Assembly (NCBI GenBank): GCA_041671565.1
Contig: JBAZBH010000002.1
Coordinates: 32,000-95,999, forward strand
Direction of reading: 5' to 3'
Source: Patescibacteria group bacterium
GTDB taxonomy: Bacteria; Patescibacteriota; Patescibacteriia; JACRDY01
Length of the DNA stretch: 64,000 bases
In this document: positions 1 through 64,000 of the stretch, one piece after another
Position numbering within the stretch: the stretch's first letter is position 1
Layout of the letters: each line of letters opens with the position of its first letter
The notes under the pieces: generated by a model
Told to the model about the DNA's origin: nothing
Databases searched by the model: none
What the model saw: only the letters and a program-made list of their open reading frames with translations
Translations under genes and position numbers: made by a program

Positions 1-1
1 T

Positions 2-205
2 GTCGTGGTTTGGAAGTCGGAGTGGATCCTGCAGAACTTTGGCGGCAACGCTTGGGCGGAGCATTATTTGGGCAGTGACGGCGGCTCGCGGTTACTGTAT
101 AAACTGATTGGCCTGGGCGTGATTTTTATTTCTATTCTTTACATGACTTATCTGATTGACGGCATCTTGCTTGCTATTTTCAAAACGATTTTTGTGATAA
201 AATAA
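2..205 (+). CDS. 3' end of a membrane protein gene (5' end lies upstream of window)
   Basis: ORF track 5..205 with hydrophobic C-terminal tail (GLGVIFISILYMTYLIDGILLAIF); frame open to window edge. Confidence 0.3.
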   Translation, partial: VVVWKSEWILQNFGGNAWAEHYLGSDGGSRLLYKLIGLGVIFISILYMTYLIDGILLAIFKTIFVIK

Positions 206-211
206 TCGTAT

Positions 212-778
212 ATGGAAAACTCTAGCGGTGGCAATCAATTATTGGACCCGCAAGCGGTTTTGGCAGTTAGCGGGGTGAAGCTCGGCAGCCGCGTGGCTGA
301 CCTCGGTTGCGGCGCCGTCGGGCATTTTGTTTTCCCGGCGAGCCAGTTGGTCGGCAAAAGCGGCAAGGTCTATGCCGTGGATATTCGCGCTACGGTTTTG
401 GACGGGATTAAGCGGCGGGCGCATTTAGCCGGCCTGGAGAACATCCAAGTTTTGCGGGCTAACTTAGAAAACAACAAAGGCACGGGACTGCCGGATGGCA
501 GCGCTGATGTGGCGATGCTCATCAATGTTTTGTTTCAAAACGACAAACGCGAGGAAGTGTTGCGGGAAGCGCTTCGGGTGGTGAAACCCGGCGGGACGCT
601 TCTGGTGATTGATTGGCGGTCAGAGCCGTCCGTCATCGGGCCGGTCGCCGAGCGGCGGGTGCGGTCCGAGGGCGTGGCGCGTTTTTGCCAAGCCCAAGGC
701 GCCGAGCTGGTCAAGAGATTTGAGCCGAGCAAGTGGCACTTTGGCTTATTGTTTAAAAAAATAAATAAACCGCGTTAG
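212..778 (+). CDS. class I SAM-dependent methyltransferase
   Basis: Gly-rich SAM-binding motif VADLGCGAVGHF, then VYAVDI and an acidic loop; 188 aa. Confidence 0.7.
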   Translation: MENSSGGNQLLDPQAVLAVSGVKLGSRVADLGCGAVGHFVFPASQLVGKSGKVYAVDIRATVLDGIKRRAHLAGLENIQVLRANLENNKGTGLPDGSADVAMLINVLFQNDKREEVLREALRVVKPGGTLLVIDWRSEPSVIGPVAERRVRSEGVARFCQAQGAELVKRFEPSKWHFGLLFKKINKPR

Positions 779-895
779 TAGTTGTTTTATTCGTAGATTC
801 GCATGTAATTCGTAGCATTCGTATCGCTTCCAACCAGAGATGGGCTGATGCGACCATGTGGATTGTTAGTAAAAATTAACAAATAATTAATACAG

Positions 896-1324
896 TTGAT
901 AATCTATATGTTTGATTGGAGCAAATTATTGTCGTTAGGTTTTTGGTTCACGGTTCAGCCCGGTCCGTTCTTGGCCGCGGCCGCGCAGTTCCTCTTGGTG
1001 TTGTTTGGTTTGTGTCTCGTCGCGGCGGTGGTTTTCTTCTTAATCTCCCGCGCCAAAAAGCACGACCGAGTGATTTGGCGTCTATTCAAAAAACTGCAAA
1101 GCTACTTTACCACTTTAGGGCTCATCGGTTTTTTGATTTTGTTTTTCTTCTATCAGCAGATCCCGTATCTTTCCAGTCGGTTTTGGCTGATTGTTTGGCT
1201 CCTAATAGTTTTAGTCTGGGCCGGGTTTATCGGTAAGTTTGGTTTTATCGAAGTGCCGCGGTTGCGCGTTGAGCGGGCGGAGAAGGAGAAGATCGAGAAG
1301 TATTTGCCGAAAAAGAAAAAATAA
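896..1324 (+). CDS. hypothetical integral membrane protein
   Basis: multiple hydrophobic helices; high-GC coding; followed by an intrinsic terminator. Confidence 0.45.
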   Translation: MIIYMFDWSKLLSLGFWFTVQPGPFLAAAAQFLLVLFGLCLVAAVVFFLISRAKKHDRVIWRLFKKLQSYFTTLGLIGFLILFFFYQQIPYLSSRFWLIVWLLIVLVWAGFIGKFGFIEVPRLRVERAEKEKIEKYLPKKKK

Positions 1325-1358
1325 TTACAAATTACAAATTACGAATTACGAATTGAAA

Positions 1359-1384
1359 GACACGGTTTTGAGCCGTGTTTTTTC
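1359..1384 (+). terminator. rho-independent terminator
   Basis: cacgg-ttttgag-ccgtg hairpin followed by tttttt. Confidence 0.6.
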
Positions 1385-1387
1385 TGT

Positions 1388-1475
1388 GCAGGATTTAGGA
1401 GTTAGAATTTAGAATTTAGGAAAAGTAGCCCCCCCCTAAATTCTAAATTCTAACTCCTAAATTCTAATTTTTAGC
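1388..1475. repeat. AT-rich perfect palindrome of tandem 'ttagaatttag' units
   Basis: ggatttaggagttagaatttagaatttagg ... cctaaattctaaattctaactcctaaattc around a C8 centre. Confidence 0.8.
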
Positions 1476-1578
1476 TAAAACTAGATAAATTGATCTAATC
1501 GAGTTTAACTAGATTTAATGTTTATTTTAGATTTAGTTAATCTCCCCTTCGGTATAATCTAGTTGAATAGTTAAAACT

Positions 1579-1932
1579 ATGCCTAGCCGCCGCCAGCAAT
1601 TTGGCCAGTGGGGAGAAGGGGTCGCCTGCCAGTTTCTGGGTCGGCGCGGTTTTAAAATTGTTGAAAAGAATTATCATTGCCGCGAAGGCGAGGTGGATAT
1701 TGTCGCCAAGCAGGGCGAAGCCTGGTGGTTTATCGAGGTCAAGACGCGACGGTCAGCGGCGTCCGGCGAGCCGGAGGAAATGATGGACGAGGCGAAACTC
1801 GAGAAAACCGAAGCCGCGGCGTTTGATTATCTGAGTAAAAAAGAAATCGAAACCGACAACTGGCAGATCGGCTTTATCGCCATTAAGGTGCTGGGTCCGA
1901 GGCGGGTGAGGGTGAGGTTTATGACGGTGTAG
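1579..1932 (+). CDS. yraN: YraN-family (UPF0102) predicted endonuclease
   Basis: GEVDIVAK...WFIEVKTRR core typical of UPF0102; ~117 aa. Confidence 0.7.
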   Translation: MPSRRQQFGQWGEGVACQFLGRRGFKIVEKNYHCREGEVDIVAKQGEAWWFIEVKTRRSAASGEPEEMMDEAKLEKTEAAAFDYLSKKEIETDNWQIGFIAIKVLGPRRVRVRFMTV

Positions 1933-2100
1933 GGAAAAATTATGAATTACTATGCTTCTTGAGATAGGGTTATATTAAAAGGCTATATCCCATGCTTTTT
2001 TAGGTGTTGACCTGTTGATAAATTGTATGATAAAGTTAATAATTCCCTGTTAATAAATTTTCTGCTATAATTTAAATAGCTTAAAAGTCTTAGTAAAAAT

Positions 2101-2604
2101 ATGAAGGATACTATTATGCAAGCTGCCCTAGCAATTGGTATCGCTACCATTATTGGTGGTCTTGTTTACATTGGTCGAAAGTTACAAATTCTAGATGATT
2201 TAAAGGAAACAATGGAAAAGGTCAAGCACAATGTTAAAGTTATTTGTGATACTCTTTCTAAGCCGAAAATTGATTTTAACCCACAAGATATTCAGTCTTA
2301 TAGTCCATTAAAGCTTACTACGGTTGGTGAAAAGAAAATTATTGATATTGGTTTCGCGGATATTTTTAGAAATAACAGCTCTGATTTTTTGGGTTTTATT
2401 AAATCAGAGAGTGCCGGGACTAAATATGATGTTGAAATTGCTGCGATTAAATCAGTTAAAGTTCTATTTGATAAAGAATACTTCAATCCGATTAAAAGTT
2501 ATCTCTACAATAATCCGAGTGAAAATGTTGATACCTTGTTTACTACTTTAGGTGTTTATGTTAGAGATAATTATTTAGAACAGTATCCCGAAATAACGGA
2601 ATAA
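2101..2604 (+). CDS. hypothetical protein with N-terminal TM anchor, in an AT-rich patch
   Basis: 167-aa ORF, clearly lower GC than flanks; TTGACC / TATGAT-like promoter upstream (~2007-2035). Confidence 0.4.
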   Translation: MKDTIMQAALAIGIATIIGGLVYIGRKLQILDDLKETMEKVKHNVKVICDTLSKPKIDFNPQDIQSYSPLKLTTVGEKKIIDIGFADIFRNNSSDFLGFIKSESAGTKYDVEIAAIKSVKVLFDKEYFNPIKSYLYNNPSENVDTLFTTLGVYVRDNYLEQYPEITE

Positions 2605-2619
2605 TTTTTAAAGATATTC

Positions 2620-2793
2620 ATGAATAATTTCAAAGAATCATTATTAGTGGTAGTATATTTTTTAATCTTTTTACTGCCGGGGTTTATTATTATGATTTTT
2701 GTTCATACGATCCCGAGTGCCATTACGGCGACTATGATAATTTATAGTGGAATTTGTTTTTATTTTGGCTGGTATTCGGGAAAAAATTATTAG
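2620..2793 (+). CDS. small hydrophobic protein (57 aa), two predicted TM helices
   Basis: ATG 2620, stop TAG 2791; below ORF-track size cut-off; same AT-rich patch. Confidence 0.3.
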   Translation: MNNFKESLLVVVYFLIFLLPGFIIMIFVHTIPSAITATMIIYSGICFYFGWYSGKNY

Positions 2794-2817
2794 ATTAATT
2801 ATTATTTTCACCGCATC

Positions 2818-2846
2818 TTGACAAAAATTGCCCCTTACCCTATAAT
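2818..2846 (+). promoter_or_regulatory. consensus sigma70-type promoter (TTGACA-17-TATAAT)
   Basis: ttgaca 2818-2823, 17-nt spacer, tataat 2841-2846; lies ~160 nt upstream of nusA with a small hairpin+T-run (tcact..agtga ttttttt, ~2863-2890) in the leader. Confidence 0.6.
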
Positions 2847-3003
2847 GCTTCTAGAAAGTCACTATCTGATAAAGAGAGTGATTTTTTTGTTGCCAGGCTC
2901 GGATTCAATTTCGCGCTGATTTGCTGATTATTCGCTTAAATTTGCGTTTATTGTTTAATTACCCAATTTGCTTTATAATTAACTTATTATTAGATAAAAA
3001 TTT

Positions 3004-4380
3004 ATGTCACAATCACCAATCATGGCGGCCATTCAGCAGATTTGCCAAGAAAAGAATATTTCGGTGGAGGCGGTTATTGAAACCATCGAGGCGGCGCTCT
3101 CGGCCGCTTACCGCAAGGATTTTGGCCAGAAGAACCAAAACATCAAAGTTATTTACGACGCGGAAACCGGCGGTTCGCGGGTTTTTGATGTCAAAATTGT
3201 CGTTGAGGATGAATTGAAGGCGAAAGCCGAGGCTGAGGCCGAAGAGCGGCGGCTGGCGATTGAACGGGGCGAAGAACTGCCGGTTCATGAAGAAGTCGAG
3301 CTCGCTGAAGGCGAAGAAGCGGAACTCCGTTATAATCCCAAACTGCATATCTCTCTGACCGACGCCAAAGAGATCAAAGACGACGCGGTGGTTGGCGAGG
3401 AGATCCGGGTGGAGTTGTCGGTGCCGGCGGCTTACGGCCGGATGGCGGCCCAGACTGCCAAGCAGGTAATTATTCAGAGACTCCGTGAAGCTGAACGGTC
3501 AACAATTTTTGAAGAATATAAAGATAAAGAAGGCACCGTTCTCGCCGGCACGGTCCAACGCCGCGAAGGTCCTAATGTGTTGATTGACCTTGCTCGCGCG
3601 ACCGGCATTTTGCGGCCCGAGGAACAAATTGAGCGCGAGCGGTATAACACCGGCGAACGGCTGAAAGTTTTTGTCATGTCGGTGGCGCTGGGCAGTAAAG
3701 GGCCGGAAATTAACCTTTCCCGCAAAAGCCCGGAGATTGTCCGCGAGCTTTTTGCCATGGAAATCCCGGAAATTGCCAACCGCACGATTGAAATTAAAGG
3801 CATCGCCCGCGAGGCCGGTTCCCGCAGCAAAGTAGCGGTGCACAGCGATGACAGCAATATCGACCCGATCGGCTCGTGCGTCGGCCAGCGCGGTTCGCGC
3901 GTCCAGACGATTATTGCCGAGCTGGGCGGCGAGAAAATTGATATTATTGAATGGTCCGAAGACCTGAAAGAATTTATTACCCATGCCATGTTGCCCGCCA
4001 AGATTTTGGGAGTGGAAATTGCCGAGTCCAAAACTGAAGCCACCGTGAGCGTGGCGACTGACCAGTTGTCGCTTGCCATCGGCCGGAGCGGCCAAAATGT
4101 GCGCCTAGCTTCGCGCCTGAGCGGTTGCCGGATTAATATCGTGGAAGTGAAGGGTGATGAAAAACGGGTGATTAGCGCCGAAGAAATCGAGCAAGGCTTG
4201 ATTGACGCCGCTAAACTCGCCTCGGCCGGCGCGGCGGAAAAGGTTGCCGTGGCCGAACCAGAATCAATCTCAGCAGTTGAAACTGAAGTTAAAGTTGAAG
4301 AGGTTAAGCCGGAAGAAGCGGCTGAACCCAAAGCGGAAAAGAAACCGGCCAAAAAGAAAAGAGTTGCCAAGGCTATTTAA
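3004..4380 (+). CDS. nusA: transcription termination/antitermination factor NusA
   Basis: N-terminal NusA domain, S1 domain, two KH motifs (IGxxGxxV: CVGQRGSRVQ, IGRSGQNVRL), acidic/Lys-rich C-tail. Confidence 0.9.
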   Translation: MSQSPIMAAIQQICQEKNISVEAVIETIEAALSAAYRKDFGQKNQNIKVIYDAETGGSRVFDVKIVVEDELKAKAEAEAEERRLAIERGEELPVHEEVELAEGEEAELRYNPKLHISLTDAKEIKDDAVVGEEIRVELSVPAAYGRMAAQTAKQVIIQRLREAERSTIFEEYKDKEGTVLAGTVQRREGPNVLIDLARATGILRPEEQIERERYNTGERLKVFVMSVALGSKGPEINLSRKSPEIVRELFAMEIPEIANRTIEIKGIAREAGSRSKVAVHSDDSNIDPIGSCVGQRGSRVQTIIAELGGEKIDIIEWSEDLKEFITHAMLPAKILGVEIAESKTEATVSVATDQLSLAIGRSGQNVRLASRLSGCRINIVEVKGDEKRVISAEEIEQGLIDAAKLASAGAAEKVAVAEPESISAVETEVKVEEVKPEEAAEPKAEKKPAKKKRVAKAI

Positions 4381-4512
4381 ATAAGTATTCAGGGAGCAGT
4401 ATTCAAGCATTAGTATTCAGGGAACAGTATTCAGTATTCAGGGAACTATATTCACGAACGGTGAATACGGACCCCCTGAATACTGAATACCGATCCCTGA
4501 ATACTTACTATA
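4381..4512. repeat. palindromic intergenic element, 'gtattcaggg' family
   Basis: tandem gtattcaggg(a)ac units mirrored by ccctgaatac units around ttcacgaacggtgaa; second copy at 8565-8700. Confidence 0.8.
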
Positions 4513-4513
4513 T

Positions 4514-5290
4514 ATGATTCAAATTTATAACCTAGTTCTATACCAACCGCTGTTTAATCTTTTGGTTTGGCTTTATAACACCATTCCGGGGCATGATTTC
4601 GGCTTGGCGGTGATTGCCTTGACGGTGATCATCAAGCTGGTTTTATATCCTTTTTCTCTGCAATCCATTCGGGCGCAGAAAGCGATGCAGCAGTTACAGC
4701 CAAAGTTGGAAGAGTTGAAGAAAAAATATAAAGACAATAAAGAAAAGCTGTCGGTGGAGATGATGAATCTTTATCGGGCGGAAAAAGTCAATCCGCTGTC
4801 ATCTTGCTTGCCGGTGTTGATCCAATTGCCGTTTCTCATTGCGGTTTACCAAGTGTTTCGCCGCGGATTGTCTAACGGCAGTTTTGAAATACTTTACCCG
4901 TTTGTCGCTAATCCCGGCACGATTAACGCTTCATTCCTTGGTTTAGTTGATTTAAGTAAGCCGCAGGTTGTCCTCGCGGTGCTCGCCGGCGCGGCGCAAT
5001 TTTGGCAAGCGAAGATGCTGCAAGTTAAACCGCCACCCCAGGGCAAAAACGGCCAGCCGATTGCCGGCGCCAAAGACGAGAACATGATGGCGATCATGAA
5101 TAAGCAAATGCTTTACATGATGCCACTGATGACCGTGTTTATTGGTTTCAGTTTGCCGGGCGGCCTAACCTTGTATTGGTTGGTCACTACGGTGCTGACG
5201 GTGTTTATGCAATTATTTCTCTTTCGCAAAAAGACGGGTAAGCCGACCGGCGGGGCGCCGACGGTGATTGAAGGAGAGATAATTAAATAG
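4514..5290 (+). CDS. yidC: membrane protein insertase YidC/Oxa1 (short form)
   Basis: FGLAVIALTVIIKLVLYPFS...KKKYKDNKEKL...MNLYRAEKVNPLSSCLP conserved YidC core; 5 TM. Confidence 0.85.
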   Translation: MIQIYNLVLYQPLFNLLVWLYNTIPGHDFGLAVIALTVIIKLVLYPFSLQSIRAQKAMQQLQPKLEELKKKYKDNKEKLSVEMMNLYRAEKVNPLSSCLPVLIQLPFLIAVYQVFRRGLSNGSFEILYPFVANPGTINASFLGLVDLSKPQVVLAVLAGAAQFWQAKMLQVKPPPQGKNGQPIAGAKDENMMAIMNKQMLYMMPLMTVFIGFSLPGGLTLYWLVTTVLTVFMQLFLFRKKTGKPTGGAPTVIEGEIIK

Positions 5291-5372
5291 TCCAGAGTCC
5301 GAAGTCCAGAGTGAGTTTTGAGCTGATTAGCTTTGAGCTTTCTCGGGACTTTGGACTCGGGACTCGGGACTT
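5291..5372. repeat. palindromic intergenic element, 'agtccagag' family
   Basis: tccagagtccgaagtccagagtga ... ctcgggactttggactcgggactcgggac; related copies at 17815-17850, 42660-42720, 43182-43230. Confidence 0.7.
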
Positions 5373-5377
5373 ATTTT

Positions 5378-5704
5378 ATGTTGATTCATGGTAAAAAACT
5401 TATTGGTTTGCCGGTTTATACCCAAGGCGGCCAGCATCTGGGCCATGTTGTTGATTTAGAAATTGATATTGATTCGCAAAGTATTGTTAACTATCAAGTG
5501 GGCAACTTTAATCCTATAAAAAATCTTTGGGGCGACAAGTTATTGGTTAATCGCCAGCAGGTGGTCAGCATCAGCGCCGAACGGCTGGTAGTGGAAGATA
5601 ATGTTAAAGAAGCGGCGGCCGCTATTTCTCTCAACGCTAAAGCCGAGGCGCCGGCCAGCGAAGCCATGGCCACTTCAACTCTTAACGCTGTCGAAAAAAA
5701 TTAA
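5378..5704 (+). CDS. PRC-barrel-like small protein
   Basis: GKKLIGLPVYTQGGQHLGHVVDLEIDIDSQSIVNY resembles PRC-barrel (RimM-C/YlmC-like); track ORF start 5333 lies inside the repeat, ATG 5378 preferred. Confidence 0.4.
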   Translation: MLIHGKKLIGLPVYTQGGQHLGHVVDLEIDIDSQSIVNYQVGNFNPIKNLWGDKLLVNRQQVVSISAERLVVEDNVKEAAAAISLNAKAEAPASEAMATSTLNAVEKN

Positions 5705-5734
5705 AATTTACCGCCGCGAAGAGAAGAAAAAAAT

Positions 5735-6142
5735 ATGAGTAAAGTATATATTTTTGGCCCAATCAATTTGTTCGGCGAGGATTATTTACCGGTATATAAA
5801 CATTTAAGAAGTTTGTGTCAAAAGTATTTTGATGAAGTTATTTGTACTTATCCTGATTTTTGGGATTCAAAAGAAAGTCCGCAAGATTTCTACGATCGAA
5901 CCTATAAGACAATTACAAAATGTGATTTATTTATAGGCGAGCTAAGTTCACCATCAATAGGAGTCGGGATGGAATTTCAAATGGCGCAAGAACATAATAT
6001 TCCTTGCATAATTTTATGTAAAAAAGGTGTTAAGCCGTCTATTATGGCTTTTGGCATACCGTGCGCCAAGCAGGTTATTTATTATGAAACATTGGATGAT
6101 TTATCAAAGCAGATAGAAGCGGCCGTGCAAGAGTTTAAGTAG
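5735..6142 (+). CDS. nucleoside 2-deoxyribosyltransferase-like (SLOG-fold) small protein
   Basis: CDLFIGELSSPSIGVGMEFQMAQEHNIPCIIL matches the Rossmann-like NDT motif (G-x-G-x-E-x-G-x-A); markedly AT-rich gene. Confidence 0.45.
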   Translation: MSKVYIFGPINLFGEDYLPVYKHLRSLCQKYFDEVICTYPDFWDSKESPQDFYDRTYKTITKCDLFIGELSSPSIGVGMEFQMAQEHNIPCIILCKKGVKPSIMAFGIPCAKQVIYYETLDDLSKQIEAAVQEFK

Positions 6143-6166
6143 TTGTTTAGAAAAGAAATATAAAAC

Positions 6167-7105
6167 ATGGCCGAGACTAATTTAAAATCAGCCATTTTGA
6201 AGACTTTAGTTTTTTTTGATATTTTTGAATTTCCGTTGACGCCGTTGGAAATCAAGCGGTATCTGTATGGCTCGGCCGACGGTAATTTAGAAACTATCGA
6301 GGCGGCGCTAGCGGAATTAACCCAGGTGAAAACTCACCAGGGTTTTTATTTTTTGGCTAGTGCTTCAGCTGAAATAGTCGCGCGGCGGCAAGAGCGGTAT
6401 TTGGCGGCCGAGAAAAAATACAGAAAAGTGAAGCGAATCGGCCATTTTTTGGCATTATTGCCCTTTGTCCGGCTGATAGCGGTTTGCAATAGTCTTGCTT
6501 ACAGCAACGCGCGGCCGGAGAGCGATATTGATTTGTTTGTTGTCAGCGCGCGCGGTAAAGTTTGGACCACTCGGTTTGTTTGTCTGCTGTTTCTGAAAAT
6601 TTTTGGTTTGCGGCCGACGGACAAAACGCGGCAGGATAAATTTTGTTTAAGTTTTTTCGTGGATGAGAGTCATCTGGATTTGTCGGATATCGCTCTGGCG
6701 CGGAATGATATTTACTTTTATTATTGGCTGGCGCAACTTTATCCGGTTTATGATGCTGGCGGGGTTTACGGGCGCCTGTGGCAGGCGAATGGTTGGTTAA
6801 AAGATTATTTGCCACTAGCGACGCCGATCGAGCCACACCCGCGGCGGCTGATAGAGCTGGGCGCGGCGGGTAGAATGATCAAAAAAACCAAAGAAGCCGG
6901 TTGGAATTTTGCTTGGTGCGAAGAACTGCTGAGAAAGTTTCAGTTGCGCCACCTGCCGGCGGTACTGAAAGAAAAACTAAAAAATAAAGATGTCGGCGCG
7001 GTAATCGGCGAGGGCGTGGTTAAACTGATTGCCAATGACCGGAGGGAGGGGTATCGGAATGAGTGGGTGATGAAGGTGAATAGATTGTTAGGGGAAGGAA
7101 AATAA
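6167..7105 (+). CDS. Pol-beta-superfamily nucleotidyltransferase-fold protein, function unknown
   Basis: NSLAYSNARPESDIDLFVV (hG[GS]-x9-13-DhD-like) plus downstream acidic FFVDES; 312 aa. Confidence 0.4.
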   Translation: MAETNLKSAILKTLVFFDIFEFPLTPLEIKRYLYGSADGNLETIEAALAELTQVKTHQGFYFLASASAEIVARRQERYLAAEKKYRKVKRIGHFLALLPFVRLIAVCNSLAYSNARPESDIDLFVVSARGKVWTTRFVCLLFLKIFGLRPTDKTRQDKFCLSFFVDESHLDLSDIALARNDIYFYYWLAQLYPVYDAGGVYGRLWQANGWLKDYLPLATPIEPHPRRLIELGAAGRMIKKTKEAGWNFAWCEELLRKFQLRHLPAVLKEKLKNKDVGAVIGEGVVKLIANDRREGYRNEWVMKVNRLLGEGK

Positions 7106-7253
7106 TTTTTAATTTAAAATTCTTAATTTTTAATGAATTTCTAATGTTTAATTTATAATTTTTAAACCTAAAGCCAAGTTCGCGGCAATTAAAAATTAAG
7201 AATTATAAATTGATTAGAAATTTTAAATTAAAAATTAAAAATTATTTTAAGTT
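7106..7253. repeat. AT-rich palindromic intergenic element ('aattcttaatttttaatg ... ccaagttcgcgg' family)
   Basis: mirror arms around aaagccaagttcgcggcaatt; homologous copy at 45150-45300 with core ccaaccaagttcgtggttatt. Confidence 0.8.
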
Positions 7254-8537
7254 ATGCTTTGGCTGAAAAAAATAACTCTAACCAATGTCCTTGAGTGGGG
7301 CACTTACCTCCTCGTCTTCCTCTTGCCGATGCAAACGCGCTGGATTTACTTGGCCGCGCGATTGAACGGCGGAGATTGGGAGTACGGCTCAAATTCGCTC
7401 TACGGCACAGAAATACTCTTAGCAGTTTTGGTGGCGCTATTTTTGGTTTGGCGCCGGAAAAATAATATAAAATTTGCCGAGAGAAATTTGGTTTTACTGA
7501 TTGGCGTTTTTGTTTTTTGGAGTTTGGCGACCGCCCTATGGGCCGTGGACTACAATCTGGCGCTTTACCGCTGGTGGCTCCTCGTCGGCGGGATAATGTT
7601 TTATTTTCTGGTCGCTTATGGTCCGGCAGTTAAAGCGAAAATCATGGCTAGCCTGATTGCTGCGGCGGCCCTGCAAAGCGTTTTAGCTTTAATTCAATTT
7701 TTCAGTCAAACAGTTTTTGGCAATAAATGGCTGGGCCTAGCGCCGCATTGGCCGGCTGATCTCGGCGCTTTAGTCATCGCGGTGGGGGATGAGCGGTGGC
7801 TGCGCGCTTACGGCAGTTTGCCGCATCCGAATATCTTGGCGGCGTTTTTACTGGTGGGGCTGGTTTTCCTCGCCGGTTTAAGTTTGACGGCCAGAAGTTC
7901 AAAAATTAAATGGTCAATGGCGGGCGCTTGGCTGTTGATTCTGACAGGTTTATTTTTTACTTTTTCAAGGGCGGCGGCGATTGTTGTGATTATTTGTTAT
8001 TTGATATTTGTTATTTGGTTGGCGAAAGAATGGGTCGGTTATAAAAGGCAGTATGTTTTTACCGCGCAATTGCTAGCCGGCGGCGCGCTAGTTCTAATTA
8101 TTTTGGCGGCGAGTTTTTGGCCGCTTCTGGCCACGCGCGCGACTGGTGACGGCCGGCTGGAAGTTAAATCCAATCAGGAACGACTAGCTTCGTATAGTGA
8201 AAGTTGGCAGCTAATAAAAATTCATCCCATCGTGGGATCGGGCTTGGGAAATTATACCGCGGCAGTGTATAATAGACTTGATAACCGTTTGCCGGCTTGG
8301 GCGTATCAGCCGACGCACAATCTTTACTTGTTAGTTCTGGCGGAGACGGGGGCGGTGGGGTTGATGATGTTATTTGTTATTTGTTATTTGTTATTTGCCA
8401 CTAAAGGCACTTGGACAATAAAGGCGGCGCTTGCTTCATTATTGTTTCTGGGGTTATTTGACCATTGGCTGTGGAGTTTGTATTTTGGCGGGATGTTGTG
8501 GTGGCTGGTGGCCGGTTTGACTATAAAAAAAGATTGA
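7254..8537 (+). CDS. O-antigen ligase/polymerase-family membrane protein (Wzy_C)
   Basis: ~11 TM; FTFSRAAAI and HNLYLLVLAETGAVGL motifs typical of Wzy_C/WaaL family. Confidence 0.65.
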   Translation: MLWLKKITLTNVLEWGTYLLVFLLPMQTRWIYLAARLNGGDWEYGSNSLYGTEILLAVLVALFLVWRRKNNIKFAERNLVLLIGVFVFWSLATALWAVDYNLALYRWWLLVGGIMFYFLVAYGPAVKAKIMASLIAAAALQSVLALIQFFSQTVFGNKWLGLAPHWPADLGALVIAVGDERWLRAYGSLPHPNILAAFLLVGLVFLAGLSLTARSSKIKWSMAGAWLLILTGLFFTFSRAAAIVVIICYLIFVIWLAKEWVGYKRQYVFTAQLLAGGALVLIILAASFWPLLATRATGDGRLEVKSNQERLASYSESWQLIKIHPIVGSGLGNYTAAVYNRLDNRLPAWAYQPTHNLYLLVLAETGAVGLMMLFVICYLLFATKGTWTIKAALASLLFLGLFDHWLWSLYFGGMLWWLVAGLTIKKD

Positions 8538-8564
8538 TTATTTAATTCACTTATTTAATTCACT

Positions 8565-8700
8565 TTGTTGTAATCGGTAGCAAGAGTATTCAGGGAACAG
8601 TATGCAGCCTGCCTGCGCAGGCAGGTATTCAGGGAACTATATCCACGAACGGTGAATTTGAATCCCTCCCTGATCCCCGAATACTGACCCCTGAATACTT
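8565..8700. repeat. palindromic intergenic element, 'gtattcaggg' family (copy 2)
   Basis: gtattcagggaac ... ccctgaatac arms; inner hairpin gcagcctgcctgcgcaggcaggt. Confidence 0.8.
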
Positions 8701-8707
8701 ATAAATT

Positions 8708-9868
8708 ATGACTGCAGTTAAAAAGAATCTATTTATTTTATTTTCGCTCGGGTTTTTTCTGGCGCTCGCCGTCGCTTTGCCCGCCTATATCCACTCCACC
8801 TATCTCAGCCAGTTTGTGGGCGCGGACCAAACCGGCTGGTTTTTTATTGGCGCCATGGTTTTTGCGACTTTGGCGATAAATTTTTTCCCGCGGTATATCA
8901 GAAAATTCAGTAATTACAAAACCGCTTTGATGCTCTTGGCAGTCTACGGGCTGGACGCTTGGCTGTTGTCTTTTGCTTCTTCGGCTGTCATGGCCTTGAC
9001 GCTCTTTATTATTTTAGAAACTTCGGTCGTGCTTCTCGCTATCGTCATGGATGTTTTTGTGGAAAGGTTTTCGGCTGACGCGCTGACCGGGCGCATTCGG
9101 ACAGTCTACTACACCTTTATTAATTTTGGTTGGCTTATCTCGCCATTTATCGCCGGCCAATTGGTGAGCGGCGGCGGTTACGCTTGGGTTTATTGGGGCG
9201 CGGCCGCGATGGTCTTGCCGATTATTGCCATTTTACTCATTTGCCGCGGTCGGTATAAGGATCATCTGCCTTACCGCCATCGCTCAACCATTGAGGCGTT
9301 AAAAAAACTTTGGCCCCAGCCGAATTTGCGGCGCATTGTTAGCGTAGCTTTTCTTTTGGATTTTTTCTATGGCCTGGCAGTAATCTATATTCCGATTTAT
9401 TTGCATCAGTATCTAGGTTTTGACTGGATGACGATCGGTTGGATGTTCACGATTATGCTTTTACCGTTTGTGCTTTTGGAAATTCCGGCCGGCATCCTCG
9501 CCGATAAATATTGGGGCGAGAAAGAAATCCTAGCCAGCGGCTTCATAATCCTTTCCGGCGTCTTAATCGCGATGTTTCTCCTCGGTCCGGCGAGTCCTTT
9601 GGTTTGGGCGATTATTCTTTTCCTCAGCCGTTGTGGCGCCGCCCTGACCGAGGCGATGCGCGAGACTTACTTTTTCAAAAAAGTCAGCGTCCGCGATATG
9701 GATTATATTAATCTCTTTCGCAACGCCCAGCCATTTGGCTACATCGCCGCCGCGCTCCTCGGCATGCTAATCTTGCAGTTTTTCCCCTTTAACTATTTAT
9801 TCTTGTTTTTCGGGGTGATTTTGTTGTTGGGAGTTTATTTGGCGGTGAGATTGGAAGATACGAAATAG
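8708..9868 (+). CDS. MFS-type transporter
   Basis: ~12 predicted TM helices in 6+6 arrangement with a basic central loop. Confidence 0.55.
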   Translation: MTAVKKNLFILFSLGFFLALAVALPAYIHSTYLSQFVGADQTGWFFIGAMVFATLAINFFPRYIRKFSNYKTALMLLAVYGLDAWLLSFASSAVMALTLFIILETSVVLLAIVMDVFVERFSADALTGRIRTVYYTFINFGWLISPFIAGQLVSGGGYAWVYWGAAAMVLPIIAILLICRGRYKDHLPYRHRSTIEALKKLWPQPNLRRIVSVAFLLDFFYGLAVIYIPIYLHQYLGFDWMTIGWMFTIMLLPFVLLEIPAGILADKYWGEKEILASGFIILSGVLIAMFLLGPASPLVWAIILFLSRCGAALTEAMRETYFFKKVSVRDMDYINLFRNAQPFGYIAAALLGMLILQFFPFNYLFLFFGVILLLGVYLAVRLEDTK

Positions 9869-10130
9869 ATTTAAGATTTAGGATTTAAGATTTAAGAATG
9901 GTCGGTAAGCAGCGTCTAAACCTCTAAATACCATTTAAAGTTCAAAACCCTAAGTGCAAAGTTCCCCAGCATCCCAGCATACGCGGGACAAGTGCGCGGG
10001 GCAGGCAAATCAAGTTCAAAGATCAAAAGCTACCGGAGTTTTGACCTTTGAACTTGATTTGTCATTTGGGTTTTGGATTTTGTCATTTTAACTGTATCTA
10101 TTGGGTTAAAACATTTATTTCTAATTTTGT
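9869..10130. repeat. nested palindromic intergenic element (outer 'gatttaa' arms, inner 'ttcaaag' arms)
   Basis: atttaagatttaggatttaagatttaagaatg ... ttcaaag(a)tcaaaa ... tttgaacttgatttg; same architecture at 12425, 26925, 29685, 51160. Confidence 0.8.
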
Positions 10131-10173
10131 TTTATTCTGAGGCGATAAACTATAAATTAGGTAATCACCCCTC

Positions 10174-10202
10174 TTGACGGGGTTTTTGGTTTGCGTTAAG
10201 AT
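10174..10202 (+). promoter_or_regulatory. sigma70-type promoter (TTGACG-17-TAAGAT) for groES-groEL
   Basis: ttgacg 10174-10179, 17-nt spacer, taagat 10197-10202, immediately upstream of CIRCE. Confidence 0.5.
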
Positions 10203-10213
10203 AACAGCACTAA

Positions 10214-10240
10214 TTAGCACTCGATATTTAAGAGTGCTAA
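10214..10240 (+). promoter_or_regulatory. CIRCE operator (HrcA-binding inverted repeat)
   Basis: TTAGCACTC-gatatttaa-GAGTGCTAA is a perfect match to the CIRCE consensus; ~95 nt upstream of groES. Confidence 0.85.
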
Positions 10241-10333
10241 AATAAATAATCGCGAATAAAAACGAATATAAACGAATAAAAACTAATAATTGTTCACATA
10301 AATTCGCTTTTAATTCGCTTAAATTCGCACCAT

Positions 10334-10621
10334 ATGAATCTCAAACCACTGCACGATCATTTGATCGTCAAACCTCTGCGTGAGGACACAATGACCAAGA
10401 GCGGCATTGTGCTCCCTGAAACCGTGGACAAAGAAAAGCCGGAAAAGGGCGAAGTTTTGGCGGCTGGTCCGGGTAAGATGCTGGACAACGGCCAACTCGC
10501 GCCGATGTCAGTCAAAGTCGGTGACAAAATCATGTTTAAGAAATACTCGCCGGACGAGATTAAGATCGACGACGAGGATCTTTTAGTTATATCCGAGAGT
10601 GATGTACTGGCAATTATCTAG
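10334..10621 (+). CDS. groES: co-chaperonin GroES
   Basis: 95 aa; LKPL.D.I.VK...E.KT.SGIVLPE...EKP..G.V.A.G.G core. Confidence 0.95.
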   Translation: MNLKPLHDHLIVKPLREDTMTKSGIVLPETVDKEKPEKGEVLAAGPGKMLDNGQLAPMSVKVGDKIMFKKYSPDEIKIDDEDLLVISESDVLAII

Positions 10622-10700
10622 AGAGTTAGACAGCCAGACAGTTAGACAGCTAGAAAGCTAGCAGTCAACAAATTCTTAATTCTTAATTCTTAATTCTTAA

Positions 10701-12368
<1,668 letters not shown>

Positions 12369-12424
12369 GTCGGTTATTTAACTTAATTTTTTAAAACTCG
12401 TTCGGGTAAATCTCCGGGCGAGTT

Positions 12425-12700
12425 TTTGTATAGAAGAGATTTAAGATTTAGGATTTAAGATTTAAGAATGCCGGTATTTAGCGGTTTAAAGTTCAAAACC
12501 CTAAGTTCAAAGTTCAAATCAAGTTCAAAGATCAAAATTACTCAACCAGTTAAACCAAGAATAATATTTTGTCATTTGAACTTGATTTGTCATTTGGATT
12601 TTGAATTTTAAACTTCTAGTTGTGTTTATTGGTTTAAATGCCGGTTGCCGACCTTCTTAAATCCTACTTCTTAAATCTTAAATCTTATGTTATAATGTCC
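12425..12700. repeat. nested palindromic intergenic element (gatttaa outer / ttcaaag inner)
   Basis: agatttaagatttaggatttaagatttaagaatg ... aagttcaaagttcaaatcaagttcaaagatcaaaa ... tttgaacttgatttg ... cttcttaaatcttaaatc. Confidence 0.8.
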
Positions 12701-12704
12701 CCAT

Positions 12705-13517
12705 ATGTCTATAGAAACAGCAGACCAGCAAACCGCCACCGCCAATGATTTGAAGTTTTATTTTCAAAAAATCAGTCGGCCGTTAGCGGCCAGCTTGGGG
12801 ATAATTTTGTTTGTTTATTTATTCAGTTTAATCAGTTTTTTGAGCTGGTCGCGGCCGGCTTTAAATTATTTCAGCTGGGCGATAATCCTGATTTTAATGG
12901 TGATGGTGGTGTGGCGGGTGGCCGGGGAAAAAAAAGACCGGTCCAGCCATGCGGCGATTGTTGGAGTTTTGGTGGGGCTCGGGGCGGGTCTCGGCCACGC
13001 GATTTTACAGGTAGTTTGGTTTTGGTCTTGGTGGCGATTAACTGATTTAGTGTTGGAGCCATTGGTTTTGGCTTTAGCCGGCCTCGGAATCGGATTTTTG
13101 GTTTTTAAACTCAGAGAGAAAGGGCAAGCTATAATGGCGGCCGGACGCGAACGGGAATCAGCGGCGGATTCAGTTGTTCCCACAACAATAGTTGAGGACA
13201 TCAAGATAGATTTGCCGGCGGAGGCAGTAGAAATTATAAAAGAATTGCCGGTAATGCCAGTAGTTTTGCCGGTTATCCGCCCGAAAGTTCAGAAAATTCG
13301 CCCAGCGCGGAGCCGTTCAGTTGAATCTCGTTTTAATCCGACGGTCATAGAAAAAGAAGTGGCGGTTGCCGCTGCGGTTGAAACGGCGCCAGCCGTTGCC
13401 ATTGAAGCTGAAGCAATAGTTAAAGAACCCAAAGTTAAAGAAGTTAAAGCCAAAATTGTTCGTCAGGCCAAGTCGGCTGATAAAAATAAAACTAAAGAGA
13501 CTAAAAATATAAAATAA
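12705..13517 (+). CDS. hypothetical membrane protein with Ala/Val/Glu/Lys-rich low-complexity C-terminus
   Basis: 4 predicted TM helices; C-terminal 120 aa low complexity. Confidence 0.4.
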   Translation: MSIETADQQTATANDLKFYFQKISRPLAASLGIILFVYLFSLISFLSWSRPALNYFSWAIILILMVMVVWRVAGEKKDRSSHAAIVGVLVGLGAGLGHAILQVVWFWSWWRLTDLVLEPLVLALAGLGIGFLVFKLREKGQAIMAAGRERESAADSVVPTTIVEDIKIDLPAEAVEIIKELPVMPVVLPVIRPKVQKIRPARSRSVESRFNPTVIEKEVAVAAAVETAPAVAIEAEAIVKEPKVKEVKAKIVRQAKSADKNKTKETKNIK

Positions 13518-13523
13518 AAATCT

Positions 13524-13871
13524 ATGGCAGTCAAAAAAAAGCCAGTCACGGCAAGTTCCAGTACCCAAAACGGAGTTAAAGACATTGAGGAGAATAAAGT
13601 TGTGGCGGCTTTATCTTATATTTGGATTCTATTTCTCATTCCGCTCCTTGCCAAGAAAGATAGCCCTTTTTGCCAATGGCACGCCAAGCAAGGGTTAGTG
13701 CTGTTTTTAGTGGAAGTGGTTGGCAGTTTGGTTTTTTGGATCCCGCTTTTTGGCTGGCTGTTACTTTTGGGGGTAATTTTACTCGCCGTGGTTGGCATTC
13801 TGCGGGCTTTGATTGGGGAGTTTTGGGAAATGCCGATCCTTGGCGCTTATGCCAAAAAGATCAATCTTTAA
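13524..13871 (+). CDS. small membrane protein, DUF4870-like
   Basis: LSYIWILFLIPLLAKKDSPFCQWHAKQGL motif characteristic of DUF4870; 3 TM. Confidence 0.5.
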   Translation: MAVKKKPVTASSSTQNGVKDIEENKVVAALSYIWILFLIPLLAKKDSPFCQWHAKQGLVLFLVEVVGSLVFWIPLFGWLLLLGVILLAVVGILRALIGEFWEMPILGAYAKKINL

Positions 13872-13883
13872 GCCAGTTGCCGG

Positions 13884-15365
13884 TTGATACTTATGACTAA
13901 ACGGACAAAAATTGTTGCGACTATCGGCCCGTCTTCAGCGCGGCCGGAAGTTTTGGTCGAGATGATCAAAGCCGGTATGGATGTGGCGCGGCTTAATTTT
14001 TCCCATGGCAACTATCACGACCATAAAATTTTATTTGAGAATATCTTGGCGGCGAGCAAAAAGGCCGGTCGAGCGGTGGCGGTGATGCAAGATTTGCAAG
14101 GCCCGCGGATCAGGGTGGGCCAGTTGCCGGGCAACGGTTTGGTCTTGGCGGCGGGCGAGCGGGTTGTCCTGCTGCCGGATAAAAAGTTTAGCGAACGGTT
14201 GGCGGAGAAATCGGCCGATAAAATTTTGCCGGTGCAATACGAACGGCTTTTTCGCGAGGTGAAGCCGGGCGCCAAAATTTTAATCAGCGACGGGCTGATT
14301 GAACTGAAAGTTAAAAAAGTTAATAAGACCCAGGCGCTGATTGATTGCTTGGTGGTAAATGGCGGCACGGTGCTGTCTTTCCGCGGGATTAATCTGCCGG
14401 GGACCAAAATCGCCGCTGAAGTGATCACGCCGAAAGACCGGGAGGATTTGCGGTTTGGCTTGAAACTCGGAGTTGACTGGGTGGCGTTGTCTTTTGTCCA
14501 GGACGCGAAGGATATTTTGGCGCTGCGAAAATTGATCAATAGTTACCAATCAGGGAGCCAGGTTAAAATTATAGCAAAAATTGAAAGAGCTTCGGCGATC
14601 AAGAATTTTGACGCGATTCTCGGGGCAGCCGACGGCATTATGGTGGCGCGGGGCGATCTGGGGATTGAGTTGCCGGCGGCCGAAGTGCCAATGCTCCAAA
14701 AAATGATGATTGGCAAATGTCTCCGAGCCGCCAAGCCGGTGGTGGTGGCGACGCAAATGTTGGAGTCGATGATGATTAATCCGCGGCCGACGCGGGCGGA
14801 AGTGTCGGATATCGCTAACGCCGTGATCGACCATACTGACGCGGTGATGCTTTCGGGCGAAACCGCGACCGGCAATTTTCCAGTGGAGTCGGTGGCGATG
14901 ATGGCCGGCACGATCCAACAAACCGAAAAATCACCTTATGATAATCTAACAGTTGATAGCCGGCTGGAGAGCGATAAGGCCGCATTTTATTTTGCCGAAT
15001 CGGTATATAATTTAACCAAAAAGTTAAAAATCAAAGCGATTGTGGTGGCAACGGCCAGCGGCGAAGCGGCGCGGCTGATTGCCCGTTTCCGGCCGGAAAC
15101 CAGAATTTTGGCCTTAACTCCCAGTCCGGCAACAGCGCGGCAATTAATTTTGAGTTGGGGGGTGGAAGGCAAAGTGGCGGCGGTCAGCAGTAATTTGAAT
15201 AAATTGATCAAGCAAGCGGTTAACCTCGCGCGCGCCGAAGGTGTGGGCCGGCCGGGCGACAAAATCGTAGTGGCCGCGGCTTACCCTTGCTTACAGCCGG
15301 GTTTTAGCCGGCAGGCGATAAGGTGCAAAGAAAATCTGAATTTGGTTAAAGTGGCAGAATTGTGA
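13884..15365 (+). CDS. pyk: pyruvate kinase
   Basis: KIVATIGP...LNFSHG N-terminus, MVARGDLG active-site motif. Confidence 0.93.
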   Translation: MILMTKRTKIVATIGPSSARPEVLVEMIKAGMDVARLNFSHGNYHDHKILFENILAASKKAGRAVAVMQDLQGPRIRVGQLPGNGLVLAAGERVVLLPDKKFSERLAEKSADKILPVQYERLFREVKPGAKILISDGLIELKVKKVNKTQALIDCLVVNGGTVLSFRGINLPGTKIAAEVITPKDREDLRFGLKLGVDWVALSFVQDAKDILALRKLINSYQSGSQVKIIAKIERASAIKNFDAILGAADGIMVARGDLGIELPAAEVPMLQKMMIGKCLRAAKPVVVATQMLESMMINPRPTRAEVSDIANAVIDHTDAVMLSGETATGNFPVESVAMMAGTIQQTEKSPYDNLTVDSRLESDKAAFYFAESVYNLTKKLKIKAIVVATASGEAARLIARFRPETRILALTPSPATARQLILSWGVEGKVAAVSSNLNKLIKQAVNLARAEGVGRPGDKIVVAAAYPCLQPGFSRQAIRCKENLNLVKVAEL

Positions 15366-15399
15366 AGGTAGGAGGTTAGGATGATAGGATGTTAGGCAG

Positions 15400-15500
15400 G
15401 AGTGTCTATTTGCTAAAGACTTTATGGCTCTATGGTTAAATGGTTTTATGGTTGGGAGTTGTCTCAAGGTGATCACTTTGGGATTAACCATTTAACTATA
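15400..15500. repeat. palindromic intergenic element, 'ggttttatgg / gttagg' family
   Basis: ggttaaatggttttatggttgggagttg ... gggattaaccatttaac; preceded by gttagg units; copies at 19028-19137 and 28440-28570. Confidence 0.7.
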
Positions 15501-15540
15501 TAACCGGATATATCGGGAAGGGGTTAAATAATTTGGAGCG

Positions 15541-15566
15541 GCCCCGTTAGAACGGGGTTTTTTGTT
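15541..15566 (+). terminator. rho-independent terminator after pyk
   Basis: ccccgtt-aga-aacgggg stem followed by ttttttg. Confidence 0.65.
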
Positions 15567-15653
15567 TGGGCGGATTTCCCTTGTAAAACTTAAGGAAAAG
15601 AGGTATTCTTGGAGTAATATAGTCGAGATAATTAAGTAATTTTTACCCGATTT

Positions 15654-17351
15654 ATGAGGCTTTCACATTATTTTCTAAAAACCACCAAGTCGGTTTCTGA
15701 AGACGACAAAAGCGTGTCGGCCAAGTTTTTAAAACAGGGTGGGTATATCCGCGAATCGGTTGCCGGCCGGTATTATTTTTTGCCAATTGGTCAGAAAGTT
15801 CAGCAAAAAATCATGGCGGTGATCAAGGAAGAAATGGATGCCGCCGGCGCGCAAGAGATGGTGGCGCCGATTTTGCACCCGCTGGAATTATGGCAAGAAA
15901 CTAACCGCACCAACACCACGGGGTTTGAACTAATGAAAGTCAAAGATCGGCGCGGGGCCGAATTCGCTTTAGGCGGCACGGCCGAAGAAATGTTTGTTGA
16001 CTTGGTGCGGCAATATAAATTAAGTTACCGCGATTTGCCGTTTCAACTTTATCAGTTTTCGCCCAAGTTTCGCGATGAACTGCGCGCTCGCGGCGGATTG
16101 CTTCGCGTTCGCGAGTTTATTATGAAAGATGGCTATTCTTTTCATTCGGATGAAGCGGATTTTAAATTGGAATACGAAAAGATGAAAAAAGTTTATGCCA
16201 GGATTTTTGAGCGATTAGGTTTAGCCACGGTTATAGTTGAGTCGGACAACGGCTATATCGGCGGGGAGTATTGCCATGAGTTTATTGTTGAGTCGGAGAT
16301 TGGTGAAAGCAAGTATTTTGTCACTGAAGGCGGCAATTACGCCGCTCATGAAGATGTAGCGGTATTTAAAAAAGAAATAAAAAATCAGGCGGAAAAATTA
16401 AAAGAGCCAGTTGAAGTTGATGCCAAGCGCGGCACCACCATGGAAGCGGGCGTTGAATTTCACCATTTGCCGTTGTGGCAACAGATTAAAGATGTGTTGT
16501 TTGTTGATGAAAAGAGTCGGTTTATTTTGGCGATTATCCGCGGCGATTTTGAAGTCAATGAAACTAAACTTAAAAACCTGATTAAAGCCGCGACCTTGCG
16601 CCACGCCACTGACGAAGAAATTCGGGAGAAAATCAAATCAGAGCCAGGGTTTATTTCGCCGGTAAAAATCAAAGACGGACTGGCCAAGAAAGTTGAATTG
16701 CTGATTGTCGCTGACGATTCTTTACGAACGATTGCCAACGCTTATGGCGGCAGTAACCGGAAAAACCGAGATTTACTGAATGGTAATATCGACCGCGACT
16801 ACCAACCGGATCTGGAAGGGGATATTGCTTTAGCTAAAGCCGGCGACGAAGCGCTTAGCGGCGGGAAACTATTAGCCGGTAAGGGGATTGAAGTGGGAAA
16901 TATTTTTCAACTGGGCTATCATTATTCCAATAAAATGAAAGGCGCGGTGTATATTGACGCCGAGGGTAAAGAGCAGCCGTTTTATATGGGCTGTTATGGT
17001 ATTGGGGTCGGCCGCACTATGGCTGCGATTGTGGAAAAGCATTTCGATGACCGAGGAATAATCTGGCCCGAAGCCGTGGCGCCATTTGCTGTGCAGTTAA
17101 TCGCTTTGGACGGCGCCGAGGCGGAGGCGGATAAACTGTATGACCAGTTAATCAAAAAAGGCGTGGCGGTGCTCTACGACGACCGCGATAAGCGCGCCGG
17201 CGAGAAGTTCGCTGACGCGGATTTAATCGGTTTACCGCTCCGCGCGGTAGTTAGTAAAAAAACCGTCCAAGAACAAAGCGTGGAGTTGAAAAGCCGCCAA
17301 GAGGCCAAGACCGAGCTGGTTAGTTTTAAGGATTTTATAAAAAGATTCTAA
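15654..17351 (+). CDS. proS: prolyl-tRNA synthetase
   Basis: 565 aa; class II core with bacterial-type editing/insertion domain; FLKQGGYIRESVAGRYYFLP N-terminus. Confidence 0.9.
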   Translation: MRLSHYFLKTTKSVSEDDKSVSAKFLKQGGYIRESVAGRYYFLPIGQKVQQKIMAVIKEEMDAAGAQEMVAPILHPLELWQETNRTNTTGFELMKVKDRRGAEFALGGTAEEMFVDLVRQYKLSYRDLPFQLYQFSPKFRDELRARGGLLRVREFIMKDGYSFHSDEADFKLEYEKMKKVYARIFERLGLATVIVESDNGYIGGEYCHEFIVESEIGESKYFVTEGGNYAAHEDVAVFKKEIKNQAEKLKEPVEVDAKRGTTMEAGVEFHHLPLWQQIKDVLFVDEKSRFILAIIRGDFEVNETKLKNLIKAATLRHATDEEIREKIKSEPGFISPVKIKDGLAKKVELLIVADDSLRTIANAYGGSNRKNRDLLNGNIDRDYQPDLEGDIALAKAGDEALSGGKLLAGKGIEVGNIFQLGYHYSNKMKGAVYIDAEGKEQPFYMGCYGIGVGRTMAAIVEKHFDDRGIIWPEAVAPFAVQLIALDGAEAEADKLYDQLIKKGVAVLYDDRDKRAGEKFADADLIGLPLRAVVSKKTVQEQSVELKSRQEAKTELVSFKDFIKRF

Positions 17352-17486
17352 AGATATTAAATATCTCTCCTAAAAAATTCCGTTCCGACGGGGTTTTTAG
17401 TTTAATCAAGCAAGCCAGTTATTTTACTGGAAGAGGTTGGTAGTTGATTATTTCGCCGGCAATAATTTTTACGGTTTTTTGTCAAA

Positions 17487-17515
17487 TTGACATTTTTATG
17501 GTCTAGCACTAGAAT
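17487..17515 (+). promoter_or_regulatory. sigma70-type promoter (TTGACA-17-TAGAAT)
   Basis: ttgaca 17487-17492, 17-nt spacer, tagaat 17510-17515; GGAGG RBS 9 nt before ATG 17546. Confidence 0.55.
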
Positions 17516-17545
17516 TGGGTCAAACCTTTTGGAGGGAGGTCAAAA

Positions 17546-17746
17546 ATGGAGAATAATACAGCGCTACTGTTTTTGGCAGGGTTTTTATTGGTTCTGTGGC
17601 TGATCATACGGTTGGTGACTAATCGCCAACATAAAGGGCCAAAAACTGGCAGAATGTCGCGTTGGGAGGTTGAGGCCTGGGCCGATTGCCTTAATCGGCC
17701 GCTCCGAGGTGGGAAGATTCTTCCGCCACTTCAGCGCGCCAAGTAG
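17546..17746 (+). CDS. small membrane protein (66 aa)
   Basis: ORF with one N-terminal TM helix, strong promoter and RBS upstream. Confidence 0.45.
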   Translation: MENNTALLFLAGFLLVLWLIIRLVTNRQHKGPKTGRMSRWEVEAWADCLNRPLRGGKILPPLQRAK

Positions 17747-17883
17747 GCGCGTCCAGTTTTCCACATCAACTAATCTCTCGCAGGGCCAATGCTTTGCGAG
17801 GGATTTTATTAAATAGCTCAGAGTCATGAGTCCAGAGTCCTGAGTAATAATATCTAAATTTAGACAAAATAGCAGGTTTTCTA

Positions 17884-17912
17884 TTGACAGAAAACCTGTT
17901 ATTTGCTATCAT
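17884..17912 (+). promoter_or_regulatory. sigma70-type promoter (TTGACA-17-TATCAT) overlapped by a 9-bp inverted repeat
   Basis: caggttttc-tattgaca-gaaaacctg palindrome spans the -35; AAGGAGGG RBS before ATG 17961. Confidence 0.5.
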
Positions 17913-17960
17913 AGAAACAAGTAGTTTGAAAACCCAACTCTTCACCCAAGGAGGGTAAAA

Positions 17961-18215
17961 ATGAAGAGATTCAATTGGAAAGAGGTTGTAGCGGTGGCGC
18001 TTATGTTTTTTGGGTTCGCGGGCGCGTTTGTGTATTGCCCGATTTTTGATGGGCCCGAGACCGGATTAGGCGCGCATGCAATTTTTATTGCCGGTCTTCT
18101 GGCGATGCTCGGTGGGTTTAAACTCGCCGGCGGGTTGGACTGGGCTCTTGGCTTTGATAAACCGAGGAAGCCCAGAAAATATACTGTTATTTATCCGGGG
18201 GGCTATCGCAAATAG
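17961..18215 (+). CDS. small membrane protein (84 aa)
   Basis: two predicted TM helices; own promoter and RBS. Confidence 0.45.
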   Translation: MKRFNWKEVVAVALMFFGFAGAFVYCPIFDGPETGLGAHAIFIAGLLAMLGGFKLAGGLDWALGFDKPRKPRKYTVIYPGGYRK

Positions 18216-18299
18216 TTCGCTGGCGCATCTCGTAAGCTCGTTGTTCCTCGGGGACAGCGGGCTTTTTCTTTTGGCTAAATTTAGGTATGATGTTAGTAG

Positions 18300-18420
18300 C
18301 GCAAAACTCAAAGCTCAAAAGTCAAAACCACAAGTCAAAAGGCAAAACTGTCGGAGTAGTAGAGTTTTTAGCTTTGAGCTGTGGTTTTGACTTTTGACTT
18401 TTGCGCTTTGACTTTATTTT
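18300..18420. repeat. palindromic intergenic element, 'agtcaaaaccaca' family
   Basis: gcgcaaaactcaaagctcaaaagtcaaaaccacaagtcaaaagg ... gctttgagctgtggttttgacttttgacttttgcgc; second copy 19925-20110. Confidence 0.8.
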
Positions 18421-19026
18421 ATGTTTTCCAAAGAAACCAAATTCATCCTCGCCCTCGTCCTCATCTTATTTTTGGTTTTTTCCTACTGGCTAATTGTTTA
18501 CTCGCCAAAGGAAGCGCCAACGCCGGTGGTCTATGAAACCGGCCGGCCGGACCGCGGCGCGCCAGACGCCAAAACCGTAGTAACGCTTTATTTTGATTTT
18601 GGCTGTTCGCTTTGCCATGAAGCCAGTTTTGCCTTAGATAAAATTTATCAGCAGTATGGCAATGCGGTGTTGGTCAAATATCGCTATGTGCCTTTAACCG
18701 CTAATTCCATCATGGTGGAGGCGGCGGCGGAATGCGCTCAGCGCCAAGGCAAGTTTTTTGCTTACCGTGATTATTTATTTGCCAGTTCGGACACAGTTTG
18801 GACTGCGGAAAAGTTGAAAGCCGGCGCCGCGGCGAGCGGTTTAAATCAACCGCAGTTTGATGGTTGCTTAGATAACAAGGAAACCGAGGCCGTGGTGGAA
18901 TATGACGCTGGCCAGGCTTGGAAGCTGGGCGTGACCGCTACGCCGGCGCTTTTCTTGAACGGCCAGGCGGTGGAATTAAATAGCCTGGAGACGGCGGTAG
19001 CGCGGTCGATGGCGGCGGGACAATAA
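18421..19026 (+). CDS. DsbA/thioredoxin-fold thiol:disulfide oxidoreductase, membrane-anchored
   Basis: N-terminal TM; CSLC (CxxC) active site in FDFGCSLCHEA; DsbA-like C-terminal region. Confidence 0.7.
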   Translation: MFSKETKFILALVLILFLVFSYWLIVYSPKEAPTPVVYETGRPDRGAPDAKTVVTLYFDFGCSLCHEASFALDKIYQQYGNAVLVKYRYVPLTANSIMVEAAAECAQRQGKFFAYRDYLFASSDTVWTAEKLKAGAAASGLNQPQFDGCLDNKETEAVVEYDAGQAWKLGVTATPALFLNGQAVELNSLETAVARSMAAGQ

Positions 19027-19027
19027 A

Positions 19028-19137
19028 ATAAATGGTTTTATGGTTTTATGGTTAGGAGTTGTTCCAAAATGATTCCTTCAGTATTAGCCATTCAACCATA
19101 AAGCCATATAACCATAGAACCATAAAGCCATAAAATT
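19028..19137. repeat. palindromic intergenic element, 'ggttttatgg' family
   Basis: aatggttttatggttttatggttagg ... ccataaagccatataaccatagaaccataaagccat. Confidence 0.8.
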
Positions 19138-19983
19138 ATGCATACCTATCTCCCCAGTAGCATTATCTTCCAACTCGGTTCCCTTAGTATTCATTGGTAC
19201 GGCCTTTTGGTGACGGCTGGATTTCTCGCCGGGTTGTTCGTTTTAGTCCGGCTGTTCCGGTTTTATGGCCGGCCGCCGGCCGAGGCTTATGACCTATTTT
19301 TTTATGTCATTATTTTTGGTTTACTGGGCGCCCGGATTTACTATGTGTTTTACGACTGGGCTTATTACAGCGGGCATTTAATCGATGTTTTTAAGGTTTG
19401 GCAGGGCGGCCTCGCCATCCACGGCGCCATTATCGCCGCGCTCCTGACCATTTATTTTTACTCTCGTCGCCGCGGCTGGACGGTCTTGGTGATAACTGAT
19501 ATAGTGGCGGCCTGCGTGCCGTTAGCGCTGGCCATTGGCCGCTGGGGCAATTATTTTAATCAAGAACTGTTTGGTCGGCCGACTAATCTGCCTTGGGGTA
19601 TTCCGATTAGCCTAGCTAACCGGCCGGCGGAATATATTACCAGCCAATATTTTCACCCGACATTTCTTTATGAAAGTCTGATGGACTTGGCGCTGGCGGC
19701 GGTTCTCCTGTGCTGGCATTGCCGGTGCTTAAAGCAAGCAGCCAAAAGCCAGTTAGAAGTCAGACCGGGAGAAATTACCCTAGGATTTTTATTTGGCTAC
19801 TCGCTGATCCGGTTTGTCACCGAATTTTGGCGGGTGGATTATTCGCCGCTGGTTTTTGGCCTGCGGTGGGCGCAGGTGTTGTCGGGGGTGGTGATGGTGG
19901 GAGTGATCGGTTTTTGGTTAAAAATAAAAACTCAAAACTCAAAGCTCGAAAGTCAAAACCACAGCTCAAAACTAAAAACTTAA
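19138..19983 (+). CDS. lgt: prolipoprotein diacylglyceryl transferase
   Basis: Lgt signature region GRWGNYFNQELFGRPT...PWG and conserved helices; low-complexity C-tail (KIKTQNSKLESQNHSSKLKT) is encoded by the downstream repeat element. Confidence 0.88.
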   Translation: MHTYLPSSIIFQLGSLSIHWYGLLVTAGFLAGLFVLVRLFRFYGRPPAEAYDLFFYVIIFGLLGARIYYVFYDWAYYSGHLIDVFKVWQGGLAIHGAIIAALLTIYFYSRRRGWTVLVITDIVAACVPLALAIGRWGNYFNQELFGRPTNLPWGIPISLANRPAEYITSQYFHPTFLYESLMDLALAAVLLCWHCRCLKQAAKSQLEVRPGEITLGFLFGYSLIRFVTEFWRVDYSPLVFGLRWAQVLSGVVMVGVIGFWLKIKTQNSKLESQNHSSKLKT

Positions 19984-20110
19984 TCTTCTCCGTACTTTAT
20001 ATCAAAGGCATTCAAGAGGATAAGTAAATCTTTTGAATTAGAGGTTAAGAACTGTAGTTTTGCCTTTTGCGTTGTGGTTTTGACTTTTGACTTTTGAGAT
20101 TTGACTTTAA
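19925..20110. repeat. palindromic intergenic element, 'agtcaaaaccaca' family (overlaps lgt 3' end)
   Basis: aaaactcaaaactcaaagctcgaaagtcaaaaccacagctcaaaac ... gcgttgtggttttgacttttgacttttgagatttgac. Confidence 0.8.
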
Positions 20111-20113
20111 TTT

Positions 20114-20575
20114 ATGATTCTCGCCGAAAACAAAAAAGCCCATTTTGACTATCAAATCCTCCAAAGCTGGGAGGCGGGTTTAGTTTTGGCTGGTTATGAG
20201 GTAAAGGCGGTCCGGGCCGGGCAAATTAGCCTGAAAGAGTCTTTTGTGGTGATTAATCTGAACCCGAAAACCAAGCGGCCGGAAGCGCGCCTCTTGAATT
20301 GCCATATCAATAAATACCAAAAAGCCGGGCCCCTGCCAGGCTACGATCCGACCCGCAGTCGGCGGTTACTCTTGCACCAGAAGGAAATCAATTCAATTTA
20401 TGGCAAAATTCAGCCAAAAGGCTTGACATTATTACCTTTAAGAGTGTATACTAAGGGCACTAAAATTAAAGTTGCCATCGGCCTCGGTCGCGGCAAAAAG
20501 CAGTTTGATAAACGCGCCGCCACCAAAAAACGCGAGGTGGACCGGACTTTAAAACGAAAATTGAAAAACCAATAA
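20114..20575 (+). CDS. smpB: SsrA-binding protein SmpB
   Basis: 153 aa; KKAHFDY...EAG.VL.G.EVKA...G...L.ESF N-terminal core and basic C-tail. Confidence 0.93.
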   Translation: MILAENKKAHFDYQILQSWEAGLVLAGYEVKAVRAGQISLKESFVVINLNPKTKRPEARLLNCHINKYQKAGPLPGYDPTRSRRLLLHQKEINSIYGKIQPKGLTLLPLRVYTKGTKIKVAIGLGRGKKQFDKRAATKKREVDRTLKRKLKNQ

Positions 20576-20665
20576 GCGCAGATACTCACAGATAGGCACA
20601 GATTTTCACGGATAAATTATCTGTGTAAATCTGTGCTGATCTGCGCCTATCTGTGTTCTTAAAAT
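20576..20665. repeat. 'cacagat' palindromic element (left flank of tmRNA)
   Basis: cagatactcacagataggcacagatttt ... atctgtgtaaatctgtgctgatctgcgcctatctgtg. Confidence 0.8.
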
Positions 20666-20667
20666 AA

Positions 20668-21068
20668 GGGGATGCCGGGTTTCGCTTGCAAGTTTACCCC
20701 ACTCTTTTGCCAGCCGAGCGCTCCCGAGCAACTCGTTAAACCGTTTGGGAAAGGACAAATGTCAACTTGTTCAACCAGGCTAAAAACGCGATCGCTTCGG
20801 CGTTCCGCGTTCCGGCCTTGGCTTCAGTCGTTGCCTAATTGCGACGGCTCATCGGTTCCCGATGTCTAATAGGGGAAAACCGGTGTTATAATTTAGACTC
20901 GGTTTAGGCGGCCGTTTGACTGCCTAATCCTAACTTGACTCAAACTCGGCTCACGGCGGATTTTGCCTGTTTCCTACCGCCGCGGCTTAAAAAACAACAA
21001 AACCGGCTAAGCTAGTAGAGTAAAGAGCGCGGTCTTGTAAGACGCGGGTTCAACTCCCGCCATCTCCA
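20668..21068 (+). ncRNA. ssrA: tmRNA (ssrA)
   Basis: begins GGGGATG and ends with tRNA-like T-arm/acceptor GGTTCAACTCCCGCCATCTCCA (acceptor pairs with the 5' end; CCA not encoded); directly downstream of smpB; a spurious 65-aa ORF overlies it. Confidence 0.8.
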
Positions 21069-21185
21069 TTTTAAAACACAGATTTACACAGATACTCACA
21101 GATAGGCACAGATTTACACAGATAATTTATCCGTGGAAATCTGTGCTGATCTGTGTAAATCTGTGCTTTAATCTGTGTCCTAATT
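21069..21185. repeat. 'cacagat' palindromic element (right flank of tmRNA)
   Basis: cacagatttacacagatactcacagataggcacagatttacacagat ... atctgtgctgatctgtgtaaatctgtgc. Confidence 0.8.
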
Positions 21186-21186
21186 T

Positions 21187-21729
21187 ATGCGTAAAAGTTA
21201 TCATCGTCGGCCGGACAAGGCGATTATCCCGATTTTTTGGGCTAATGAAAAAATTCGCGCGAGCGAGGTGCGTTTGATTGACGAAAAACAGCAAATGATT
21301 GGCGTGGTCAGTATCACCGAAGCGCGCCGGTTAGCCGAGGAAGCCGGTTTAGACCTGGTGGAAGTTTCGCCCAAAGCCCAACCGCCGGTTTGCAAAATCA
21401 TGGATCTCGGCTCGTTTAAATACCAAAAAGAAAAAGAGGCCAAAGCCCAGAAGCAAAAGCAAAAAGTCGCCGAAATCAAAGGCATCCGGTTATCTTTCAA
21501 AATTGGCGACCATGACCGCGAGGTGCGCTTGCACCAGGCCCAGAAGTTTATCGCCGAGGACAACAAAGTAAAAATTGAAATAATTTTAAAAGGCCGGGAA
21601 CGGCAGTATACCGATTTGGCGCAGACGATTATCAAGGATTTTGTCCGCGATCTAGGCAAAGTTAAAGTCGAACAGCCATTTGCCAAACAACAGGGCAAAC
21701 TAAGCATGGTCGTGGCGCCGGATAAATAA
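21187..21729 (+). CDS. infC: translation initiation factor IF-3
   Basis: IRASEVRLIDEKQQMIGVVSITEARRLAEEAGLDLVEVSP...PPVCKIMD is a classic IF3 N-domain; C-domain follows. Confidence 0.9.
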   Translation: MRKSYHRRPDKAIIPIFWANEKIRASEVRLIDEKQQMIGVVSITEARRLAEEAGLDLVEVSPKAQPPVCKIMDLGSFKYQKEKEAKAQKQKQKVAEIKGIRLSFKIGDHDREVRLHQAQKFIAEDNKVKIEIILKGRERQYTDLAQTIIKDFVRDLGKVKVEQPFAKQQGKLSMVVAPDK

Positions 21730-21789
21730 ATTAGACCATCGGGTTAGTTATTTAATAATTTTCATTGAGGTAATTTGTGGAATTAATTT

Positions 21790-21862
21790 TTTTAACCACC
21801 CGGCTTGAAAGCGATGCGAATGCTACGAATTGCATGCGAATGCTACTAATAATAAGGTAATT
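21790..21862. repeat. half-copy of the 'gcgatgcgaatgctacgaatt' element
   Basis: gaaagcgatgcgaatgctacgaattgcatgcgaatgctac; full palindromic copy at 52160-52300; other half-copy at 783-832. Confidence 0.7.
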
Positions 21863-21885
21863 AAATTAAAAATAGCGATTTTATT

Positions 21886-22098
21886 ATGCCAAAACTTAAA
21901 ACCCACCAAAGCGTGGCCAAAAGAATTAAAGTTACCAAAAAAGGCAAATTGATCCAACGCCGCGGCGGCCAGGACCATTTTAATTCCCACGAACGGGGCA
22001 ATACCACCCGCAACAAGCGCCGGGATATGACCACGGACAAAACCGAGCAGGCTAACATGCGCCGGGGAATGCCTTATGCCAGCAAAAAACGCAGTTAA
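21886..22098 (+). CDS. rpmI: 50S ribosomal protein L35
   Basis: MPKLKTHQSVAKRIKVTKKGK start; 70 aa. Confidence 0.9.
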   Translation: MPKLKTHQSVAKRIKVTKKGKLIQRRGGQDHFNSHERGNTTRNKRRDMTTDKTEQANMRRGMPYASKKRS

Positions 22099-22151
22099 TA
22101 AAACCTCAAAATTAGTTAATTTAGAAAATTCGACTTTAAAACAACCAATTT

Positions 22152-22499
22152 ATGCCTAGAGTAAAACGAGGCGTCCAACACGCCAAAACCCGCCGCAACC
22201 TGCTGAAGCGGGTTAAAGGCTACCAATACGGGCGGAAAAATTTACCCAAACAAGCTCATCCGGCGGTCCTCAAAGCCGGCGTTCACGCTTATGTCGGCCG
22301 GAAGAAAAAGAAACGGGACTACCGCGGTTTGTGGCAGATCCGCATCAGCGCCGCTGTCAAAGAGCAGGGGCTGAGCTACAGCAAGTTTATGGGCCTCTTG
22401 CACAAGAAAAATATTGCCCTTGACCGCAAAGTGCTCGCCCAGCTGGCGGCTGAACATCCGGCAATTTTTGCCGCGATTGTCGCCGAGGTCAAGAAATAA
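22152..22499 (+). CDS. rplT: 50S ribosomal protein L20
   Basis: MPRVKRGVQHAKTRR...RDYRGLWQIRISAA; 115 aa. Confidence 0.95.
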   Translation: MPRVKRGVQHAKTRRNLLKRVKGYQYGRKNLPKQAHPAVLKAGVHAYVGRKKKKRDYRGLWQIRISAAVKEQGLSYSKFMGLLHKKNIALDRKVLAQLAAEHPAIFAAIVAEVKK

Positions 22500-22520
22500 G
22501 ATTTTAACTTCAAAATAAAA

Positions 22521-22549
22521 AAGCCCCGAGTAATCGGGGCCTTTTTTAT
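22521..22549 (+). terminator. rho-independent terminator after rplT
   Basis: gccccga-gtaa-tcggggc stem followed by cttttttatt. Confidence 0.8.
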
Positions 22550-22574
22550 TCTAATAAGGCGTAGTTAACGAAGT

Positions 22575-22735
22575 AGATTCCCGTAGGGGCAATTCATGAA
22601 TTGCCCCTACCTGTCGTCAATCAAACAAACCCGTCCCGTTCAGTTGAAAACTGGTCGTACGGTCGTAGGGACAGGTCGCGACCTGTCCCTACAAAACAAA
22701 AACCGCCGGCGATAGGCCAGCGGTGTTTTTTTATC
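22575..22735. other. cluster of three further strong hairpins between convergent genes
   Basis: gtaggggcaattcatgaattgcccctac; gtagggacaggtcgcgacctgtccctac (share gtaggg/ccctac arms); ccgccggcgataggccagcgg followed by T7 (terminator-like, possibly bidirectional). Confidence 0.6.
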
Positions 22736-22741
22736 AATTTC

Positions 22742-23332
22742 TTAAAACAGTTTTTTAAACCAGCGGCTGATTGACCTTAGCGCGCCGCCTTTTTCCGTCG
22801 ACTCCGGTTCTGTCTCTCCCGGCTCATCGGCTTTGTTTCGGGCTGATTCCATGTCGGCAATTTCTTCTTGCAGTTGATAGATGGTTTTTAAATCTCTTTT
22901 GCCCGGCTCTCGATATTTGGCCATTAAAGTATCTCGCTTGCCTTTTAATTGACCGGATCTACTTTGTTCGCCTTTGGCTGGTTGTCGGTCGAGCAGATCT
23001 TCATGAATCTCATCCAGACTGCCTCGTTTTTTAATAATATTGCTTCCATCACTCTGATTTTTTAGAACCGGTTCGTCCCAGGTTTTTTCTTGGGTTTTTA
23101 TCCTGTCAGGCAGTTCTGCCGGGGGCGTATCGGTTTCTTCTAGTTTTTTGATTTTAAGCTTTAATTCGGCCATTCTCGCCTGATTCTGTTTTCTTTTAGG
23201 TAGTTTTTCTTGGGCGGCCAGTTCTTTTTTATGGAAATTTAAACTATACCTTTCCATGGCAGTTAAAGTATTAGGGTTTTTCTTCTCGCGAGGGGTGTGA
23301 AGTTTAGGAGTTTCAAAGGCTTTGTCTATCAT
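22742..23332 (-). CDS. hypothetical highly charged (Lys/Glu-rich) protein, probably coiled-coil
   Basis: 196-aa ORF on minus strand; no recognisable domain. Confidence 0.45.
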   Translation of the reverse strand: MIDKAFETPKLHTPREKKNPNTLTAMERYSLNFHKKELAAQEKLPKRKQNQARMAELKLKIKKLEETDTPPAELPDRIKTQEKTWDEPVLKNQSDGSNIIKKRGSLDEIHEDLLDRQPAKGEQSRSGQLKGKRDTLMAKYREPGKRDLKTIYQLQEEIADMESARNKADEPGETEPESTEKGGALRSISRWFKKLF

Positions 23333-23446
23333 AGGAAATAGCGGTTAGTTTTTAGCTAATTTAATCATAAGATAAACTTGGGTTTTTTACAAGGGGTCAG
23401 TATTATAGTAATTAAAAAACACCTTTTAGATAAAGGCGTCTTTTAA

Positions 23447-23536
23447 GCGGACCCTGTCCGCCGACTCGGCGGATGATCTTCTCCGTGATCCGCCGCGGCG
23501 GATTAACCGCTATGCCGCTAACCTTAGAATCACCAT
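23447..23536 (-). other. tRNA-like remnant related to the adjacent tRNA-Asp
   Basis: minus strand contains ATCACGGAGAAGATCA (near-identical to tRNA-Asp anticodon-stem/variable region) and a GGACAGGGTCCGC 3' end, but with TCCGCCG-cggcgga and tccgccg-agt-cggcgga perfect hairpins instead of D/T arms; no cloverleaf could be folded. Confidence 0.4.
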
Positions 23537-23581
23537 ATTTTATCAATGAAAAAACATCGTACCAAGACGATGCTTTCTCAG

Positions 23582-23655
23582 CGGACCCGGCCGGATTCGA
23601 ACCGGTGATCTTCTCCGTGACAGGGAGACATGTTAACCGCTACACCACGGGTCCA
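23582..23655 (-). tRNA. tRNA-Asp (anticodon GTC)
   Basis: minus-strand GGACCCG/CGGGTCC acceptor, D-arm GTGT-AGCGGTTAAC-ACAT, anticodon arm TCTCC-CTGTCAC-GGAGA, T-loop TTCGAAT; one A49:C65 mismatch in T-stem. Confidence 0.8.
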
Positions 23656-23757
23656 AAATGTAAAAACTGTTGCTTATTATAGAAAAACTTAAGCTTGATG
23701 TCAACTGTTAAGACTGGTTTGTCCTCGTCGCCATTTTATTGTATAATAATCTTAATT

Positions 23758-24828
23758 ATGTCCAGAACCACTAAAATCGAAGTTTCTACCGGCTCGCTGC
23801 TTAAGGCCGTCGGCGTGGTTTTGGCTTTTTGGTTCCTTTTTTTGATTAAGGGGATTTTGGGAATTCTGTTCGTGGCGGTGGTTTTGGCGTCGGCCTTGGA
23901 TCCAATCGTGATTTGGCTGACGCGCCGCAAAATTCCGCGGCTCTTGGCAGTCATGATTATTTATATTTTAGTTTTGTCTTTGATCAGCCTGGTGATTATT
24001 TTGCTTTGGCCGGCGGTGACCACGCAGATTCAAAATTTAGCTTCCAACTTTCCGGCTTATTGGCAAAAGATTTCAGAGGGCATTTCCGCCTTGGAAAATT
24101 ACTCGGCGGAATACGGCGTTGCCACCACGGTGCAAAACAGCCTTAATCAAGCTGAGCAATTCTTCACCGCCAGCGGCCAGGGTGTTTTCACGGTTCTCGC
24201 TAATGTCTTCGGCGGATTAATGTCATTTTTGGTGATCATGGTGATAACTTTTTATTTGCTCTTGGAAGAAAGTTCCACCAAAAAGATTTTGCGGTTTGTC
24301 GCGCCGGCGCGGTATCAGCCTTATATCACCCGGCTGCTTTTCAAAATGCGCGATAAAATCGGCCGTTGGCTCCGCGGGCAAATTATTTTGTCGTTGATTA
24401 TCGCTTTGATTGTTTACTTGGGACTAAATATCCTTGGCATCTTTGTGCCGGTTTTTGCCAAATACGCGCTGGTGCTGGCGCTACTCGCGTTTCTATTCGA
24501 GTTTATTCCTTATCTGGGACCGATTTTGGCGGCGCTACCGGCGGTCTTTATCGGTTTGACACAGAGCCTGGTGATTGCCGGCGGCGTCTTGGGTGGCTAT
24601 ATGGTGATGCAATGGCTGGAGAATAATCTCATCGTGCCGCAGGTGATGAAGCGAGCGACTGGGCTGAATCCGATTATTGTCATTATCGCTTTGATGATTG
24701 GCGCCGAAATTGGCGGGATCGTCGGCATGGCCCTCGCTATTCCGGTAACGACCGCGTTGGTGGTAATGATTGAAGAGGTTTCCCGTGAGTTAGACCAAAA
24801 AGAGTTAACTGAAGAGGAAGTTGATTAA
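23758..24828 (+). CDS. AI-2E family transporter (PerM/UPF0118)
   Basis: 8 TM topology with conserved FIPYLGPILAALPAVFIGL and C-terminal cytoplasmic segment; ATG 23758 preferred over track start 23695. Confidence 0.75.
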   Translation: MSRTTKIEVSTGSLLKAVGVVLAFWFLFLIKGILGILFVAVVLASALDPIVIWLTRRKIPRLLAVMIIYILVLSLISLVIILLWPAVTTQIQNLASNFPAYWQKISEGISALENYSAEYGVATTVQNSLNQAEQFFTASGQGVFTVLANVFGGLMSFLVIMVITFYLLLEESSTKKILRFVAPARYQPYITRLLFKMRDKIGRWLRGQIILSLIIALIVYLGLNILGIFVPVFAKYALVLALLAFLFEFIPYLGPILAALPAVFIGLTQSLVIAGGVLGGYMVMQWLENNLIVPQVMKRATGLNPIIVIIALMIGAEIGGIVGMALAIPVTTALVVMIEEVSRELDQKELTEEEVD

Positions 24829-24842
24829 ACAGCTGATAAGCC

Positions 24843-24950
24843 GATAGGTTGATAAGTCGTTAGGTTGTTAGGTAGTTAGGTTTGCGGCCCGAAGGGCCGC
24901 CGTAACGACCTAACGACCTAACAACTTAACGACCTAACCACTAAAACCAT
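24843..24950. repeat. long palindrome of 'gttagg' units with central GC hairpin
   Basis: gataggttgataagtcgttaggttgttaggtagttaggtttgcggcccgaagggccgccgtaacgacctaacgacctaacaacttaacgacctaacc. Confidence 0.8.
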
Positions 24951-25415
24951 GAAAAACTTTTTTAATAGCCGGTTGGTATTTATTTTTATTTTGATTATAG
25001 CCACCGCCAGCGTGGTTTTAATTATCGCCGGCCGCAGTGATTGGCGCGGTGAAATTGGCGAACCGGTTGCTGGCGCTAAGTTGCCGGTGAAGTCAGCCCG
25101 GACAAACTGAAAACCGACTATGAACAGGCGGCTAAAGCCTTGCTTTTGCCGTATTTTAACCGGCAAAAAACCGCGCCGCTCGTTTCCGCAGGCGAGCCGG
25201 CGGCGGATTTGGCCGGGTGGCAGGAATTGGCTGACAAAACCAAAAGCCAGCTTCTGGACCTGCGCGTGCCGGAAGTTTATAAAGAGCTTCATCTGCAATT
25301 GGTTTTGGATTTTGACCAATTGGGCAGAGCGGCTACCGCCGAAAGTGAAAGCATGGTTGCCCTGCAAAAGAAAATCAGTGATTTGGTAACGGCATATCCT
25401 TGGCTAAATCAATAG
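24949..25415 (+). pseudogene. possible frameshifted gene for a small N-terminally anchored protein
   Basis: ORF 24949-25110 (MKNFFNSRLVFIFILIIATASVVLIIAG...) stops where an overlapping frame (25080-25415) opens with no ATG; the two pieces overlap by ~30 nt. Confidence 0.3.
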
Positions 25416-25417
25416 TT

Positions 25418-26128
25418 ATGACCAGAATTGAAACTGGCTTGCCGGCTGATAATTATGGCGGGGCGGATTTAAGGGAACCGATTAAAGCCGAAGCCCCTGC
25501 CTGGCGGCCGGAACAGAAGGCTATCCGCCACCGGTCTTTTTTTAGTTGCTTTAACTGTTTGGGCATAGCCGTTTTATTTTTTGCCGTAGTGGTCGGCGGA
25601 GCCGCTGTCGTTGCCGCCCGGACCGGCCTGGTGTCGCTGCCGGTTTTAACGGCTTTAGTTTATCAGCCGCCGGAGCCAATCCATTGGGTGAAAAATAACG
25701 CGCCGCGGCCGCTGCCGAATTTAACCGCGCCCGCTAGCCGCCTGGTTTTAGACGAGGCGAGCCTGACCAAATCTTTGCAAGGCAGTGTCCAAGAATTTAA
25801 TCTCAGCCAGGAACGATTGCAAATTCGGCTGGCGCAAGTGGCGATTGAGCCGGATAATTTGGAAATTTTTGCGCAGTTTTCCCGGCCGGCCGGCGGTTAT
25901 CTGTCGTTTGAGCTTGCCCCGCGCCTCGCCAACGGGAAGTTGATTTTTATTGTAAAAAAGATTAAACTGGGTCAACTCGGCTTGCCGCGCTGGCTGGGCG
26001 GCATCGCGCTGGAACAGCTGTTGAATAGCCAATTAGATGAGCTTTTAGCCGGTTCGCCGATGGTTTTTAAGGCCGTGGCGTTGGAAACCGGGCGATTAAT
26101 TATCGATCTTGAACCGGCGGTAAAATAA
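25418..26128 (+). CDS. hypothetical membrane-anchored protein
   Basis: one TM (FFSCFNCLGIAVLFFAVVVGGAAVVAA) then ~170-aa soluble domain; ATG 25418 follows upstream stop directly. Confidence 0.45.
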   Translation: MTRIETGLPADNYGGADLREPIKAEAPAWRPEQKAIRHRSFFSCFNCLGIAVLFFAVVVGGAAVVAARTGLVSLPVLTALVYQPPEPIHWVKNNAPRPLPNLTAPASRLVLDEASLTKSLQGSVQEFNLSQERLQIRLAQVAIEPDNLEIFAQFSRPAGGYLSFELAPRLANGKLIFIVKKIKLGQLGLPRWLGGIALEQLLNSQLDELLAGSPMVFKAVALETGRLIIDLEPAVK

Positions 26129-26131
26129 GTT

Positions 26132-26929
26132 ATGATTAATTTAATTTACAAAAAAGCGGTGGTGTGGCTTTGCCCGATTGCCTTAATCATCCTTTGGGAA
26201 GAATGGCTTAATTTCCCGCGGGCGGTTTTAGAAGTTGGCCTCTGCAGCTTTTTAATTCTCGGCGGCGCGGTCTGGTATCTGACCTGGCGGCCGGTGGCGG
26301 TGCGGGAATTGCAAACTAACTGGCATCGGCAAGAATTTTGGCGCTTTGCCATTACTCCCGGGTTTTTTCTTTTGTCGGTCTATTTGTTTTTGCTGATTAT
26401 TGAGAATCGGGCGGCCGAGCACTTCTTAATTTTGGGCGCCAATTTGATCTTGTGGTTGATTTTACAAAATCTTTTTGACCGGTTTTACCGCAGTAACAAC
26501 TATCCGGCCAGCTCATTTGAAACCATCAGCGGGAATGTCAATAGCCTGTCGCTGTTTTTTTTGGTAACGGTGTGGTATAGTTTTTCCACCTTTTTGGATT
26601 TGCCGGTTTGGCAGTTGGCGTTGATGTTGGTCTTAACGGTGGTATTTTTGACTTATCAGATTATGTGGATTTCCGGCCTGACTTTTAAGGCCAGCTGGTT
26701 TTACCTGGTGATTATTGTCCTGATTGCCGTCGAGTTTTTTTGGGTGATGCTGTTTTTACCCAATACTTTCTATGTCAAAGCGATGGCGCTGACCGTAGCG
26801 TATTATCTTGCCAGCAACTTGTCCCGCAACCATTTACTCGGCCTTTTGACCCCCAAAATGGTTTGGCGCTATTTGGCGGTGGGCGGGGGGGTGTTGGTGG
26901 TGGTTTTGGTGACGGCGCAATGGCTGTGA
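26132..26929 (+). CDS. hypothetical polytopic membrane protein
   Basis: 8 or more hydrophobic helices; no recognised motif. Confidence 0.45.
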   Translation: MINLIYKKAVVWLCPIALIILWEEWLNFPRAVLEVGLCSFLILGGAVWYLTWRPVAVRELQTNWHRQEFWRFAITPGFFLLSVYLFLLIIENRAAEHFLILGANLILWLILQNLFDRFYRSNNYPASSFETISGNVNSLSLFFLVTVWYSFSTFLDLPVWQLALMLVLTVVFLTYQIMWISGLTFKASWFYLVIIVLIAVEFFWVMLFLPNTFYVKAMALTVAYYLASNLSRNHLLGLLTPKMVWRYLAVGGGVLVVVLVTAQWL

Positions 26930-27180
26930 GGCAGGATTTAAGATTTGGGATTTAATAGGATTTAAAGAAATTCGGCAATTCAAGTTTAAACCTTTAATTA
27001 TCGTTTAAAGTTCAAAACCCTAAGTTCAAGGTTCAAATCAAGTTCAAAGATCAAAAGGTGCCAGAGTTTTAGTCTTTGAACTTGATTTGAACTTTGCACT
27101 TTGAACTTTGGATTTTTAACCAAGTTATACCGCTAAGATGCTAATTTACAGGCATTCTTAAATCCTAAATCTATTGAATT
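26925..27180. repeat. nested palindromic intergenic element (gatttaa outer / ttcaaag inner)
   Basis: ggatttaagatttgggatttaa ... aagttcaaaaccctaagttcaaggttcaaatcaagttcaaagatcaaaagg ... ctttgaacttgatttgaactttgcactttgaactttgg ... cattcttaaatcctaaatc. Confidence 0.8.
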
Positions 27181-28437
27181 ATGTTTAATAAAATAGTCAA
27201 AAAACTATTCCCCGGCGAACGGCCGACTTGGCAACTTTGGGCGCTGATCGTGGTTCTGGTGTCGGTTTTTGGCTTGCTCGCGGGCTTGGGCGGTCAAATG
27301 CTCGGTAATCAGATTTTATGGCGTTATTCGGCGGGTAACCAGCAACTGGTGGAGTTAAATAACAGTTTTTATGAACTCCTGTCCAAGTATAATTTTTTGG
27401 GCACTGCCGATCAACCGGGAGCCTGGGAGTTGGTCATCCGCCGGCCGGAGTCCGCGGCCGGTTTGACGGCCGTGAACCAAGTGGAAGCCGGGGCATTGCA
27501 AAGCAGTTTAAAGCAGGGGACAGTTACTTTTTTCAATAAAGCCAAGGTGGCCAGCCGCGATCCGCTCGCGGCGGTTTATCGGCCGAGCGAGGCGCTGGGG
27601 CGCGGGTTCATCTTGACGACCGATGGTTGGCTAGTGACCACCAGTCAAGTTTTGTCGGGGTCGTTGCAATCTCAAGTGGCGGTGGGCGCCGATGGTGTCG
27701 CCTATAAATTGGAAAAAATTATTCGCGATCCGCTGACTTCGGCGGTGTTGGTCAAAATTGCGGCGAATAATTTGCCGCTCCTTAATCTAGGTGAAGAAAA
27801 ATTGTCGCCGATTGGCGGCGCGCTGGTAGCTCTCACTGCCGACGGCGGCGTGAAAGTGGCGACTATTGAAAATAATGATTATCGTCCAGCCAATAAAAGT
27901 TTGAGCGATTTGGCGGTTTCCTCAGAAAGCTTAAGCGAGTATTATCTTGCCGGTAGCGCCTGGGATAATGTTCTGCCTGGCGAGCCGACGGTTGATCAGA
28001 ATGGGCGAGTCAACGGCTTAACGGCAACGGTTGCCGGCCGGCAGATGATTTTGCCTTTATTCAATTTTCAAAAGCAAATCAGTCAAGCTTTGAAGCAGGG
28101 CAAATTTGTGCGAGCCAAACTGGGAGTCGATTACTTAAACCTGGCGCAGATTAATCTTGATAGTTTGGCAGTGAAAGCTTTGGCCGGGCGGCGGGCCGGA
28201 GCTTTGATCTATAGCAATTCGGCTTATGGGCGAGCTGGCGTTAAGCCCGGCAGTCCGGCGGCCGCGGCCGGCCTTTTAGTCGGTGATATAATCTTGCAGG
28301 TGGAAGGGGAAAAAGTCGGTCAGCCAAAAGATTTAAGCCAGTTGATCCAGAGTTACAACGCGGACCAGGAAATCGAGTTAACGATTGTCCGCAGTGGGGA
28401 GGAGAAGAAAGTTAAAGTGAAGTTGGGGGAACTATAA
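27181..28437 (+). CDS. HtrA-like trypsin-fold protein with C-terminal PDZ domain, apparently lacking the catalytic His and Ser
   Basis: N-terminal TM; GRGFILTTDGWLVTTSQV aligns to HtrA GSGFII..G.ILTNAHV but His is replaced by Ser-Gln; no GNSGG motif; clear PDZ (GALIYSNSAYGRAGVKPGSPAAAAGLLVGDIILQVEG). Confidence 0.5.
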   Translation: MFNKIVKKLFPGERPTWQLWALIVVLVSVFGLLAGLGGQMLGNQILWRYSAGNQQLVELNNSFYELLSKYNFLGTADQPGAWELVIRRPESAAGLTAVNQVEAGALQSSLKQGTVTFFNKAKVASRDPLAAVYRPSEALGRGFILTTDGWLVTTSQVLSGSLQSQVAVGADGVAYKLEKIIRDPLTSAVLVKIAANNLPLLNLGEEKLSPIGGALVALTADGGVKVATIENNDYRPANKSLSDLAVSSESLSEYYLAGSAWDNVLPGEPTVDQNGRVNGLTATVAGRQMILPLFNFQKQISQALKQGKFVRAKLGVDYLNLAQINLDSLAVKALAGRRAGALIYSNSAYGRAGVKPGSPAAAAGLLVGDIILQVEGEKVGQPKDLSQLIQSYNADQEIELTIVRSGEEKKVKVKLGEL

Positions 28438-28439
28438 AA

Positions 28440-28570
28440 TTAGCGGTTAGGTAGTTAGGAGGATAGGAGGTTAGGAAGAAGGTTAAATGGTTTTATGGTT
28501 TTATGGTTGAATGGCTAAATAAATCCCAACCATAAAGCCCTAAAGCCATAGAACCATAGAACCGTAATTT
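28440..28570. repeat. palindromic intergenic element, 'gttagg + ggttttatgg' family
   Basis: gttaggtagttaggaggataggaggttagg ... aatggttttatggttttatggttgaatgg ... ccataaagccctaaagccatagaaccatagaacc. Confidence 0.8.
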
Positions 28571-28826
28571 TAGCAGTCAGAAAGATTAAAAAATTAAAAG
28601 TTTAAATAGCAAAGTAGCCTCGTCCCCGGGGTTATTTTTATTATGTGAAAACCGGAGAAAAGTCGTTGACAGCGGGGAATAAAGGTGGTAAGGTTTTAAG
28701 TCAACTAGAGAAAAGAAAATAAGTTTTTGGAATTAGGCTGATTTTGTCTAATTTGAGCCAATTTTCTTAACAGCCTAGTTAGGCTAGTGTTATCAGGCGG
28801 CAGGGTTTAATTTATTAAAGCAATTT

Positions 28827-29681
28827 ATGACCGAAGTGAATTATTTTAAGATTATCAAAAAGCATTGGCAGCTGCTCGCCGCCATGACGATTGCGGTTGT
28901 GTTAGTTAGCTTACTAATCACGGCTTTTTTGCCGTTCAAATACCGTTCCACGGTCCAACTTCTAGTGATTGAAAATCAGGCCGGTTGGGACGCTTACTCT
29001 GCCATCCGTTCGGCTGAGCAGATTAATAGCAACTTGGCGTATCTGATTAATACCACTTCTTTCCGCGATAAAGTCCTGCATTACGGTTTTGTGCGGCAAG
29101 ACAGTTTCCCGGCCGATCCGCTCAAGAGAAAATCAGCTTGGACTGACGCCATCAGCACTTACGCTGTGCCGCAGACCGGCATTTTGAAGATTGATGTTTA
29201 CCATCGCAGCCAGACTGAAGCGACGGCGATTGCCAAAAGCATCGCTTACGGCCTGGTGACCTCCGGCCGCGAGTATCTCGGCTCCAGCCAGGTGGAAATT
29301 AAAATCGTTGACGAGCCGCTGACTTCCCGTTATCCGGTCAAACCGAATGTCCCCTTGAACTTGGGCGCGGCTTTGGTTTTGGGCGCTCTCTTTTCGGTCG
29401 GTTATGTTTTGGCGTTTAGTGAGAGTTTAGAAAAGAAAGCTCAAATGCGCGCTGAGCGGGCCGCCAGAGTCGCGGCGGTTAAACCGGATTTTGGGCAAGT
29501 CGAGTCGCCGGTTGAATTGCCAAGGGAAGAAGACAACTTAGTCGCGGTGCCGGTTTTTGGCGGGGAGCAGGAATTAGCGCCGGTGGCGGTGGCCGTGGAA
29601 CTAGAGCCGGAGGCGGGCATGGTTAGCGCTGTAGATAAGGAGAGTGATTTTTATAAGATGTTGTTCCCGGAGAGGAACTGA
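28827..29681 (+). CDS. Wzz-like polysaccharide chain-length determinant protein
   Basis: N-terminal TM after KKHWQLL, Wzz-type periplasmic domain, second TM near C-terminus (LGAALVLGALFSVGYVLAF), acidic tail. Confidence 0.55.
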   Translation: MTEVNYFKIIKKHWQLLAAMTIAVVLVSLLITAFLPFKYRSTVQLLVIENQAGWDAYSAIRSAEQINSNLAYLINTTSFRDKVLHYGFVRQDSFPADPLKRKSAWTDAISTYAVPQTGILKIDVYHRSQTEATAIAKSIAYGLVTSGREYLGSSQVEIKIVDEPLTSRYPVKPNVPLNLGAALVLGALFSVGYVLAFSESLEKKAQMRAERAARVAAVKPDFGQVESPVELPREEDNLVAVPVFGGEQELAPVAVAVELEPEAGMVSAVDKESDFYKMLFPERN

Positions 29682-29684
29682 CGG

Positions 29685-29945
29685 GGATTTAAGATTTAAG
29701 ATTTAGGATTTAAGATTTAAGAATGGTGGTAATCAGCGTCTAAACCTCTAAATACCATTTTAAGTTCAAAACCCTAAGTTCAAAGTTCAAATCAAGTTCA
29801 AAGGCCAAAACTCCAATAGTCTTTTGATTTTTGAACTTGATTTGAACTTTGCACTTTGAACTTTGGATTTTTAATCAAATTGTATTGTAGGATGTTAATT
29901 TACCGACCATTCTTAAATCCTAAATCTTAAATCCTAAATCTCATT
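29685..29945. repeat. nested palindromic intergenic element (gatttaa outer / ttcaaag inner), most complete copy
   Basis: gatttaagatttaagatttaggatttaagatttaagaatg ... ttcaaagttcaaatcaagttcaaagg ... ctttgaacttgatttgaactttg ... cattcttaaatcctaaatcttaaatcctaaatc. Confidence 0.85.
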
Positions 29946-30164
29946 TCTCCCCTAGAGCCTTGATTATCGTCGAACAACCCCTTGGTCGGCGGCCATCAAC
30001 GCTTTATATATTTGGCGCTGGGTTCTCTGAAAATTTAACGATAGATTAACAAAAGGTTTTATCAAGTAGTTTAAGTTAGTTAGTGTTCAGTAGTGTGTTG
30101 TACCCAAAACCAACCTCCACCAAGGCTTGATCGCCGCGGGGAGAAAACAGAAGGAGACAGGAAA

Positions 30165-31295
30165 ATGAAGAAATCGATGGTTCTGGTTTACGCGCTGGCG
30201 ATCAGTCTGGTCGTCAGCGGTCTGGTGCTGGCGGAGGATTTTCCACCATTTCGTATTGGCATGGAAGCGATACATCACTGTGAGGTTGGGGCCGAATATG
30301 GAAAACTACTGCCGGCGCAGACAATCCCCACACAACCCGGAGGCAATAGCCTTTGTCGGGTGGACGGAGGATATGCAGTTGGACAGGAACTCCTGCGACT
30401 GGTCAGAGCTGGTTGTTCGGAACCTAAGCAAGCCGTGCATGTTAAAAATGAGAGAATTAAAGCTGGGATGGATGCCTTAAAGAATGCCGGCTGGGATATG
30501 AGCCGGGTGATAAAAGGTAACCCGGTGCCCGGCTTCGCCGGAGTTATTGTGACTTGTTCCGAAGAAACCACTGCCTCTTACAGCAATGTCACCAACAACA
30601 TGGCGAAGGCCATGAACATACCGGAAACCAAGAAGATTTTGGATCCCGGCGAAGCGCCGAAGTGGCAATTGGAAGGCGAGGGTGAAACTTTGCACTGGGT
30701 GCAGTATTTACCCAAAGATCCGCCATCTGGCTTCGGCAGTGGCATTAATGTTCGCCTGATCCTACCAGTCCAGCTCTTCTGGGGCTGGTATCCGTTGCCG
30801 TTCAAAGATAAAGAAAAAGAGTTCAAAAACTACAGTGACCAGGAGGCGATGGATAACGATTGGGACGATGTCCAATCGTTTGACGCCCAGCTGGGGCTGG
30901 AGTTTCGGATCGACGAGCGTTGGCTGGCGAGATTAGCCGCCGGCGCCGGCGTCGCCCATGTATTGACCACTGACCCGGGTGTTACTGATAGGAGCCAGCA
31001 TAACTTCTGGGGCCCACGGGCCTTAGTTGAGGTTGGTTATTCCTGGCAGCAAACTGATTGGTGGCTGGTCCTGGGCAGCCAATACAGCGCTTTCCGCCTT
31101 TCAGAATCGTTCAAGGCGAGCGAAGGCGGATTTACCGCGCCGCACATAGGGGTCGGGTACGGATCCCTGTTTTTGAAAGCAGGCTATTTCCTGCACTGGT
31201 ACCAAGTTAACCCGGGAAACTCCGATGTCAAACTGGGTGGCGGTTTTGCCGCCATGATCGGTTTGGAACCCATATACCCCTCGATAACCGAGTAA
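30165..31295 (+). CDS. secreted hypothetical protein
   Basis: ATG 30165 with AAGGAGA RBS; signal peptide MKKSMVLVYALAISLVVSGLVLA; Gly/aromatic-rich C-terminal region. Confidence 0.5.
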   Translation: MKKSMVLVYALAISLVVSGLVLAEDFPPFRIGMEAIHHCEVGAEYGKLLPAQTIPTQPGGNSLCRVDGGYAVGQELLRLVRAGCSEPKQAVHVKNERIKAGMDALKNAGWDMSRVIKGNPVPGFAGVIVTCSEETTASYSNVTNNMAKAMNIPETKKILDPGEAPKWQLEGEGETLHWVQYLPKDPPSGFGSGINVRLILPVQLFWGWYPLPFKDKEKEFKNYSDQEAMDNDWDDVQSFDAQLGLEFRIDERWLARLAAGAGVAHVLTTDPGVTDRSQHNFWGPRALVEVGYSWQQTDWWLVLGSQYSAFRLSESFKASEGGFTAPHIGVGYGSLFLKAGYFLHWYQVNPGNSDVKLGGGFAAMIGLEPIYPSITE

Positions 31296-31323
31296 AAACT
31301 CAAATCTCTGAAAGGAGAAAGCC

Positions 31324-33291
31324 ATGAAATGGCAAAACTGGTTCACTGCGTTCTTCATGATGGCGGCAGTTATACTGTTCGCCGGTTGCACTCCCGACAC
31401 GAATGATGACGGCACGGCTTCGGCCGACGCTTCGGCGACCGCTGATGACGATGCCGCCACGGACGACGACACCGCCGCGGATGATGATGCGGTGGATGAC
31501 GATGATGTTGATGATGATGTTGATGACGACGCCGATGACGACACCGCTCCGGTGTTGTGCGACGACGGCCTGTTCTGCAACGGCGTGGATACGGTTAACT
31601 CGGTGACGCAATTGTGCGTCCACACCGGCGATCCGTGCGTGGTTCAAGGTCTGGTCTGCAATGAAGCGACGAAGTCCTGCGACCCCGCCGCTACGACCAC
31701 GACCACGACGCCGCCAGCGACCACCACGACCACGGTAGCGCCGACGACAACGACGACCGTGGCTCCGACCACCACCACGACGATGGCGCCGACAACGACG
31801 ACCACGACGGTGGTGACGACGACCAGTACGACCACGACGACCGTGGGTACGCTGGTTTCCTGTTATGAAGACGCGGACGGCGACGGCTACGGTAACTGGA
31901 ATACAACGCCGGTTCAGTTCGTTGATGTCTGCCCGTTTGGCTACGCGTCGAACGGTACGGACTGCGACGAGACCGATGGGACAATTTATCCCGGTGCGCC
32001 GGAACAGCGTTATGGCATTGACAGCGACTGTGATGATGAACCGGCCGACTGCATTGACATGGTCGTAGTCAACGGTTTCTATTGCGTTGATTATGATCCG
32101 GAAACGGATATGCTGATGCTCTACGGCCCGCCGGACCAACTTGAATCCTGGAAATACCTCAACCATTTTGAAGAAAATGGGGTGACTTATTTCGATTATG
32201 TGGATGTGCCGTTCGAGGCATATTTCATGTGGTCTTTTACGGGTTGGGGCAACCGGTTCAATTTCAGCCAAATCGTCGGCGACGGCTGGTTCTATCTGGA
32301 TAACTCCCAGCCGGAGCTGGACGGGACGGAAGAAGACGCAGACGGCGTGGTCTTGAACCACGATCTCTTGGACTACGCCAACTGCGACCTGCCGACGGGT
32401 TGCGCGTTGGAAGCTTGGGGCCGTAATCCCCGTTCTTTGGTCAATGTGATGTCCGGCAGTTGGGATGATTATTGCATCGCGTTGACCATGAGCCTAGAAA
32501 ACCAAGGCGAATGGTTGGACGATGGCAATGGCAACGCCTTGGACTGGCTGGTGGCTTTGGACGAGTGTACGGCCGGCGCCGACAATACTGGCGTTGACAG
32601 CCAAGGAAGGCCGTTTTACTGGGTGAACACCGAGGATGTTCCTTGGATTCACTCCCAACAGTGCAGCCTATTAACGGTTCCGTCGGTTTTGAAGGCTTGC
32701 CTGGAAACGAAGGCGGAATTCGTCTTCTATATTCCTCCCGGCACGACCACGACGACGAGCACCACGACCACCACGAGCACCAGCACGACGACAGTGGCGC
32801 CCGGCACCACGACGACTGTGGCTCCGACGACCACGACGACGGTGGTGACCACGACTGTGGCTCCGACGACCACGACGACGGTGCCGGTGCTAAAGGGACT
32901 ATTAACCAACAACACCACGACCGATCAATTGGAGATTGATTGGCTGATCAGCGGTGGATTTGTTCTCGGCTTCCTGGAGCCATGGCCGAATACGGCGGAG
33001 ACACCGGTGGCGCTGGCAGGCATTGACCAAGTTTGCGTCGCGAGGAAGAATGGCTCGTGGCTGCAGACTTGCGTCGATTTTGATTCGGCCGGCAATGAAT
33101 TGATTTTTCCGTCGGCCGACGGAACCGTTACGACGGATTTCTGGCTGTGGATCAGTGACATCTTCGGTCAGGAGTATTGGCTTTACATTGACACTGTAAC
33201 GACGCCGTACGAGGCGCTGCGCTTTAACCTGGATGGTTTGGCAGCAGCAGCCGGCAGCGGCGACAAATGGTTACGACGAACCGCGCCGTAA
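31324..33291 (+). CDS. surface lipoprotein with poly-Asp tract, 8-Cys module and Thr/Pro-rich linkers
   Basis: lipobox LFAGC; D-rich run (DDDAATDDDTAADDDAVDDDDVDDDVDDDADDD); CDDGLFCNG...C..C..C module; (T)n-VAPTTTTT linkers between folded domains. Confidence 0.6.
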   Translation: MKWQNWFTAFFMMAAVILFAGCTPDTNDDGTASADASATADDDAATDDDTAADDDAVDDDDVDDDVDDDADDDTAPVLCDDGLFCNGVDTVNSVTQLCVHTGDPCVVQGLVCNEATKSCDPAATTTTTTPPATTTTTVAPTTTTTVAPTTTTTMAPTTTTTTVVTTTSTTTTTVGTLVSCYEDADGDGYGNWNTTPVQFVDVCPFGYASNGTDCDETDGTIYPGAPEQRYGIDSDCDDEPADCIDMVVVNGFYCVDYDPETDMLMLYGPPDQLESWKYLNHFEENGVTYFDYVDVPFEAYFMWSFTGWGNRFNFSQIVGDGWFYLDNSQPELDGTEEDADGVVLNHDLLDYANCDLPTGCALEAWGRNPRSLVNVMSGSWDDYCIALTMSLENQGEWLDDGNGNALDWLVALDECTAGADNTGVDSQGRPFYWVNTEDVPWIHSQQCSLLTVPSVLKACLETKAEFVFYIPPGTTTTTSTTTTTSTSTTTVAPGTTTTVAPTTTTTVVTTTVAPTTTTTVPVLKGLLTNNTTTDQLEIDWLISGGFVLGFLEPWPNTAETPVALAGIDQVCVARKNGSWLQTCVDFDSAGNELIFPSADGTVTTDFWLWISDIFGQEYWLYIDTVTTPYEALRFNLDGLAAAAGSGDKWLRRTAP

Positions 33292-33439
33292 TCGCATTTT
33301 ATTCACAACGCACCGGGGGCTTGGCAACGAGCCCCCGATTTTTTTTAAAAAAGAGGGGAAAATGGTATAATTTAACTAGTTACTAGTTAACTACTGATTT
33401 TTTATATTAGGTGGTAAATCGGCGTTTTAATGGCAAAAC

Positions 33440-33600
33440 ACGGTTAGAATGTCCAATAACCAAATTCCAATATCCAATCAATGCCCAATGCCAAAACTTC
33501 GTTATTGGACATTGGTCATTGGGTCCGCCGAATCGGCGGATGGACATTTGAGCTTGGTCATTGGTCATTGTTTTAAATCTTAAATCCTTCTTTGTGCCCC
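33440..33600. repeat. nested palindromic element, 'aatgtccaat' inner family
   Basis: aatgtccaataaccaaattccaatatccaatcaatgcccaatgccaaaa ... ttggacattggtcattgggtccgccgaatcggcggatggacatttgagcttggtcattggtcatt ... aatcttaaatcc. Confidence 0.8.
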
Positions 33601-35057
33601 ATTCTCATTCAGCCACCAAAATCAACTCTGAAGTTCTATTAACCATCTGGTCCATCGCCCTGGTCGGTCTTTTTGTTTTCGGCAGTTGGTACTTTTCCCT
33701 GAATCTTTTTTGGCTGTATCTTTTGTGTTTGGCGCCGGTGGGTATCGCGATTTTGAAATATCCGGCGATTGGCGCTTATGTGATCGTGTTTTGCACGCTG
33801 GTGTTTGAACGCTGGTTCACTTTACAGTCCATTCCTTGGGGCGACCAGCTGATTAAGTTTTATCCACTGGATTTGATTATTGTCTTTTGGCTGGTGGCGG
33901 TGGTTATAAGGTTATTAGCCGGAGAGCAAAAGCCGGTCTGGCCAAACCGGAAATTAGTCTGGGGACTGGGCATATTTTTTGCCGTGGTGCTCTTGAATTT
34001 CATCCGGGCGATTTTTGCCAAAGAAATTGATTTGGCGCTTGCCTTTTCCACGGTTAAAAACTTCGCGCTTTACGGCGTGATTTACTGGCTGATGATTAAC
34101 AGCTTATTAAATAGGGAACAGTGGCGACGGTTTTGCGGCGCGCTCCTAGCCGGCGGTCTGGCGCTCTGCTACTTCGTGGTTTACGGTTTTCTCACCGGTC
34201 GCGGACTGTGGATTGAGTATGTGCCGCTCTCAACTTGGGGCACGCGCCTACTCGGCGGGCCGCATAGTTTTTATCTCTTGATTTTGATTATTCTCTTAAT
34301 CAGCTGGCTGGTCGGTTCGGAGCGGCGCTTTAGCCGGCAAGACTATTTATATTTAGCTTTACTTTTGGTTTTTGGCTTGGGCCTGGTCGGCTCGCTCCAG
34401 CGGCATTTATGGCTCGCTTTGCCGCTTGGCCTCGGCGTAACGCTCTGGTTTTATCGGCCGGCGGAAAGGTGGCGGTTTTTACGGCTCGCTGGCTTGGGAG
34501 TAATGGCGGTGGTTTTTATCTTGGCGCTGTCGTTTTGGCTCGCTTCCTGGGAGTCCAGCAATTTTTTACTCGGGAGCGATATTATTAAATCACTGCAACT
34601 CCGCGTAGTGTCTTTTTTCAACTCGGCAGTGGAGGACTCCAGCGCGTACTGGCGGGTGCGGTCGTGGCAGCAGGCTTGGGAGTGGTTTAAAACTAACCCG
34701 CTCTTTGGTGTCGGCCTCGGGCGGCTTTTGAATTTTCAAGTTGATGATGTTAAACATTATATTCCGATGCGCGACCTGCATAACGACTTTGTTTCCGTTG
34801 CCGTCCAAATGGGCCTGGCCGGCATTTTGGCGTTTCTTTTTATGCTACTGCAGATTGGTCGGAGTTTCTTGGCCGTTTATCGGCGTTTACCAACCGCTGA
34901 TCGCCTGGTGTATACTGGCTTTTTCAGCCTAGTCGTAGTTTTCTTTTTTGTCGCCAACTTCGGCGTTTATCTGGACCTGAATCTTTATGTGGTTTGGTTG
35001 TGGCTGTTTTTGGGCAGTTTGACGGTGATAGAGAGATTAAATGGCTTAAAAGGTTAA
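33594..35057 (+). CDS. Wzy/O-antigen-ligase-family polymerase-like membrane protein
   Basis: about 10-12 TM helices; HYIPMRDLHNDFVSVAVQMGLAGI matches the Wzy_C H..N.y....E.G..G motif; no ATG near 5' end, GTG 33594 proposed (track start 33561 lies in repeat). Confidence 0.55.
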   Translation: MPHSHSATKINSEVLLTIWSIALVGLFVFGSWYFSLNLFWLYLLCLAPVGIAILKYPAIGAYVIVFCTLVFERWFTLQSIPWGDQLIKFYPLDLIIVFWLVAVVIRLLAGEQKPVWPNRKLVWGLGIFFAVVLLNFIRAIFAKEIDLALAFSTVKNFALYGVIYWLMINSLLNREQWRRFCGALLAGGLALCYFVVYGFLTGRGLWIEYVPLSTWGTRLLGGPHSFYLLILIILLISWLVGSERRFSRQDYLYLALLLVFGLGLVGSLQRHLWLALPLGLGVTLWFYRPAERWRFLRLAGLGVMAVVFILALSFWLASWESSNFLLGSDIIKSLQLRVVSFFNSAVEDSSAYWRVRSWQQAWEWFKTNPLFGVGLGRLLNFQVDDVKHYIPMRDLHNDFVSVAVQMGLAGILAFLFMLLQIGRSFLAVYRRLPTADRLVYTGFFSLVVVFFFVANFGVYLDLNLYVVWLWLFLGSLTVIERLNGLKG

Positions 35058-35059
35058 AA

Positions 35060-35245
35060 ATAGTGATAAATAATTTCGGTAATTAGGGTTTTAAGTTCAA
35101 AACCCAAAGATTCAAAGTTCAAATCAAGTTCAAAGGCCAAAATTGGCTTCACGCTGGTTCAAGGATAGTAATTTTGATATTTGAACTTGATTTGAACTTT
35201 GGATTTTGAACTTTGAGCTTCTCATTATGTTTATTAGAATAAAGA
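35060..35245. repeat. 'ttcaaag' palindromic element (inner type only)
   Basis: aagttcaaaacccaaagattcaaagttcaaatcaagttcaaaggccaaaa ... tttgaacttgatttgaactttggattttgaactttg. Confidence 0.8.
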
Positions 35246-35266
35246 CCTTTTAAAGTAGCGCCAATT

Positions 35267-36484
35267 ATGAAGATCCTCCAGGTTCACAAGTTCTACTATC
35301 CTCACCGCGGGGCGGAGAGTTATTTTTTTAATCTAATTGAGTTACTAGAGAAACACGGGCACGAAGTGGCGCCTTTTGCTATGGCTGACGGTAAAAACCG
35401 CCCCAGCCCGTACGCGGACTATTTTACCGGGAAGCTTGATGTTAGCCGGCCGGATTATTCGCTCCGATCAATCAAGAAAATCGGCAAGATTATTTATAAC
35501 CGGCAGGCCAAGGCCGACGCCAGCCGGTTGGTTCAGAAATTTCGGCCGGATATTGTCCATGTTCATAATATCTATCATCAACTGTCGCCAGCGGTTTTAG
35601 AAGCGTTTAAGGAAGCCGGCTTGCCAGTGGTGATGACCGTGCATGACTTCAACCTGATTTGCCCCAATTATTTACTCTATACCCACGGTCGAATTTGCGA
35701 GCGATGCCAGGGCGGCCGGTTTTACAATTGTTTACTCCATCGTTGCATTAAAGATTCGTTTGGCGCTTCGGCCGTTGGCGCGGCGGCGGCTTATTTTAAT
35801 CGTCTCGCGCGGATTTATGAGAAAAATGTTGATCTCTATATCGCTCCCAGCCAGTTTTTGAAAAATAAACTGGTGGAGTTTGGTTTTCCGCCAGAGAAAG
35901 TGGTTGTCTTGCCGCATTTTGTCCCGGCGGCCAAAACTCCGGCTAAAGGCGCGGGCAAATATATTTTGTATGCCGGCGCGCTCCGCGGCAATAAAGGCGT
36001 TAAAGAATTGATCCGGGCGTTCCGTGAAGTTGAGTTTGATGCAGATTTGCAGATTGCCGGCGACGGGCCGGAGCGGGTTAACTTAGAAAAACTGGTTCAA
36101 AAATTGGGTTTGACCGAACGAGTTAAGTTCCTCGGCCAGTTAGCTCGCCCGGAGCTAACCGCCGTGATTCGACACTCGCGCCTAGTCGTAGTGCCGTCGC
36201 TTTATCACGAAGTTTTTGGCTTGGCGGCATTGGAAGCGTTGGCCGAGGGCAAGCCGGTACTCGCCTCGTCGCTTGGCGCGCTCCCCGAAGTGGTGACCGG
36301 CGAAGTCGGCCAGATCTTTAACCCGGCGGAAAAAGGCTCACTCGGCCGCAGTTTAAACTGGCTTCTTAGTCAACCGAATCTCGGCGCGATGGGGGAGAAA
36401 GGGTGGGAGGCGGTTAAAGAGAGGTATAGTTCGGCTGAGCATTATCAGAGGTTGTTGGAAATCTATAAGAGATTTAAGATTTAG
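35267..36484 (+). CDS. GT4-family glycosyltransferase
   Basis: GT-B fold; EVFGLAALEALAEGKPVLASSLGALPEVV (E-x7-E motif). Confidence 0.85.
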   Translation: MKILQVHKFYYPHRGAESYFFNLIELLEKHGHEVAPFAMADGKNRPSPYADYFTGKLDVSRPDYSLRSIKKIGKIIYNRQAKADASRLVQKFRPDIVHVHNIYHQLSPAVLEAFKEAGLPVVMTVHDFNLICPNYLLYTHGRICERCQGGRFYNCLLHRCIKDSFGASAVGAAAAYFNRLARIYEKNVDLYIAPSQFLKNKLVEFGFPPEKVVVLPHFVPAAKTPAKGAGKYILYAGALRGNKGVKELIRAFREVEFDADLQIAGDGPERVNLEKLVQKLGLTERVKFLGQLARPELTAVIRHSRLVVVPSLYHEVFGLAALEALAEGKPVLASSLGALPEVVTGEVGQIFNPAEKGSLGRSLNWLLSQPNLGAMGEKGWEAVKERYSSAEHYQRLLEIYKRFKI

Positions 36485-36720
36485 GATTTAAGATTTAAGA
36501 ATGTCGGTATCCGGTGTTTAAACCGATAACCGAGGTTAAAATGTCCAATATCCAAATCCCAATGTCCAATCAATGCCCAATGACCAAAGGTGGTAATCCC
36601 GAAGCGACCCCGTTGTGGCTTGGACATTGGTCATTGGGTCCGCCGAATCGGCGGATGGACATTGGAGCTTGGGCATTGGTCATTTATTCTTAAATCTTAA
36701 ATCCTAAATCTTTTTCTTGA
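36480..36720. repeat. nested palindromic element (gatttaa outer / aatgtccaat inner)
   Basis: gatttaagatttaggatttaagatttaagaatg ... aatgtccaatatccaaatcccaatgtccaatcaatgcccaatgaccaaagg ... ttggacattggtcattgggtccgccgaatcggcggatggacattgg ... ttcttaaatcttaaatcctaaatc. Confidence 0.85.
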
Positions 36721-36723
36721 GCC

Positions 36724-38766
36724 ATGCCTAAATTCCGCCTAAATATCATCGCCCTTCTTACCGTGGCTAGTCTGCTCGCGGTGGCTTTTAGCTTTAAAAC
36801 AGCGACTGATGCCGGCACGGTGAGGCAGTTCCCGCGCCTTGCCAATTATTACCTAGAGACGCCGATCACCGACGATCAGGTGCCGCAGTTGGCCAAGTGG
36901 GATTTGTTGATTCTCGGCGTGCAAGCGCAAACGGTTTGCCCGGAGCAGATTCGGAAAATCCGCGCCTTGAATCCTAAAATTAAAATTCTCGCTTATGTTT
37001 TGTCCGAGGAATTTCGTTTCGGCGACTATCAACAAATCGAGTCGCCAACCGGGCCTTATCATCAGATTTTAGCGGGCATTCAAGATGGTTGGTGGATGCT
37101 ACAGCCTGATGGCAGTCGTTACTCATTTTGGCCCGGGCATCAGATGATTAATGTGACTGACGCGGCGGCGCCGAATAGCCAAGGTGACCGCTGGAACACT
37201 TATTTGCCGAAATTAATGCACGCTCAAGTGATGTCCACCGGGCTCTGGGATGGAATTTTTTATGACAATGTCTGGGGTTCGCTCGCTTGGCAGAACAACG
37301 GCAATTTTGACATTAACCGCGATGGTCAGAAAGATGACCCGGCGGTCCTTAATCAAGCTTGGAACGCAGGCATGCGGAAAATGCTGGCATTATCGCGCCA
37401 ACTGGAAGGCCCGGGCGCGATCATTATTGGCAACGGCAGTAATGAGTTTAAAGAGTCGCTCAACGGCCGGCTGATTGAGGGCGGGTCGTGGAGCGATTGG
37501 ACGACCGACCAGCAGAATTATGTTGATTTTATGCGGACCGGCCTGCCGCCGCAGTCCACGGTGGTTAATAACAACACGCAAAATCTCGGCGGGGAGAATA
37601 ATTACCGTTTGATGCGCTTTGGCCTGACTTCCACTCTCCTTGATAACGGCTATTACAGTTTTGACTGGGGCACCGAAGACCATAGCCAGCTTTGGTGGTA
37701 TGACGAATATAATGTCGATCTGGGCCGTCCGACCGGCGCCGCTTATAACCTAGATAACAGCTCGGCGGCAGTGGCGCGCGGCTTTTGGCGGCGGGATTTT
37801 GAGAACGGGGTAGTGTTTGTTAATGCGACTGCCGCGCCGCGAGTAGCGATTTTGGGTGAGGAAGAGCTGGAAAAAATCTCCGGCGGGCAAGATCGGGCGG
37901 TTAACGACGGCTCGCGCATCAATTTTGTCCGTCTGGGCGCGAACGAAGGGCTGATGGTTTTGCGGCCGCTTTCGGAAATCATTGGCAGCCCGTTCACCAA
38001 CGGTTATTTTGTCCGAGTGTTTAATACTACGGGCGTCCGCCAGCGGGGCGGCTTTTACACTTACAAAAAACAATTCGCGGGTTCGGCCAAAATTATCACT
38101 AGCGATATTGACGCGGACGGCGAGTGGGAAACCGTGGTGGCGTCGGGCGGCCGGGTGGCTATTTACGGTTCCAGCGGTTTATTGGAAAAGGCGTTCTGGC
38201 CGTATGGCGCGGCATATCGCGGCGCGATCAGCCTGGCGGCGGGCGAGACCAACAATGATGGCTGGCAAGAAATTGTAACCGCGCCGGGCGCGGGTGGAGT
38301 TGGCGCGGTGAAGATTTTTAACTGGCAAGGCGAAAACATCGGCCCAAATTTTTATGTTTACGGCGATAAATACCGCGGCGGGGTCAATTTAGCGCTGGGT
38401 GACTTGGACGGCAATGGCGCCAGTGAAATTATCGTTGGCGCGGCGACTGGCGGCCCGCAGCTGCGGATTTTTAATGGCGCTGGCAAATTAATCTCGGCCG
38501 GCTGGTTTGCTTATGACAAAAATCAGCGCGGCGGGGTTAGAATTGCCGCGGGTGATTTAACCGGTGACGGCCGGGCGGAGATCGTGACTGTGCCGGGCGT
38601 GGGCCAAAAGGCCGAAATCAAGGTCTGGAACAGCCGCGGCGTCATGCAAGGCCAGCCTTGGTTGGCGCTCGCCGCGACCAACCGCAGTGGCGCCGAAGTG
38701 GCGGTGAATGACATCAATCGGGATGGGATAATGGAAATACTGGTTAGTAGTCTTAATACTTTTTAA
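36724..38766 (+). CDS. secreted protein: N-terminal putative glycoside-hydrolase-like TIM-barrel domain fused to C-terminal FG-GAP beta-propeller repeats
   Basis: signal/TM anchor; LANYYLE..DLLIL..IKILAYV region resembles 'GHL' hypothetical glycosyl hydrolase families; C-terminus has repeated D.D.DG..E.. motifs (DIDADGEWE, GDLDGNGASEIIVG, GDLTGDGRAEIV, NDINRDGIMEIL). Confidence 0.5.
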   Translation: MPKFRLNIIALLTVASLLAVAFSFKTATDAGTVRQFPRLANYYLETPITDDQVPQLAKWDLLILGVQAQTVCPEQIRKIRALNPKIKILAYVLSEEFRFGDYQQIESPTGPYHQILAGIQDGWWMLQPDGSRYSFWPGHQMINVTDAAAPNSQGDRWNTYLPKLMHAQVMSTGLWDGIFYDNVWGSLAWQNNGNFDINRDGQKDDPAVLNQAWNAGMRKMLALSRQLEGPGAIIIGNGSNEFKESLNGRLIEGGSWSDWTTDQQNYVDFMRTGLPPQSTVVNNNTQNLGGENNYRLMRFGLTSTLLDNGYYSFDWGTEDHSQLWWYDEYNVDLGRPTGAAYNLDNSSAAVARGFWRRDFENGVVFVNATAAPRVAILGEEELEKISGGQDRAVNDGSRINFVRLGANEGLMVLRPLSEIIGSPFTNGYFVRVFNTTGVRQRGGFYTYKKQFAGSAKIITSDIDADGEWETVVASGGRVAIYGSSGLLEKAFWPYGAAYRGAISLAAGETNNDGWQEIVTAPGAGGVGAVKIFNWQGENIGPNFYVYGDKYRGGVNLALGDLDGNGASEIIVGAATGGPQLRIFNGAGKLISAGWFAYDKNQRGGVRIAAGDLTGDGRAEIVTVPGVGQKAEIKVWNSRGVMQGQPWLALAATNRSGAEVAVNDINRDGIMEILVSSLNTF

Positions 38767-38769
38767 GGT

Positions 38770-38935
38770 TGTTTAAATTTCTAAGCATCGTTTAAAGTTC
38801 AAAACCCTAAGTTCAAAGTTCAAATCAAGTTCAAAGATCAAAAGGTGCCAGAGTTTTGGCTTTTGAACTTGATTTGAACTTTGGATTTTGGATTTTGCAC
38901 TTCTGTTTGTGTTTATTGGTTTAAACGCCAACTAC
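38770..38935. repeat. 'ttcaaag' palindromic element
   Basis: aagttcaaaaccctaagttcaaagttcaaatcaagttcaaagatcaaaagg ... tttgaacttgatttgaactttggattttgg. Confidence 0.8.
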
Positions 38936-38963
38936 CACCAGCTTAAATTTATATTTAAAATAT

Positions 38964-40793
38964 ATGTCAAAATTAATCGATCTCACCTTCGGCCCTTGGC
39001 GCTTCATCGTCCGCCGTCTGCACCGTCGCTATCAAGTCCGCTACAAATTCAACCGCAAGCACCTGGTGGCTGATTTGATTATGTTTTTGGCGGTGGTTGT
39101 TTTGATCCTCGGCAATCTTTATTTAAACCTGATTTTTGCTAAATGGGCGATTGCCCTCAAAGTCAGGACCGAAATCGCGGTCAGCGAGATTGTCCAAAAC
39201 GGCAGTGAAACTAAGATCGCGGTCAGATATTTTAACAGCAATAAAACCGATGTTTTGCGCGGCGCGTTGTTAAAATTGGACTTGCCGGTAAGTTTTCAGG
39301 CCGAAACGGCAAGCGACCCGCGGTATGACCTCAAAACCGGCGCGATCAGCCTCGGCGATATTTTGCCGGGGAAAGGCGGCGCGCTAGAATTAACCGGTGA
39401 AGTTTGGGGCGACAGCGGCAGTGAGGCTAAAATTTTCAGCCATCTTAGTTATACTCAGGAAAATCAGGGTAGCGGTTTAAGTTGGTCAGCCGAGCGGCTC
39501 GGGTCAGCCAGTTACCGTATCAGCGGCTCGGTAGTCGGTTGCCAATTGACGATGCCGGAAACCGCTGTAAATCAAAGCGCGTTTGATTTTAATCTCGCTT
39601 GCGCCAATAATTATCGGGAAAAATTGGGTAATTTAGAAGTTAAGCTTAACGCCGATAGCGGACAAATAATCGACAGTACGGTCGGGCCGTTTAATGAGCT
39701 TGGGGCCGGGGAGAAAACTGATTTTTCCGCTCGCGCTCGGTTTAATTTGCCGGAAAAGGCTGACCGCGGCCGCCTCGGTTATCAACTGTTTGGCCAGGCG
39801 CCAGACGGTCGGCGTTTGCTCTTGGATCAAGGAGAAACTTCAGTTAATATTTTTCACGCCCATTTCAGCGTTAAAGCCGAGTTAATCGGCCAGGCGGCTG
39901 ATTACGCGCCGCTGCCGGGCGAGGAACTGGAATATCGTCTGGTTTATCAGAATAACGAAAAAGAGGCGATCAAATATCTAGCCATTAGCGTAGATTTAAC
40001 CAGCCCGCTGTGGGATATAACTTCGGTTAAGGGTGATCAAACTTTTGCCTTTTCCGACCGGCAGTTGATTTTTGCCGAACGCGGCGAGACCTCTCCGGGC
40101 AAGCGCGGCGTGCTGGCACCGGGTCAAAGTGAAGAATTTAAATTTAAAATTAAAACCGTCAAAACGGTTGTTGCCGGTTTAACTCCGCCGGTTTATTTAA
40201 TACTGGCGCCGGTGGCTGATTATTCGTTGCTGGTGAATGGCGTTGATTTTGCGGTGACGGTTGACGGGCAGGCGAGCAAAAATCTTTTGAGCTCCAGTCT
40301 TGATTTAGAAGCCCTCGCCCGTTATTACACTGCTGAAGGCGAACAGCTAGGCGTTGGGCCCTTGCCGCCGGCGGTCGGTATTCCAACTAAGTACCGGATT
40401 TTTTGGCAGGTGAGTGTTAGCTACAATCCGGTCAGTGAGATTAAAGTTGTTGGCACGCTCGCGCCGAATGTCAGCTGGACCGGCCAAGAAAGTGTCAGCG
40501 CCGGCGCCGGATTAAACTTTGACCCCAAAACCAACCAGATCTCCTGGGCGCCGGGCGTTGCCGCGGCTCTCACCGGCTACGGCTCATTGCCGCAGAGCGC
40601 CAACTTTGCTTTGTCTTTAATCCCGCTCGCGAGCCAAATCGGCCGGCCGGCGGTTTTACTAGAGGACATCACTATCACCGGCCGCGACCAAACCACTGGC
40701 CGCGAACTCCGCCAAACCATTCCCAGTATTACCACGGACTTGTTTTCTGACCCGCTGGGGAGGGGGAAGGGGAGGGTGGTGAATTGGGAATAA
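38964..40793 (+). CDS. hypothetical membrane-anchored protein with large extracytoplasmic domain
   Basis: basic N-terminus, single TM (LIMFLAVVVLILGNLYLNLIFA), ~540 aa beta-rich domain; Gly-rich tail. Confidence 0.45.
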   Translation: MSKLIDLTFGPWRFIVRRLHRRYQVRYKFNRKHLVADLIMFLAVVVLILGNLYLNLIFAKWAIALKVRTEIAVSEIVQNGSETKIAVRYFNSNKTDVLRGALLKLDLPVSFQAETASDPRYDLKTGAISLGDILPGKGGALELTGEVWGDSGSEAKIFSHLSYTQENQGSGLSWSAERLGSASYRISGSVVGCQLTMPETAVNQSAFDFNLACANNYREKLGNLEVKLNADSGQIIDSTVGPFNELGAGEKTDFSARARFNLPEKADRGRLGYQLFGQAPDGRRLLLDQGETSVNIFHAHFSVKAELIGQAADYAPLPGEELEYRLVYQNNEKEAIKYLAISVDLTSPLWDITSVKGDQTFAFSDRQLIFAERGETSPGKRGVLAPGQSEEFKFKIKTVKTVVAGLTPPVYLILAPVADYSLLVNGVDFAVTVDGQASKNLLSSSLDLEALARYYTAEGEQLGVGPLPPAVGIPTKYRIFWQVSVSYNPVSEIKVVGTLAPNVSWTGQESVSAGAGLNFDPKTNQISWAPGVAAALTGYGSLPQSANFALSLIPLASQIGRPAVLLEDITITGRDQTTGRELRQTIPSITTDLFSDPLGRGKGRVVNWE

Positions 40794-40794
40794 A

Positions 40795-40930
40795 AGGGAG
40801 ATTTAAGATTTAGGATTTAAGATTTAAGAATGGTCGGTAGCCAGCGTTTAGACTAAAAACCATAGGTTTAAGGAAACTCAATGCGGAGTTTATTCTTAAA
40901 TCTTAAATCTTAATTCTTAAATCTTTTTCT
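40795..40930. repeat. 'gatttaa' outer-arm palindrome with a distinct short core
   Basis: gatttaagatttaggatttaagatttaagaatg ... tattcttaaatcttaaatcttaattcttaaatc. Confidence 0.8.
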
Positions 40931-41252
40931 CTAATTTTAGCCGTTTTTTCTGCCTGTCAGAAAAGGCGGTTTTTTTAGTTGACAAAAATCTCTGACCGTG
41001 GTAAGGTAGGGCGTTAAGTTCGTTGACAATGGAATGTCACACTAAATAAAAAGGGAGGAGGAATCCTCGCTGATTCCTCGCATTTTTTGTTTTTAACCAA
41101 AAAAACCAAAAGGAGGAATTAAAAAGGGTTCAGTTCAGAGTCAAAAAATAGAGAATCTTAGAAAAATTCAGAAACCGCCCCTTTGGGGCAATAAAACAAA
41201 AAAATTAGAATCACCGCGCCCCAGAAAGGCGCACAAACCATGGAGTAGGAAA

Positions 41253-42596
41253 ATGAAACGCAGTTTGTTCCTTTTTTGTCTCATCATCACCGTGATGATG
41301 GGCGTTGTCGCTTGCAATAGCAGTGATGACGATGACAACGGAGCCACCGCCGACGACACCAATGACGGCGGCGACGACATCGATGACGACGCGATTGATG
41401 ATGATGGCAGTGACGACACCGGCGACGACGACACGGTCGCAGAAACGATGAATCTGAAAATGTCGGTGCCTCTTACCGAGTACACCGCCGCCGCCCAGTA
41501 TGGGCGATTCAGTGAAGTGTGGGAAGATGGTACGCCGGGCGATTTTTATGCCGAAAGTCCGGTGAATTATAGCGCCGACTCCGGCCAGATTTTTGCCGCG
41601 GCTGACGCGCCGGTTACTGTGGTGCGGATTACCGTCGACATTATCAAGGCCGACGGCACGCCGGTTGGTCCTGGCATTACGCCGACGCCGACATTCACGC
41701 GGAACGGGAGCCCGTTGTACCCTTCGGGGTACTATACGGATCCGAACGAAAATCCGGATACTGGCACCAGCGGCTGGATTCTCTATCCCGCCGGTACCGG
41801 CACGACCACGACGACCACGCAGGCACCCACTACCACAACGACTCAGGCGCCGACCACGACGACCACGGTGGCACCGACTACCACGACCACCGAGTTGCCG
41901 ACCACTACGAGCACGGTGGCGCCTACTACGACGACTGTGGCTCCGACGACGACCACCACCTCTGAGCCGCCGACCACGACGAGCACGGTGGTCACCACCA
42001 CGACGGGGATGACCACGACGACGATTCCGCCGACGGTGACGGAGATTTTCGACGGGGTTACCTCGGTGGAGATCAGTAATCTGCAGGTTGTCAACGGCAA
42101 TTTGCAGAATTTTTCCCATGTGGCGGCGAATGGCAGTTCGCTGGGCACGCCTATCTCGGCGGCCAATGTGATTGCGATTCAGGTCGCGATCGACTATGTC
42201 GATCCCGCGAATTTCCCGGAACTGCTGGTGAGCGGCGTGACGGCGGCGGGTTCATATCCTGTCGTGACCTCAGCCATCGCCGGTCTGGAATACACCATTC
42301 GCGTCCGGCTGGCCGATGGCAGCTCGGGCTGGGCCTGGCTGGACGCCAGTTTTGCCGTTATTGGCGGGACGATTCAGCCGATTGGGCCGCCGATCAACGG
42401 GAATCGGGTCGTTCGCGATGCGTTCAGCATCACGGCCGGCCTTTGGAGCCGCGCGGCCGTGGAAGCCCTGAATGGCGGCACCGTGACCGGGCTACTTTTC
42501 CGGCAGTGCACGGAGTATGCCGACGGGACGAAGGAATGCGTTACTCGGCCGCTCAGTGTCGGCAGTGTCAATCTCGGCGGCGACGCCTATTATTGA
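41253..42596 (+). CDS. surface lipoprotein with poly-Asp tract and Thr-rich linkers (paralogous architecture to 31324..33291)
   Basis: lipobox VVAC; SSDDDDNGATADDTNDGGDDIDDDAIDDDGSDDTGDDD; QAPTTTTT/VAPTTTTT linker repeats; linker-coding DNA (accacgacgacc)n near-identical to that in 31324..33291. Confidence 0.6.
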   Translation: MKRSLFLFCLIITVMMGVVACNSSDDDDNGATADDTNDGGDDIDDDAIDDDGSDDTGDDDTVAETMNLKMSVPLTEYTAAAQYGRFSEVWEDGTPGDFYAESPVNYSADSGQIFAAADAPVTVVRITVDIIKADGTPVGPGITPTPTFTRNGSPLYPSGYYTDPNENPDTGTSGWILYPAGTGTTTTTTQAPTTTTTQAPTTTTTVAPTTTTTELPTTTSTVAPTTTTVAPTTTTTSEPPTTTSTVVTTTTGMTTTTIPPTVTEIFDGVTSVEISNLQVVNGNLQNFSHVAANGSSLGTPISAANVIAIQVAIDYVDPANFPELLVSGVTAAGSYPVVTSAIAGLEYTIRVRLADGSSGWAWLDASFAVIGGTIQPIGPPINGNRVVRDAFSITAGLWSRAAVEALNGGTVTGLLFRQCTEYADGTKECVTRPLSVGSVNLGGDAYY

Positions 42597-42721
42597 CCGG
42601 CTGTCCGGCCACTTTTATTCACAGCACGACACGCGGCGGGGAACCATTCCCCGCCGCCTTTTTAATATAAAAGTCCAGAGTCCAGAGTCCAGAGAAAGCC
42701 AAGAGTTTAGAGTTCAGAGCG

Positions 42722-43090
42722 TTATTTTTTAAAACTTCTAAGTTTAGCTACAAAAGCGTAGGTTAATTTAGAAGTTTCTATTAGCAGGCCTTCAGTTTTT
42801 CGGAATTGCTCTGGCTTGCCAAAACCTAGGCTTTTGGCAATTAATAGCTGGGTTTCCAATTCCATTAGCGAACCGCGACTGATTAAGATAAATCTGGCAA
42901 AATCGCCGTCGGATCTTCGGCCGTAGCCTTCAGCGATGTTAGATGGGACAGAAACCGCCGCTCGGCGGATTTGCGTGGTTAGACCAAAAAGCTCGGCTTG
43001 GGGAAACGAAGCGGTTAACTCATAGACGGTTTTGACCAAATCAATGGCTTTTTGCCAAACGATTAGGTCTTGGTAGGATTTGAATAGCAT
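42722..43090 (-). CDS. four-helix-bundle protein ('23S rRNA intervening-sequence protein' family)
   Basis: YQDLIVWQKAIDLVKTVYELT...SNIAEGYGRRS...RGSLMELETQL is the signature of the TIGR02436-type family; here free-standing on the minus strand, not inside an rRNA. Confidence 0.8.
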   Translation of the reverse strand: MLFKSYQDLIVWQKAIDLVKTVYELTASFPQAELFGLTTQIRRAAVSVPSNIAEGYGRRSDGDFARFILISRGSLMELETQLLIAKSLGFGKPEQFRKTEGLLIETSKLTYAFVAKLRSFKK

Positions 43091-43433
43091 AGTTTTAGGT
43101 TATTAATTAATGGTTTAATTATACCTAATCAATCATTAACTAAATCTAAAATAATCATTAAATAATTCTAAACTGGGATCTTTATTCTCCGGACTCCGGA
43201 CTCCGGACTTTTGACCCAAAAAACATTGACAGGTGGCCTTGCTTATGGTAAGGTGGGATGTCACAAAAGAGCAGAAAGCAGGCTGGATTTAAATGGCTAA
43301 AATTAGCAGAAGAATGTGATATATGGCATGTGGTATATGGGAGTTTCCCCATATACGATATACCACATACCATTTAGTTCTTAAGTGGTTAAAACAAGAA
43401 TAAAGAATAAGAAATTAAGTAGCTATCTCGTCT

Positions 43434-44579
43434 ATGCGTATCGCGTTTATCGGACAAAAAGGAATACCGGTGAAGTTTGGCGGCATTGAGCGCCACGCCG
43501 AAGAGCTGGCTGCGCGTTTAGTCAAAAACGGGCACCAGGTTTTTGTTTACACTCGGCCGTGGTATAGCGATCCGGAATTGAAAGAATTTCAGGGCATCAA
43601 GCTGATTAGCCTGCCGTCCATTAACACCAAGCACTTAGATGCTATTTCTCATACCTTTGTTGCCACGATTCATGCTTTGTTCGCGCCTTACGATGTTATT
43701 CATTATCATGGCGTGGGCCCGGCCTTGCTGTCGTTTATTCCGCGGATTTTTAAGCCGTCGGCTCGCGTGGTGGTGACCTTCCACTGCATTGACCGTAAGC
43801 ACCAGAAATGGGGTTGGTTTGCCCGTTTGACCCTCAAGCTTGGTGAAATGGCGGCCTGCGCTTTTGCCCATAAAACTATTGCCGTTTCCAAATCTCTCCA
43901 GTTTTACTGCTCGCAGATTTATAATTGCGAGGCCGTGTATATTCCGTCCGGCGCCAGCTGGAAGCCGGCCGTGGTGGCGGACAATCTTCTCGCTGAGAAG
44001 TTTGGCCTGGATCAAGATGATTATATTTTGACGGTTTCGCGCCTGGTGCGCCATAAAGGTATCCATTATTTGATTGATGGTTACCGCGCGCTCAAAACCG
44101 ATAAAAAACTGGTGATTGTCGGCGATTCGGCGTTTACCGATGACTATGTCAAAGAATTGCGCGAGGCGGCCAAGGACGACCCGCGGATTATTTTTACCGG
44201 TTACCAAGGCGGCGCTGAATTAGAGCAGTTGTTTGCCCATGCTTATCTCGTGGTCCAACCGTCCGAGTCCGAAGGTTTGCCTTTGTCGGTCCTGGAAGCC
44301 ATGAGTTATAGCCGGGCAGTATTGTCTTCGGATATTGCCGAAAATTTGGAAGTGGTTAAAGACCATGGTTTTAGTTTCAAAAATAAAGATGTCGCTGATC
44401 TAGTTAGTCAGTTAGAGCTTTTACTTTCTCGGCCGGATTTGGTTAAAACCGTCGGTTCCGCCGGCCGTGATTATATTAACCAGAATTATAATTGGGATGA
44501 TATCGCGCGGAAGACAGGCGATGTCTATAAAGAACTTTTGGCGGAAGAAGCGTCTTTGGAGGCTGTTGTTATAAAGTAA
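43434..44579 (+). CDS. GT4-family glycosyltransferase
   Basis: GGIERHAEELA N-terminus; SESEGLPLSVLEAMSYSRAVLSSDI E-x7-E motif. Confidence 0.85.
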   Translation: MRIAFIGQKGIPVKFGGIERHAEELAARLVKNGHQVFVYTRPWYSDPELKEFQGIKLISLPSINTKHLDAISHTFVATIHALFAPYDVIHYHGVGPALLSFIPRIFKPSARVVVTFHCIDRKHQKWGWFARLTLKLGEMAACAFAHKTIAVSKSLQFYCSQIYNCEAVYIPSGASWKPAVVADNLLAEKFGLDQDDYILTVSRLVRHKGIHYLIDGYRALKTDKKLVIVGDSAFTDDYVKELREAAKDDPRIIFTGYQGGAELEQLFAHAYLVVQPSESEGLPLSVLEAMSYSRAVLSSDIAENLEVVKDHGFSFKNKDVADLVSQLELLLSRPDLVKTVGSAGRDYINQNYNWDDIARKTGDVYKELLAEEASLEAVVIK

Positions 44580-44584
44580 ATTTA

Positions 44585-44715
44585 GTTTTTAGTATTGCAC
44601 GGTTTAAAGTTCAAAATCCAAAGATTCAAAGTTCAAATCAAGTTCAAAGACCAAAACTACTACATATTTTAACATTTGAACTTGATTTGAACTTTGGATT
44701 TTGAACTTTGCACTT
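44585..44715. repeat. 'ttcaaag' palindromic element
   Basis: aagttcaaaatccaaagattcaaagttcaaatcaagttcaaagaccaaaac ... tttgaacttgatttgaactttggattttgaactttgc. Confidence 0.8.
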
Positions 44716-44721
44716 ATAATT

Positions 44722-44758
44722 AAAAAAAATCCCTCCACACGCGTTGAGGGTATTTTTA
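44722..44758. terminator. bidirectional intrinsic terminator
   Basis: A8 - ccctc..acgcgt..gaggg - T5: hairpin flanked by an A-run and a T-run between convergent GT4 (+) and HTH (-) genes. Confidence 0.55.
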
Positions 44759-44775
44759 TTAAGTAAATAATTTGT

Positions 44776-45072
44776 TTATTCTTTCGCCTCCTCCCCTGTG
44801 GATATCCTCTCTGGGTTCGGCGAGTAGAGCGGGGCCGAGATCTTCCACTTATCCACAAACTGACCAATTCCCTCTTTGGCTAGTTTATTTTTCACCGTCG
44901 GCCGTTTCTGCGACCACTTCAGGAGGTTGTCAAAATTAACCCGATAGCGGCCGCGTACCACCACATAACCAATCTCTTTGTCATTGATTGCCCGGCGGAT
45001 GGTCTTGCTGGAGACACCAAAGATTTTAGCGGCTTCGGATAAGGATAGGCGGATAGGGGAGTTTAATGGCAT
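44776..45072 (-). CDS. small helix-turn-helix DNA-binding protein (excisionase/MerR-like HTH)
   Basis: LSEAAKIFGVSSKTIRRAINDKEIGY is a typical HTH; 98 aa; divergent from the ECF sigma gene. Confidence 0.55.
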   Translation of the reverse strand: MPLNSPIRLSLSEAAKIFGVSSKTIRRAINDKEIGYVVVRGRYRVNFDNLLKWSQKRPTVKNKLAKEGIGQFVDKWKISAPLYSPNPERISTGEEAKE

Positions 45073-45149
45073 ATTATAATCTTTAGGTTTTTAACTAGTT
45101 CAATTTTAGCAAATTTGATTGATTATGTCTACGATATTGTGGACAAATA

Positions 45150-45300
45150 ACAGGGAATTTCTAATTCTTAATTTAAAATTTTTAATGAATTTATAATGTT
45201 TAATTCTTAATTTTAATTTCCAACCAAGTTCGTGGTTATTTAAAATTAAACCTTAAAAATTGATTAAAAATTAGGAATTTTAAATTAAAAATTATTGAGC
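45150..45300. repeat. AT-rich palindromic element (copy 2 of the 7106-7253 family)
   Basis: aattcttaatttaaaatttttaatgaatttataatgtttaattcttaatt ... ccaaccaagttcgtggttatt ... aaaattaggaattttaaattaaaaatt. Confidence 0.8.
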
Positions 45301-45441
45301 GGTTAATTTCAACTAAAACCGATTTATACCTTGTATTATTCGTGGATAACCGTCTTGCTTTAAGCCCTGTTTTTAGCTACAATAGCCGCATTGTTTTTAT
45401 CTCCAAATACCACCTAAAATTAGCTATTTAGGCTCTTAAGT

Positions 45442-45467
45442 GTAACGCTTGACGCAGCTTCGCGTCT
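45442..45467 (+). promoter_or_regulatory. candidate ECF-type promoter (GTAAC-N16-CGTCT) abutting the sigma-factor start codon
   Basis: -35-like gtAAC 45442-45446, -10-like CGTCt 45463-45467, 16-nt spacer; ATG of sigma gene 6 nt downstream (possible leaderless transcript or autoregulation). Confidence 0.35.
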
Positions 45468-45473
45468 AATTTA

Positions 45474-46037
45474 ATGCCTAATCTCTTAGCTCAGAAATTC
45501 TTGCTTTTGAAGCTAAAAACTAAGGATCCAGAGGCCTTCGGTCAGTTTTATGATATCTATGTAAAGAAAATTTACCGCTTCATTTACTTTAAGGTTTCCT
45601 CAAAGGAAGAAGCGGAAGATCTAACTGCTGAGGCATTCTTGAAAATTTGGGAGTACATTTTTGCCGGCAAGAAAGTTGATAACCTCAATGCCTTCACTTA
45701 TCAAGTGGCGCGCAATCTGGTGATTGATTTTTACCGGCAAAAAAGCCAGAAAACTATCGCGCTCGAGTCGGAAGAAATTCTTGCCGAGATTCCCGACCCG
45801 ACTGCGGGCGCGGAAAAAATCGCCGAGCTGTGGCTGGACCAGGAAGAGCTGGCAAAATACCTCAAACAACTGAAAGACGAATATCGCGAAATTATCATTT
45901 TGAAATATCTGGACGAGCTGAGCGTTTCGGAGATTGCCAAGGTTCTTGATAAAACCAACGGCAATGTCCGAGTGCTCGCGCACCGAGCGCTGACGACTCT
46001 AAAAAATCTAGCGGAAAAAAATCACCGCCATGAATAA
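45474..46037 (+). CDS. ECF-type RNA polymerase sigma factor (sigma-70 regions 2 and 4)
   Basis: region 2 (FYDIYVKKIYRFIYFKV...AEDLTAEAFLKIW; NLNAFTYQVARNLVIDFYR) and region 4 HTH (LDELSVSEIAKVLDKTNGNVRVLAHRALTTLK). Confidence 0.85.
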   Translation: MPNLLAQKFLLLKLKTKDPEAFGQFYDIYVKKIYRFIYFKVSSKEEAEDLTAEAFLKIWEYIFAGKKVDNLNAFTYQVARNLVIDFYRQKSQKTIALESEEILAEIPDPTAGAEKIAELWLDQEELAKYLKQLKDEYREIIILKYLDELSVSEIAKVLDKTNGNVRVLAHRALTTLKNLAEKNHRHE

Positions 46038-47139
46038 CCACGAGTTGTTAAAACAATTAAAATCTTTAGAAACCGGCCAGCCGGACATCGAATGGGTGTC
46101 GCGGAACCGGGAGATTTTGTTATCCCAAATCCGCTCCCAGCAAGCGAAGCCAGTTGAGCTGTTTTCCCGCGCCGGCGCCAACTTCAGCTGGCAGGCGGTG
46201 CAGGTGCTTTTCCCGGTTCGGCTCGCGGTCCGCGCCGTGACGGCCGTCGGTTTGGTTATCGTCTTTCTTTTGGGCAGTTCCGTCACTTCAGCCTGGGCGG
46301 ACCGCAGTCTGCCGGGCGATCTTCTCTACAATGTTAAAATCACCACCGAGAAAGTCCAGTCCGCCATTACCACTTCAGCGGAAGATAAAACCAAGCTGGA
46401 AATGGAGTTTGCCGGCAAGCGGCTCGATGAGATCAAACGGCTGAGCGCCGAACAGCCAACTAGCGGCCGGCAGAAAGAAATCAAAAACACCCTTGCCAGC
46501 TACAAAAAAAATCTCGAGCAAGTTAATAATAATTTAGCCCAATTGGCCGGCCAGGGCAACGCGGAAAAAACGGCTGAATTGGCAACGCTGGTTAACAGCC
46601 AAACCACCGGTTATTCAAAATCACTGGCCGAGAGCGAGCAGGCGATAAAATCCCAAAGCAATGACTTTGGCCAGCAGGTCAAAGAAGTTTTGGATTTGTC
46701 TTTGGCGACAACCGATCAGGCGCTGGAAATTATGGTTGAGAAACAACAGCTCGCCGGCGCGGCGCTTTCACCGGAGGCGATCAAGCAGATTATTGGCGAA
46801 CGGATCAATAAAGCCAAAGAAAAATTAACTGCTTTAAAGCAAGAAGCGAATAATCAAGAAAACGCTTTATCAGTTATTAGCGCCAAGGCCCAGCGGCAGG
46901 CGGCTGCCACCCGTTTAGCCACCGCGCGGGAAGAATTAGCTTTAAGCGGTCAAAGTTTGGAATCAGCCCAGGCGGCTTTGGCGGGCAATGATTTAACTTC
47001 CGTTTTAAATAAATTAAAAGAGGCGAGCCAGGCGTTACGGGACGCCGAGGCGGCTTTGACTGAGCCGGTTTTGCCGGCGGTTGAGGTTGAAGGCGCGTCG
47101 GTGATAAAAGAAGTGGAGCCGGCGGAGACCTTGAAGTAG
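46030..47139 (+). CDS. putative anti-sigma factor: membrane-anchored, extracytoplasmic coiled-coil domain (DUF5667-like)
   Basis: start overlaps sigma stop (ATGAATAA coupling); single TM (AVTAVGLVIVFLLGSSVTSAWA); long Ala/Glu/Gln/Lys-rich helical ectodomain. Confidence 0.5.
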   Translation: MNNHELLKQLKSLETGQPDIEWVSRNREILLSQIRSQQAKPVELFSRAGANFSWQAVQVLFPVRLAVRAVTAVGLVIVFLLGSSVTSAWADRSLPGDLLYNVKITTEKVQSAITTSAEDKTKLEMEFAGKRLDEIKRLSAEQPTSGRQKEIKNTLASYKKNLEQVNNNLAQLAGQGNAEKTAELATLVNSQTTGYSKSLAESEQAIKSQSNDFGQQVKEVLDLSLATTDQALEIMVEKQQLAGAALSPEAIKQIIGERINKAKEKLTALKQEANNQENALSVISAKAQRQAAATRLATAREELALSGQSLESAQAALAGNDLTSVLNKLKEASQALRDAEAALTEPVLPAVEVEGASVIKEVEPAETLK

Positions 47140-47351
47140 TTAGCAAATTCTTGGTTCGCCGGCGTTTCGGCAAATAAAGAGTTTGGTGACTAGTTCACCG
47201 ATTAATGAAGCTGTGAAGACCCGCAAGGTCGATTCGCCGTCAGGCGAAGTTTTCACAATTAAAAAAATAAAAGCTATTTCGGCTCGAGGTTAGCGCATCC
47301 CAATTGGGCGGTAATCTTGACTGAAAGGCTTAATAAAGAAAAAAGGTTATT

Positions 47352-50300
47352 ATGACAAATTTAATTAAAAAAGGTTTCACTGTCTCAGTGGTGGTCGCGA
47401 CCATTTTCTGGGCGGTGGGATTAGCGGCTTTATTGCCGCTGGGCGTTTCTGCCGCGGCGGTGGAAGGCGATTTGATCAAAATGAGTGGTCTGTCGTCCGT
47501 CTACTACTATGCCAATGGCAAACGCTATGTTTTCCCGAATGAAGCCACTTACTTCTCATGGTATAGTGATTTCTCCACGGTGAAAACTCTCACCCAGGCC
47601 GAATTACAAGTGATTCCTTTGGGTTCCAATGTGTTGATGCGCGCCGGCACCAAGCTGGTGAAAATCACCACTGACCCCAAGGTTTACGCGGTCGGCCCGA
47701 ATGGCGTTCTACATCATGTCGATAGTGAAGCTCGCGCGGTTACTTTATACGGAGCCAACTGGGCTCAGCGGGTAGTTGATGTTTCCGATGCTTTCTTCAC
47801 CAACTACACCACCGGTTCGGCGCTCGCTTCCAATGTTCATCCGGAAGGCGCGTTGATCAAATACGCGGGTGCGGCTGATGTTTATTATGTGAATGCTAGC
47901 GCTCAGAAACAAAAATTGACGACTGATGCGATGACGGCTAATCGCTTGAAATTGAGCGATGTCCTCACCATCTCTGATTCGTTGGTTTATACTTCCGGCG
48001 CTGATATTACCGGCGCGGTTAACGCCATGCGGGATACTTCCCAAACTGGCGGCACCGGCGGTGTTATCACTCCGACTGTTGGTTCTTTGAATGTTGCTTT
48101 GGCTTCTGACACCCCAGGCTCGACCTCGGTGCCTTACTTGGCCAACAATGTTCCGTTTACCTATGTTAACTTGTCAGCTGGCTCCGATGGCGCCACTGTC
48201 ACGGGTGTTAAAGTCACTCGCGTTGGCCTAGGTAGCGATGCTAACTTTGGCTCCGTCAAATTGTTTTTGGACGGCGTGCAGGTTGGCAATTCCCAATCTT
48301 TGAACTCCTCTCACATTGCTTCTTTCAGCGGTTTGTCCATCAGCGTTCCGGCTAACAGCACCAAGAAATTGGTTCTCGCCGGCACGATTGCGGCTACCGG
48401 CACGGCGGTTCAGGGTCATTTGCTTGGCTTAAGTTTAGCTTCAGCTAGCGATGTCACCTCCACTGCTTCGATTGCCGGCACCTTCCCGGTGCAGGGCAAC
48501 CAGATGACTATTGCCAATGTTACCATTGGTACGGCCACCTTGGATGACGGCAGCTTGGGCACTCGCAATGACAGCAATTTGACTGTTGATACTGATGCCG
48601 CCGATGTGCGCTTCACGCAAGTGAAGATCACCGCTTCTAACGAAGATGAAAAGGTGACGCAGATCACCGCGGTTCGCAACGGCACGGCCGGCGACAGCGA
48701 TGTCAAAGATATCAAGCTTTATGATGACACCCACGGCGTGCTTTTGGGCACCGTCGCTGGTTTAACCAATGGCAGAGCGGTTTTCAGTAACCTCAATGTC
48801 TTGGTGAAGAAAGGCGAATTCGTGGAATTGTCAATTAAGGCTTCCTTAAATGGCGGCGCTGGCCGCACTTTGACTTTTGACCTGCATGATGGTGTGGCTT
48901 ACACCATGATGATTGTTGGTCAATCTTATGGCTTTGGTATTACCCCGACCGCTGGCACTTTCACCAGCTTAATGACAGCTCAGGGCATTAACCAAGGTTA
49001 TTTGACCATTAACAAGAGCGCGCTTACTCCGGCGACTGGCAACATTCCGCTCGGTGGCTCTGCGGTCACCTTAGCCGCTTTTGACTATAAAGCGGTAGGT
49101 GAGCCGATCAATGTTACTTCTACTCAGTTGACCTTTACTCCAGCTAATAGCCAATCCGCTACTACCGGTCGGGCAGCTGACTACACCAACATTGGTTTGT
49201 ATGACGCTAACGGCGTCCTGGTGGCTGGCACCAAAGATGGTGCTACCACCACCGTTAATACTGCCGAAACCTTTACCTTTACTGACGCTTATACAGTTCC
49301 GGCCGGCACTTCGGTTTATTATGTTAAAGCCAATATTTCTTCTTCGGTTTTGGCCGCAGAAAAAATAACGGTTTCCATGCCGGCTAACACGATTACTGCT
49401 AAGGGCGGCAATTCCGGCAAAACCACTTATACCACTTCAGCTGTCGGCGTTACCCCTCCGTCTGGAGCGGTATCGGCCAACCAAATGACGATTTTGGGCG
49501 GCGCTTTGGTGGTGGTGACGGCGGCGACTCCGGTCGCGGCCTCGGTCGTGGCCAACGCACAGGATCAAACTTTCGCTTACTTTGATCTGAACGCGACTGG
49601 CGGCGGCGAAGACGCGAAAATTTCCAGCGTGATAGTGACTGACACTTTGGGCAACAGCGCGGCTTATGCCGACTTGCTCAACTTGGAACTTTGGGGCGAC
49701 CCGGATAATTCTGACAGCGATGTTCAGAATATCGCGTTGGCCACCTCCAATGCCACAGCCACGAACGCCAACACGGTTACCTTCACCTTTATGACTCCGC
49801 TTCGGGTGAGTCATTCTTCAATCTCTCGCTTAACCTTAAAGGCTGATGTGGCCTCGGCCCCGGCGGATACGACTACTGCGGTGGGCACCCACACCTTTAA
49901 GATTGATGATTCGCCGGATGTTGTCGCCACTGGCTGGACTACCGGTCAGACGATTGGTGAAACTTACTCCGGTACGGGTCAAGCCATGGGCACGCAGGCG
50001 GCTGGTTTGTTGAAGGTTACTCCTTCAGCGGATATGGCGGCCGCGGCTCAGTATGTTGCCGGCACGACTGGCAATGCGATGATGTCTTACAAATTTGAGG
50101 CTTCATATGAAGATGTCTCAGTGACTTCCCTGTATATTGCCACCACCAGCGCGACTGCCAGCGCTAATGTGGCTCGGGTGAAGTTATACCTCAATGGCAC
50201 TCAGATCGGCGCCGCCAGCGGTTACACGCTGAACGCCGGTGGTGATGCTAATGTCGTCTTTGGCGCGACGGAATTCGTGGTGCCGAAAGACGGTTATGCC

Positions 50301-51050
50301 ACTTTGGCCATTAAGGTTGATTTGGCTGACAAGACTCAGTTGACTGATGCCGCGACCCTCGAAATCGGGTTGGGCGATGTCAACGGCGATGATTCTACTT
50401 GGACCACTCAAAACGGCACCGCGGTGGCTGGCAGTTACCAGATCGTCGCGACCGGTAAGTCTTCCGGTAGTGTTATTACTGAAGCTAATATCGACACTTT
50501 GGGCACTGGCGCCGGTAACATTTCAGCTTCCAAAATCATGTACCTCTATGATGGCGTGTTGACTGTTTCTTTGAACAGCGCCTCGCCTTCTGGCACGGCC
50601 ACTGCTGGCACTGCCAAAGAGGTCTTGCGTTTGAACCTGACTGCGACCGGTGACACCATTACGGTTGTCAACTTGGAAATCGCTAAGGGCGGCACTTGTA
50701 CCGTCACTGGTACGACAGCGGCTTACTTGAAGAGCGCTGACCTCGCCACCACTTATGCGACTTTCGCGGCTGGCACTGCTTGGTTAAATAACGCTCACCT
50801 TGATGTTCTCACCCATGATTCCGACGGCGCGTTTGATACCGCCTTGGAAATCGCTCCGGGTGAAACTAAGACCATTGTCTTGATCGGCGATGATGCGGCT
50901 TGCACCACTGCTAATCAGACTTTGCAATTCACGGTCGGCGGCGTTACCCACACCACTTCCGGCGTCTCTTGGAAGAATGCTTCCGCCAATACGGTGGATG
51001 CCGCTTTGACCAAGAACTTGCCGGTGGCTGGCGGTTCGCTAGTCTTCTAA
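47352..51050 (+). CDS. giant (1232 aa) secreted cell-surface protein, Thr/Ala/Gly/Val/Ser-rich, beta-rich repeat domains (S-layer/adhesin-like)
   Basis: signal peptide (FWAVGLAALLPLGVSAAA); N-terminal triplicated ~50-aa module shared with 52368..53840; very low charged-residue content; intrinsic terminator downstream. Confidence 0.5.
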   Translation: MTNLIKKGFTVSVVVATIFWAVGLAALLPLGVSAAAVEGDLIKMSGLSSVYYYANGKRYVFPNEATYFSWYSDFSTVKTLTQAELQVIPLGSNVLMRAGTKLVKITTDPKVYAVGPNGVLHHVDSEARAVTLYGANWAQRVVDVSDAFFTNYTTGSALASNVHPEGALIKYAGAADVYYVNASAQKQKLTTDAMTANRLKLSDVLTISDSLVYTSGADITGAVNAMRDTSQTGGTGGVITPTVGSLNVALASDTPGSTSVPYLANNVPFTYVNLSAGSDGATVTGVKVTRVGLGSDANFGSVKLFLDGVQVGNSQSLNSSHIASFSGLSISVPANSTKKLVLAGTIAATGTAVQGHLLGLSLASASDVTSTASIAGTFPVQGNQMTIANVTIGTATLDDGSLGTRNDSNLTVDTDAADVRFTQVKITASNEDEKVTQITAVRNGTAGDSDVKDIKLYDDTHGVLLGTVAGLTNGRAVFSNLNVLVKKGEFVELSIKASLNGGAGRTLTFDLHDGVAYTMMIVGQSYGFGITPTAGTFTSLMTAQGINQGYLTINKSALTPATGNIPLGGSAVTLAAFDYKAVGEPINVTSTQLTFTPANSQSATTGRAADYTNIGLYDANGVLVAGTKDGATTTVNTAETFTFTDAYTVPAGTSVYYVKANISSSVLAAEKITVSMPANTITAKGGNSGKTTYTTSAVGVTPPSGAVSANQMTILGGALVVVTAATPVAASVVANAQDQTFAYFDLNATGGGEDAKISSVIVTDTLGNSAAYADLLNLELWGDPDNSDSDVQNIALATSNATATNANTVTFTFMTPLRVSHSSISRLTLKADVASAPADTTTAVGTHTFKIDDSPDVVATGWTTGQTIGETYSGTGQAMGTQAAGLLKVTPSADMAAAAQYVAGTTGNAMMSYKFEASYEDVSVTSLYIATTSATASANVARVKLYLNGTQIGAASGYTLNAGGDANVVFGATEFVVPKDGYATLAIKVDLADKTQLTDAATLEIGLGDVNGDDSTWTTQNGTAVAGSYQIVATGKSSGSVITEANIDTLGTGAGNISASKIMYLYDGVLTVSLNSASPSGTATAGTAKEVLRLNLTATGDTITVVNLEIAKGGTCTVTGTTAAYLKSADLATTYATFAAGTAWLNNAHLDVLTHDSDGAFDTALEIAPGETKTIVLIGDDAACTTANQTLQFTVGGVTHTTSGVSWKNASANTVDAALTKNLPVAGGSLVF

Positions 51051-51098
51051 AGTTCGGTACCAAGTTCGTCAGCGTCTTGTTTAGTCAAGCTGACAAAA

Positions 51099-51127
51099 AC
51101 CACCCGGCATGTGCTGGGTGGTTTTTA
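51099..51127 (+). terminator. rho-independent terminator
   Basis: cacccggc-atgt-gctgggtg stem followed by gtttttatttggg. Confidence 0.75.
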
Positions 51128-51159
51128 TTTGGGAGAAATTAGGCGTTGGCGTTTGATGT

Positions 51160-51375
51160 TTAAACCAAAAGCCAGGGCTAGAAGTTCAAAGCTTAAAATC
51201 CAAAGTTCAAATCAAGTTCAAAAATCAAATGCTATTCTTGGCTAACCGTGAAGCCACCTTTTGGCATTTGAACTTGATTTGAACTTTGAATCTTTGGATT
51301 TTGAACTTCTAACCATGGTTGAGAGTTTCAACGCCGATTATTGACATTCTTGAATCCTAAATCTTAAATCTATCT
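51160..51375. repeat. nested palindromic element (ttcaaag inner, gatttaa-type outer right arm)
   Basis: aagttcaaagcttaaaatccaaagttcaaatcaagttcaaaaatcaaatg ... tttgaacttgatttgaactttgaatctttggattttgaac ... cattcttgaatcctaaatcttaaatc. Confidence 0.8.
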
Positions 51376-51446
51376 TCAGTCTAGACAAACCCCCTTTTAT
51401 TTTGTAGAATAGGAAGTGCTAATAAAGTTAATTAGTAAGCCCAATT

Positions 51447-52112
51447 ATGTCAGAAATCATTAAAAAACGCTGGCCGCTTATTTTAGTAGGGGTGTTTTTT
51501 ATTGTTTTAATTGGCACTTTTGTCTGGAAATCCAATATTAAAGAGACGGAAGTGGACTGGGTTTCAACTGATAAATTAACTTTGACTGAGACAGAAAAAG
51601 CCAAATACGAAGAAACCGTGGTTAAACTGGAGCAAAACCAAAAAGACCCGGAAGCGCTGGTTAATCTCGCGCGCCTGCGGAACTATGGCGGCGATCTGGA
51701 GGGCGCGATTAAGATTTATTTGGAAGCCTTAAAACTCCGGCCGAATGACACGCTGATTCTCAACAACTTGGGCGACGCTTATTACTCACTCGGCGACTAC
51801 AAAAAGTCCGAAGAAATGTATCTCAAAATTATTGAAAATAATCCCAAGTGGATTAGCGCTTACCGCGAATTGGTTAACATTTATCATTATAAGCTGAAAG
51901 ACAAATATACCACCGTGCCGGCGCTTTTGGAACGCGGGCTGTCCGCCGACCCAGGGTCAAGCGAAGATTTTTACGCTCTGCTTGGGATTTATTATGAAGA
52001 TGTCGGCGATATCGCCAATGCCATTCTGTATTATGAAAAAGTTTTGGCGATTAACCCGCAGAATATCGGCGCGCGGTCGGCTTTGGACGCTCTCCGGCCG
52101 GTCAAGTTTTAA
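51447..52112 (+). CDS. TPR-repeat protein with N-terminal TM anchor
   Basis: several 34-aa TPR units (e.g. LGDAYYSLGDYKKSEEMYLKIIENNPKWISAYRE). Confidence 0.75.
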   Translation: MSEIIKKRWPLILVGVFFIVLIGTFVWKSNIKETEVDWVSTDKLTLTETEKAKYEETVVKLEQNQKDPEALVNLARLRNYGGDLEGAIKIYLEALKLRPNDTLILNNLGDAYYSLGDYKKSEEMYLKIIENNPKWISAYRELVNIYHYKLKDKYTTVPALLERGLSADPGSSEDFYALLGIYYEDVGDIANAILYYEKVLAINPQNIGARSALDALRPVKF

Positions 52113-52159
52113 TCATCACCAGTTGGGTCGGTTATCCGCGGTTCGTTAATGATTGAAGT

Positions 52160-52300
52160 TTTTCTTATTAACCATGCGGCTGAATAGCGATGCGAATGCT
52201 ACAAATTACATGCGAATACTACAAATGATACGAATTTACTGGTCTTTATTCGTTGCATTCGTATGTAATTCGTAGCATTCGCATCGCTTCCAATCGGGTA
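52160..52300. repeat. palindromic element 'gcgatgcgaatgctacaaatt' (full copy)
   Basis: gaatagcgatgcgaatgctacaaattacatgcgaatactacaaatgatacgaatttactgg ... cgttgcattcgtatgtaattcgtagcattcgcatcgcttccaatc. Confidence 0.8.
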
Positions 52301-52367
52301 AAGAAAATGAATCCCGTGGATTATAAATAATTGTCAATAAATAATCAGCGTGAACTAAAACAAAAAT

Positions 52368-53840
52368 ATGAAAAAGCTTTATTTTGGACTGGCGGCGCTA
52401 CTCAGCTTTTTGGCAGTCAGCCCGGCATTGGGGGCGACTGGCGTTTTGAATAACGAAGTAACAACGGACTATTATTATCCGGGCACTTGGAATAATCTGG
52501 CGCTGGATTTTACCCTGCAGCACCAAAGCGGGGCGACTGGCGAGGCCGACACGCTGAATACTTTAACCGTCAAAAATAACGGCGCGGCGCGAAACGGCTT
52601 TGAAATTACGGCCGTGAAACTGTGGGCCGACGGCGGTTTACCGGGCTGGCAGGGCTGGGGAGTTGACCAAGAAGTCGCGACCGGCAGTTTTTTTAATGAC
52701 AGCTGGTATTTCAACGGTTTGCGCCTGGCAATACCGGCGGGCGGACAGCGGCTGTTTATCACCGTGGATATCAAAAACTACATTGAAGCGAGAAAAACCG
52801 TCCAACTTTATCTGCCGGCTTTAAATGATGATAACAGTAACAGCGTTTATGATTTGGGTGAAACCGGGATTTTTATGACTTCCGGGGTCAATGGCCCGGC
52901 CTTGCCGGTTTTTAATACGGAAACTTCGGCGGTCAGTACTACCATTACCGATTTATGGGCGCCGCAGGCGATCATTACCAACTTAACCGAGCAGCAAAGT
53001 TTAACGGTGGCGGCTGGCGGCAATTATTTGATTACCGGCGAGGCGCGCGACCAAGGCCGCGGCCACACCGCCTCAGTCAGCCTGGGGATTGGCGCGAGCG
53101 AGGCCAGCCTGGTTTGGGGCGAGGCGGTTAATACCGGGGTGGATTTCTCCACTTGGAGTTATGATTGGCAAAAGATTGAGGCTGGCAGTTATATTATTAA
53201 AATTAAAAGTAGCGACGACAGCCATAACCTTTCAGCCGAGAGCTCCGGTTTAACGGTTAAAATGCCGGCTGTTGAGGCGCCGATCGTGGCGGTAACTTTG
53301 GCTGACGGCGTTCTCGCCCAGACAACCGTTGGCGGTTCAATCTACTTGATCAAAGGCGGCCAGAAGTGCTTGATTGCCAGTGACGCGATTTTTAATTCCT
53401 GGGGTTATGATCAGGCTAAAGTGGTGACAGTTGATTTGAACGCTTACGCCGATGGCGAGCCGGTGAAATTCCGCGACGGTTATCTGATCAAAGGCGCGGA
53501 CGCCAAGGTTTTCGTCGTCAGCGAGGGCGGCAAGCGCTGGATTGGCGATGGCGCGGTTTTTGAGGGCCTTGGTTACCGATGGAATAAGATTAATTTGGTC
53601 ACCGAAGCGCAGTTGGCCACTTATCCGGCGGGCGCCGATATTACCAAGGCTTACATTCATCCGGCCGGCACGCTGATTAAATACGCCACCTATCCCGAGG
53701 TGTTTCTCTTGACAGCGGACGGGAAGCGACGGCATATTGCCAATGAAACGACATATTTAGGTCTCGGCTATCACTGGGATAATATTATCACGGTGCCGGA
53801 CTGGGAGTATTATCCGGACGGGGCGGAAATCACGCTCTAG
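52368..53840 (+). CDS. secreted hypothetical protein with C-terminal triplicated ~45-50 aa module
   Basis: signal peptide (LAALLSFLAVSPALGA); C-terminal repeats IYLIKGGQKCLIASDAIFNSWGYDQAKVVTV / VFVVSEGGKRWIGDGAVFEGLGYRWNKINLV / VFLLTADGKRRHIANETTYLGLGYHWDNIITV. Confidence 0.5.
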   Translation: MKKLYFGLAALLSFLAVSPALGATGVLNNEVTTDYYYPGTWNNLALDFTLQHQSGATGEADTLNTLTVKNNGAARNGFEITAVKLWADGGLPGWQGWGVDQEVATGSFFNDSWYFNGLRLAIPAGGQRLFITVDIKNYIEARKTVQLYLPALNDDNSNSVYDLGETGIFMTSGVNGPALPVFNTETSAVSTTITDLWAPQAIITNLTEQQSLTVAAGGNYLITGEARDQGRGHTASVSLGIGASEASLVWGEAVNTGVDFSTWSYDWQKIEAGSYIIKIKSSDDSHNLSAESSGLTVKMPAVEAPIVAVTLADGVLAQTTVGGSIYLIKGGQKCLIASDAIFNSWGYDQAKVVTVDLNAYADGEPVKFRDGYLIKGADAKVFVVSEGGKRWIGDGAVFEGLGYRWNKINLVTEAQLATYPAGADITKAYIHPAGTLIKYATYPEVFLLTADGKRRHIANETTYLGLGYHWDNIITVPDWEYYPDGAEITL

Positions 53841-53876
53841 TTTGGCGGACGGTTTAATTTAGCCAATTTTTACTAA

Positions 53877-53897
53877 GGCCCCCGAAAGGGGGTTTTT
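53877..53897 (+). terminator. rho-independent terminator
   Basis: ccccc-gaaa-ggggg stem followed by ttttt. Confidence 0.8.
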
Positions 53898-53899
53898 AG

Positions 53900-54130
53900 G
53901 GAGATTTAAGATTTAGGATTTAAGAATAAATGCCCAATGACCAAGCTCCAATGACCAATCAATGTCCAATGACCAATGTCCAATTACCGACTTTTGGCAT
54001 TTGAGCTTGATTGGACATTGGGATTTGGTTATTGGACATTTTAACCGCTGTAAGAAGTTTAAACACTAATTATCGACATTCTTAAATCTTAAATCCTAAA
54101 TCTTAAATCTGTCTCTCCCTCCCCTTGGAC
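53900..54130. repeat. nested palindromic element (gatttaa outer / aatgtccaat inner)
   Basis: gagatttaagatttaggatttaagaataaatgcccaatgaccaagctccaatgaccaatcaatgtccaatgaccaatgtccaattacc ... ttgattggacattgggatttggttattggacatt ... cattcttaaatcttaaatcctaaatcttaaatc. Confidence 0.85.
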
Positions 54131-54162
54131 TTTTCCCCAAATTTAAGCTAAAATAACGCTAT

Positions 54163-56244
54163 ATGTTTAACCGCCAACCTAAGAAAATCACCGTCTTCGC
54201 CTTAATTTTTTTGTTTGTTTTTGGCCTAATCAGTCCGGCGCTCGCGCTCAAGCCTGATGACCCGGATTATTTTCTCGAGTGGCAGATAGAGAAGATGAGT
54301 TTGCCCCTAGCTTGGGATTATACGACCGGTTCGCCGGCAGTGGTGGTGGCGGTACTGGATACCGGCGTGGATGTTAAACACCCGGATTTGGCGGACAATA
54401 TCTGGGTTAATACCGGCGAAATTCCGGGCGACGGCATTGATAATGACGGCAACGGGTATATTGATGATGTTAACGGTTATGATTTTGTAGATGAAGACGC
54501 TAATCCGGCGCCGGATTTTTCTAAAGGGTATAACCCGCTGGCGCTGAGTCACGGCACGATGGTGGCCGGCTTGATCGGCGGGGTGGGTAACAATCTGCGT
54601 GGCCTGGCGGGTGTGGCCTGGCAAGCAAAAATCATGCCGCTGCGGATTTTGGACAACTGGGGCATGGCGTCCGTGCCGCCGACCTTGGCAGCGGTGCAAT
54701 ACGCGATTGATAACGGCGCCGAGGTGATTAATTTAAGCTTTCAGGGTGAATTTCCGCTTTTAGAGTTTCAACAGATTTTAGAAAAAGCCTACCGCGCCGG
54801 TGTGGTGATTGTGGCGGCGGCCGGCAACGGCAATCACGGGGTTAATGGTTTTGACTTGGATCAGACGGAGTTTTACCCGGTTTGCTATCAAACGGCCGAT
54901 GGGCAAAATATGATTATTGGCGTGGGCGCCACCAATCAGGCTGATGAGCGGTCGGACTTTTCCAATTACGGCAAGTGTGTGGACATTATGGCGCCGGGCG
55001 AAGAAATTTATTCCACCGAAGCCTACCGCGGCCCGAACACTGATTTAGAAACTTATTACGGCGGCGACTGGCGGGGGACATCTTCGGCCGCGCCACTGGT
55101 TTCCGGCGTGGCGGCTTTGATTAAGTCGATCAACCAGAATTTTTCGCCGGATCAAATACTTAATTTTATCACTACTACCGCCGATCCTTTGGGTTATGAT
55201 TATAGTAGCACCCGCTATGCCGGCAAATTGGGAGCCGGCCGGGTTAATGCCGGCGCGGCGGTGAAAGCCGCGGCCGAGTATAGCCGCGGCCACGCCGAGG
55301 AATTAGCCTGGCAGGCGGCGGGTTGGCCGCGGGCTTATGTTACCCCTGGGTTAGTGGTAGCGCCGATTGGCGCCGGAGCGCCGGAAGTGCGGGTGTTAAC
55401 TAATTTGGGTGTGGTAAAAAATAAATTTTTGGCTTATGAAACTGATTGGCGGGGCGGCGTTAATTTAGCCTTAGGCGACTTCAACCAGGACGGCAAAAAA
55501 GAAATCGTCACAGCGCCGGGCGCGGGCCACGAGCCGGCAGTGCGGATTTTCAGTCAGACGGGTACGCCGTTAACCGAGTTTTTGGCTTATGACGCCACTT
55601 ACCGCGGCGGCGTTAAAGTCGCCGTCAAAGACATTGACGCTGACGGCCAGGCGGAAATCGTGACCGCGCCGCAAACTGCCGGCAAAGAAGCGGTTAAAAT
55701 CTTTACCCAGAAAGGAGAAGTCAAATATCAAATTAAAATTAATTCCAAGAATTTTGTCGGCGGAGTTAATCTCGCTCTCGGCGATTTAGATTTAGACGGC
55801 AAGGCAGAAATTGTGCTCTCGTCGGCTAAAGGCGGCGCGGGAGCGGTTCAAATTTGGACTTATCAGGGCAAGCTAATGCGGCAGTTTAGCGTGGCGGACA
55901 AGAAATTCACCGGCGGTCTCAGTTTGGCTGTTGGCGATATTGACGGCGACAGCCGGCCGGAGATTATTACCGCGCCGGAAAGCGGCGCTGAACCGCGGGT
56001 CAAAATTTTCAACCAAGAAGGTAAGTTGAAGAAAGATTTTCTAGTTGGCGAGAAGGCCTATCTGGGTGGGCTAACTTTGGCAACGGGCGATTATAACGGC
56101 GATGGCTGGTTAGACCTGGCGGCGAGCCAAGCGAGCGGCGATCCGGTAGTTAATTTAGTCAACGGCCTTGGCCAAATTGAAGCCAATTTTAGCGTTTTTA
56201 GTCAAGGTTATACGGGTGGAGTAAATGTTGCTATAATAGATTAA
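54163..56244 (+). CDS. subtilisin-like (S8) serine peptidase fused to C-terminal FG-GAP repeat propeller
   Basis: signal peptide; catalytic motifs VAVLDTGVD (Asp), HGTMVAGLIGG (His), GTSSAAPLVSGVAALI (Ser); C-terminal repeats GDFNQDGKKEIVTAPGAG, DIDADGQAEIVTAP, GDLDLDGKAEIV, GDIDGDSRPEIITAP, GDYNGDGWLDL. Confidence 0.88.
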   Translation: MFNRQPKKITVFALIFLFVFGLISPALALKPDDPDYFLEWQIEKMSLPLAWDYTTGSPAVVVAVLDTGVDVKHPDLADNIWVNTGEIPGDGIDNDGNGYIDDVNGYDFVDEDANPAPDFSKGYNPLALSHGTMVAGLIGGVGNNLRGLAGVAWQAKIMPLRILDNWGMASVPPTLAAVQYAIDNGAEVINLSFQGEFPLLEFQQILEKAYRAGVVIVAAAGNGNHGVNGFDLDQTEFYPVCYQTADGQNMIIGVGATNQADERSDFSNYGKCVDIMAPGEEIYSTEAYRGPNTDLETYYGGDWRGTSSAAPLVSGVAALIKSINQNFSPDQILNFITTTADPLGYDYSSTRYAGKLGAGRVNAGAAVKAAAEYSRGHAEELAWQAAGWPRAYVTPGLVVAPIGAGAPEVRVLTNLGVVKNKFLAYETDWRGGVNLALGDFNQDGKKEIVTAPGAGHEPAVRIFSQTGTPLTEFLAYDATYRGGVKVAVKDIDADGQAEIVTAPQTAGKEAVKIFTQKGEVKYQIKINSKNFVGGVNLALGDLDLDGKAEIVLSSAKGGAGAVQIWTYQGKLMRQFSVADKKFTGGLSLAVGDIDGDSRPEIITAPESGAEPRVKIFNQEGKLKKDFLVGEKAYLGGLTLATGDYNGDGWLDLAASQASGDPVVNLVNGLGQIEANFSVFSQGYTGGVNVAIID

Positions 56245-56255
56245 GCCTTAAACTT

Positions 56256-56669
56256 GTGGATAATGAGGTTAAAATAAAAGTTCCGCTCGGGCCGCAGCTG
56301 GTCAAATTTTGTTTGGTCGGCTTTGCTAACGCCACAGTGGATTTCAGTATTTATCTCAGCTTGACGCGTAATTTCCAATTTTGGGCCAAGTGGTATTTAG
56401 CCGCCAATATTATTGCCTTCGCCTTTGCCAGCTTGTTCAGCTTCATAGTCAATAAGCATTGGACTTTTGGCGCCGGCAAAAGCCGCAATTACTGGCAGGA
56501 ATATTGCCGTTTTATGGCAGTCAATTTGGTGGCGCTATTGATTGTGGAAGCGTCGTTGTTCGCGGCGGTGGATTTATTCGGCGTTTATGATTTGTGGGGC
56601 AAGTGTTTTGGCATTTTACTGTCAATCGCTTGGAGCCTGACCGCGCACCGGCGCTGGACCTTTAAATAA
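56256..56669 (+). CDS. GtrA-family membrane protein (polysaccharide/lipid-linked sugar translocation accessory)
   Basis: GTG start; KFCLVGFANATVDFSIY ... VNKHWTF ... HRRWTF, 4 TM, typical GtrA-like. Confidence 0.7.
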   Translation: MDNEVKIKVPLGPQLVKFCLVGFANATVDFSIYLSLTRNFQFWAKWYLAANIIAFAFASLFSFIVNKHWTFGAGKSRNYWQEYCRFMAVNLVALLIVEASLFAAVDLFGVYDLWGKCFGILLSIAWSLTAHRRWTFK

Positions 56670-56752
56670 GTTGAAAGTTGAAAGTTATAAAGTTGAAAGT
56701 AAAATTCGACTAACTTTATAACTTTTAACTTTATAACTTTATAACTGCTTTT
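56670..56752. repeat. short AT-rich palindrome ('gttgaaagttataaag' units)
   Basis: gttgaaagttgaaagttataaagttgaaagt ... actttataacttttaactttataactttataact. Confidence 0.75.
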
Positions 56753-57751
56753 ATGTCTACCAACAAAAAAAACATTGTGGTCTTGGGTGGGGCTGGGTTC
56801 CTCGGCTCGCATCTGTGCGATTATTTGATTAAGGAAAATCAAGTTATCTGCGTTGACGATTTTACTTCGGGTACGCAAGCGAATATCGACCATCTGCTCG
56901 CCAACCCCAATTTTGAGTTTATCAAGCATGATATTGTCGAGCCGCTGGATTTGGACGGCTTTCCCGAGCTGGATAAATTCAAAGTCAAAGTCCAGGGCGT
57001 GGCGGAAGTCTATAATCTCGCTTGCCCGACTTCGGTCAAGAATTTTGAGACTGACCGCATCCGGACTTTAGAAACCAACGGTTGGGGCACGCGGAACGGT
57101 TTGGAAATAGCGCGGAAATATAACGCTAAATTTCTCCATTTTTCTTCCTCGGTGGTTTACGGCGGTCGGACCGATGATGTTAAATTTTTTCAGGAAGATT
57201 ATTGGGGTCATGTTAATTTTCTTTCGCCCCGCGCTTGTTATGATGAAGGCCGGCGGTTTGCCGAAACCGCGGTGGTGACTTACCGCCAAGTTTACGGGCT
57301 AGACACCAAGATCGTCCGCGTTTTCCGCGCTTACGGCGCGCGGATGAAATTGTTTGATGGCCAGATGCTGCCGGATTTTATCACTGACGCGCTAGAGGGA
57401 AAAGATTTAGTGATCTACGGTGACAAAACATTTTCTTCGTCGCTCGTTTATGTCGCTGATGTGATTGATGGCGCGGTCCGTCTGATGGCCGCGGAAGAAT
57501 CCGGGCCAATCAACCTGGGCGGGATTGATGACCATAATATCTATGGAGTGGCCGAGTTGATTATTAAGTTGACCGACTCAGCTTCCAAGATTGTCTTTAA
57601 AGATCCGCTTCTATTTATGACGCCCTTGGGACTACCCGACATTACCCTCGCTAAAGAAAAACTAGGCTGGCTGCCGGTGGTGCCGCTCCAGGAAGGTTTG
57701 CAAAAAACTATTGACTACACTCGGGCGGAAAAAGGCAAAGTCGGCGCGTAG
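56753..57751 (+). CDS. NAD-dependent sugar-nucleotide epimerase/dehydratase, UDP-glucuronate decarboxylase (UXS)-like
   Basis: GGAGFLGSHLCDYL Rossmann motif; NFEFIKHDIVEPL and Y-x3-K region resemble UDP-xylose synthase. Confidence 0.7.
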   Translation: MSTNKKNIVVLGGAGFLGSHLCDYLIKENQVICVDDFTSGTQANIDHLLANPNFEFIKHDIVEPLDLDGFPELDKFKVKVQGVAEVYNLACPTSVKNFETDRIRTLETNGWGTRNGLEIARKYNAKFLHFSSSVVYGGRTDDVKFFQEDYWGHVNFLSPRACYDEGRRFAETAVVTYRQVYGLDTKIVRVFRAYGARMKLFDGQMLPDFITDALEGKDLVIYGDKTFSSSLVYVADVIDGAVRLMAAEESGPINLGGIDDHNIYGVAELIIKLTDSASKIVFKDPLLFMTPLGLPDITLAKEKLGWLPVVPLQEGLQKTIDYTRAEKGKVGA

Positions 57752-57785
57752 GTAATTACTAATGACTAATTACTAATGACGAATT

Positions 57786-58475
57786 ATGAATCAGGGGTGG
57801 GAGAAAAATGGCGTGTTTGTGGTAGTGCCGGCGTGGAACGAGGCGAAAAATATCAGCGTGGTTTTAAGCGATCTGAAAAAATATTATCCGGCAGATAATA
57901 TCGTGGTGGTGGACGACGGTTCGGCTGACGAGACTTACAATTTGGCGCTGGCGAACGGTGTGGCGGTTTTGCGCCATCCGCTTAATCGCGGCCAAGGCGC
58001 GGCCCTTCAGACCGGCACGGATTACGCGCTCAGCCGCGGCGCCGAGATAATTGTCCATTTTGACGCTGACGGCCAGCATCAAGCCGAAGAAATAGCGGAA
58101 TGGATCAAGCCGGTTGCTGCGGGTGAAGTGGAAGTGGTTTTGGGTTCGCGGTTTTTGGGCAAAACAGCGAAGAATTTGCCGCTCAGCAAGAAGATATTTT
58201 TTAAGCTGATTATTCCCTGGCACAATCTTTTTACCGGCCTAAAGCTTACTGACCTGCATAATGGCACTAGGGTTTTGTCTCGCCGCGCCGCTGAAAAGAT
58301 TCGGATCACTCAAGATGAAATGGCGCACAATTCGGAAATCCAAAGCCAGATTGCTAAATTCAGATTGCCTTACCGTGAAGTGCCGGTGGAGATTATTTAC
58401 AACCGTTACGGCCGGGGAGCGAAGACGGCCATGAAGATTTTAAAGGATTTAATCAAAAAGAGTTTAGTGGGATGA
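57786..58475 (+). CDS. GT2-family glycosyltransferase (GtrB / polyprenyl-phosphate sugar transferase-like)
   Basis: VVVPAWNEAKNI, VVVDDGSAD, DADGQH motifs of GT-A/GT2. Confidence 0.85.
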   Translation: MNQGWEKNGVFVVVPAWNEAKNISVVLSDLKKYYPADNIVVVDDGSADETYNLALANGVAVLRHPLNRGQGAALQTGTDYALSRGAEIIVHFDADGQHQAEEIAEWIKPVAAGEVEVVLGSRFLGKTAKNLPLSKKIFFKLIIPWHNLFTGLKLTDLHNGTRVLSRRAAEKIRITQDEMAHNSEIQSQIAKFRLPYREVPVEIIYNRYGRGAKTAMKILKDLIKKSLVG

Positions 58476-58479
58476 TTTA

Positions 58480-58640
58480 GGACTAAATAATAAATCATAA
58501 GTTCAAAATTATAAATAACAAATAAATTATAAATTCAGAAATCTTAAGCAATAAACGGTTCGGATTAGGAGTTTAGAATTTATTGATTTAATGCTTATGA
58601 TTTATTTGTTATTTATAATTTTGGATTTAGAATTTAAATT
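58480..58640. repeat. AT-rich palindromic intergenic element
   Basis: aataaatcataagttcaaaattataaataacaaataaattataaattc ... gaatttattgatttaatgcttatgatttatttgttatttataattttgg. Confidence 0.8.
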
Positions 58641-58643
58641 TTT

Positions 58644-58985
58644 ATGGCCATCAAAATAATTCTTCTCCTTTTCATCCTCTTCGTGGTTCTGCGGACCGCG
58701 GTCCGTTTCTATAAAAAAGAACTCCGCGGGCGGGAGCTGGCGAGTTGGCTGGTGTTTTGGGCACTGGTCAGCGCGGCGGTCGCCTTGCCGCAGGGCGCGG
58801 ACAAACTGGCGACTTTCGTCGGGGTGGAGCGCGGCGCGGACCTGCTCGTTTATATCTCAGTTTTGGTTTTATTTTATCTGGTGTTTAAGGTGCTGGTGAA
58901 ACTGGAAAAAGTGGAGGGGGAAATAACCAAGGTAGTGCGAGAAACGGCGCTGAATAATCATGACAATAAAAACATTAAAACATAA
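58644..58985 (+). CDS. small membrane protein, DUF2304-like (commonly paired with GT2 genes)
   Basis: 113 aa, two TM helices with conserved basic loop (RFYKKELRGRE); position between GT2 genes. Confidence 0.45.
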   Translation: MAIKIILLLFILFVVLRTAVRFYKKELRGRELASWLVFWALVSAAVALPQGADKLATFVGVERGADLLVYISVLVLFYLVFKVLVKLEKVEGEITKVVRETALNNHDNKNIKT

Positions 58986-59045
58986 AAACATTAAAACCGG
59001 ATCAAGTTTTGTTTTAATGTTTTAATGTTCTGGTGTTTTAATGTT
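58975..59045. repeat. 'aacattaaaac' palindromic element
   Basis: cataaaaacattaaaaccggatcaagttttgttttaatgttttaatgttctggtgttttaatgtttttt; second copy 60125-60210. Confidence 0.8.
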
Positions 59046-60114
59046 TTTTATGATCAATCGTGTCGCCGTCATCATCGCCCCAAATTGGCATGATTACGCG
59101 GAAAAATATCTCCAAGGTTGCATTGACAGCGTGCGGGCGCAAAAGACCAGCGCGACTTTTAAGGTTTTTCTTACCGATAATGAATCAACTCCGGAGTCGG
59201 TGGCATTATTAAAAAGAATCGCGCCCGAGGTTGAAATCACAACTAACAAAACCAACGATGGCTTTGCCAAGGGCAATAACGATTCAATAAAAAAGGCTTT
59301 GGCCGAAGGGTTTGAATATTTGGTTTTGTTAAACATGGATACGGAAGTCGAGCCGGATTTTTTGGAAAAACTGCTTCAGGCCGCGGCAACGGCGGAAAAT
59401 TGGGGGGCGATTCAATCACGAATCATGCTTTATCCGGAAAAAGATAAGATTAATAGTCTAGGAAACAGCCTGCATTATTTAGGCTTTGGTTTTTCGGCCG
59501 GCGGCTATCAGGATATTGGAGTATTTAAGGAGCTTCCATTCCGAGAAATCAAAGGATATTTTTCCGGTTCCTCAGTATTACTTCGCAAAGATGTTTTGGA
59601 AAAGACGGGATTATTTGATGAAAATTTCTGGATGTATCATGATGACTTAGATCTCAGTTGGAAAATAACTTTGGCCGGCTACAAAGTTTATCTGGCGCCG
59701 CGTTCAGTGATTTATCATAAATATCAGTTTGTCAAAAGCATCAAGCAGTATTTCTGGATGGAGCGGAATCGTTTCATTTTTTTGTTTACCGATTTCCACC
59801 CGGTAACTTTAATATTAATCGCGCCGATGCTTTTGGCGATGGAACTCGGTTTATTCCTCTTCGCGATCAAGGGCGGATTTTGGAAAGAAAAGCTGCGGGT
59901 TTACGCCTGGTTTTTAAAGGGCCAGAGCTGGGATTATCTTAGAGAACGCCGTTGGCGGATCAATAATCTAAGAAAAGTTAAAGACAAAGATTTGGTTAAA
60001 TATTTAAGCTCAGAAATCCAGTTTCAAGAGATTAATAACCCGCTGCTTAAATATATCGGCAATCCGGTGATGAAAATATATTGGCAAATTGTTAAGAGGT
60101 TGATTGTTTGGTAG
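59041..60114 (+). CDS. GT2-family glycosyltransferase with C-terminal membrane segment
   Basis: GT-A fold (VIIAPNW..., LLNMDTEV, DxD-like DDLD), ~2 TM near C-terminus. Confidence 0.8.
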   Translation: MFFMINRVAVIIAPNWHDYAEKYLQGCIDSVRAQKTSATFKVFLTDNESTPESVALLKRIAPEVEITTNKTNDGFAKGNNDSIKKALAEGFEYLVLLNMDTEVEPDFLEKLLQAAATAENWGAIQSRIMLYPEKDKINSLGNSLHYLGFGFSAGGYQDIGVFKELPFREIKGYFSGSSVLLRKDVLEKTGLFDENFWMYHDDLDLSWKITLAGYKVYLAPRSVIYHKYQFVKSIKQYFWMERNRFIFLFTDFHPVTLILIAPMLLAMELGLFLFAIKGGFWKEKLRVYAWFLKGQSWDYLRERRWRINNLRKVKDKDLVKYLSSEIQFQEINNPLLKYIGNPVMKIYWQIVKRLIVW

Positions 60115-60124
60115 GTGGGGGCAG

Positions 60125-60210
60125 CGAATATTAAAATATAAAAACATTAAAACAGTTTCCGGCGCCGTCTCTTTGTTTTAATGTTCTTGTGTTTTAATGT
60201 TTTAATGATT
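60125..60210. repeat. 'aacattaaaac' palindromic element (copy 2)
   Basis: aaaatataaaaacattaaaacagtttccggcgccgtctctttgttttaatgttcttgtgttttaatgttttaatg. Confidence 0.8.
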
Positions 60211-60212
60211 TT

Positions 60213-61355
60213 ATGAAGATCGCCCAAGTAGTTTGCACTTTTCCTCCCTATAAAGGCGGTATGGGTAATACCGCTTATCATTATAGTTTGGAGCTCGCTA
60301 AACTCGGCCACGCGGTGACGGTTTTTACGCCGCATTTTAAGGATCGGCTGGTTAATTTCCAAAATTTTACCATCCGCGGCGTGGCGCCCTGGTTAAGCTA
60401 TGGTCTGGGCGCTTGGAGTCCGCGACTGGCCTGGGAACTCAGCGACTTTGATATTATCCAGTTGCACTATCCGTTTTTTGGCGGCGCTTTGCCGCTTTGG
60501 TGGCTCAAGAAAATCAAGCCCCGGAAAACCAAACTGGTTTTACTTTATCAGATGGATGTTTTGGGTCAGGGCATTTGGCGCCGGGTTTTTAACTGGCACG
60601 CCAAATATCTAATGCCGGGGATTATCCGGGCGGCCGACAAAATCATTATCACTTCGCGCGACTACGCCGCCAGTTCTCGTTTGGCGCCGTGGTTGAGTAT
60701 TTTTCCTGATAAGTTTGTGGAAATCCCGCTCGGCGTGGATACGGCGGTTTTTCAGCCCACGCCGCCTGACAGCGAATTAATAAAAAAATATCAGTTGAAG
60801 CCAGGCGAAAAAGTAATTTTATTTACGGCCGCCTTAGACACCGCGCATTATTTTAAGGGCCTGGATATTCTTCTCGCGGCAACGGCTACACTAAAAAATC
60901 CGGCGCGGTTGGTAGTGGTGGGTAAGGGCGACCTCAAAGATTTTTATGAGCGGCGAGCCGAAGAGTTGGGGCTAAAGGATCGAGTGACTTTTGCCGGTTA
61001 TTTGAGCGACCGGGATTTGGCGCGGCATTATAACCTGGCTGATGTTTTTGTCTTGCCGTCGGTTAACCGTTCCGAGGCTTTTGGCTTGGTTTATTTGGAA
61101 GCCGGCGCTTGCGCCAAGCCGGTGATTGGCTCGGACTTGCCCGGCGTGCGGACGGTGATCGATGATGGGCAGACCGGCTTCTTAGTCCAGCCGGGCGACG
61201 CCGCTGATTTAGTTAGTAAGCTGGAAAAGATTTTAGCCGATGGCGAGTTGGCAAAACGGCTGGGCCAGGCCGGGCGGGAAAAGGTGGTGGCGAAGTATAA
61301 TTGGGGGAATATTGCTAAGGAGATCGAGATAATATATAAACAAATTAAAAACTAA
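60213..61355 (+). CDS. GT4-family glycosyltransferase
   Basis: SEAFGLVYLEAGACAKPVIGSDLPGVRTVI (E-x7-E). Confidence 0.85.
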   Translation: MKIAQVVCTFPPYKGGMGNTAYHYSLELAKLGHAVTVFTPHFKDRLVNFQNFTIRGVAPWLSYGLGAWSPRLAWELSDFDIIQLHYPFFGGALPLWWLKKIKPRKTKLVLLYQMDVLGQGIWRRVFNWHAKYLMPGIIRAADKIIITSRDYAASSRLAPWLSIFPDKFVEIPLGVDTAVFQPTPPDSELIKKYQLKPGEKVILFTAALDTAHYFKGLDILLAATATLKNPARLVVVGKGDLKDFYERRAEELGLKDRVTFAGYLSDRDLARHYNLADVFVLPSVNRSEAFGLVYLEAGACAKPVIGSDLPGVRTVIDDGQTGFLVQPGDAADLVSKLEKILADGELAKRLGQAGREKVVAKYNWGNIAKEIEIIYKQIKN

Positions 61356-61460
61356 AAGATAAAAGAGAAAAACGAAAAACAAAGACTAAAAACTTAAAAC
61401 CTCCCCGTTTTTACTTTTGCGTTGTTGTCTTTCGTTTTTATCTTTAAGTTTTTATCTTAC
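61356..61460. repeat. AT-rich palindromic intergenic element
   Basis: aaaagataaaagagaaaaacgaaaaacaaagactaaaaacttaaaa-cctccccg-tttttacttttgcgttgttgtctttcgtttttatctttaagtttttatctt. Confidence 0.8.
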
Positions 61461-61462
61461 TT

Positions 61463-63031
61463 ATGCCTAGCTGCAAAAACTGCCAAACCACCTTTACCAT
61501 CTACCCCGAGGACCAAAAGTTCTACGGCCGGATTGGCGTACCCGAGCCGACGCTGTGCCCCGATTGTCGGCAACAACGACGATGGGCTTATAAAAACGAT
61601 ATGACGCTTTATCAGCGGCCGTGCGACTTATGCGGCAAGAGTATGATTTCCATGTATGATCCGGCTTGCCCTGATAAATATAAGGTCTATTGCCAAGATT
61701 GCTGGTTTTCTGATAAATGGGGCGGGGAAAACTTCGCCCAAAAGTATGATTTTAGCCGGCCATTCTTTAGCCAGTTCAAAGATTTGCAGTTAAAAGTGCC
61801 GCGGCAGACGCTGATTAATAATAACGCCGTTAATTCCGAATATTGCAATTTTGCCGATTTTACCAAAAATTCCTATCTCATCACCATGTGCAATTATAAT
61901 GAAGATTGTTACTATGGCATTTGGTTGGTGGAGAACAAAGATTGCGTTGATACTGCTTATTGCCGCAAATGCGAATTTTGTTACGAGCTGATTGATGGCA
62001 TCAATTGCTATGAAGTTTTTCATAGCCAGTTATGCGGTGATTGCAGTCACAGCCAGTATCTATTTGATTGCCGCAATTGCCACGATTGCTTTGGCTGTGT
62101 CGGCCTGCGCAACCAAGACCACTGCCTATTTAATAAAAAATATCCGGAAGAGGAATATAAAAGTAAAATCAAAGGCTTGACCACCGAAGTGATTGAGCAG
62201 GAATTTAATAAATTAAAATTACAGCAGATTCGCCGCAATTTAGCCGGCCAACACAACCATAGCGCCACCGGTGATCATCTCTTTAACTGCGATAATGTCC
62301 GCCAGAGTTTTGATGTCCAGGAGGCCAAAGATTGCGCTTATTGCTATGACGGTTTGCGAACTAAAGACGGTTATGATATCGCCGGTTTTGACACCATGGA
62401 GCTGGGTTATGAATGCATCAGCGCCGGCTGGGGCAATGCTTACTTTTTTTCTTACTATTGCCGCACTTCGCACAATATCTGGTATAGTGACAGTTGCCAT
62501 AGTTGTTCGGATTGTTTTGGTTGCATCGGCTTGCGGCACAAGCAATATTGTATTTTGAATAAACAATACAGTGAGGCTGAATATAATAAATTAAAAGCGG
62601 AAATTATCAAACAAATGACGGCGGCCGGCGAGTTCGGCGAAAGTTACCCGATTGCTAATTCGCCGTTTGCTTATAATGAACCGTTGGTGTTTGATTATTA
62701 TCCCTTGAGCCGCGAGGCGGTATTACAGAAAGGTTGGCGCTGGCAAGAAGAGAAAGTTAAAAAAGTTAATCCGGAATTGCCGGTTTGCTCGGTTTGCGGC
62801 AAAAACTTCAAAATTATTGACCAGGAAAAAAAGTTTTACCAAAAAATGAATCTGTCGGATCCCAAAAAATGTTTCAAATGCCGCCATCAGGCGCGGCTTT
62901 TGCTCCGTAACCCCCGCCGGTTATACCAAAGAAAATGTGCCAAATGCGGCGCGGAGATAGAGACGACTTACGCGCCGGAACGGCCGGAGAAGGTTTACTG
63001 TGAGGAGTGCTATCGGAAGGAAATATATTAA
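61463..63031 (+). CDS. cysteine-rich protein (about 10% Cys): zinc-ribbon-like modules at both ends, internally duplicated CxxC-rich ~20-aa repeats
   Basis: N-terminus CKNC...FY.RIGVPEPTLCPDCRQQRR...LYQRPCDLCGK...VYCQDCW; C-terminus CSVCGK...FYQKM...CFKCRHQAR...LYQRKCAKCG...VYCEECY; central repeats ending CRNCHDCFGCVGLRNQDHCLFNKKY and CHSCSDCFGCIGLRHKQYCILNKQY; no signal peptide. Confidence 0.55.
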   Translation: MPSCKNCQTTFTIYPEDQKFYGRIGVPEPTLCPDCRQQRRWAYKNDMTLYQRPCDLCGKSMISMYDPACPDKYKVYCQDCWFSDKWGGENFAQKYDFSRPFFSQFKDLQLKVPRQTLINNNAVNSEYCNFADFTKNSYLITMCNYNEDCYYGIWLVENKDCVDTAYCRKCEFCYELIDGINCYEVFHSQLCGDCSHSQYLFDCRNCHDCFGCVGLRNQDHCLFNKKYPEEEYKSKIKGLTTEVIEQEFNKLKLQQIRRNLAGQHNHSATGDHLFNCDNVRQSFDVQEAKDCAYCYDGLRTKDGYDIAGFDTMELGYECISAGWGNAYFFSYYCRTSHNIWYSDSCHSCSDCFGCIGLRHKQYCILNKQYSEAEYNKLKAEIIKQMTAAGEFGESYPIANSPFAYNEPLVFDYYPLSREAVLQKGWRWQEEKVKKVNPELPVCSVCGKNFKIIDQEKKFYQKMNLSDPKKCFKCRHQARLLLRNPRRLYQRKCAKCGAEIETTYAPERPEKVYCEECYRKEIY

Positions 63032-63035
63032 CGGC

Positions 63036-63110
63036 ACGGATGGGCACAGATTAGCACAGATCAGCACAGATCTGTGACTATCTGTGCCGATCTGTGTTAA
63101 TCTGTGTTTT
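63036..63110. repeat. 'cacagat' palindromic element
   Basis: gcacagattagcacagatcagcacagatctgtgactatctgtgccgatctgtgttaatctgtg; same family flanks the tmRNA. Confidence 0.8.
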
Positions 63111-64000
63111 ATGCCTAGCTGTAAAAACTGTCAATCCAACTTTACTATCTACCCCGAGGACCGCGCGTTCTACGGCCGGATTGGCGTACCCGAACCAACA
63201 CTTTGCCCGGATTGCCGGCAGCAACGGCGGTTGGCGTGGCGTAATGTCAGCCATCTTTATCTACGACAGTGCGATTTTAGCGGTAAGGATATCATTTCTA
63301 ATTATTCGCCAGATCAGCCATATAAAGTTTTTGATCCCAAAGTTTGGTGGACTGATAAGTGGGACCCCTTGGCTGCCGGGCGGAACTATGATTTTTCTCA
63401 GACATTTTTTGACCAGTTTTATAAATTGCAGTTAGCAGTTCCGCGGCCAGCTTTATTAGATAAAAATTCCACTAACAGCGACTACACTAATCACGGCGGT
63501 TATAATAAGAACTGCTACATGTGTTTCAATGTCGGCCAATCAGAGGATTTGTATTATTGCACTAATTTTATTTTAGAAAGCAAAGATTGTGTTGATTGCT
63601 ATGATATGCGCAAATGCGAATTATTATATGAGTGTTTTGATGTTAGGAACTGCTATAATTCAAAATATTTATTTTATTGCCGAGATTGTTATGATTCGGC
63701 TCTACTCTATGATTGCCATGGTTGTCACGATTGTCTGATGTGTTGGAATTTACGCAACGCCCAGTATTGCATTGAAAATAAAGCATATTCTCAGGAAGAA
63801 TACCAGAATAAATTAAAAGACCTCTATCCTCAAACTTATTCGGCTTGGCAGCAAAAACGGCAACAATTATTAGAAAATATACAAAGCCGGGCAATTCATA
63901 AATACACGCGAATAGAAAAAAGCGATCACTCTACCGGCAACCAGATAGTTAATTGCCAAGATGTTAAGAATTCGTATTATGCCACCGAGTCCGTTGGCTG
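63111..64000 (+). CDS. second cysteine-rich paralog (5' part; runs off window end)
   Basis: MPSCKNCQSNFTIYPEDRAFYGRIGVPEPTLCPDCRQQRR is near-identical to the N-terminus of 61463..63031; open frame to position 64000; not in ORF track because no stop in window (track ORF 63094..63435 is an off-frame artefact). Confidence 0.5.
   Translation, partial: MPSCKNCQSNFTIYPEDRAFYGRIGVPEPTLCPDCRQQRRLAWRNVSHLYLRQCDFSGKDIISNYSPDQPYKVFDPKVWWTDKWDPLAAGRNYDFSQTFFDQFYKLQLAVPRPALLDKNSTNSDYTNHGGYNKNCYMCFNVGQSEDLYYCTNFILESKDCVDCYDMRKCELLYECFDVRNCYNSKYLFYCRDCYDSALLYDCHGCHDCLMCWNLRNAQYCIENKAYSQEEYQNKLKDLYPQTYSAWQQKRQQLLENIQSRAIHKYTRIEKSDHSTGNQIVNCQDVKNSYYATESVG

Follow-up and report, generated by a model that had tools for sequence, protein, structure and literature searches.

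The hairpin element at positions 29683-29945 of the window, the 64-kb stretch of a Patescibacteria contig related to Falkowbacteria that was analysed here, was best explained as a copy of a dispersed selfish hairpin family whose members are ORF-less, MITE-like relatives of PF05635 cassettes of the rRNA intervening sequence (IVS) type, a reading to which a probability of roughly 0.6 was given. Each arm of an element is an array of short tandem units, mostly heptamers, and the two inverted arms close on a small loop; the elements turn over fast, with positions that are unconserved among syntenic relatives. The same design with a loop that contains a PF05635 gene of approximately 120 codons together with the upstream region of this gene was found once in the window and is widespread in bacteria. 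The ORF-less hairpins match the arms of such cassettes and PF05635 genes are specifically tied to inverted arrays.

The focal element was found to be nested. The outer left arm (29683-29727), built as (GATTTAA/GGATTTA)n ... AAGAATGGT, was followed by a left linker (29728-29756) that pairs in part with the right linker, an inner left arm of NNNCAAA heptamers with the core GTTCAAATCAAGTTCAAA (29757-29810), a central loop (29811-29821), the inner right arm (29822-29875), the right linker (29876-29905) and the outer right arm (29906-29950) with the pattern ACCATTCTT(AAATCY)n. The outer arms were 45 nt each and 84% complementary, and the inner arms were 54 nt each and 78% complementary. The RNA fold had an energy of -98.4 kcal/mol compared to -44.0 ± 4.0 kcal/mol in 200 dinucleotide shuffles (z = -13.5). 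The nesting of outer and inner arms that a preliminary description of this DNA had reported for the copy at 29685 was therefore borne out by both the arm coordinates and the fold.

An inverted-repeat search of the whole window (arms ≥22 nt, complementarity ≥80%, span ≤320) produced 33 pairs, compared to none in any of 20 block shuffles, and 30 of these pairs were intergenic although coding sequence makes up 84% of the window. Counted by fold and by eye, there were approximately 34 hairpin elements with a summed length of about 4.9 kb, which is 7.6% of the window and nearly half of its approximately 10.4 kb of non-coding DNA. A hairpin was present in 32 of the 45 gaps of at least 50 nt, so the long tandem-unit palindromes previously described from the gaps are real. 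The stems were AT-rich and 25-100 bp long with arms that were 71-97% complementary, and at least 12 sequence families were distinguished; nearly all copies were ORF-less. The dominant unit period was 7 or 14 nt in 22 of the 34 elements, 8 or 16 nt in six and 10 nt in four; tandem heptanucleotide units in intergenic DNA are thus the prevailing form. A search of the whole window against Rfam 15 at the gathering threshold returned only tmRNA and tRNA-Asp, and no hairpin family was matched. No rRNA gene and no gene for a transposase, a reverse transcriptase or RNase III (rnc) was found in the 64-kb window, and all copies were located between protein-coding genes or beside the tmRNA gene. The elements had been said to sit only between co-directional genes, which did not apply to all of them; exceptions were a hairpin between convergent genes (E24834, below) and the AGTCCAGAG arms around a minus-strand gene. 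One ORF (18076-18390) considered as a gene ending inside a hairpin had no similarity to the proteins of relatives at that position and is probably spurious.

The family of the focal element, with (GATTTAA)n outer and NNNCAAA inner arms, had further full copies on the plus strand at 26928-27175 and 3' of GroEL at 12430-12690, the latter directly after a canonical terminator (12393-12430). Inner-only copies were located at 35085-35225, 38788-38905 and 44598-44720, all on the plus strand, and an outer-arm copy without the inner hairpin at 40795-40930 (plus strand) was followed by a canonical terminator at 40939-40971. Outer arms around a diverged inner type (AATGTCC/CAATGCCC heptamers) were found at 36466-36716 on the plus strand, where the upstream ORF enters the element by five codons, and in reverse at 53898-54110 on the minus strand, preceded by a terminator at about 53875-53897. 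All copies listed in the preliminary description exist, but three of them are less complete than stated: the copy at 9865-10075 (plus strand), which begins on the stop codon of an MFS gene and whose inner arm is interrupted by a GC-rich insert of 42 nt, has no right outer arm; the copy at 51140-51375 (minus strand, reverse orientation, preceded by a terminator at about 51095-51130) has no left outer arm; and the copy of the diverged inner type at 33440-33575 (plus strand) has no clear outer arms.

Copies of the focal family were homologous from end to end, including the non-palindromic linkers, and their ends were sharply defined with 30 of 30 nucleotides identical in five copies. The number of units differed among copies and the two arms diverged in concert. 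No direct repeat flanked the eight outer-arm copies, and hence no target-site duplication was seen. Two of the 12 copies were inverted (those at 51140 and 53898), which contradicted the expectation that all copies would face one way with respect to transcription or replication; the proposed check of orientation thus showed that both orientations occur. The two inner types, which had been taken as separate, can be aligned and are diverged versions of one design (heptamers, TCAA, heptamers). The modular combination of outer and inner parts stands only in part since inner-only copies retain some linker, and to judge from the copies compared here, segment loss or divergence would account for the combinations as well as nested insertion would.

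The other families followed the same design and are given here without strand. The GTATTCAGGG family was located in the NusA-YidC gap (4380-4510), with a homologous element 3' of GroEL in the relative L169 (64 of 87 positions), and at 8578-8702, where it contained a nested GC-rich palindrome (CCTGCCTGCGCAGGCAGG). The CACAGAT family was found immediately 5' (20575-20660) and immediately 3' (21072-21186) of the tmRNA gene, across which these two hairpins can also pair with each other (flank inverted-repeat score 106), and at 63030-63108. The AAAACTCAAAG/AGTCAAAACCACA family was present at 18296-18416 and 19925-20110. The left arm of the latter codes for the last approximately 17 residues of Lgt (KTQNSKLESQNHSSKLKT*) and its stop codon, while Lgt homologues stop earlier, which confirmed the earlier report of an element-encoded C-terminal tail. 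The GGTTAGG/ATGGTTTT family, with an 8-nt unit, was found at 15365-15480, at 19028-19137 (ATGGTTTT units) and at 28445-28610, the last followed by a canonical terminator (28611-28638). The GCGAATGCTACGAATT family was located at 52180-52292 with half copies at about 780-830 and at 21810-21850, the AGGATTTAGG family at 1385-1470 (arms of 31 nt, 97% complementary, preceded by a terminator at about 1355-1385), and the very AT-rich AATTTNTAATG family at 7095-7250, with 62-nt arms, and at 45150-45296. Single hairpins were built from TAGGTTGT/TAACGACC (E24834, 24830-24940, with a GC-rich tip), ATAAATAACAAATAAAT (58485-58640, 42-nt arms, 88% complementary), A-rich/T-rich heptamers (61340-61465), ATATGGCATGTGG (43310-43380) and the 10-nt unit CGAATAAAAA (10243-10332, 5' of GroES). 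The GTTGAAAGTTATAAAG and AACATTAAAAC families are described below with the cassettes.

Relatives with GroEL proteins 81-85% identical, the closest at 85%, were taken from a protein database. Their intergenic DNA was too diverged for nucleotide alignment and did not permit the insertions to be delimited exactly. In the syntenic relative L170 (GroEL 81%) the gaps were 33-62 nt long and held plain terminators and no such hairpins, whereas the same gaps in the window were 133-336 nt long and carried elements. L167 and L169 carried the AGTCCAGAG and GTATGCAGGG families at loci other than those of the window, and L010 had a GTTCAAA-type hairpin at a gap where the window has the CACAGAT type. Gaps that hold elements in the window were thus compact and empty in L170 and occupied by other families in L167, L169 and L010, a presence and absence at orthologous gaps that was observed at genus to family distance. 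No hairpins were seen near GroEL in JGI metagenome relatives, which at 72-74% GroEL identity were too distant. An 18-mer core of the elements occurred in Falkowbacteria, Gottesmanbacteria, Sungiibacteriota and other MAGs; lone matches in approximately 60 unrelated genomes were mostly treated as chance. Real elements were also found in a few MAGs labelled Nitrospirae, Nitrospinota or Proteobacteria, which may reflect mis-binning. Overall, shared linkers, sharp ends, unconserved positions and the same families at different loci upheld the description of the elements as REP- or MITE-like dispersed structured repeats. The term lineage-specific had to be given up, as the core is present in several lineages and the same architecture surrounds PF05635 genes in several phyla.

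The alternative that retained most weight, though it was considered unlikely, is that the hairpins are selected by the host as terminators, insulators or stabilisers of mRNA 3' ends, as proposed for REP and BIME sequences. The elements are almost solely intergenic and often directly follow stop codons, their stems are very stable, one hairpin is flanked by convergent genes, and a canonical terminator of its own is absent from the focal gap. The transcribed strand also showed a weak excess of G·U pairs over the other strand (149 vs 113) and a slightly lower summed minimum free energy (-1693 vs -1642 kcal/mol), an asymmetry so weak that a strictly RNA-strand-specific function was dropped. However, a terminator scan listed no strong canonical terminator inside the stems, because these are AT-rich and have no T-run; its strongest sites (42633, 33314, 40939 and 28611) were beside elements, so that of the earlier statement that elements contain or abut hairpin plus T-run terminators only the second half was retained. 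Strong canonical terminators directly before or after many elements would make the latter redundant there, and L170 manages with short GC-stem and T-run terminators at the same gaps. Both orientations occur, and the family at orthologous gaps varies between genomes. Termination or insulation was accordingly not kept as the primary role.

The selfish-element reading draws on the only PF05635 gene of the window, which lies in the loop between inverted AGTCCAGAG arrays; this is the single cassette of the 64 kb. This cassette (42672-43209, minus strand) is bounded by (AGTCCAGAG)n at 42672-42719 and (CTCCGGACT)n at 43187-43209, with 25 of 28 arm positions paired (z 10.3). The gene (42722-43090, minus strand) encodes a four-helix bundle protein (PF05635 E = 1e-38, also TIGR02436) and has its own upstream region. 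A sample of 25 PF05635 genes was examined from CPR, Gamma- and Deltaproteobacteria, Flavobacteriales, plasmids of Cyanobacteria and viral contigs, and 22 of them had significant inverted tandem-unit arms; a clear inverted partner array was absent at the other three. As a control, the inverted-arm test was passed by four of four PF05635 genes and by four of 141 other genes. Plasmid-borne homologues were found nearly all in Cyanobacteria, and in Riemerella; five of the six examined had inverted heptamer arrays on both sides and the sixth had tandem heptamers only.

Arms of cassettes in Falkowbacteria matched ORF-less elements of the window in three cases (L025, L048 and L070). The focal inner left arm agreed with the arms of cassette L025 at 33 of 36 and 41 of 47 positions, and the genome of this cassette contained one GTTCAAA-armed cassette and at least 10 ORF-less copies. 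The GTTGAAAGTTATAAAG element at 56668-56750 lacks an ORF and corresponds to the arms of cassette L048 (28/29 and 29/30), and the AACATTAAAAC elements at 58966-59048 and 60128-60210 matched cassette arms at 38 of 41 (L070b) and 32 of 33 positions, respectively. No cassette with outer (GATTTAA)n arms was seen among those examined, which speaks against the cassette reading, as do the single cassette in 64 kb and the three PF05635 genes that lack a clear partner array. The earlier reading of the window did not include the link with PF05635 or rRNA IVS cassettes. No published link between PF05635 and heptamer repeats was found in the literature, nor any account of such palindromes or MITEs in CPR.

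The closest known systems are the rRNA IVSs of Coxiella burnetii (helix 45) and Leptospira. The 23S IVS of Coxiella is a 428-nt 'selfish element' with an S23p ORF in its loop, and its stem contains two to three tandem GACAGAT heptamers, the number of which varies among strains, with RNase III cutting at the first repeat (PMC4990558). ORFs of PF05635 were also found in rRNA insertions of CPR (PMC11270868). Both systems share a long stem of terminal inverted repeats that encloses the element, an optional PF05635 (S23p) ORF in the loop, as at 42722-43090, with forms that have or lack the ORF, stem heptamers in variable copy number (GACAGAT in Coxiella, CACAGAT in the window) and a sporadic distribution, and they are considered selfish or horizontally acquired (PMC4990558, PMC11270868). 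However, the copies in the window are outside 16S and 23S rRNA, lie very densely between protein genes, belong to at least 12 sequence families and nearly all lack the ORF, and excision by RNase III was shown for IVSs while it is only inferred for the elements of the window.

Bacterial MITEs, such as Correia/NEMIS in Neisseria, Nezha in cyanobacteria and the palindromic elements of Rickettsia, are non-autonomous multi-copy intergenic elements of 80-260 bp with terminal inverted repeats that are present or absent among relatives, and some of them give genes new C-termini and stop codons. The elements of the window are likewise small and non-coding with terminal inverted repeats and many dispersed copies, and the Lgt tail resembles the C-termini that MITEs supply. 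They differ in that their termini are tandem-unit arrays and in that neither a target-site duplication nor a cognate transposase was found: matching arms enclose PF05635, a family that is not known to encode transposases, and no transposase gene was present in the window or the syntenic loci. The mosaics of palindromic units in the extragenic DNA of enterobacteria known as BIMEs are similar in being mosaic and extragenic, but they have other unit types, sizes and organisation and no tandem heptamer substructure. Tandem heptamer repeats of Cyanobacteria are known as STRR sequences. Direct heptamer repeats (TAACTGA and related) were described from Cyanobacteria, Beggiatoaceae and Bacteroidetes and share with the elements the intergenic tandem heptamers, the mixed unit types and the patchy phylogeny, but they are mostly direct and 5' of start codons and do not form paired inverted arrays in long hairpins (PMC4679880).

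A second alternative is that the elements are REPINs or of the IS200/IS605 type and are moved as single-stranded DNA hairpins by a Y1 enzyme (RAYT/TnpA) encoded elsewhere, with PF05635 incidental. The elements share with REPIN/RAYT systems (PMC3116915) the short extragenic, multi-copy, hairpin-forming inverted doublets in several families or 'flavours' per genome, the lack of target-site duplications, compensatory divergence between subfamilies and a single-copy gene flanked by repeats that are dispersed elsewhere. However, the flanked gene encodes a four-helix bundle and not a Y1 transposase, and the gene inside matching arms was PF05635 in 22 of the 25 cases examined. No Y1 or other transposase was found in the approximately 64 kb of the window and about 85 kb of syntenic relatives, and the arms are arrays of 7-10 nt units in variable number and not one conserved REP of 20-40 nt with a tetranucleotide guide. 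This explanation was considered improbable.

A similarly low probability was given to the palindromes being made locally by mutation only, through slippage and intrastrand template switching (quasi-palindrome correction) and with no dispersal. Unit numbers do differ among copies, the arms diverge in concert, one-sided unit arrays with no partner exist (10618-10712 and about position 2170 of L025), and the heptamer number varies among Coxiella strains (PMC4990558). However, copies at separate loci have non-repetitive linkers in common and end in the same 30 nt, and the same composite sequences occur at non-orthologous sites of different genomes. Slippage and template switching probably shape the arms but alone cannot account for dispersal. 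Finally, an assembly artefact from collapsed or chimeric low-complexity sequence can be dismissed almost entirely: metagenome assemblies can yield fold-back chimeras, and many PF05635 genes lie on very short contigs, suggesting breaks at repeats, but a separate 6.5-kb ENA contig (L001) was identical to the window over three elements, the arms are imperfect, the elements are beside intact genes in frame-preserving positions, and the same architecture recurs in many independent assemblies and in finished genomes and plasmids of cultured strains.

For the dispersed selfish hairpins, the comparison with IVSs suggests that RNase III probably excises them from the RNA. Transcription through an element would allow the 25-100 bp stem to fold and be cut by RNase III, which would take the element out of the RNA and separate the neighbouring cistrons. 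Such excision would account for the tolerance of insertions directly behind stop codons, between the genes of an operon, next to tmRNA and within rRNA. The number of units would shift by replication slippage, and the complementarity of the arms may be kept by selection on the stem, by palindrome-templated repair or by both. PF05635 has no known catalytic or DNA-mobilising activity, and the IVS protein of Coxiella may not be made at all (PMC4990558); both points weaken the analogy with MITEs as regards a mobilising enzyme. The order of events could also be the reverse, with PF05635 genes inserted into hairpin loops that were already there.

A wider and clearly more speculative proposal is that PF05635 and inverted unit arrays together form a pan-bacterial mobile cassette behind rRNA IVSs, cyanobacterial STRR-type arrays, small genes in cas, BREX and sdh operons and the CPR palindromes. 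The pentameric Avd-like protein might recognise its own arrays as DNA or RNA, with units and protein co-diverging, and might help to spread or maintain the element, while RNase III of the host would make the insertions harmless. If true, selfish elements would gain a new class in which the partner protein is not a transposase, and a large orphan protein family would gain a function.

The genomes of CPR bacteria are about 1 Mb in size and usually called streamlined. Nearly half of the non-coding DNA of the window consists of hairpin repeats, which indicates that selfish DNA can thrive in such genomes. Short-read assemblies break at the hairpins, which also give rise to spurious ORFs and to changed C-termini such as that of Lgt and probably determine where RNA is processed, as at tmRNA; none of these effects is taken into account by annotation pipelines. 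The link with PF05635 cassettes gives a testable origin for rRNA intervening sequences and their spread, and it bears on the abundance of heptamer repeats in Cyanobacteria and some other phyla and on the role of the very large 'four helix bundle protein' family.

The search for long inverted repeats found 33 in the window compared to none in 20 block shuffles, and 30 of the 33 were intergenic in a window that is 84% coding. The approximately 34 hairpin elements together cover approximately 4.9 kb, equivalent to 7.6% of the window and close to half of its non-coding sequence, and 32 of the 45 gaps that are 50 nt or longer contain one. The dominant unit period among the 34 elements was 7 or 14 nt in 22, 8 or 16 nt in six and 10 nt in four. 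All palindrome families listed in the preliminary description were present together with a few additional ones, and the observation itself is confirmed. An assembly artefact was excluded as a separately deposited ENA contig was identical over 6.5 kb and three elements, the arms were imperfect and the elements recurred in many assemblies.

The focal element is a composite hairpin of 263 nt (29683-29945). Its outer arms (29683-29727 and 29906-29950) consisted of GATTTAA-type heptamers while its inner arms (29757-29810 and 29822-29875) consisted of NNNCAAA heptamers surrounding the core GTTCAAATCAAGTTCAAA. The fold energy was -98.4 kcal/mol compared to -44.0 ± 4.0 kcal/mol for shuffles (z = -13.5). 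Small GC-rich hairpins (CCCC...GGGGCAGGC and CCTGCCTGCGCAGGCAGG) were identified inside AT-rich heptamer arms at 9960-10003 and 8604-8625, and in the loci L041 (approximately 370-520), L028 and L036; these inserts form a further level of nesting, as mini-elements whose ends are of GCCTGCC/GGCAGGC type. Half-elements or one-sided arrays, including lone arms from the GCGAATGCTAC and AGTCCAGAG families, were found at approximately 780-830, approximately 21810-21850, 17819-17845 and 10618-10712, and the GroES-GroEL gap carried the tandem arrays (CTAGACAG)5 and (AATTCTT)6 without an inverted partner.

Some elements extend into genes. As proposed earlier, a hairpin arm (19925-19983) supplies the C-terminus of Lgt, with the last approximately 17 residues (KTQNSKLESQNHSSKLKT) and the stop codon encoded by the arm, while homologues stop earlier. 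The last 5 codons of the glycosyltransferase gene that ends at 36484 lie within an element, and in the focal-family copy at 9865-10075 the first unit overlaps with the stop codon of the MFS gene (9866-9868). The ORF at 18076-18390, which extends into a hairpin, was unlike the membrane proteins at the equivalent position in the syntenic loci L167 and L170; it is probably a spurious ORF to which the repeat contributed, and a different frame may hold the true gene.

Nearly all window genes are on the + strand and included NusA, YidC, GroES/GroEL, pyruvate kinase (PK), ProRS, a DsbA-like protein, Lgt, SmpB, tmRNA, IF3, L35 and L20, an ECF sigma factor with DUF5667 and a large glycosyltransferase/Wzy/Wzz surface-polysaccharide region. 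NCBI annotation assigned the window GroEL to a "Patescibacteria group bacterium" MAG, and a Candidatus Falkowbacteria genome showed synteny for SmpB, IF3, L35 and L20 at 60-73% identity. Three large ORFs of the polysaccharide region without a Pfam match carried long in-frame ACGACC/ACCACG-type coding repeats (31480-31840, 32740-32876 and 41799-42024) and probably encode variable cell-surface proteins.

The nested copies could be aligned over their full length, including the non-palindromic linkers. The 30-nt left end was identical in five copies, all terminated in ...TAAATCT, and no target-site duplication flanked them. Two of the 12 copies were reverse-complemented although the surrounding genes are all co-directional, and comparison of the two strands showed only a slight difference (149 vs. 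113 G·U pairs; -1693 vs. -1642 kcal/mol). The positions of the elements were not conserved in three syntenic relatives recovered via GroEL homologues (85, 82 and 81% identity). L170 had compact gaps with ordinary GC-stem and T-run terminators and no tandem-unit hairpins in the syntenic gaps; its NusA-YidC gap was 33 nt compared to 133 nt in the window, and the gap 3' of GroEL was 62 nt compared to 336 nt. L167 and L169 carried their own hairpins of families common with the window at different loci, namely AGTCCAGAG palindromes after YidC and PK in L167, and in L169 a GTATGCAGGG...CACGAATGGTG element downstream of GroEL whose window homologues follow NusA and Wzy (64/87 identity). Likewise, the SmpB-tmRNA gap contained a GTTCAAA-type hairpin in the Falkowbacteria locus L010 and a CACAGAT type in the window. 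In L010 (2953-3232) the hairpin upstream of tmRNA was flanked by a GC-rich direct repeat of approximately 68 nt (GGGGACCTGTCCCC...GAAGTAAGGCGCAGCCGC), and a GIY-YIG-like ORF followed the tmRNA.

The preliminary description had considered either REP/MITE-like repeats or a terminator/insulator system. Many elements were directly preceded or followed by a strong canonical terminator (12393, 51095, 53875, 42633, 33314, 40939 and 28611), and no such terminator lay inside the window elements. Since the terminators adjoin the elements, the loci differ among relatives, L170 lacks the elements and both orientations occur, the elements are better explained by rapid gain, loss and movement than by a dedicated terminator/insulator system. 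The elements are thus very probably dispersed selfish hairpin repeats and not a conserved host system, which retains the REP/MITE-like part of the earlier interpretation.

The tmRNA gene (20668-21071) lies between two CACAGAT-family hairpins (20575-21186). The two are also complementary to one another, and this pairing around the gene has the highest flank inverted-repeat score of the window (106). The arrangement resembles the stems flanking rRNAs that RNase III processes.

The density of long inverted repeats was 0.52 per kb in the window and 0-0.1 per kb in most of approximately 165 other loci, including the closest JGI GroEL relatives. The 18-mer core of the focal inner arms was repeated in a Falkowbacteria genome (11 loci), a Gottesmanbacteria genome and a CPR-like MAG labelled Gammaproteobacteria, and single cores within similar hairpins were found in Sungiibacteriota, Saccharibacteria and other MAGs. 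Heptamer hairpins of the window type were also observed in MAGs labelled Nitrospirae, Proteobacteria, Nitrospinota and Gammaproteobacteria (L038, L039, L064 and L024/L036/L047/L067/L072), two of which (L047 and L067) showed CPR-like synteny with the window too; these reflect either mis-binned contigs or cross-phylum spread.

The interpretation of the hairpins is changed by a PF05635/TIGR02436 four-helix-bundle gene ("23S rRNA intervening-sequence protein"; closest solved structure 2GSC) at 42722-43090 on the minus strand, the sole minus-strand gene within the polysaccharide region. The arrays (AGTCCAGAG)n and (CTCCGGACT)n enclose it exactly and place it in the loop of a palindrome built of tandem units. 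All other PF05635 genes in the fetched CPR loci, L070 (two genes), L048, L167 and L025, were arranged likewise with a different unit each time. The sample was extended to two more Patescibacteria, Thiorhodovibrio, Geoalkalibacter, a Flavobacteriales MAG, six plasmids of cultured Nostoc, Calothrix, Pseudanabaena, Picosynechococcus and Riemerella, and eight viral contigs. Of 25 PF05635 genes in total, 22 had significant inverted arrays on their two flanks, made of tandem units of 7-11 nt. In a control with the same test on the window and five relatives, 4/4 PF05635 genes passed compared to 4/141 other genes, and these four were the tmRNA, two genes between hairpins of the same family and one cassette neighbour. 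The PF05635 gene was inside BREX operons (brxC/pglY) in Thiorhodovibrio and Geoalkalibacter, between sdhA and sdhB in the Flavobacteriales MAG, and between cas6 and cas4 or cmr2 and cmr3 on plasmids. Such operon-wedged genes with tandem-unit flanks in other phyla (L174 1501-1866, L175 1501-1896, L176 1501-1869, L179 301-660 and L180 301-657) suggest a selfish insert that operons tolerate. On the sense strand, the upstream array was in most cases rich in purines and frequently resembled a Shine-Dalgarno sequence (CAGGAGT, AGGAGGC, GGAGATAAGGAG and GGAAGAAGG), and the downstream array was the complement of it and rich in pyrimidines, which gives the cassette a constant polarity. Many PF05635 homologues were on contigs shorter than 2 kb, which fits with short-read assemblies being interrupted by the repeat arrays on their flanks.

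The Falkowbacteria cassette arms matched ORF-less hairpins of the window: L048 with 56668-56750 (29/30), L070b with 58966-59048 and 60128-60210 (38/41 and 32/33), and L025 with the focal inner hairpin (41/47 and 33/36). The Falkowbacteria genome had one GTTCAAA-armed cassette and at least 10 ORF-less copies, as would be expected for an autonomous element accompanied by its non-autonomous derivatives.

[quoted passage not shown] This unit is nearly matched by the CACAGAT family that flanks the tmRNA. CPR rRNA insertions also carry PF05635 ORFs, a domain termed functionally uncharacterised (PMC11270868). Heptamer direct repeats are known from Cyanobacteria, Beggiatoaceae and Bacteroidetes (PMC4679880), and the plasmid-borne PF05635 homologues were almost all from Cyanobacteria, plus Riemerella. 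The closest conceptual parallel is the REPINs, whose dispersed repeats likewise flank a single gene, RAYT (PMC3116915); unlike RAYT, the gene flanked here is not a transposase. A literature search of partial coverage found no report on the CPR palindromes or on a connection between four-helix-bundle genes and tandem-unit arms, a negative result that is weak evidence.

Overall, the window elements are IVS/MITE/REPIN-like, and we put at approximately 60% the probability that they are MITE-like elements without an ORF that are related to PF05635 cassettes of the IVS type. Read-through transcripts would fold into duplexes of 25-100 bp and be cleaved by RNase III, which would excise the element from the RNA and uncouple the neighbouring cistrons. 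Such excision would render insertions nearly neutral and could explain why they are tolerated behind stop codons, within operons, next to tmRNA and in rRNA. Slippage would let the unit number drift while arm complementarity persists. A pan-bacterial PF05635-array cassette may lie behind IVSs, STRR-type repeats and the window palindromes and, if true, would unify all three.

Follow-up and report, generated by a model that had tools for sequence, protein, structure and literature searches.

What might a lipoprotein gain from a long run of aspartate directly behind its membrane anchor, and why does such a run occur twice in the same locus? The question is raised by two genes of a Patescibacteria MAG, here called A and B, which are the only poly-Asp/poly-Thr ORFs within the 64 kb window (the whole stretch of DNA that was analysed).

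Two predicted lipoproteins and their layout

Both ORFs are present as originally predicted (Table 1), with valid signal peptides and lipoboxes. Their N-termini (MKWQNWFTAFFMMAAVILFAG up to the anchor Cys22 in A, MKRSLFLFCLIITVMMGVVA up to Cys21 in B) were both retrieved by a lipoprotein regular expression and, by eye, fit the PROSITE PS51257 lipobox pattern. The lipoprotein reading, which implies a putative lipidation, is supported by the Lgt gene in the window. The Asp-rich run directly after the lipobox Cys was also borne out: it covers 39-51 aa and is 51% Asp in each protein (26 of 51 residues at 23-73 in A, 20 of 39 at 22-60 in B), with a denser core of 67% Asp in A (residues 41-73) and 56% in B. 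At a background of 6% Asp this enrichment has a binomial P of 1e-15 to 1e-19, and Glu, Lys and Arg are absent from both tracts. Cysteine counts are even in each module (A: 6, 12 and 2, or 20 in total; B: 2), which is what extracytoplasmic disulfides would lead one to expect, and the presence of a DsbA-like protein would fit with such bonds forming in secreted Cys-rich proteins like A. AlphaFold2 without alignment gave pLDDT values of 39.5 and 36.5 for the two proteins.

Table 1. Features of genes A and B and of their surroundings (positions within the window)
Feature	Position	Strand	Details
DsbA-like thioredoxin	18421..19026	+	PF13462 E=6e-21, PF01323 E=2e-10
Lgt, prolipoprotein diacylglyceryl transferase	19138..19983	+	PF01790 E=7e-68
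Secreted beta-rich protein, 376 aa	30165..31295	+	28 nt 5' of A; called as 376 aa; PF13505 E=0.011, below cutoff
Antisense ORF over A, 353 aa	31300..32361	-	ORF list; Arg/Gly/Val-rich
Shine-Dalgarno of A	31312-31317	+	AAGGAG
Gene A, predicted lipoprotein, 655 aa	31324..33291	+	ORF list; also called at 655 aa in public assemblies
A signal peptide and lipobox	31324..31389	+	L-F-A-G-C22; sequence reading, matches lipoprotein pattern
A polyanionic tether, residues 23-75	31390..31548	+	26 Asp, 0 Glu/Lys/Arg, net charge -26
A Cys-rich knob, residues 76-120	31549..31683	+	6 Cys
A Thr linker 1, residues 121-176	31684..31851	+	64% Thr, uncharged, xAPTTTTT units; period 24, 69-77% matches (Tandem Repeats Finder)
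A middle domain, residues 177-472	31852..32739	+	12 Cys; one MopE-type module, remainder orphan
A MopE-type module, residues ~180-241	31861-32046	+	PF11617, 27.5 bits vs cutoff 27
A Thr linker 2, residues 473-519	32740..32880	+	66% Thr
A C-terminal orphan domain, residues 520-655	32881..33288	+	2 Cys
Intrinsic terminator 3' of A	33314..33337	+	10-bp GC-rich stem, then T run
Wzy_C-family membrane protein	33561..35057	+	directly 3' of A; first gene of conserved Wzy_C, GT4, GHL15/FG-GAP, p609 block
Antisense ORF over B, 302 aa	41211..42119	-	ORF list; Arg/Gly-rich
Gene B, predicted lipoprotein, 447 aa	41253..42596	+	ORF list; NCBI MFA6993206.1, MFA6533565.1
B signal peptide and lipobox	41253..41315	+	G-V-V-A-C21; sequence reading, lipoprotein pattern
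B polyanionic tether, residues 22-60	41316..41432	+	20 Asp, 0 Glu/Lys/Arg, net charge -20; start C-N-S-S-D-D-D-D
B N-terminal orphan domain, residues 61-181	41433..41795	+	
B Thr linker, residues 182-257	41796..42023	+	62% Thr; period 24, 68% matches (Tandem Repeats Finder)
B C-terminal domain, residues 258-447	42024..42593	+	one Cys pair, 419/429
Intrinsic terminator 3' of B	42633..42657	+	11-bp stem, 9 GC pairs

Gene A encodes, in this order, a signal peptide with lipobox, a poly-Asp tether, a Cys-rich knob, a Thr linker, a domain with a MopE module, a second Thr linker and an orphan C-terminal domain, and gene B a signal peptide with lipobox, a poly-Asp tether, an orphan N-terminal domain, a Thr linker and an orphan C-terminal domain. 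The two had been described as paralogous, but BLASTP yields no significant alignment (best E=2.6), and no similarity between them was detected outside the low-complexity parts. To judge from their sequences, A and B are unrelated, lineage-specific lipoproteins that have a modular layout in common, not ancestry. Since they are non-homologous yet laid out alike, it is the architecture itself that is shared.

Matches to the middle domain of A (237 proteins) are all confined to the MopE-type module, and a homologue search with the remainder of that domain returned none. The Cys-rich knob has no family match and the C-terminal domain neither homologues nor Pfam matches; about 80% of A, i.e. all but the MopE module, has no relatives. 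Protein B bears the NCBI label 'hypothetical protein [Patescibacteria group bacterium]', so that the CPR origin originally guessed was right, and is called at 443/447 aa in public gene calls. Its N-terminal domain also gave 0 homologues and 0 Pfam matches, and a full HMMER scan with its C-terminal domain recovered only B itself, one repeat-motif match and a tandem-cystatin protein, P0124 (E=7e-4; hhalign probability 44%), a weak cystatin-like signal at residues ~295-384. No orthologues in which to check conservation of the Asp tract were found for either protein.

Genomic setting

Both genes lie in variable slots of a conserved envelope-glycan cluster, the order of which (Wzz, slot, Wzy_C, GT4, GHL15/FG-GAP, p609, slot, GT4, ECF sigma) is kept in Falkowbacteria, Magasanikbacteria and Uhrbacteria relatives. 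We propose that A and B evolve fast and for this reason have no homologues. Gene A is probably co-transcribed with the 376-aa gene upstream, and gene B looks monocistronic, as judged from the terminators predicted 5' of it (40939-40971 and 41058-41079). A PMT-type protein O-glycosyltransferase was looked for in the window and not found.

In three relatives (L007, L027 and L031) the gene immediately or shortly 5' of the Wzy_C, GT4, GHL15 block encodes a protein of similar construction, with Cys-rich modules and a lipobox whose Cys is followed, after at most ~10-25 residues, by the start of a low-complexity acidic tract, (DT)n or (DS)n. Like A and B, these slot genes have GC and GC3 above those of their neighbours, and the protein of L007 has a MopE module, as does A. 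This module aside, no homology between them and A or B could be detected; they lack APTTTTT linkers, and their tracts repeat a dipeptide perfectly, the coding DNA being made up of perfect 12-nt repeats. In ~1 Mb of related DNA, 28 lipoprotein candidates match the pattern; only five of them reach 33% Asp or more behind the Cys, and these five are all located in the slots described. As the slot proteins of the relatives are not homologues of A and B, the likeness could be a compositional quirk common to foreign, GC-rich genes.

Proposed display function and its alternatives

We hold, with about even confidence, that A and B are membrane-anchored surface-display lipoproteins with a polyanionic disordered tether and mucin-like spacers, the tracts and linkers being most likely a means to hold surface domains off the membrane. 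After export, Lgt would modify Cys22 of A and Cys21 of B with diacylglyceryl, anchoring the proteins in the outer leaflet of the cytoplasmic membrane; lipoproteins of monoderms span the wall from such an anchor (PMC7530257), and the envelope architecture of CPR is poorly documented (PMC8871954). The first 40-50 mature residues would then form an intrinsically disordered, polyanionic tether, extended by self-repulsion and by repulsion from the anionic membrane, and the uncharged xAPTTTTT segments may serve as stiff, mucin-like spacers, probably O-glycosylated. The low-complexity segments (~155 residues in A, ~115 in B) would thus push small acidic, disulfide-bonded modules past the wall: the Cys knob, the MopE-type metal/Ca-binding module and the orphan domains of A, and a cargo in B that possibly includes a cystatin-like domain. 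Once exposed, these modules presumably bind a ligand or a partner cell. Of the roles originally suggested for poly-Asp, electrostatic spacing fits best: the tract adjoins the anchor Cys, is free of basic residues, and finds (DT)n/(DS)n counterparts in lipoproteins at the equivalent position in related CPR. A spacer role alone leaves the choice of Asp over Gly or Ser without explanation.

Binding of Ca2+/Mg2+ or of mineral is chemically plausible for any poly-Asp and compatible with a spacer role. That it is what the tracts chiefly do at the membrane surface, the main idea originally offered, whether by storing cations, by bridging to wall polymers or an S-layer, or by controlling carbonate/phosphate nucleation, seems to us rather unlikely. 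The 20-26 carboxylates in 39-51 residues face no competing basic residues, protein A also has the MopE-type 'putative metal-binding motif', and thrombospondin-type-3-like Asp-rich repeats occur in slot proteins of relatives (e.g. L051 and L026); however, the tracts are devoid of a canonical Ca2+-binding loop (DxDxDG or EF-hand), the (DT)n/(DS)n tracts of the relatives have half the charge density, and the neighbourhood holds no metal-transport or mineralisation genes. Low-affinity, high-capacity Ca2+ binding is a property of Asp-rich proteins, among them calsequestrin and Aspein, a shell protein. The acidic residues might instead be a sorting or export signal across an outer layer, as in Bacteroidota or Acinetobacter lipoproteins: the start of B (C-N-S-S-D-D-D-D) resembles the Bacteroides fragilis consensus S-D-D-D-D (PMC5080379), type II secretion-dependent surface lipoproteins of A. 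baumannii have an Asn/Asp-rich P1'-P8' motif after the Cys (PMC12802150), and the secreted, beta-rich product of the gene 5' of A shows a weak match of OMP beta-barrel type. We regard this as very unlikely, as the Bacteroidota signal comprises just 2-5 acidic residues whose position, at +2 to +6, is critical, whereas the acidic runs of A and B begin at +4/+5 and extend over 40-50 residues; moreover, the CPR organisms so far described are monoderm (PMC8871954), the OMP match fails to reach the cutoff (16.4 vs 28.7 bits), and no transport machinery was identified. The high local negative charge on a predicted surface-anchored lipoprotein could also suggest protection, as a decoy or a shield, from cationic antimicrobial peptides and other polycations, such as has been proposed for the surface lipoprotein LbpB (lactoferrin binding protein B), whose negatively charged regions are described as an adaptation against anti-microbial peptides (PMC3896470). 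Such a role is most unlikely here: the tract is membrane-proximal rather than distal and so poorly placed to intercept peptides, and no contextual evidence speaks for it.

Other alternatives concern the DNA rather than the charge. Threonine linkers do join folded parts in both proteins, and all three (A 121-176, A 473-519, B 182-257) are uncharged, 62-66% Thr with 6-11% Pro, and built of xAPTTTTT units. The original prediction that their DNA is nearly identical within and between the genes did not hold: linker copies are 60-73% identical (Tandem Repeats Finder matches 65-83%), the longest exact stretch between linker pairs is 14, 15 or 23 nt (the last between A linker 2 and the B linker), and within a linker it is 14-17 nt, except for a 33-nt perfect direct repeat in A linker 2 (at 32812 and 32851), the only long perfect repeat. 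The peptide is kept while synonymous codons are mixed, which points to peptide retention and not to recent slippage. It is with degenerate units, hardly the 'obvious' substrates envisaged, that A and B would have to work as contingency loci, in which slippage or recombination at the linkers varies length or shuffles domains and so varies the surface, and we consider this improbable. The tandem 24-nt units, the 33-nt repeat and the 23-nt match argue for it, as do the perfect 12-nt repeats with overlapping frames of the relatives' (DT)n tracts (e.g. in L027); among Thr codons, ACG accounts for 50-61% in the linkers and for 23% elsewhere in the window, which suggests an origin by unit expansion. 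But the units are only 60-83% identical, most exact repeats are of at most 17 nt, synonymous diversification argues that they are old and stable, and slippage in multiples of 3 stays in frame and could not switch expression on and off. Nor did the predicted length variation appear in three other public assemblies with A and B complete or partial, which have zero differences in either gene, although this is weak evidence as the three may share one sample. The antisense ORFs are present where predicted and their reading as artefacts is reasonable, the + strand genes carrying Shine-Dalgarno sites, signal peptides and intrinsic terminators; the antisense frames lack independent support and are best read as by-products of the codon composition of A and B. 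The converse, that A and B are themselves false ORFs or assembly chimeras collapsed over repeats, is almost certainly wrong. The DNA is of low complexity with frames open on both strands, and a short-read Logan contig stops in A linker 2, at 32841; yet the 33-nt repeat is exactly where this break sits and could account for it, should the repeat exceed the assembler's word size, the identical sequence is found in an NCBI MAG, an ENA assembly and two Logan contigs, and lipoboxes and even Cys counts accompany the gene signals just named.

Comparison with known systems

Disordered N-terminal tethers of monoderm lipoproteins are usually rich in Ser, Gly, Thr or Ala. The 19-kDa lipoglycoprotein LpqH of Mycobacterium tuberculosis likewise has a lipobox Cys anchor, an unstructured low-complexity segment and then a folded domain; a Thr cluster in this segment, right after the lipidated Cys, is O-glycosylated (O-mannosylated), and the modified unstructured region ends at about residue 41, ~20 residues past the lipidated Cys22 (PMC5341126). 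The tethers of A and B are longer (39-51 residues) and are 51% Asp without basic residues, and separate Thr linkers of 47-76 residues stand between the domains; there is no sequence homology to LpqH, and glycosylation of A and B is putative. Pro/Thr-rich ('PT-box') linkers of actinobacterial cellulases are O-glycosylated, extended and protease-protected. Like these and mucin-like stalks, A and B place uncharged Thr/Pro/Ala-rich repeats between folded extracytoplasmic modules, but the PT-box hosts are glycoside hydrolases with carbohydrate-binding modules, whereas A and B are lipoproteins with low Pro.

With MopE/PF11617 proteins, which are common in Myxococcota and present too in Patescibacteria, A shares one full module (CYEDADGDGYG...C...DCDE...YPGAPE...D.DCDD), with 40-59% identity to the modules of its 237 matches; a lipobox-like N-terminus is found in 43 of 120 among the MopE-module matches listed. 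Those proteins carry 5-10 modules in tandem and have neither a dedicated poly-Asp tract nor Thr linkers, whereas A has one module and B none. The Bacteroidota export signal, in turn, resembles the tracts in its acidic residues soon after the +1 Cys (SDDDD in B. fragilis vs NSSDDDD in B; PMC5080379), but it is 4-5 residues long and belongs to diderm hosts, while the far longer tracts of A and B are offset from the Cys and belong to a CPR host. Set beside these systems, the design of A and B is an unusual variant of a known one and not a new kind of system.

Anchors, tethers and linkers of A and B

Genes A and B, both predicted to encode lipoproteins, lie where the original prediction had placed them (see the table), and the two long antisense ORFs that it described over them are also present; the forward-strand versions are the ones called as genes in public assemblies. 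A has a strong AAGGAG Shine-Dalgarno sequence 6 nt 5' of its ATG, starts 28 nt 3' of a 376-aa secreted beta-rich ORF and is followed by a GC-rich intrinsic terminator, and B, which has terminators on both sides, looks monocistronic. The lipobox predicted for each protein is borne out, as both N-termini (A, MKWQNWFTAFFMMAAVILFAG-C22; B, MKRSLFLFCLIITVMMGVVA-C21) are classical lipoprotein signal peptides. The signs by which lipoproteins were recognised are a lipobox [LVI..][ASTVI..][GAS]-C that falls at position 15-35, preceded by an n-region with basic residues and an h-region free of charge; A fits processing by signal peptidase II with K2, uncharged residues 3-21 and LFAG-C22, and B with K2 and R3, uncharged residues 4-20 and GVVA-C21. 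Genes for Lgt and for a DsbA-like thioredoxin, which secreted proteins with a lipid anchor and disulfide bonds would be expected to need, are found in the window, and no Lsp was detected among the ORFs scanned within its 64 kb.

The Asp tract behind the Cys (the tether) is as Asp-rich as first claimed, with 26 Asp in 51 residues in A and 20 in 39 in B (51% each) and an Asp share of 56-67% in the tether cores (binomial P for the Asp content, 1e-15 to 1e-19). Glu, Lys and Arg are absent from both tethers. The linkers are built of xAPTTTTT-like units, 62-66% Thr and 6-11% Pro and essentially uncharged (net 0 to -2), which is the composition of the Thr/Pro-rich, uncharged interdomain segments by which O-glycosylated linkers are recognised. 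The window contains two genes of the Wzy_C family and no gene of the PMT family (protein O-glycosyltransferase). Comparable Asp or Thr tracts are found in no other ORF of the 64 kb.

Coordinates of the features discussed, as window positions except where residues or a related CPR locus (L number) are named
Feature	Location	Detail
A	31324-33291 (+)	655 aa
B	41253-42596 (+)	447 aa
A linker 1	residues 121-176	64% Thr
A linker 2	residues 473-519	66% Thr
B linker	residues 182-257	62% Thr
Direct repeat in A linker 2	32812 and 32851	33 nt, offset 39 nt
Terminator 3' of A	33314-33337
Wzy_C-family genes	7254-8537; 33561-35057
DsbA-like thioredoxin	18421-19026
Lgt	19138-19983	PF01790, E=7e-68
SmpB	20114-20575
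tmRNA	20668-21071	107.6 bits
CACAGAT-repeat element	20561-20655; 21071-21165	95 nt, copies 82% identical
Cluster position 1		Wzz
Cluster position 2	30165-31295 (+) (beta-rich ORF)	beta-rich ORF, then A
Cluster position 3		Wzy_C
Cluster position 4		GT4
Cluster position 5		GHL15/FG-GAP
Cluster position 6		p609 (609-aa protein)
Cluster position 7	42722-43090 (-) (23S-rRNA-IVP gene)	B, then 23S-rRNA-IVP gene on the opposite strand (PF05635, E=1e-38)
Cluster position 8		GT4
Cluster position 9		ECF sigma factor
Cluster position 10		DUF5667
Cluster position 11		1232-aa orphan protein
Block of ECF sigma factor, DUF5667 and 1232-aa protein	45474-51050
GHL15 putative glycoside hydrolase + FG-GAP fusion	36724-38766
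S8 subtilase + FG-GAP fusion	54163-56244
Window, upstream of Wzy_C		A
L007, GC-rich slot region	600-5600	upstream of Wzy_C: lipobox-(DT)n protein and MopE-repeat protein
L020, GC-rich slot region	7293-8900	upstream of Wzy_C: Wzz, without lipoprotein
L025, GC-rich slot region	1326-2915
L027, GC-rich slot region	96-7026	upstream of Wzy_C: two lipobox lipoproteins, then (DTDS)n or (DT)n
L031, GC-rich slot region	1-2253	upstream of Wzy_C: Cys-rich (DT)n protein
L033, GC-rich slot region	2700-5405
L051, GC-rich slot region	1395-6012
(DT)n repeats of Magasanikbacteria	L027 2786-7026; also L031 1-2253
Duplicated N-terminal segment, L027	5181; 6310
Beta-rich ORF, L027	96-527	ends ...GGEF
Beta-rich ORF, L033	2789-3964
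Spacer with strongest quoted fold	36485-36723	239 nt, -100 kcal/mol, z = -8.6
Hairpin spacers	7099-7248, 12437-12685, 18302-18410, 19928-20108, 27003-27120, 29683-29950, 35107-35207
Hairpin spacers, continued	38795-38902, 40799-40924, 45156-45294, 51188-51301, 58491-58636, 61336-61464	and others

Linker DNA and folded modules

The linker DNA had been described as nearly identical within and between the two genes and as an obvious substrate for slippage or recombination. We found aligned copies to be 60-73% identical, with 65-83% matches in Tandem Repeats Finder; the longest exact stretches common to the linkers are of 14, 15 and 23 nt, and the longest exact repeats inside them are of 10-17 nt, the one exception being a 33-nt direct repeat in A linker 2, which is the sole long perfect repeat in either gene. 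The peptide units are far more alike than the DNA, which diverges more because the Thr codons are mixed (ACG, ACC, ACT and ACA); judged from its sequence, the pattern is one of units kept as peptide rather than of a freshly slipped array. Of the Thr codons in the linkers, 50-61% are ACG, compared with 23% elsewhere among the window's genes, so that the linkers are compositionally distinct, and they may have grown once by expansion. The perfect or near-perfect tandem repeats that characterise contingency loci are thus not what these linkers contain, and the recombinogenic view cannot be kept as it was stated, the repeats being imperfect and not evidently hypervariable.

Nor did length polymorphism of the linkers emerge from three other assemblies (NCBI MAG GCA_041666405.1, ENA ERZ27249449 and the Logan contigs of SRR6484324), in which A and B, whole or partial, are identical to those of the window; the sole differences across 17-21 kb are at positions 25078, 35759 and 43425. 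This identity argues well against A and B being assembly chimeras, but only weakly against length polymorphism, as the assemblies may share one sample. The Logan contig that carries A (SRR6484324_491796) stops at 32841, within the 33-nt repeat, a break that would be explicable if the repeat exceeds the word size of the assembler. Such a break could be purely technical, and is of a kind that mimics heterogeneity.

The two genes had also been called paralogous, a relation that we do not retain: the best BLASTP alignment between them has E=2.6 and domain searches of the two proteins give disjoint results. All of their folded modules are acidic. A has 20 cysteines besides the anchor Cys, distributed over its modules as 6 + 12 + 2, and B has a single pair (419/429), a module-wise grouping and a pairing that are consistent with extracytoplasmic disulfides. 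A single MopE-type module (PF11617, putative metal-binding motif) is predicted at residues ~180-241 of A. PF11617 was not reported in the scan of full-length A; with residues 176-475 alone as the query it scored 27.5 bits, just over the cutoff of 27. This borderline assignment is corroborated by 237 phmmer matches, all of which carry PF11617. These 237 proteins match A in the MopE part only (40-59% identity, covering 7-30% of the query), and their named sources are mostly Myxococcota or 'Deltaproteobacteria' MAGs, with one Patescibacteria protein. A lipobox-like N-terminus is present in 43 of the 120 matches listed, and a dedicated poly-Asp tract or Thr linkers in none of the 120. Proteins with PF11617 usually carry the module in tandem arrays, whereas A has one copy, and the rest of A has no detectable relative.

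Among 5.8 billion proteins, a word-based search found no homologues of A or B beyond their own population, the common motif of A excepted, and for B it returned B itself only. With the C-terminal domain of B as the query, full HMMER run over 1.84 billion representatives added two matches, one of which (P0123) is to a repeat motif. The other protein (P0124) has two cystatin domains (PF00031, 6e-15) and matches this domain of B with a phmmer E-value of 7e-4, a pairwise E-value of 5e-7 and an hhalign probability of 44%; the alignment spans the cystatin core, B having a loop SAIAG where cystatins have QVVAG (the QxVxG loop). In Pfam, no cystatin profile matched the domain even at E<=10, and a cystatin-like fold in B is put forward as a lead, not as an assignment. 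Sequence searches of the PDB gave nothing below E=0.1 and NCBIfam gave signal-peptide noise only. AlphaFold2, run alignment-free because A and B have no homologues, produced unusable models (A, pLDDT 39.5 and pTM 0.26; B, pLDDT 36.5 and pTM 0.20), and a full-text search of the literature found no paper on poly-Asp lipoproteins in CPR.

Variable slots in an envelope-glycan cluster

The enzymes of the cluster around A and B are syntenic in relatives, and A and B themselves have no counterpart there (tblastn against 61 related loci); protein B is named 'hypothetical protein [Patescibacteria group bacterium]' at NCBI. The relatives of the GHL15/FG-GAP protein come from Falkowbacteria, Magasanikbacteria, Uhrbacteria, Buchananbacteria and unclassified Patescibacteria MAGs. 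We compared the slot of A across loci in which the conserved block starts with a Wzy_C orthologue and sequence upstream of it is available, with the contents listed in the table. The slot of B, between p609 and GT4, is vacant in most relatives, and is occupied by an unrelated lipoprotein in L020 and by an unrelated secreted or membrane protein in L046. A lipoprotein pattern scan of about 1 Mb of related DNA gave 28 candidates, a few of them probably spurious ORFs. In only five of the 28 does Asp make up 33% or more of mature residues 1-40; these are A, B and three proteins of L027 and L007, and all of them sit in the cluster slots. The slot proteins of the relatives have no homology to A or B, the MopE module excepted, so that it is the architecture and the location that recur, rather than a protein family.

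The acidic slot proteins of relatives have a GC3 of 0.66-0.92, against 0.36-0.41 in their neighbours, and that of A and B is mildly raised (0.69-0.72, against a window mean of 0.56, sd 0.07). More generally, the secreted or lipoprotein genes of the slots have a GC content of 56-65% in relatives, against 37-43% in the surroundings, the contrast in the window being smaller (57% against 47%); this suggests that foreign genes have been captured at the slots repeatedly, or that the slots have a mutational regime of their own. In L027 and L031, perfect 12-nt repeats, (GACACGGACACC)n, encode the (DT)n tracts over hundreds of bases; in L027, (DT)n ORFs in different frames overlap one another and a segment from the N-terminus occurs twice. 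Genuine slippage or phase variation could have produced these repeats, as could a collapse in assembly, and the genes would be good contingency-locus candidates, unlike A and B.

Several neighbours are of interest in their own right. In the secreted protein encoded upstream of A, the C-terminal half consists of alternating-hydrophobic strands, with a weak, sub-threshold match to an OMP beta-barrel (PF13505, E=0.011), which is odd in that the few described members of the lineage are monoderm. Beta-rich ORFs also lie 5' of the acidic lipoproteins in L027 and L033; homology of these upstream proteins with the one upstream of A was considered and rejected, none being detected. The block of the ECF sigma factor, DUF5667 and the 1232-aa protein (no Pfam match) is syntenic in several related loci (L029, L037, L042 and L054), and may be a sigma/anti-sigma/surface-protein module of the same envelope cluster, which also includes two FG-GAP fusions. 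The 23S-rRNA-IVP gene, tail-to-tail with B in the variable slot, has a weak bAvd-like match (E=0.025), which raised the idea of B as the target of a diversity-generating retroelement. We rejected it on the lack of a template/variable repeat and of a reverse transcriptase: no repeat pairs with the 3' end of B anywhere in the window, and the scanned window ORFs include no reverse transcriptase.

Many spacers of the window contain a long imperfect hairpin, often nested, in which one arm is made of tandem 7-8-mers (AGATTTA, GTTCAAA, AATGTCC and others) and the other of their complement. There are 34 inverted pairs of at least 30 nt, and the elements recur among spacers at 61-97% identity; a whole-window Rfam scan placed no family at gathering threshold in them. 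They may be terminators, insulators or a family of repeat elements. SmpB is directly followed by the tmRNA gene, which is bordered on both sides by a CACAGAT-repeat element.

A putative wall-spanning tether and its parallels

We infer lipidation, glycosylation, surface exposure and binding of A and B, along the following lines. Lgt would lipidate the Cys after export, which would leave both proteins in the outer leaflet of the cytoplasmic membrane. The Asp tract, which lacks basic residues and carries a net charge of -20 to -26, would be disordered and extended, through self-repulsion and repulsion from the anionic membrane, and the uncharged Thr linkers are expected, by analogy, to be stiff and probably O-glycosylated. 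The Thr/Pro linkers of secreted actinobacterial enzymes are O-glycosylated. In mycobacterial LpqH, so is a cluster of Thr residues that follows the lipidated Cys (PMC5341126). Some 155 (A) or 115 (B) spacer residues would hold the small folded modules tens of nanometres off the membrane, a reach that by rough estimate should suffice to cross the wall, as monoderm lipoproteins have been described to do (PMC7530257). The metal/Ca-binding module of A and the possible cystatin-like fold of B hint at binding, not catalysis. Cation binding by the Asp tract, which the original prediction had put forward, is chemically likely and would be compatible with the tether picture; we rank it as a secondary property of the tract, not as its purpose.

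Attachment to other cells is the presumed way of life of CPR/Patescibacteria, and to our knowledge very few of their surface proteins have been characterised. What is useful here is that genes in the variable slots of a glycan cluster recurrently encode a lipid anchor with a long polyanionic tether behind it, spacers, and small modules rich in Cys; this recurrence, if confirmed, would give a sequence-independent rule for choosing candidate adhesins in CPR genomes, and a simple example of a charged disordered tether as a wall-spanning spacer. One might speculate that a display cassette exists throughout the lineage and that A and B exemplify it: fixed slots, one upstream of Wzy_C and the other between p609 and GT4, would time and again take up lipoproteins, foreign or evolving very fast, rich in Cys and in GC3 and with a polyanionic tether (poly-Asp or (DT)n/(DS)n), that would serve episymbionts as adhesins to hosts or surfaces. 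For the sampled Falkowbacteria, Magasanikbacteria, Uhrbacteria and unclassified Patescibacteria, which this reading covers, we consider it rather unlikely to hold. The common look of A, B and the proteins of relatives could partly be the product of repeated uptake of foreign GC-rich genes: GC-rich composition favours Asp, Thr, Ala and Gly codons, and the similarity may thus be partly compositional. Were the display cassette real, the polyanionic tether would be a means, typical of CPR, by which proteins are made to project through the wall, possibly also with Ca2+-bridged docking to the glycan of the neighbouring genes.

An acidic stretch close to the lipidated Cys also recalls the lipoprotein export signal of Bacteroidota, a diderm phylum, which comprises 4-5 residues at +2 to +6 (PMC5080379) and reads K-(D/E)2 or S-D-D-D-D at these critical positions. 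The start of B, NSSDDDD at +2 to +8, does resemble SDDDD, two positions offset; A has TPDTNDD at +2 to +8. We rejected this signal for A and B on the mismatch of both position and taxon, the host being one of the Patescibacteria. In design, A and B resemble tethered lipoproteins and PT-linker proteins, from which they differ by the length of the tether and by its extreme Asp content.

Follow-up and report, generated by a model that had tools for sequence, protein, structure and literature searches.

The window, i.e., the whole stretch of 64 kb of DNA which was analyzed, contains a run of genes in which an ECF-type sigma factor and a single-pass membrane protein precede a giant secreted protein of 1232 aa; a TPR protein, a secreted protein of 490 aa, a subtilase and a set of sugar genes follow (Table 1). 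The gene calls of the original prediction were all confirmed, with every open reading frame in its place on the + strand. Pfam searches identified regions 2 and 4 of the sigma factor, the TPR families and the fusion of S8 protease and FG-GAP repeats; the start of the presumed anti-sigma gene overlaps the sigma stop codon by 8 nt, and the assignments of GtrA, UXS-like, GT2, DUF2304-like, GT2 and GT4 proteins were correct. The run had been described as about 16 kb of co-directional genes without interruption. It is on the + strand throughout, but it is not uninterrupted, since strong intrinsic terminators follow the 1232-aa and the 490-aa genes; the first of these was not listed by a consensus terminator scan and was seen by folding. 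Gaps of 200–400 nt within the run contain promoter-like sites of their own as well as long hairpins, and the TPR gene possesses its own sigma-70-like promoter (TAGACA-17-TAGAAT, 51382-51410).

Table 1. Features of the locus; positions refer to the window.
Feature	Position	Strand	Basis
Upstream polysaccharide/envelope cluster	28827..44579	+	Pfam; membrane segment count
HTH_17 (excisionase/MerR-like) small DNA-binding protein	44776..45072	-	Pfam PF12728, E = 2e-10; divergent from sigma gene
ECF-type promoter motif GTAAC-N16-CGTC	45442..45466	+	8 nt 5' of sigma start codon
ECF-type sigma-70 family factor, regions 2 and 4 only	45474..46037	+	Pfam Sigma70_r2, Sigma70_r4_2
Anti-sigma-like single-pass membrane protein	46030..47139	+	Pfam PF18915 (DUF5667), E = 3e-12; one hydrophobic segment
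Conserved structured leader element	47209..47260	+	Fold and covariation across related loci
Putative S-layer protein, 1232 aa	47352..51050	+	Homologue family, AF2 model, hhalign, architecture
Signal peptide, aa 1-34	47352-47453	+	Part of 1232-aa protein
Triple-repeat module (probable wall anchor), aa 35-232	47454-48047	+	Part of 1232-aa protein
Six homologous Ig-like domains, aa 245-1232	48084-51047	+	Part of 1232-aa protein, after Gly/Thr linker
Intrinsic terminator after coat gene	51095..51126	+	14-bp stem and U-run; -25.4 kcal/mol for 51075-51135
Membrane-anchored TPR protein	51447..52112	+	Pfam TPR families; N-terminal membrane helix
Secreted 490-aa protein	52368..53840	+	C-terminal anchor module 53304-53837; BLASTP, profile-profile, segment analysis
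Intrinsic terminator after 490-aa gene	53873..53899	+	CCCCC-GAAA-GGGGG and U-run; -15.6 kcal/mol for 53870-53905
Secreted or membrane-tethered subtilase S8 with FG-GAP repeats	54163..56244	+	Pfam Peptidase_S8, E = 1e-51; FG-GAP
Sugar gene run	56256..61355	+	
GtrA-like	56256-56669	+	Pfam/NCBIfam
UXS-like SDR	56753-57751	+	Pfam/NCBIfam; PDB relatives
PpgS-like GT2	57786-58475	+	Pfam/NCBIfam
DUF2304	58644-58985	+	Pfam/NCBIfam
GT2	59041-60114	+	Pfam/NCBIfam
GT4	60213-61355	+	Pfam/NCBIfam

The giant protein is rich in Thr, Ala, Gly and Val (13.7, 13.5, 9.9 and 9.6%, respectively) and carries an N-terminal signal peptide, as had been predicted; its computed pI is 4.76 and it contains two Cys residues. 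Such an acidic, Cys-poor composition, dominated by these four residues, is typical of S-layer proteins and was therefore counted in favor of an S-layer protein. Searches of Pfam and NCBIfam with the protein gave no match. More than 1245 homologues were found, nearly all of 1170–1310 aa and all from metagenome-assembled genomes of Patescibacteria; the family, which is confined to this group, comprises 4932 clusters at 50% identity, and for 1062 clusters E is ≤ 1e-30. The AF2 model (pLDDT 89) contains six Ig-like domains, which are related to each other with probabilities of 92–99% in hhalign comparisons. Foldseek searches with the six domains yielded generic Ig chains with TM-scores of < 0.2, a point against the S-layer reading. 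Family, six-domain architecture, composition and synteny (see below) support the S-layer option of the original prediction, and the 1232-aa protein is best regarded as a putative S-layer protein.

The N-terminal module of this protein recurs in other secreted proteins, namely the 490-aa protein and cupredoxin fusions. The predicted relationship between giant and 490-aa protein was verified: aa 324-489 of the latter, its C-terminus, match aa 49-220 of the former (BLASTP E = 2e-9; profile-profile probability 99.9%). The module had also been called triplicated, which agrees with the AF2 secondary structure and with hhalign comparisons of repeats R1-R3 (93%) and R2-R3 (70%), but R1-R2 is weak. A weak resemblance to the wall-binding repeats of PlyCB and EccB was noted, and in coat-family members from Nealsonbacteria and Minisyncoccales the position of the module is taken by PG_binding_1. 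The module is probably the wall anchor. The beta-rich N-terminal part of the 490-aa protein showed no detectable relation to the coat domains.

For comparison 23 independent loci with 31–57% protein identity were available, 22 of them with upstream and 18 with enough downstream sequence. The ECF sigma gene lies directly 5' of the giant gene wherever upstream sequence exists (22/22), and a membrane ORF follows the sigma gene in all annotated loci, with DUF5667 detectable in about 16 (Pfam record or tblastn). Homologues of the membrane TPR protein and of the second secreted protein, the 490-aa protein, are usually found 3' of the giant gene (about 19 and 17 loci, respectively). The synteny check suggested with the original prediction thus had two results: linkage of the giant gene to the sigma, anti-sigma-like, TPR and module-sharing 490-aa genes is strongly conserved, but the protease and sugar-adding genes, which had been considered the giant protein's "own", adjoin this cassette in only about 5 of the 18 loci with enough downstream sequence and are loosely linked to the coat gene.

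The sigma protein scored above the cut-off of NCBIfam superfamily TIGR02937 and reached no equivalog. Its neighbor has a short cytoplasmic N-terminus, a membrane helix at aa ~59-85, an external DUF5667 domain and a tail rich in Ala, Gln and Glu; the sequence contains neither a zinc-binding anti-sigma motif nor a recognizable anti-sigma domain, and our search found no literature on DUF5667. Position and topology make it a putative anti-sigma factor. The motif GTAAC-N16-CGTCT (45442-45467) has a single match on the + strand of the window, 5' of the sigma gene. Fourteen of 22 related loci possess GTAAC-N15/16-CGTC 30–40 nt 5' of the sigma ATG, normally as the sole + strand copy per locus. It is probably an autoregulated sigma promoter. 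A search for the motif 5' of 47352 (giant), 52368 (490-aa) and 54163 (S8) had been proposed, but direct ECF control of these three genes is unsupported: with two mismatches allowed, no + strand site was found upstream of them or of 51447. The sigma factor and the DUF5667 protein may thus form an autoregulated pair, given the conservation of the motif, which would probably sense the state of the envelope. Since there is no terminator between this pair and the coat gene, its transcription may, speculatively, read through into the coat gene. No promoter of the coat gene itself was identified, which weakens the overall explanation. Most related loci, too, encode a homologue of the HTH_17 protein divergently from the sigma gene.

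VLDTG (Asp motif), SHGT (His motif) and GTSSAAP (Ser motif) can be read in the S8 translation. Among the sugar genes, the SDR has human UXS1 (UDP-glucuronate decarboxylase) as its best solved relative in the PDB (E = 5e-75 versus 1e-28 for the next class), and the genes do look like the polyprenyl-phosphate-sugar route with a UXS-like enzyme that had been proposed. GT-C transferases, aminotransferases and UDP-glucose dehydrogenases were searched for in the window and not found. A second and larger polysaccharide cluster is situated upstream of the sigma gene; it encodes a Wzz-like protein, two acidic lipoprotein-like proteins, a Wzy_C protein with 11 membrane segments, GT4, GHL15 with FG-GAP, a membrane protein of 609 aa and another GT4. 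The series GT4, GHL15-FG-GAP, a protein of ~600 aa and GT4 is kept 5' of the sigma gene in seven loci (L002, L010, L011, L018, L021-L023). Because of this cluster, with Wzz, Wzy_C, GT4s and GHL15, a cell-wall glycopolymer is no less likely to be the product than an S-layer glycan.

The downstream sugar genes could therefore, together with the Wzz, Wzy_C and GT4 genes upstream, make a wall polysaccharide, possibly the ligand of the anchor, rather than a glycan of the coat, with the S8/FG-GAP protein acting as a general surface protease. We consider this a serious alternative, with a chance only a little below even. The infrequent linkage to the cassette and the Wzz and Wzy_C genes upstream favor it, as does the resemblance of the GT2 and DUF2304 pair to mycobacterial Rv3631/Rv3632, by which the wall polymer arabinogalactan is decorated (PMC5389812). 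Also in its favor, no GT-C type transferase was found in the window, where two Wzy_C proteins are the only oligosaccharyltransferase candidates. On the other side, Wzy_C proteins can also be protein O-oligosaccharyltransferases (PglL, WsaB). The coat protein is, moreover, very rich in Thr and Ser, and where the sugar run is present it keeps its order right after the cassette at 35–40% coat identity; the run of L023 is complete, and those of L002, L015 and L025 lack GtrA. The protease and sugar genes would be facultative neighbors, building or processing extracytoplasmic glycoconjugates via a polyprenyl-phosphate sugar, with the coat protein as one possible acceptor and a wall polymer as the other.

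The coat gene is preceded by a conserved structured leader element, probably an RNA and previously undescribed. It consists of an outer stem P1 (GUGAAGAC/GUUUUCAC), a 5' bulge with the invariant word AAGGUCG (47225-47231) and an inner hairpin P2 (UUCGCC-GUCA-GGCGAA). The window and 20 of 22 related loci have this word at a distance of 67–244 nt 5' of the giant ATG. The complete fold fits 18 sequences, compared with 0–2 of 100 shuffles; its MFE is -19.1 kcal/mol (z -3.3). In an alignment fitted to the structure by a purpose-made parser, on which these counts depend, 95.6% of cells were paired and 19 of 22 pairs had changed on both sides, with compensatory changes in both stems; RNAalifold on a plain MAFFT alignment recovered only three pairs. 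Covariation was 0.694 versus 0.168 in shuffles and 0.08–0.13 in slid controls. Comparison with Rfam gave no match. P1 is not a terminator, as no U-run follows it. Alternatively, AAGGTCG could act as DNA, either as an operator bound, e.g., by the divergent HTH_17 protein, or within an unusual promoter; the stems would then be incidental or serve termination. The word includes the palindrome TCGA; it is present in L004, where the parser finds no fold, and is invariant even in the Nealsonbacteria/Minisyncoccales loci L016 and L019, with two copies and no P1/P2 fold. Furthermore, no sigma-70 promoter was found 5' of P1. This explanation is nevertheless rather doubtful, since both stems survive many double-sided changes in 18 lineages, which argues for selection on a folded single strand, and the word is always on the coding strand and never shifts its register to the stems. 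A functional leader RNA would most likely stabilize or process a very abundant coat mRNA, or bind a regulator.

For an episymbiont, an adhesin or host-attachment fiber anchored in the wall is a conceivable but improbable reading of the giant protein; its string of Ig domains would then project outward without forming a lattice. Adhesins usually differ in repeat number; in the present family, thousands of clusters hardly vary in length or in their number of six domains, with a single copy per locus in a fixed position with a dedicated cassette. Patescibacteria are, however, thought to attach to hosts, the Foldseek matches are Ig chains of adhesin type (PrgB, antigen I/II, integrin legs), and strong expression of PG-binding proteins has been taken as a sign of attachment factors (PMC10936435). 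A 2024 preprint (bioRxiv 10.1101/2024.05.28.596244) presented a putative patescibacterial S-layer protein of 1131–1274 aa with six Ig-like assembly domains, and its AlphaFold-multimer predictions gave hexameric lattices for matching proteins, contrary to an adhesin. Together with the transcript data of PMC10936435, this preprint is the literature in favor of the S-layer reading. The six-domain model there predicts a unit cell of 18.5 nm, while the cited cryo-EM lattice of unidentified Patescibacteria measures 13 nm; this difference counts against an S-layer protein and for an adhesin. That one-strand packing of a small genome has merely assembled functionally unrelated neighbors besides the sigma/anti-sigma pair is very unlikely: almost all genes of the window are on the + strand, the run has several transcription units and the flanks of the cassette differ from locus to locus, but the five-gene core (sigma, membrane ORF, giant, TPR and Ig-like protein) stays together in 22 of 22 loci while the flanks change, and giant and 490-aa protein have an anchor module in common.

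Taken together, 47352-51050 and its neighbors are quite likely an S-layer (protein coat) gene neighborhood of an ultra-small uncultured bacterium of the Patescibacteria (CPR), of Falkowbacteria/Uhrbacteria type. The coat protein would, according to its signal peptide, be exported via the Sec pathway; three PlyCB/EccB-repeat-like units would hold it on the cell wall, and a flexible linker would then expose the six homologous Ig-like domains, which, by analogy with the AlphaFold-multimer predictions, would tile as a hexagonal lattice. Of the two conserved partners, the 490-aa protein would probably be a wall-bound S-layer-associated protein and the membrane TPR protein, with its repeats predicted outside the membrane, probably an assembly factor.

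Several known systems are comparable. Gram-positive S-layer loci (SLH in Bacillus/Paenibacillus, CWB2 in Clostridioides difficile) likewise combine one abundant lattice protein with secreted proteins sharing its anchor, a wall-binding module repeated three times, but neither sequence nor Pfam connects the module in the window with SLH or CWB2, and its fold weakly resembles phage-endolysin and EccB repeats. To our knowledge, those loci contain no ECF sigma/anti-sigma pair. In both cases anchors are swappable between lineages, as described for Firmicutes (bioRxiv 10.1101/2025.04.02.646754). The sigma pair is similar to ECF sigma factors co-transcribed with a single-pass anti-sigma factor, e.g., of the SigW/RsiW, SigM and BldN/RsbN type, in its two-domain sigma factor, overlapping genes and self-promoter of the AAC...CGT type; it differs in that the partner carries DUF5667 and that the only conserved promoter copy is the sigma factor's own. 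In the mycobacterial PpgS (Rv3631)/Rv3632 and Arn-type pathways, too, a small GT2 beside a DUF2304 membrane protein, a GtrA-like protein and a UXS/ArnA-like decarboxylase occur, a set which suggests that a polyprenyl-phosphate monosaccharide serves as donor on the outer side of the membrane; here, the GT2 scores below the PpgS cut-off (178 versus 370 bits) and the window lacks the three enzymes named above. In Lactobacillaceae, S-layer (slpA) mRNA is stabilized by a 5' UTR stem-loop, with long half-life and high expression (PMC10221546). The leader described here would likewise be a stable stem-loop in the mRNA of a putative S-layer protein, but its stems enclose a large bulge with a 7-nt word kept invariant across classes, which favors specific recognition over mere protection of the 5' end. 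Matching in architecture and size are the predicted six-Ig-domain S-layer proteins of the 2024 preprint (e.g., Nealsonbacteria A0A1G2EN61, Doudnabacteria A0A1F5NRV7, Parcubacteria GMX59286.1), with a signal peptide, similar length (1232 versus 1131–1274 aa), six tandem Ig-like domains and a broad spread over patescibacterial classes, Nealsonbacteria and Minisyncoccales being represented in the coat family here as well. Members from Paceibacteria carry PG_binding_1 where the protein of the window has its triple-repeat PlyCB/EccB-like module, and the gene neighborhood, sigma/anti-sigma pair and leader RNA, which that preprint does not give, are added by the present locus.

All genes named in the original prediction, which had read this region as a regulated locus for a glycosylated, S-layer-like surface protein, were found again in the ORF list and by domain scans (see table). 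The run of co-directional genes, which had been described as uninterrupted, is broken by terminators 3' of the gene for the secreted 1232-aa protein (the "giant" or coat protein; 14-bp stem) and 3' of the gene for the secreted 490-aa protein, and promoter-like sites are present in its intergenic gaps. The sugar genes 3' of the S8 gene encode, in order, GtrA, an SDR, a GT2, a DUF2304 protein, another GT2 and a GT4. Housekeeping genes (NusA, GroEL, pyruvate kinase, ProRS, Lgt) are found in the window's first 25 kb. Nearly every intergenic gap near the locus holds an imperfect AT-rich hairpin of 40-130 nt, with arms of short degenerate sub-repeats; the sequences all differ, AAGTTCAAATCAAGTTCAAA (44621, 51188) and AAAACATTAAAACAT (58966, 60127) being recurring words, and their folds reach -23 to -27 kcal/mol. 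These hairpins had no match in Rfam and were not conserved in the three homologous loci checked.

Positions of features in the window and in related loci from other genomes (L numbers)
Feature	Sequence	Position	Strand	Remarks
ECF-type sigma factor	window	45474-46037	+	Pfam Sigma70_r2, Sigma70_r4_2
DUF5667 single-pass membrane protein (anti-sigma-like)	window	46030-47139	+	8-nt overlap of its start with the sigma stop
Secreted 1232-aa protein (giant, coat protein)	window	47352-51050	+	no Pfam or NCBIfam match
Membrane-anchored TPR protein	window	51447-52112	+	
Secreted 490-aa protein	window	52368-53840	+	
S8 subtilase fused to FG-GAP repeats	window	54163-56244	+	
522-aa Cys-rich protein	window	61463-63031		directly 3' of the GT4 gene; treble-clef zinc fingers (zf_Tbcl) at both ends, many CxxC pairs
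Second Wzy_C protein	window	7254-8537		
tmRNA gene	window	20668-21071	-	107.6 bits
tRNA-Asp (GTC) gene	window	23581-23654	-	
Acidic lipoprotein-like ORFs	window	31324-33291, 41253-42596		within upstream polysaccharide cluster; Cys just after signal peptide
"23S rRNA intervening sequence protein" gene	window	42722-43090	-	upstream of cassette; PF05635, E=1e-38
PF05635 homologue	L004	8784-9152		
Intergenic hairpins	window	44621-44702, 45156-45294, 51158-51332, 52186-52288, 53960-54040, 56674-56740, 58491-58636, 58966-59048, 60127-60214, 61336-61464, 63035-63106		
Anchor-starting genes	L009	9621-10121, 12700-13266		
Anchor-starting genes	L010	20474-21037, 23396-23752		
Anchor-starting genes	L011	15751-16125, 19325-19888, 22255-22797		
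Huge Big_5/CarboxypepD_reg gene	L001	1770-7262	-	
Huge Big_5/CarboxypepD_reg gene	L024	1463-7900	-	
Huge Big_5/CarboxypepD_reg gene	L025	1606-7980	-	
Huge Big_5/CarboxypepD_reg gene	L026	295-8055	-	

For the analysis of synteny, 23 independent related loci (identity of the giant protein 31-57%) were gathered with an 11-sequence alignment of the giant family, and the proteins of the window were mapped onto them. The sigma gene stood directly 5' of the giant gene in 22 of 22 loci with upstream sequence and was followed by a membrane ORF in all annotated loci, which was recognisable as DUF5667 in about 16; 3' of the giant gene, the TPR protein was present in about 19 loci and a homologue of the 490-aa protein in 17. 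Upstream, a small divergent HTH_17 gene was usual, and a block of GT4, GHL15-FG-GAP, a protein of ~600 aa and GT4 occurred in 7 loci. Within 10 kb downstream, an S8 protease was found in 5 of 18 loci (L002, L004, L015, L023, L025) and a run of GT2 and DUF2304 genes in 4 of 18, the neighbours in the remaining loci being ParAB, tRNA synthetases, ATP synthase or FtsEX. From these counts, the core cassette consists of sigma factor, anti-sigma-like protein, coat protein, TPR protein and anchored partner (the 490-aa protein), next to which the protease and sugar genes occur facultatively; a processing protease and glycosylation pathway dedicated to the surface protein, as had been considered, are not supported. 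The PF05635 gene, a homologue of which is inserted between the anti-sigma-like and coat genes in L004 and L005, looks like a mobile small gene. In one MAG the whole cassette is present twice in near-identical form, on contigs CAZPYM010000001.1 (L008) and CAZPYM010000006.1 (L013), which may represent strain heterogeneity or an assembly duplicate and not a true duplication. Several related MAGs bear the titles Gammaproteobacteria, Saccharibacteria or Nanoarchaeota in their records, which is probably due to mislabelling.

The giant protein has a pI of 4.76, two Cys and 55% Thr/Ala/Gly/Val/Ser. Its AlphaFold model (47-sequence input) is confident, with a pLDDT of 89, and shows an alpha/beta module of 198 residues that a disordered Gly/Thr linker of 11 residues connects to a remainder of beta structure only. 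When the family alignment was cut in six, the segments of ~160 aa proved mutually homologous (hhalign probability 92-99%); the N-terminal module was unrelated to these six Ig-like segments by profile comparison. A profile search of PDB sequences yielded 0 matches, and Foldseek with the whole model returned generic Ig-domain chains only (TM-score <0.2). More than 1245 word-sharing homologues were found, almost all of 1170-1310 aa, derived from Patescibacteria MAGs only, and none of them bearing a protein name; a full HMMER scan delineated 4932 clusters (50% identity), with E<=1e-30 for 1062. A 732-aa fragment in a public representative library (P0222) is 100% identical to residues 501-1232; thus, this genome or one nearly identical to it is already public, as a fragment.

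A preprint (bioRxiv 10.1101/2024.05.28.596244) describes a scan of a Nealsonbacteria genome from which a putative S-layer protein emerged, its six Ig-like assembly domains being arranged as a left-handed spiral; hexagonal pyramids with a cell of 18.5 nm were predicted, and the measured lattice cited there is 13 nm. According to the same preprint, the listed proteins span 1131-1274 aa, and homologues are among the top five signal-peptide genes by expression in two Minisyncoccaceae, the expression data originating from PMC10936435, where peptidoglycan-binding domains were seen in those proteins. Among the members of the giant family are proteins of 1278 and 1281 aa from Nealsonbacteria and Minisyncoccales, whose alignment with the window protein sets in only at residue 244 and whose N-terminus is PG_binding_1, and the N-terminal hydrophobic segment of the window protein, which ends VSA/AA, agrees with the signal peptide of the preprint family. 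On these grounds, the window protein can be regarded as probably belonging to the predicted S-layer family, although it was matched to the preprint accessions (A0A1G2EN61, A0A1F5NRV7, A0A0G1WWP5, A0A1F4NSF7, GMX59286.1) by description, size and taxa only. The central idea of a locus for an S-layer-like surface protein is thereby supported, the lattice role being predicted. The coat-protein family itself is already predicted in the preprint; what appears to be new are the conserved cassette, the type of anchor and its exchange with PG_binding_1, and the leader RNA.

The anchor module (the N-terminal triple repeat, aa 35-232), when modelled alone, gave a pLDDT of 95.8 and a pTM of 0.88, and its structure is weakly like PlyCB, EccB and endolysin wall-binding domains. 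Its sharing with the 490-aa protein, as had been proposed, was confirmed: aa 49-220 of the giant match aa 324-489, i.e., the C-terminus, of the smaller protein with E=2e-9 and a profile-profile probability of 99.9%, and the N-terminal part of the latter showed no significant relation to the six coat domains. In other classes PG_binding_1 takes the place of the module; other patescibacterial proteins carry its first two repeats in fusion with cupredoxin domains. Known wall-binding domains of the SLH, CWB2, LysM or PG_binding_1 type were not detected in the window protein by Pfam and NCBIfam. Wall anchoring by this module would appear to be the best reading. Extra genes 3' of the cassette in L009, L010 and L011 also start with the module (48-61% identity to giant aa 39-226), which, together with the cupredoxin fusions, points to a whole set of proteins with the coat-type anchor in these genomes. 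In several loci a huge opposite-strand Big_5/CarboxypepD_reg protein of 1830-2586 aa is inserted just 5' of the sigma gene; that of L001 matches, with its C-terminus, the anchor module of the 490-aa protein.

The S8 protein is a subtilase, with a domain score of 176 bits (Pfam cut-off 21.8) and catalytic motifs VLDTG, SHGT and GTSSAAP (Asp/His/Ser) readable in translation; it remained below the cut-off of the mycosin equivalog (171 vs 279 bits). The earlier label "UXS-like" for the SDR seems fair, since the best solved relative is human UXS1, a UDP-glucuronate decarboxylase (E=5e-75; next class 1e-28). A UDP-glucose dehydrogenase or a GT-C transferase was not present in the 64-kb window. The small GT2, which adjoins its DUF2304 partner, could be likened to the PpgS/DUF2304 pair, PpgS being the nearest model with 178 bits, below the equivalog cut-off of 370. 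A larger polysaccharide cluster (Wzz, Wzy_C, GT4s, GHL15) is located upstream in the window, and an S-layer glycan is no more plausible as the product than a wall glycopolymer. Both lipoprotein-like ORFs within that cluster are Thr/Asp-rich, with a pI of 4.05 and no Pfam match; the one of 655 aa has 21 Cys.

The sigma factor consists of regions 2 and 4 only; it scored 97.6 bits with TIGR02937 (cut-off 42.9), and no subgroup equivalog of NCBIfam was reached. In the window and in 14 loci, the sequence GTAAC-N15/16-CGTC precedes the sigma start codon by 30-40 nt, normally as the sole plus-strand copy per 23 kb, and is the phylogenetic footprint of a putative autoregulated ECF promoter (AAC as -35, CGT as -10). 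Control of the giant, 490-aa and S8 genes by the ECF factor had been suggested; GTAAC-N16-CGTCT precedes the sigma gene only, and neither an exact search nor one with 2 mismatches revealed the motif before the giant, TPR, 490-aa or S8 genes. The anti-sigma-like protein contains no Cys, hence no H-x3-C-x2-C, and its only Pfam match was DUF5667, with none to an anti-sigma family; we infer its anti-sigma role from the gene overlap and the single-pass topology. No literature was found on DUF5667 or on anti-sigma factors in Patescibacteria. In the window, the anti-sigma-like gene and the coat gene are without a terminator between them, and thus read-through from the sigma pair into the coat gene is possible.

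Alignment of the regions 5' of the giant gene yielded one invariant word, AAGGTCG(A); the window and 20 of 22 loci have it at a distance of 67-244 nt 5' of the start codon. The window copy, at 47225, is the sole plus-strand copy in 64 kb; in L004, where an extra gene stands between the anti-sigma-like and coat genes, the word accompanies the coat gene. In 18 sequences it occupies a 5' bulge that separates an outer stem (P1) from an inner hairpin (P2), the stem sequences varying by locus. Parser scores for this fold were 20-34, compared with 3-12 in shuffled flanks (0-2 of 100 shuffles reached the observed score). The word occurs 66 times in 545 kb, and the top 14 structure scores all belong to coat-gene leaders. 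In a structural alignment which was N-padded and fitted to the structure by our own parser, both sides had changed in 19 of 22 pairs, and the covariation score of 0.694 compares with 0.168 for shuffles and 0.08-0.13 for slid registers. Paired cells in this alignment amounted to 95.6% (55% in shuffles), a percentage that is biased by the procedure; the bias is partly met by the shuffle control and by folds of single sequences, where ViennaRNA recovered the same fold in most cases (z -1.3 to -3.3). As the 3' halves are misregistered in a plain MAFFT alignment, RNAalifold recovered only 3 P2 pairs from it. The Nealsonbacteria and Minisyncoccales loci have kept the word, and the fold is absent. 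Directly 5' of the leader stem, a search for sigma-70 -35/-10 elements revealed no site that recurred consistently between loci. Rfam gave no match at gathering score, nor up to E=10 on 47209-47260; on this result, known small ribozymes and riboswitches were rejected as identities. For slpA mRNAs of Lactobacillaceae, 5' stem-loops with a stabilising effect have been described (PMC10221546); the invariant bulge of the patescibacterial leader suggests specific recognition.

Patescibacteria account for a large share of bacterial diversity, and their cell surface, the interface of these tiny episymbionts with their hosts, is known almost wholly from images. The locus provides a concrete, conserved parts list around a predicted coat protein: a putative new type of wall anchor, exchanged with PG_binding_1 between classes, a sigma/membrane-sensor pair adjoining the coat gene in all loci examined, two partner proteins that are likewise conserved, and a leader RNA with covarying pairs and one invariant word of 7 nt. 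All of these should be directly testable in metatranscriptomes and in the few co-cultures under cultivation, and could mark the coat gene in new genomes. Of the original prediction, the S-layer-like surface protein with its sigma/anti-sigma pair is supported; an ECF regulon and a protease and glycosylation pathway of the protein's own found no support and were over-readings, the protease and glycosylation genes being facultative and the coat gene lacking a preceding ECF motif.

Tentatively, the leader could be an undescribed class of cis-acting RNA of patescibacterial coat genes, forming a feedback circuit with the ECF sigma/DUF5667 pair, a proposal which we consider rather doubtful as yet. 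If true, the circuit would adjust production of the envelope's most abundant protein to the condition of the cell surface, in a phylum whose regulation is almost wholly uncharacterised.
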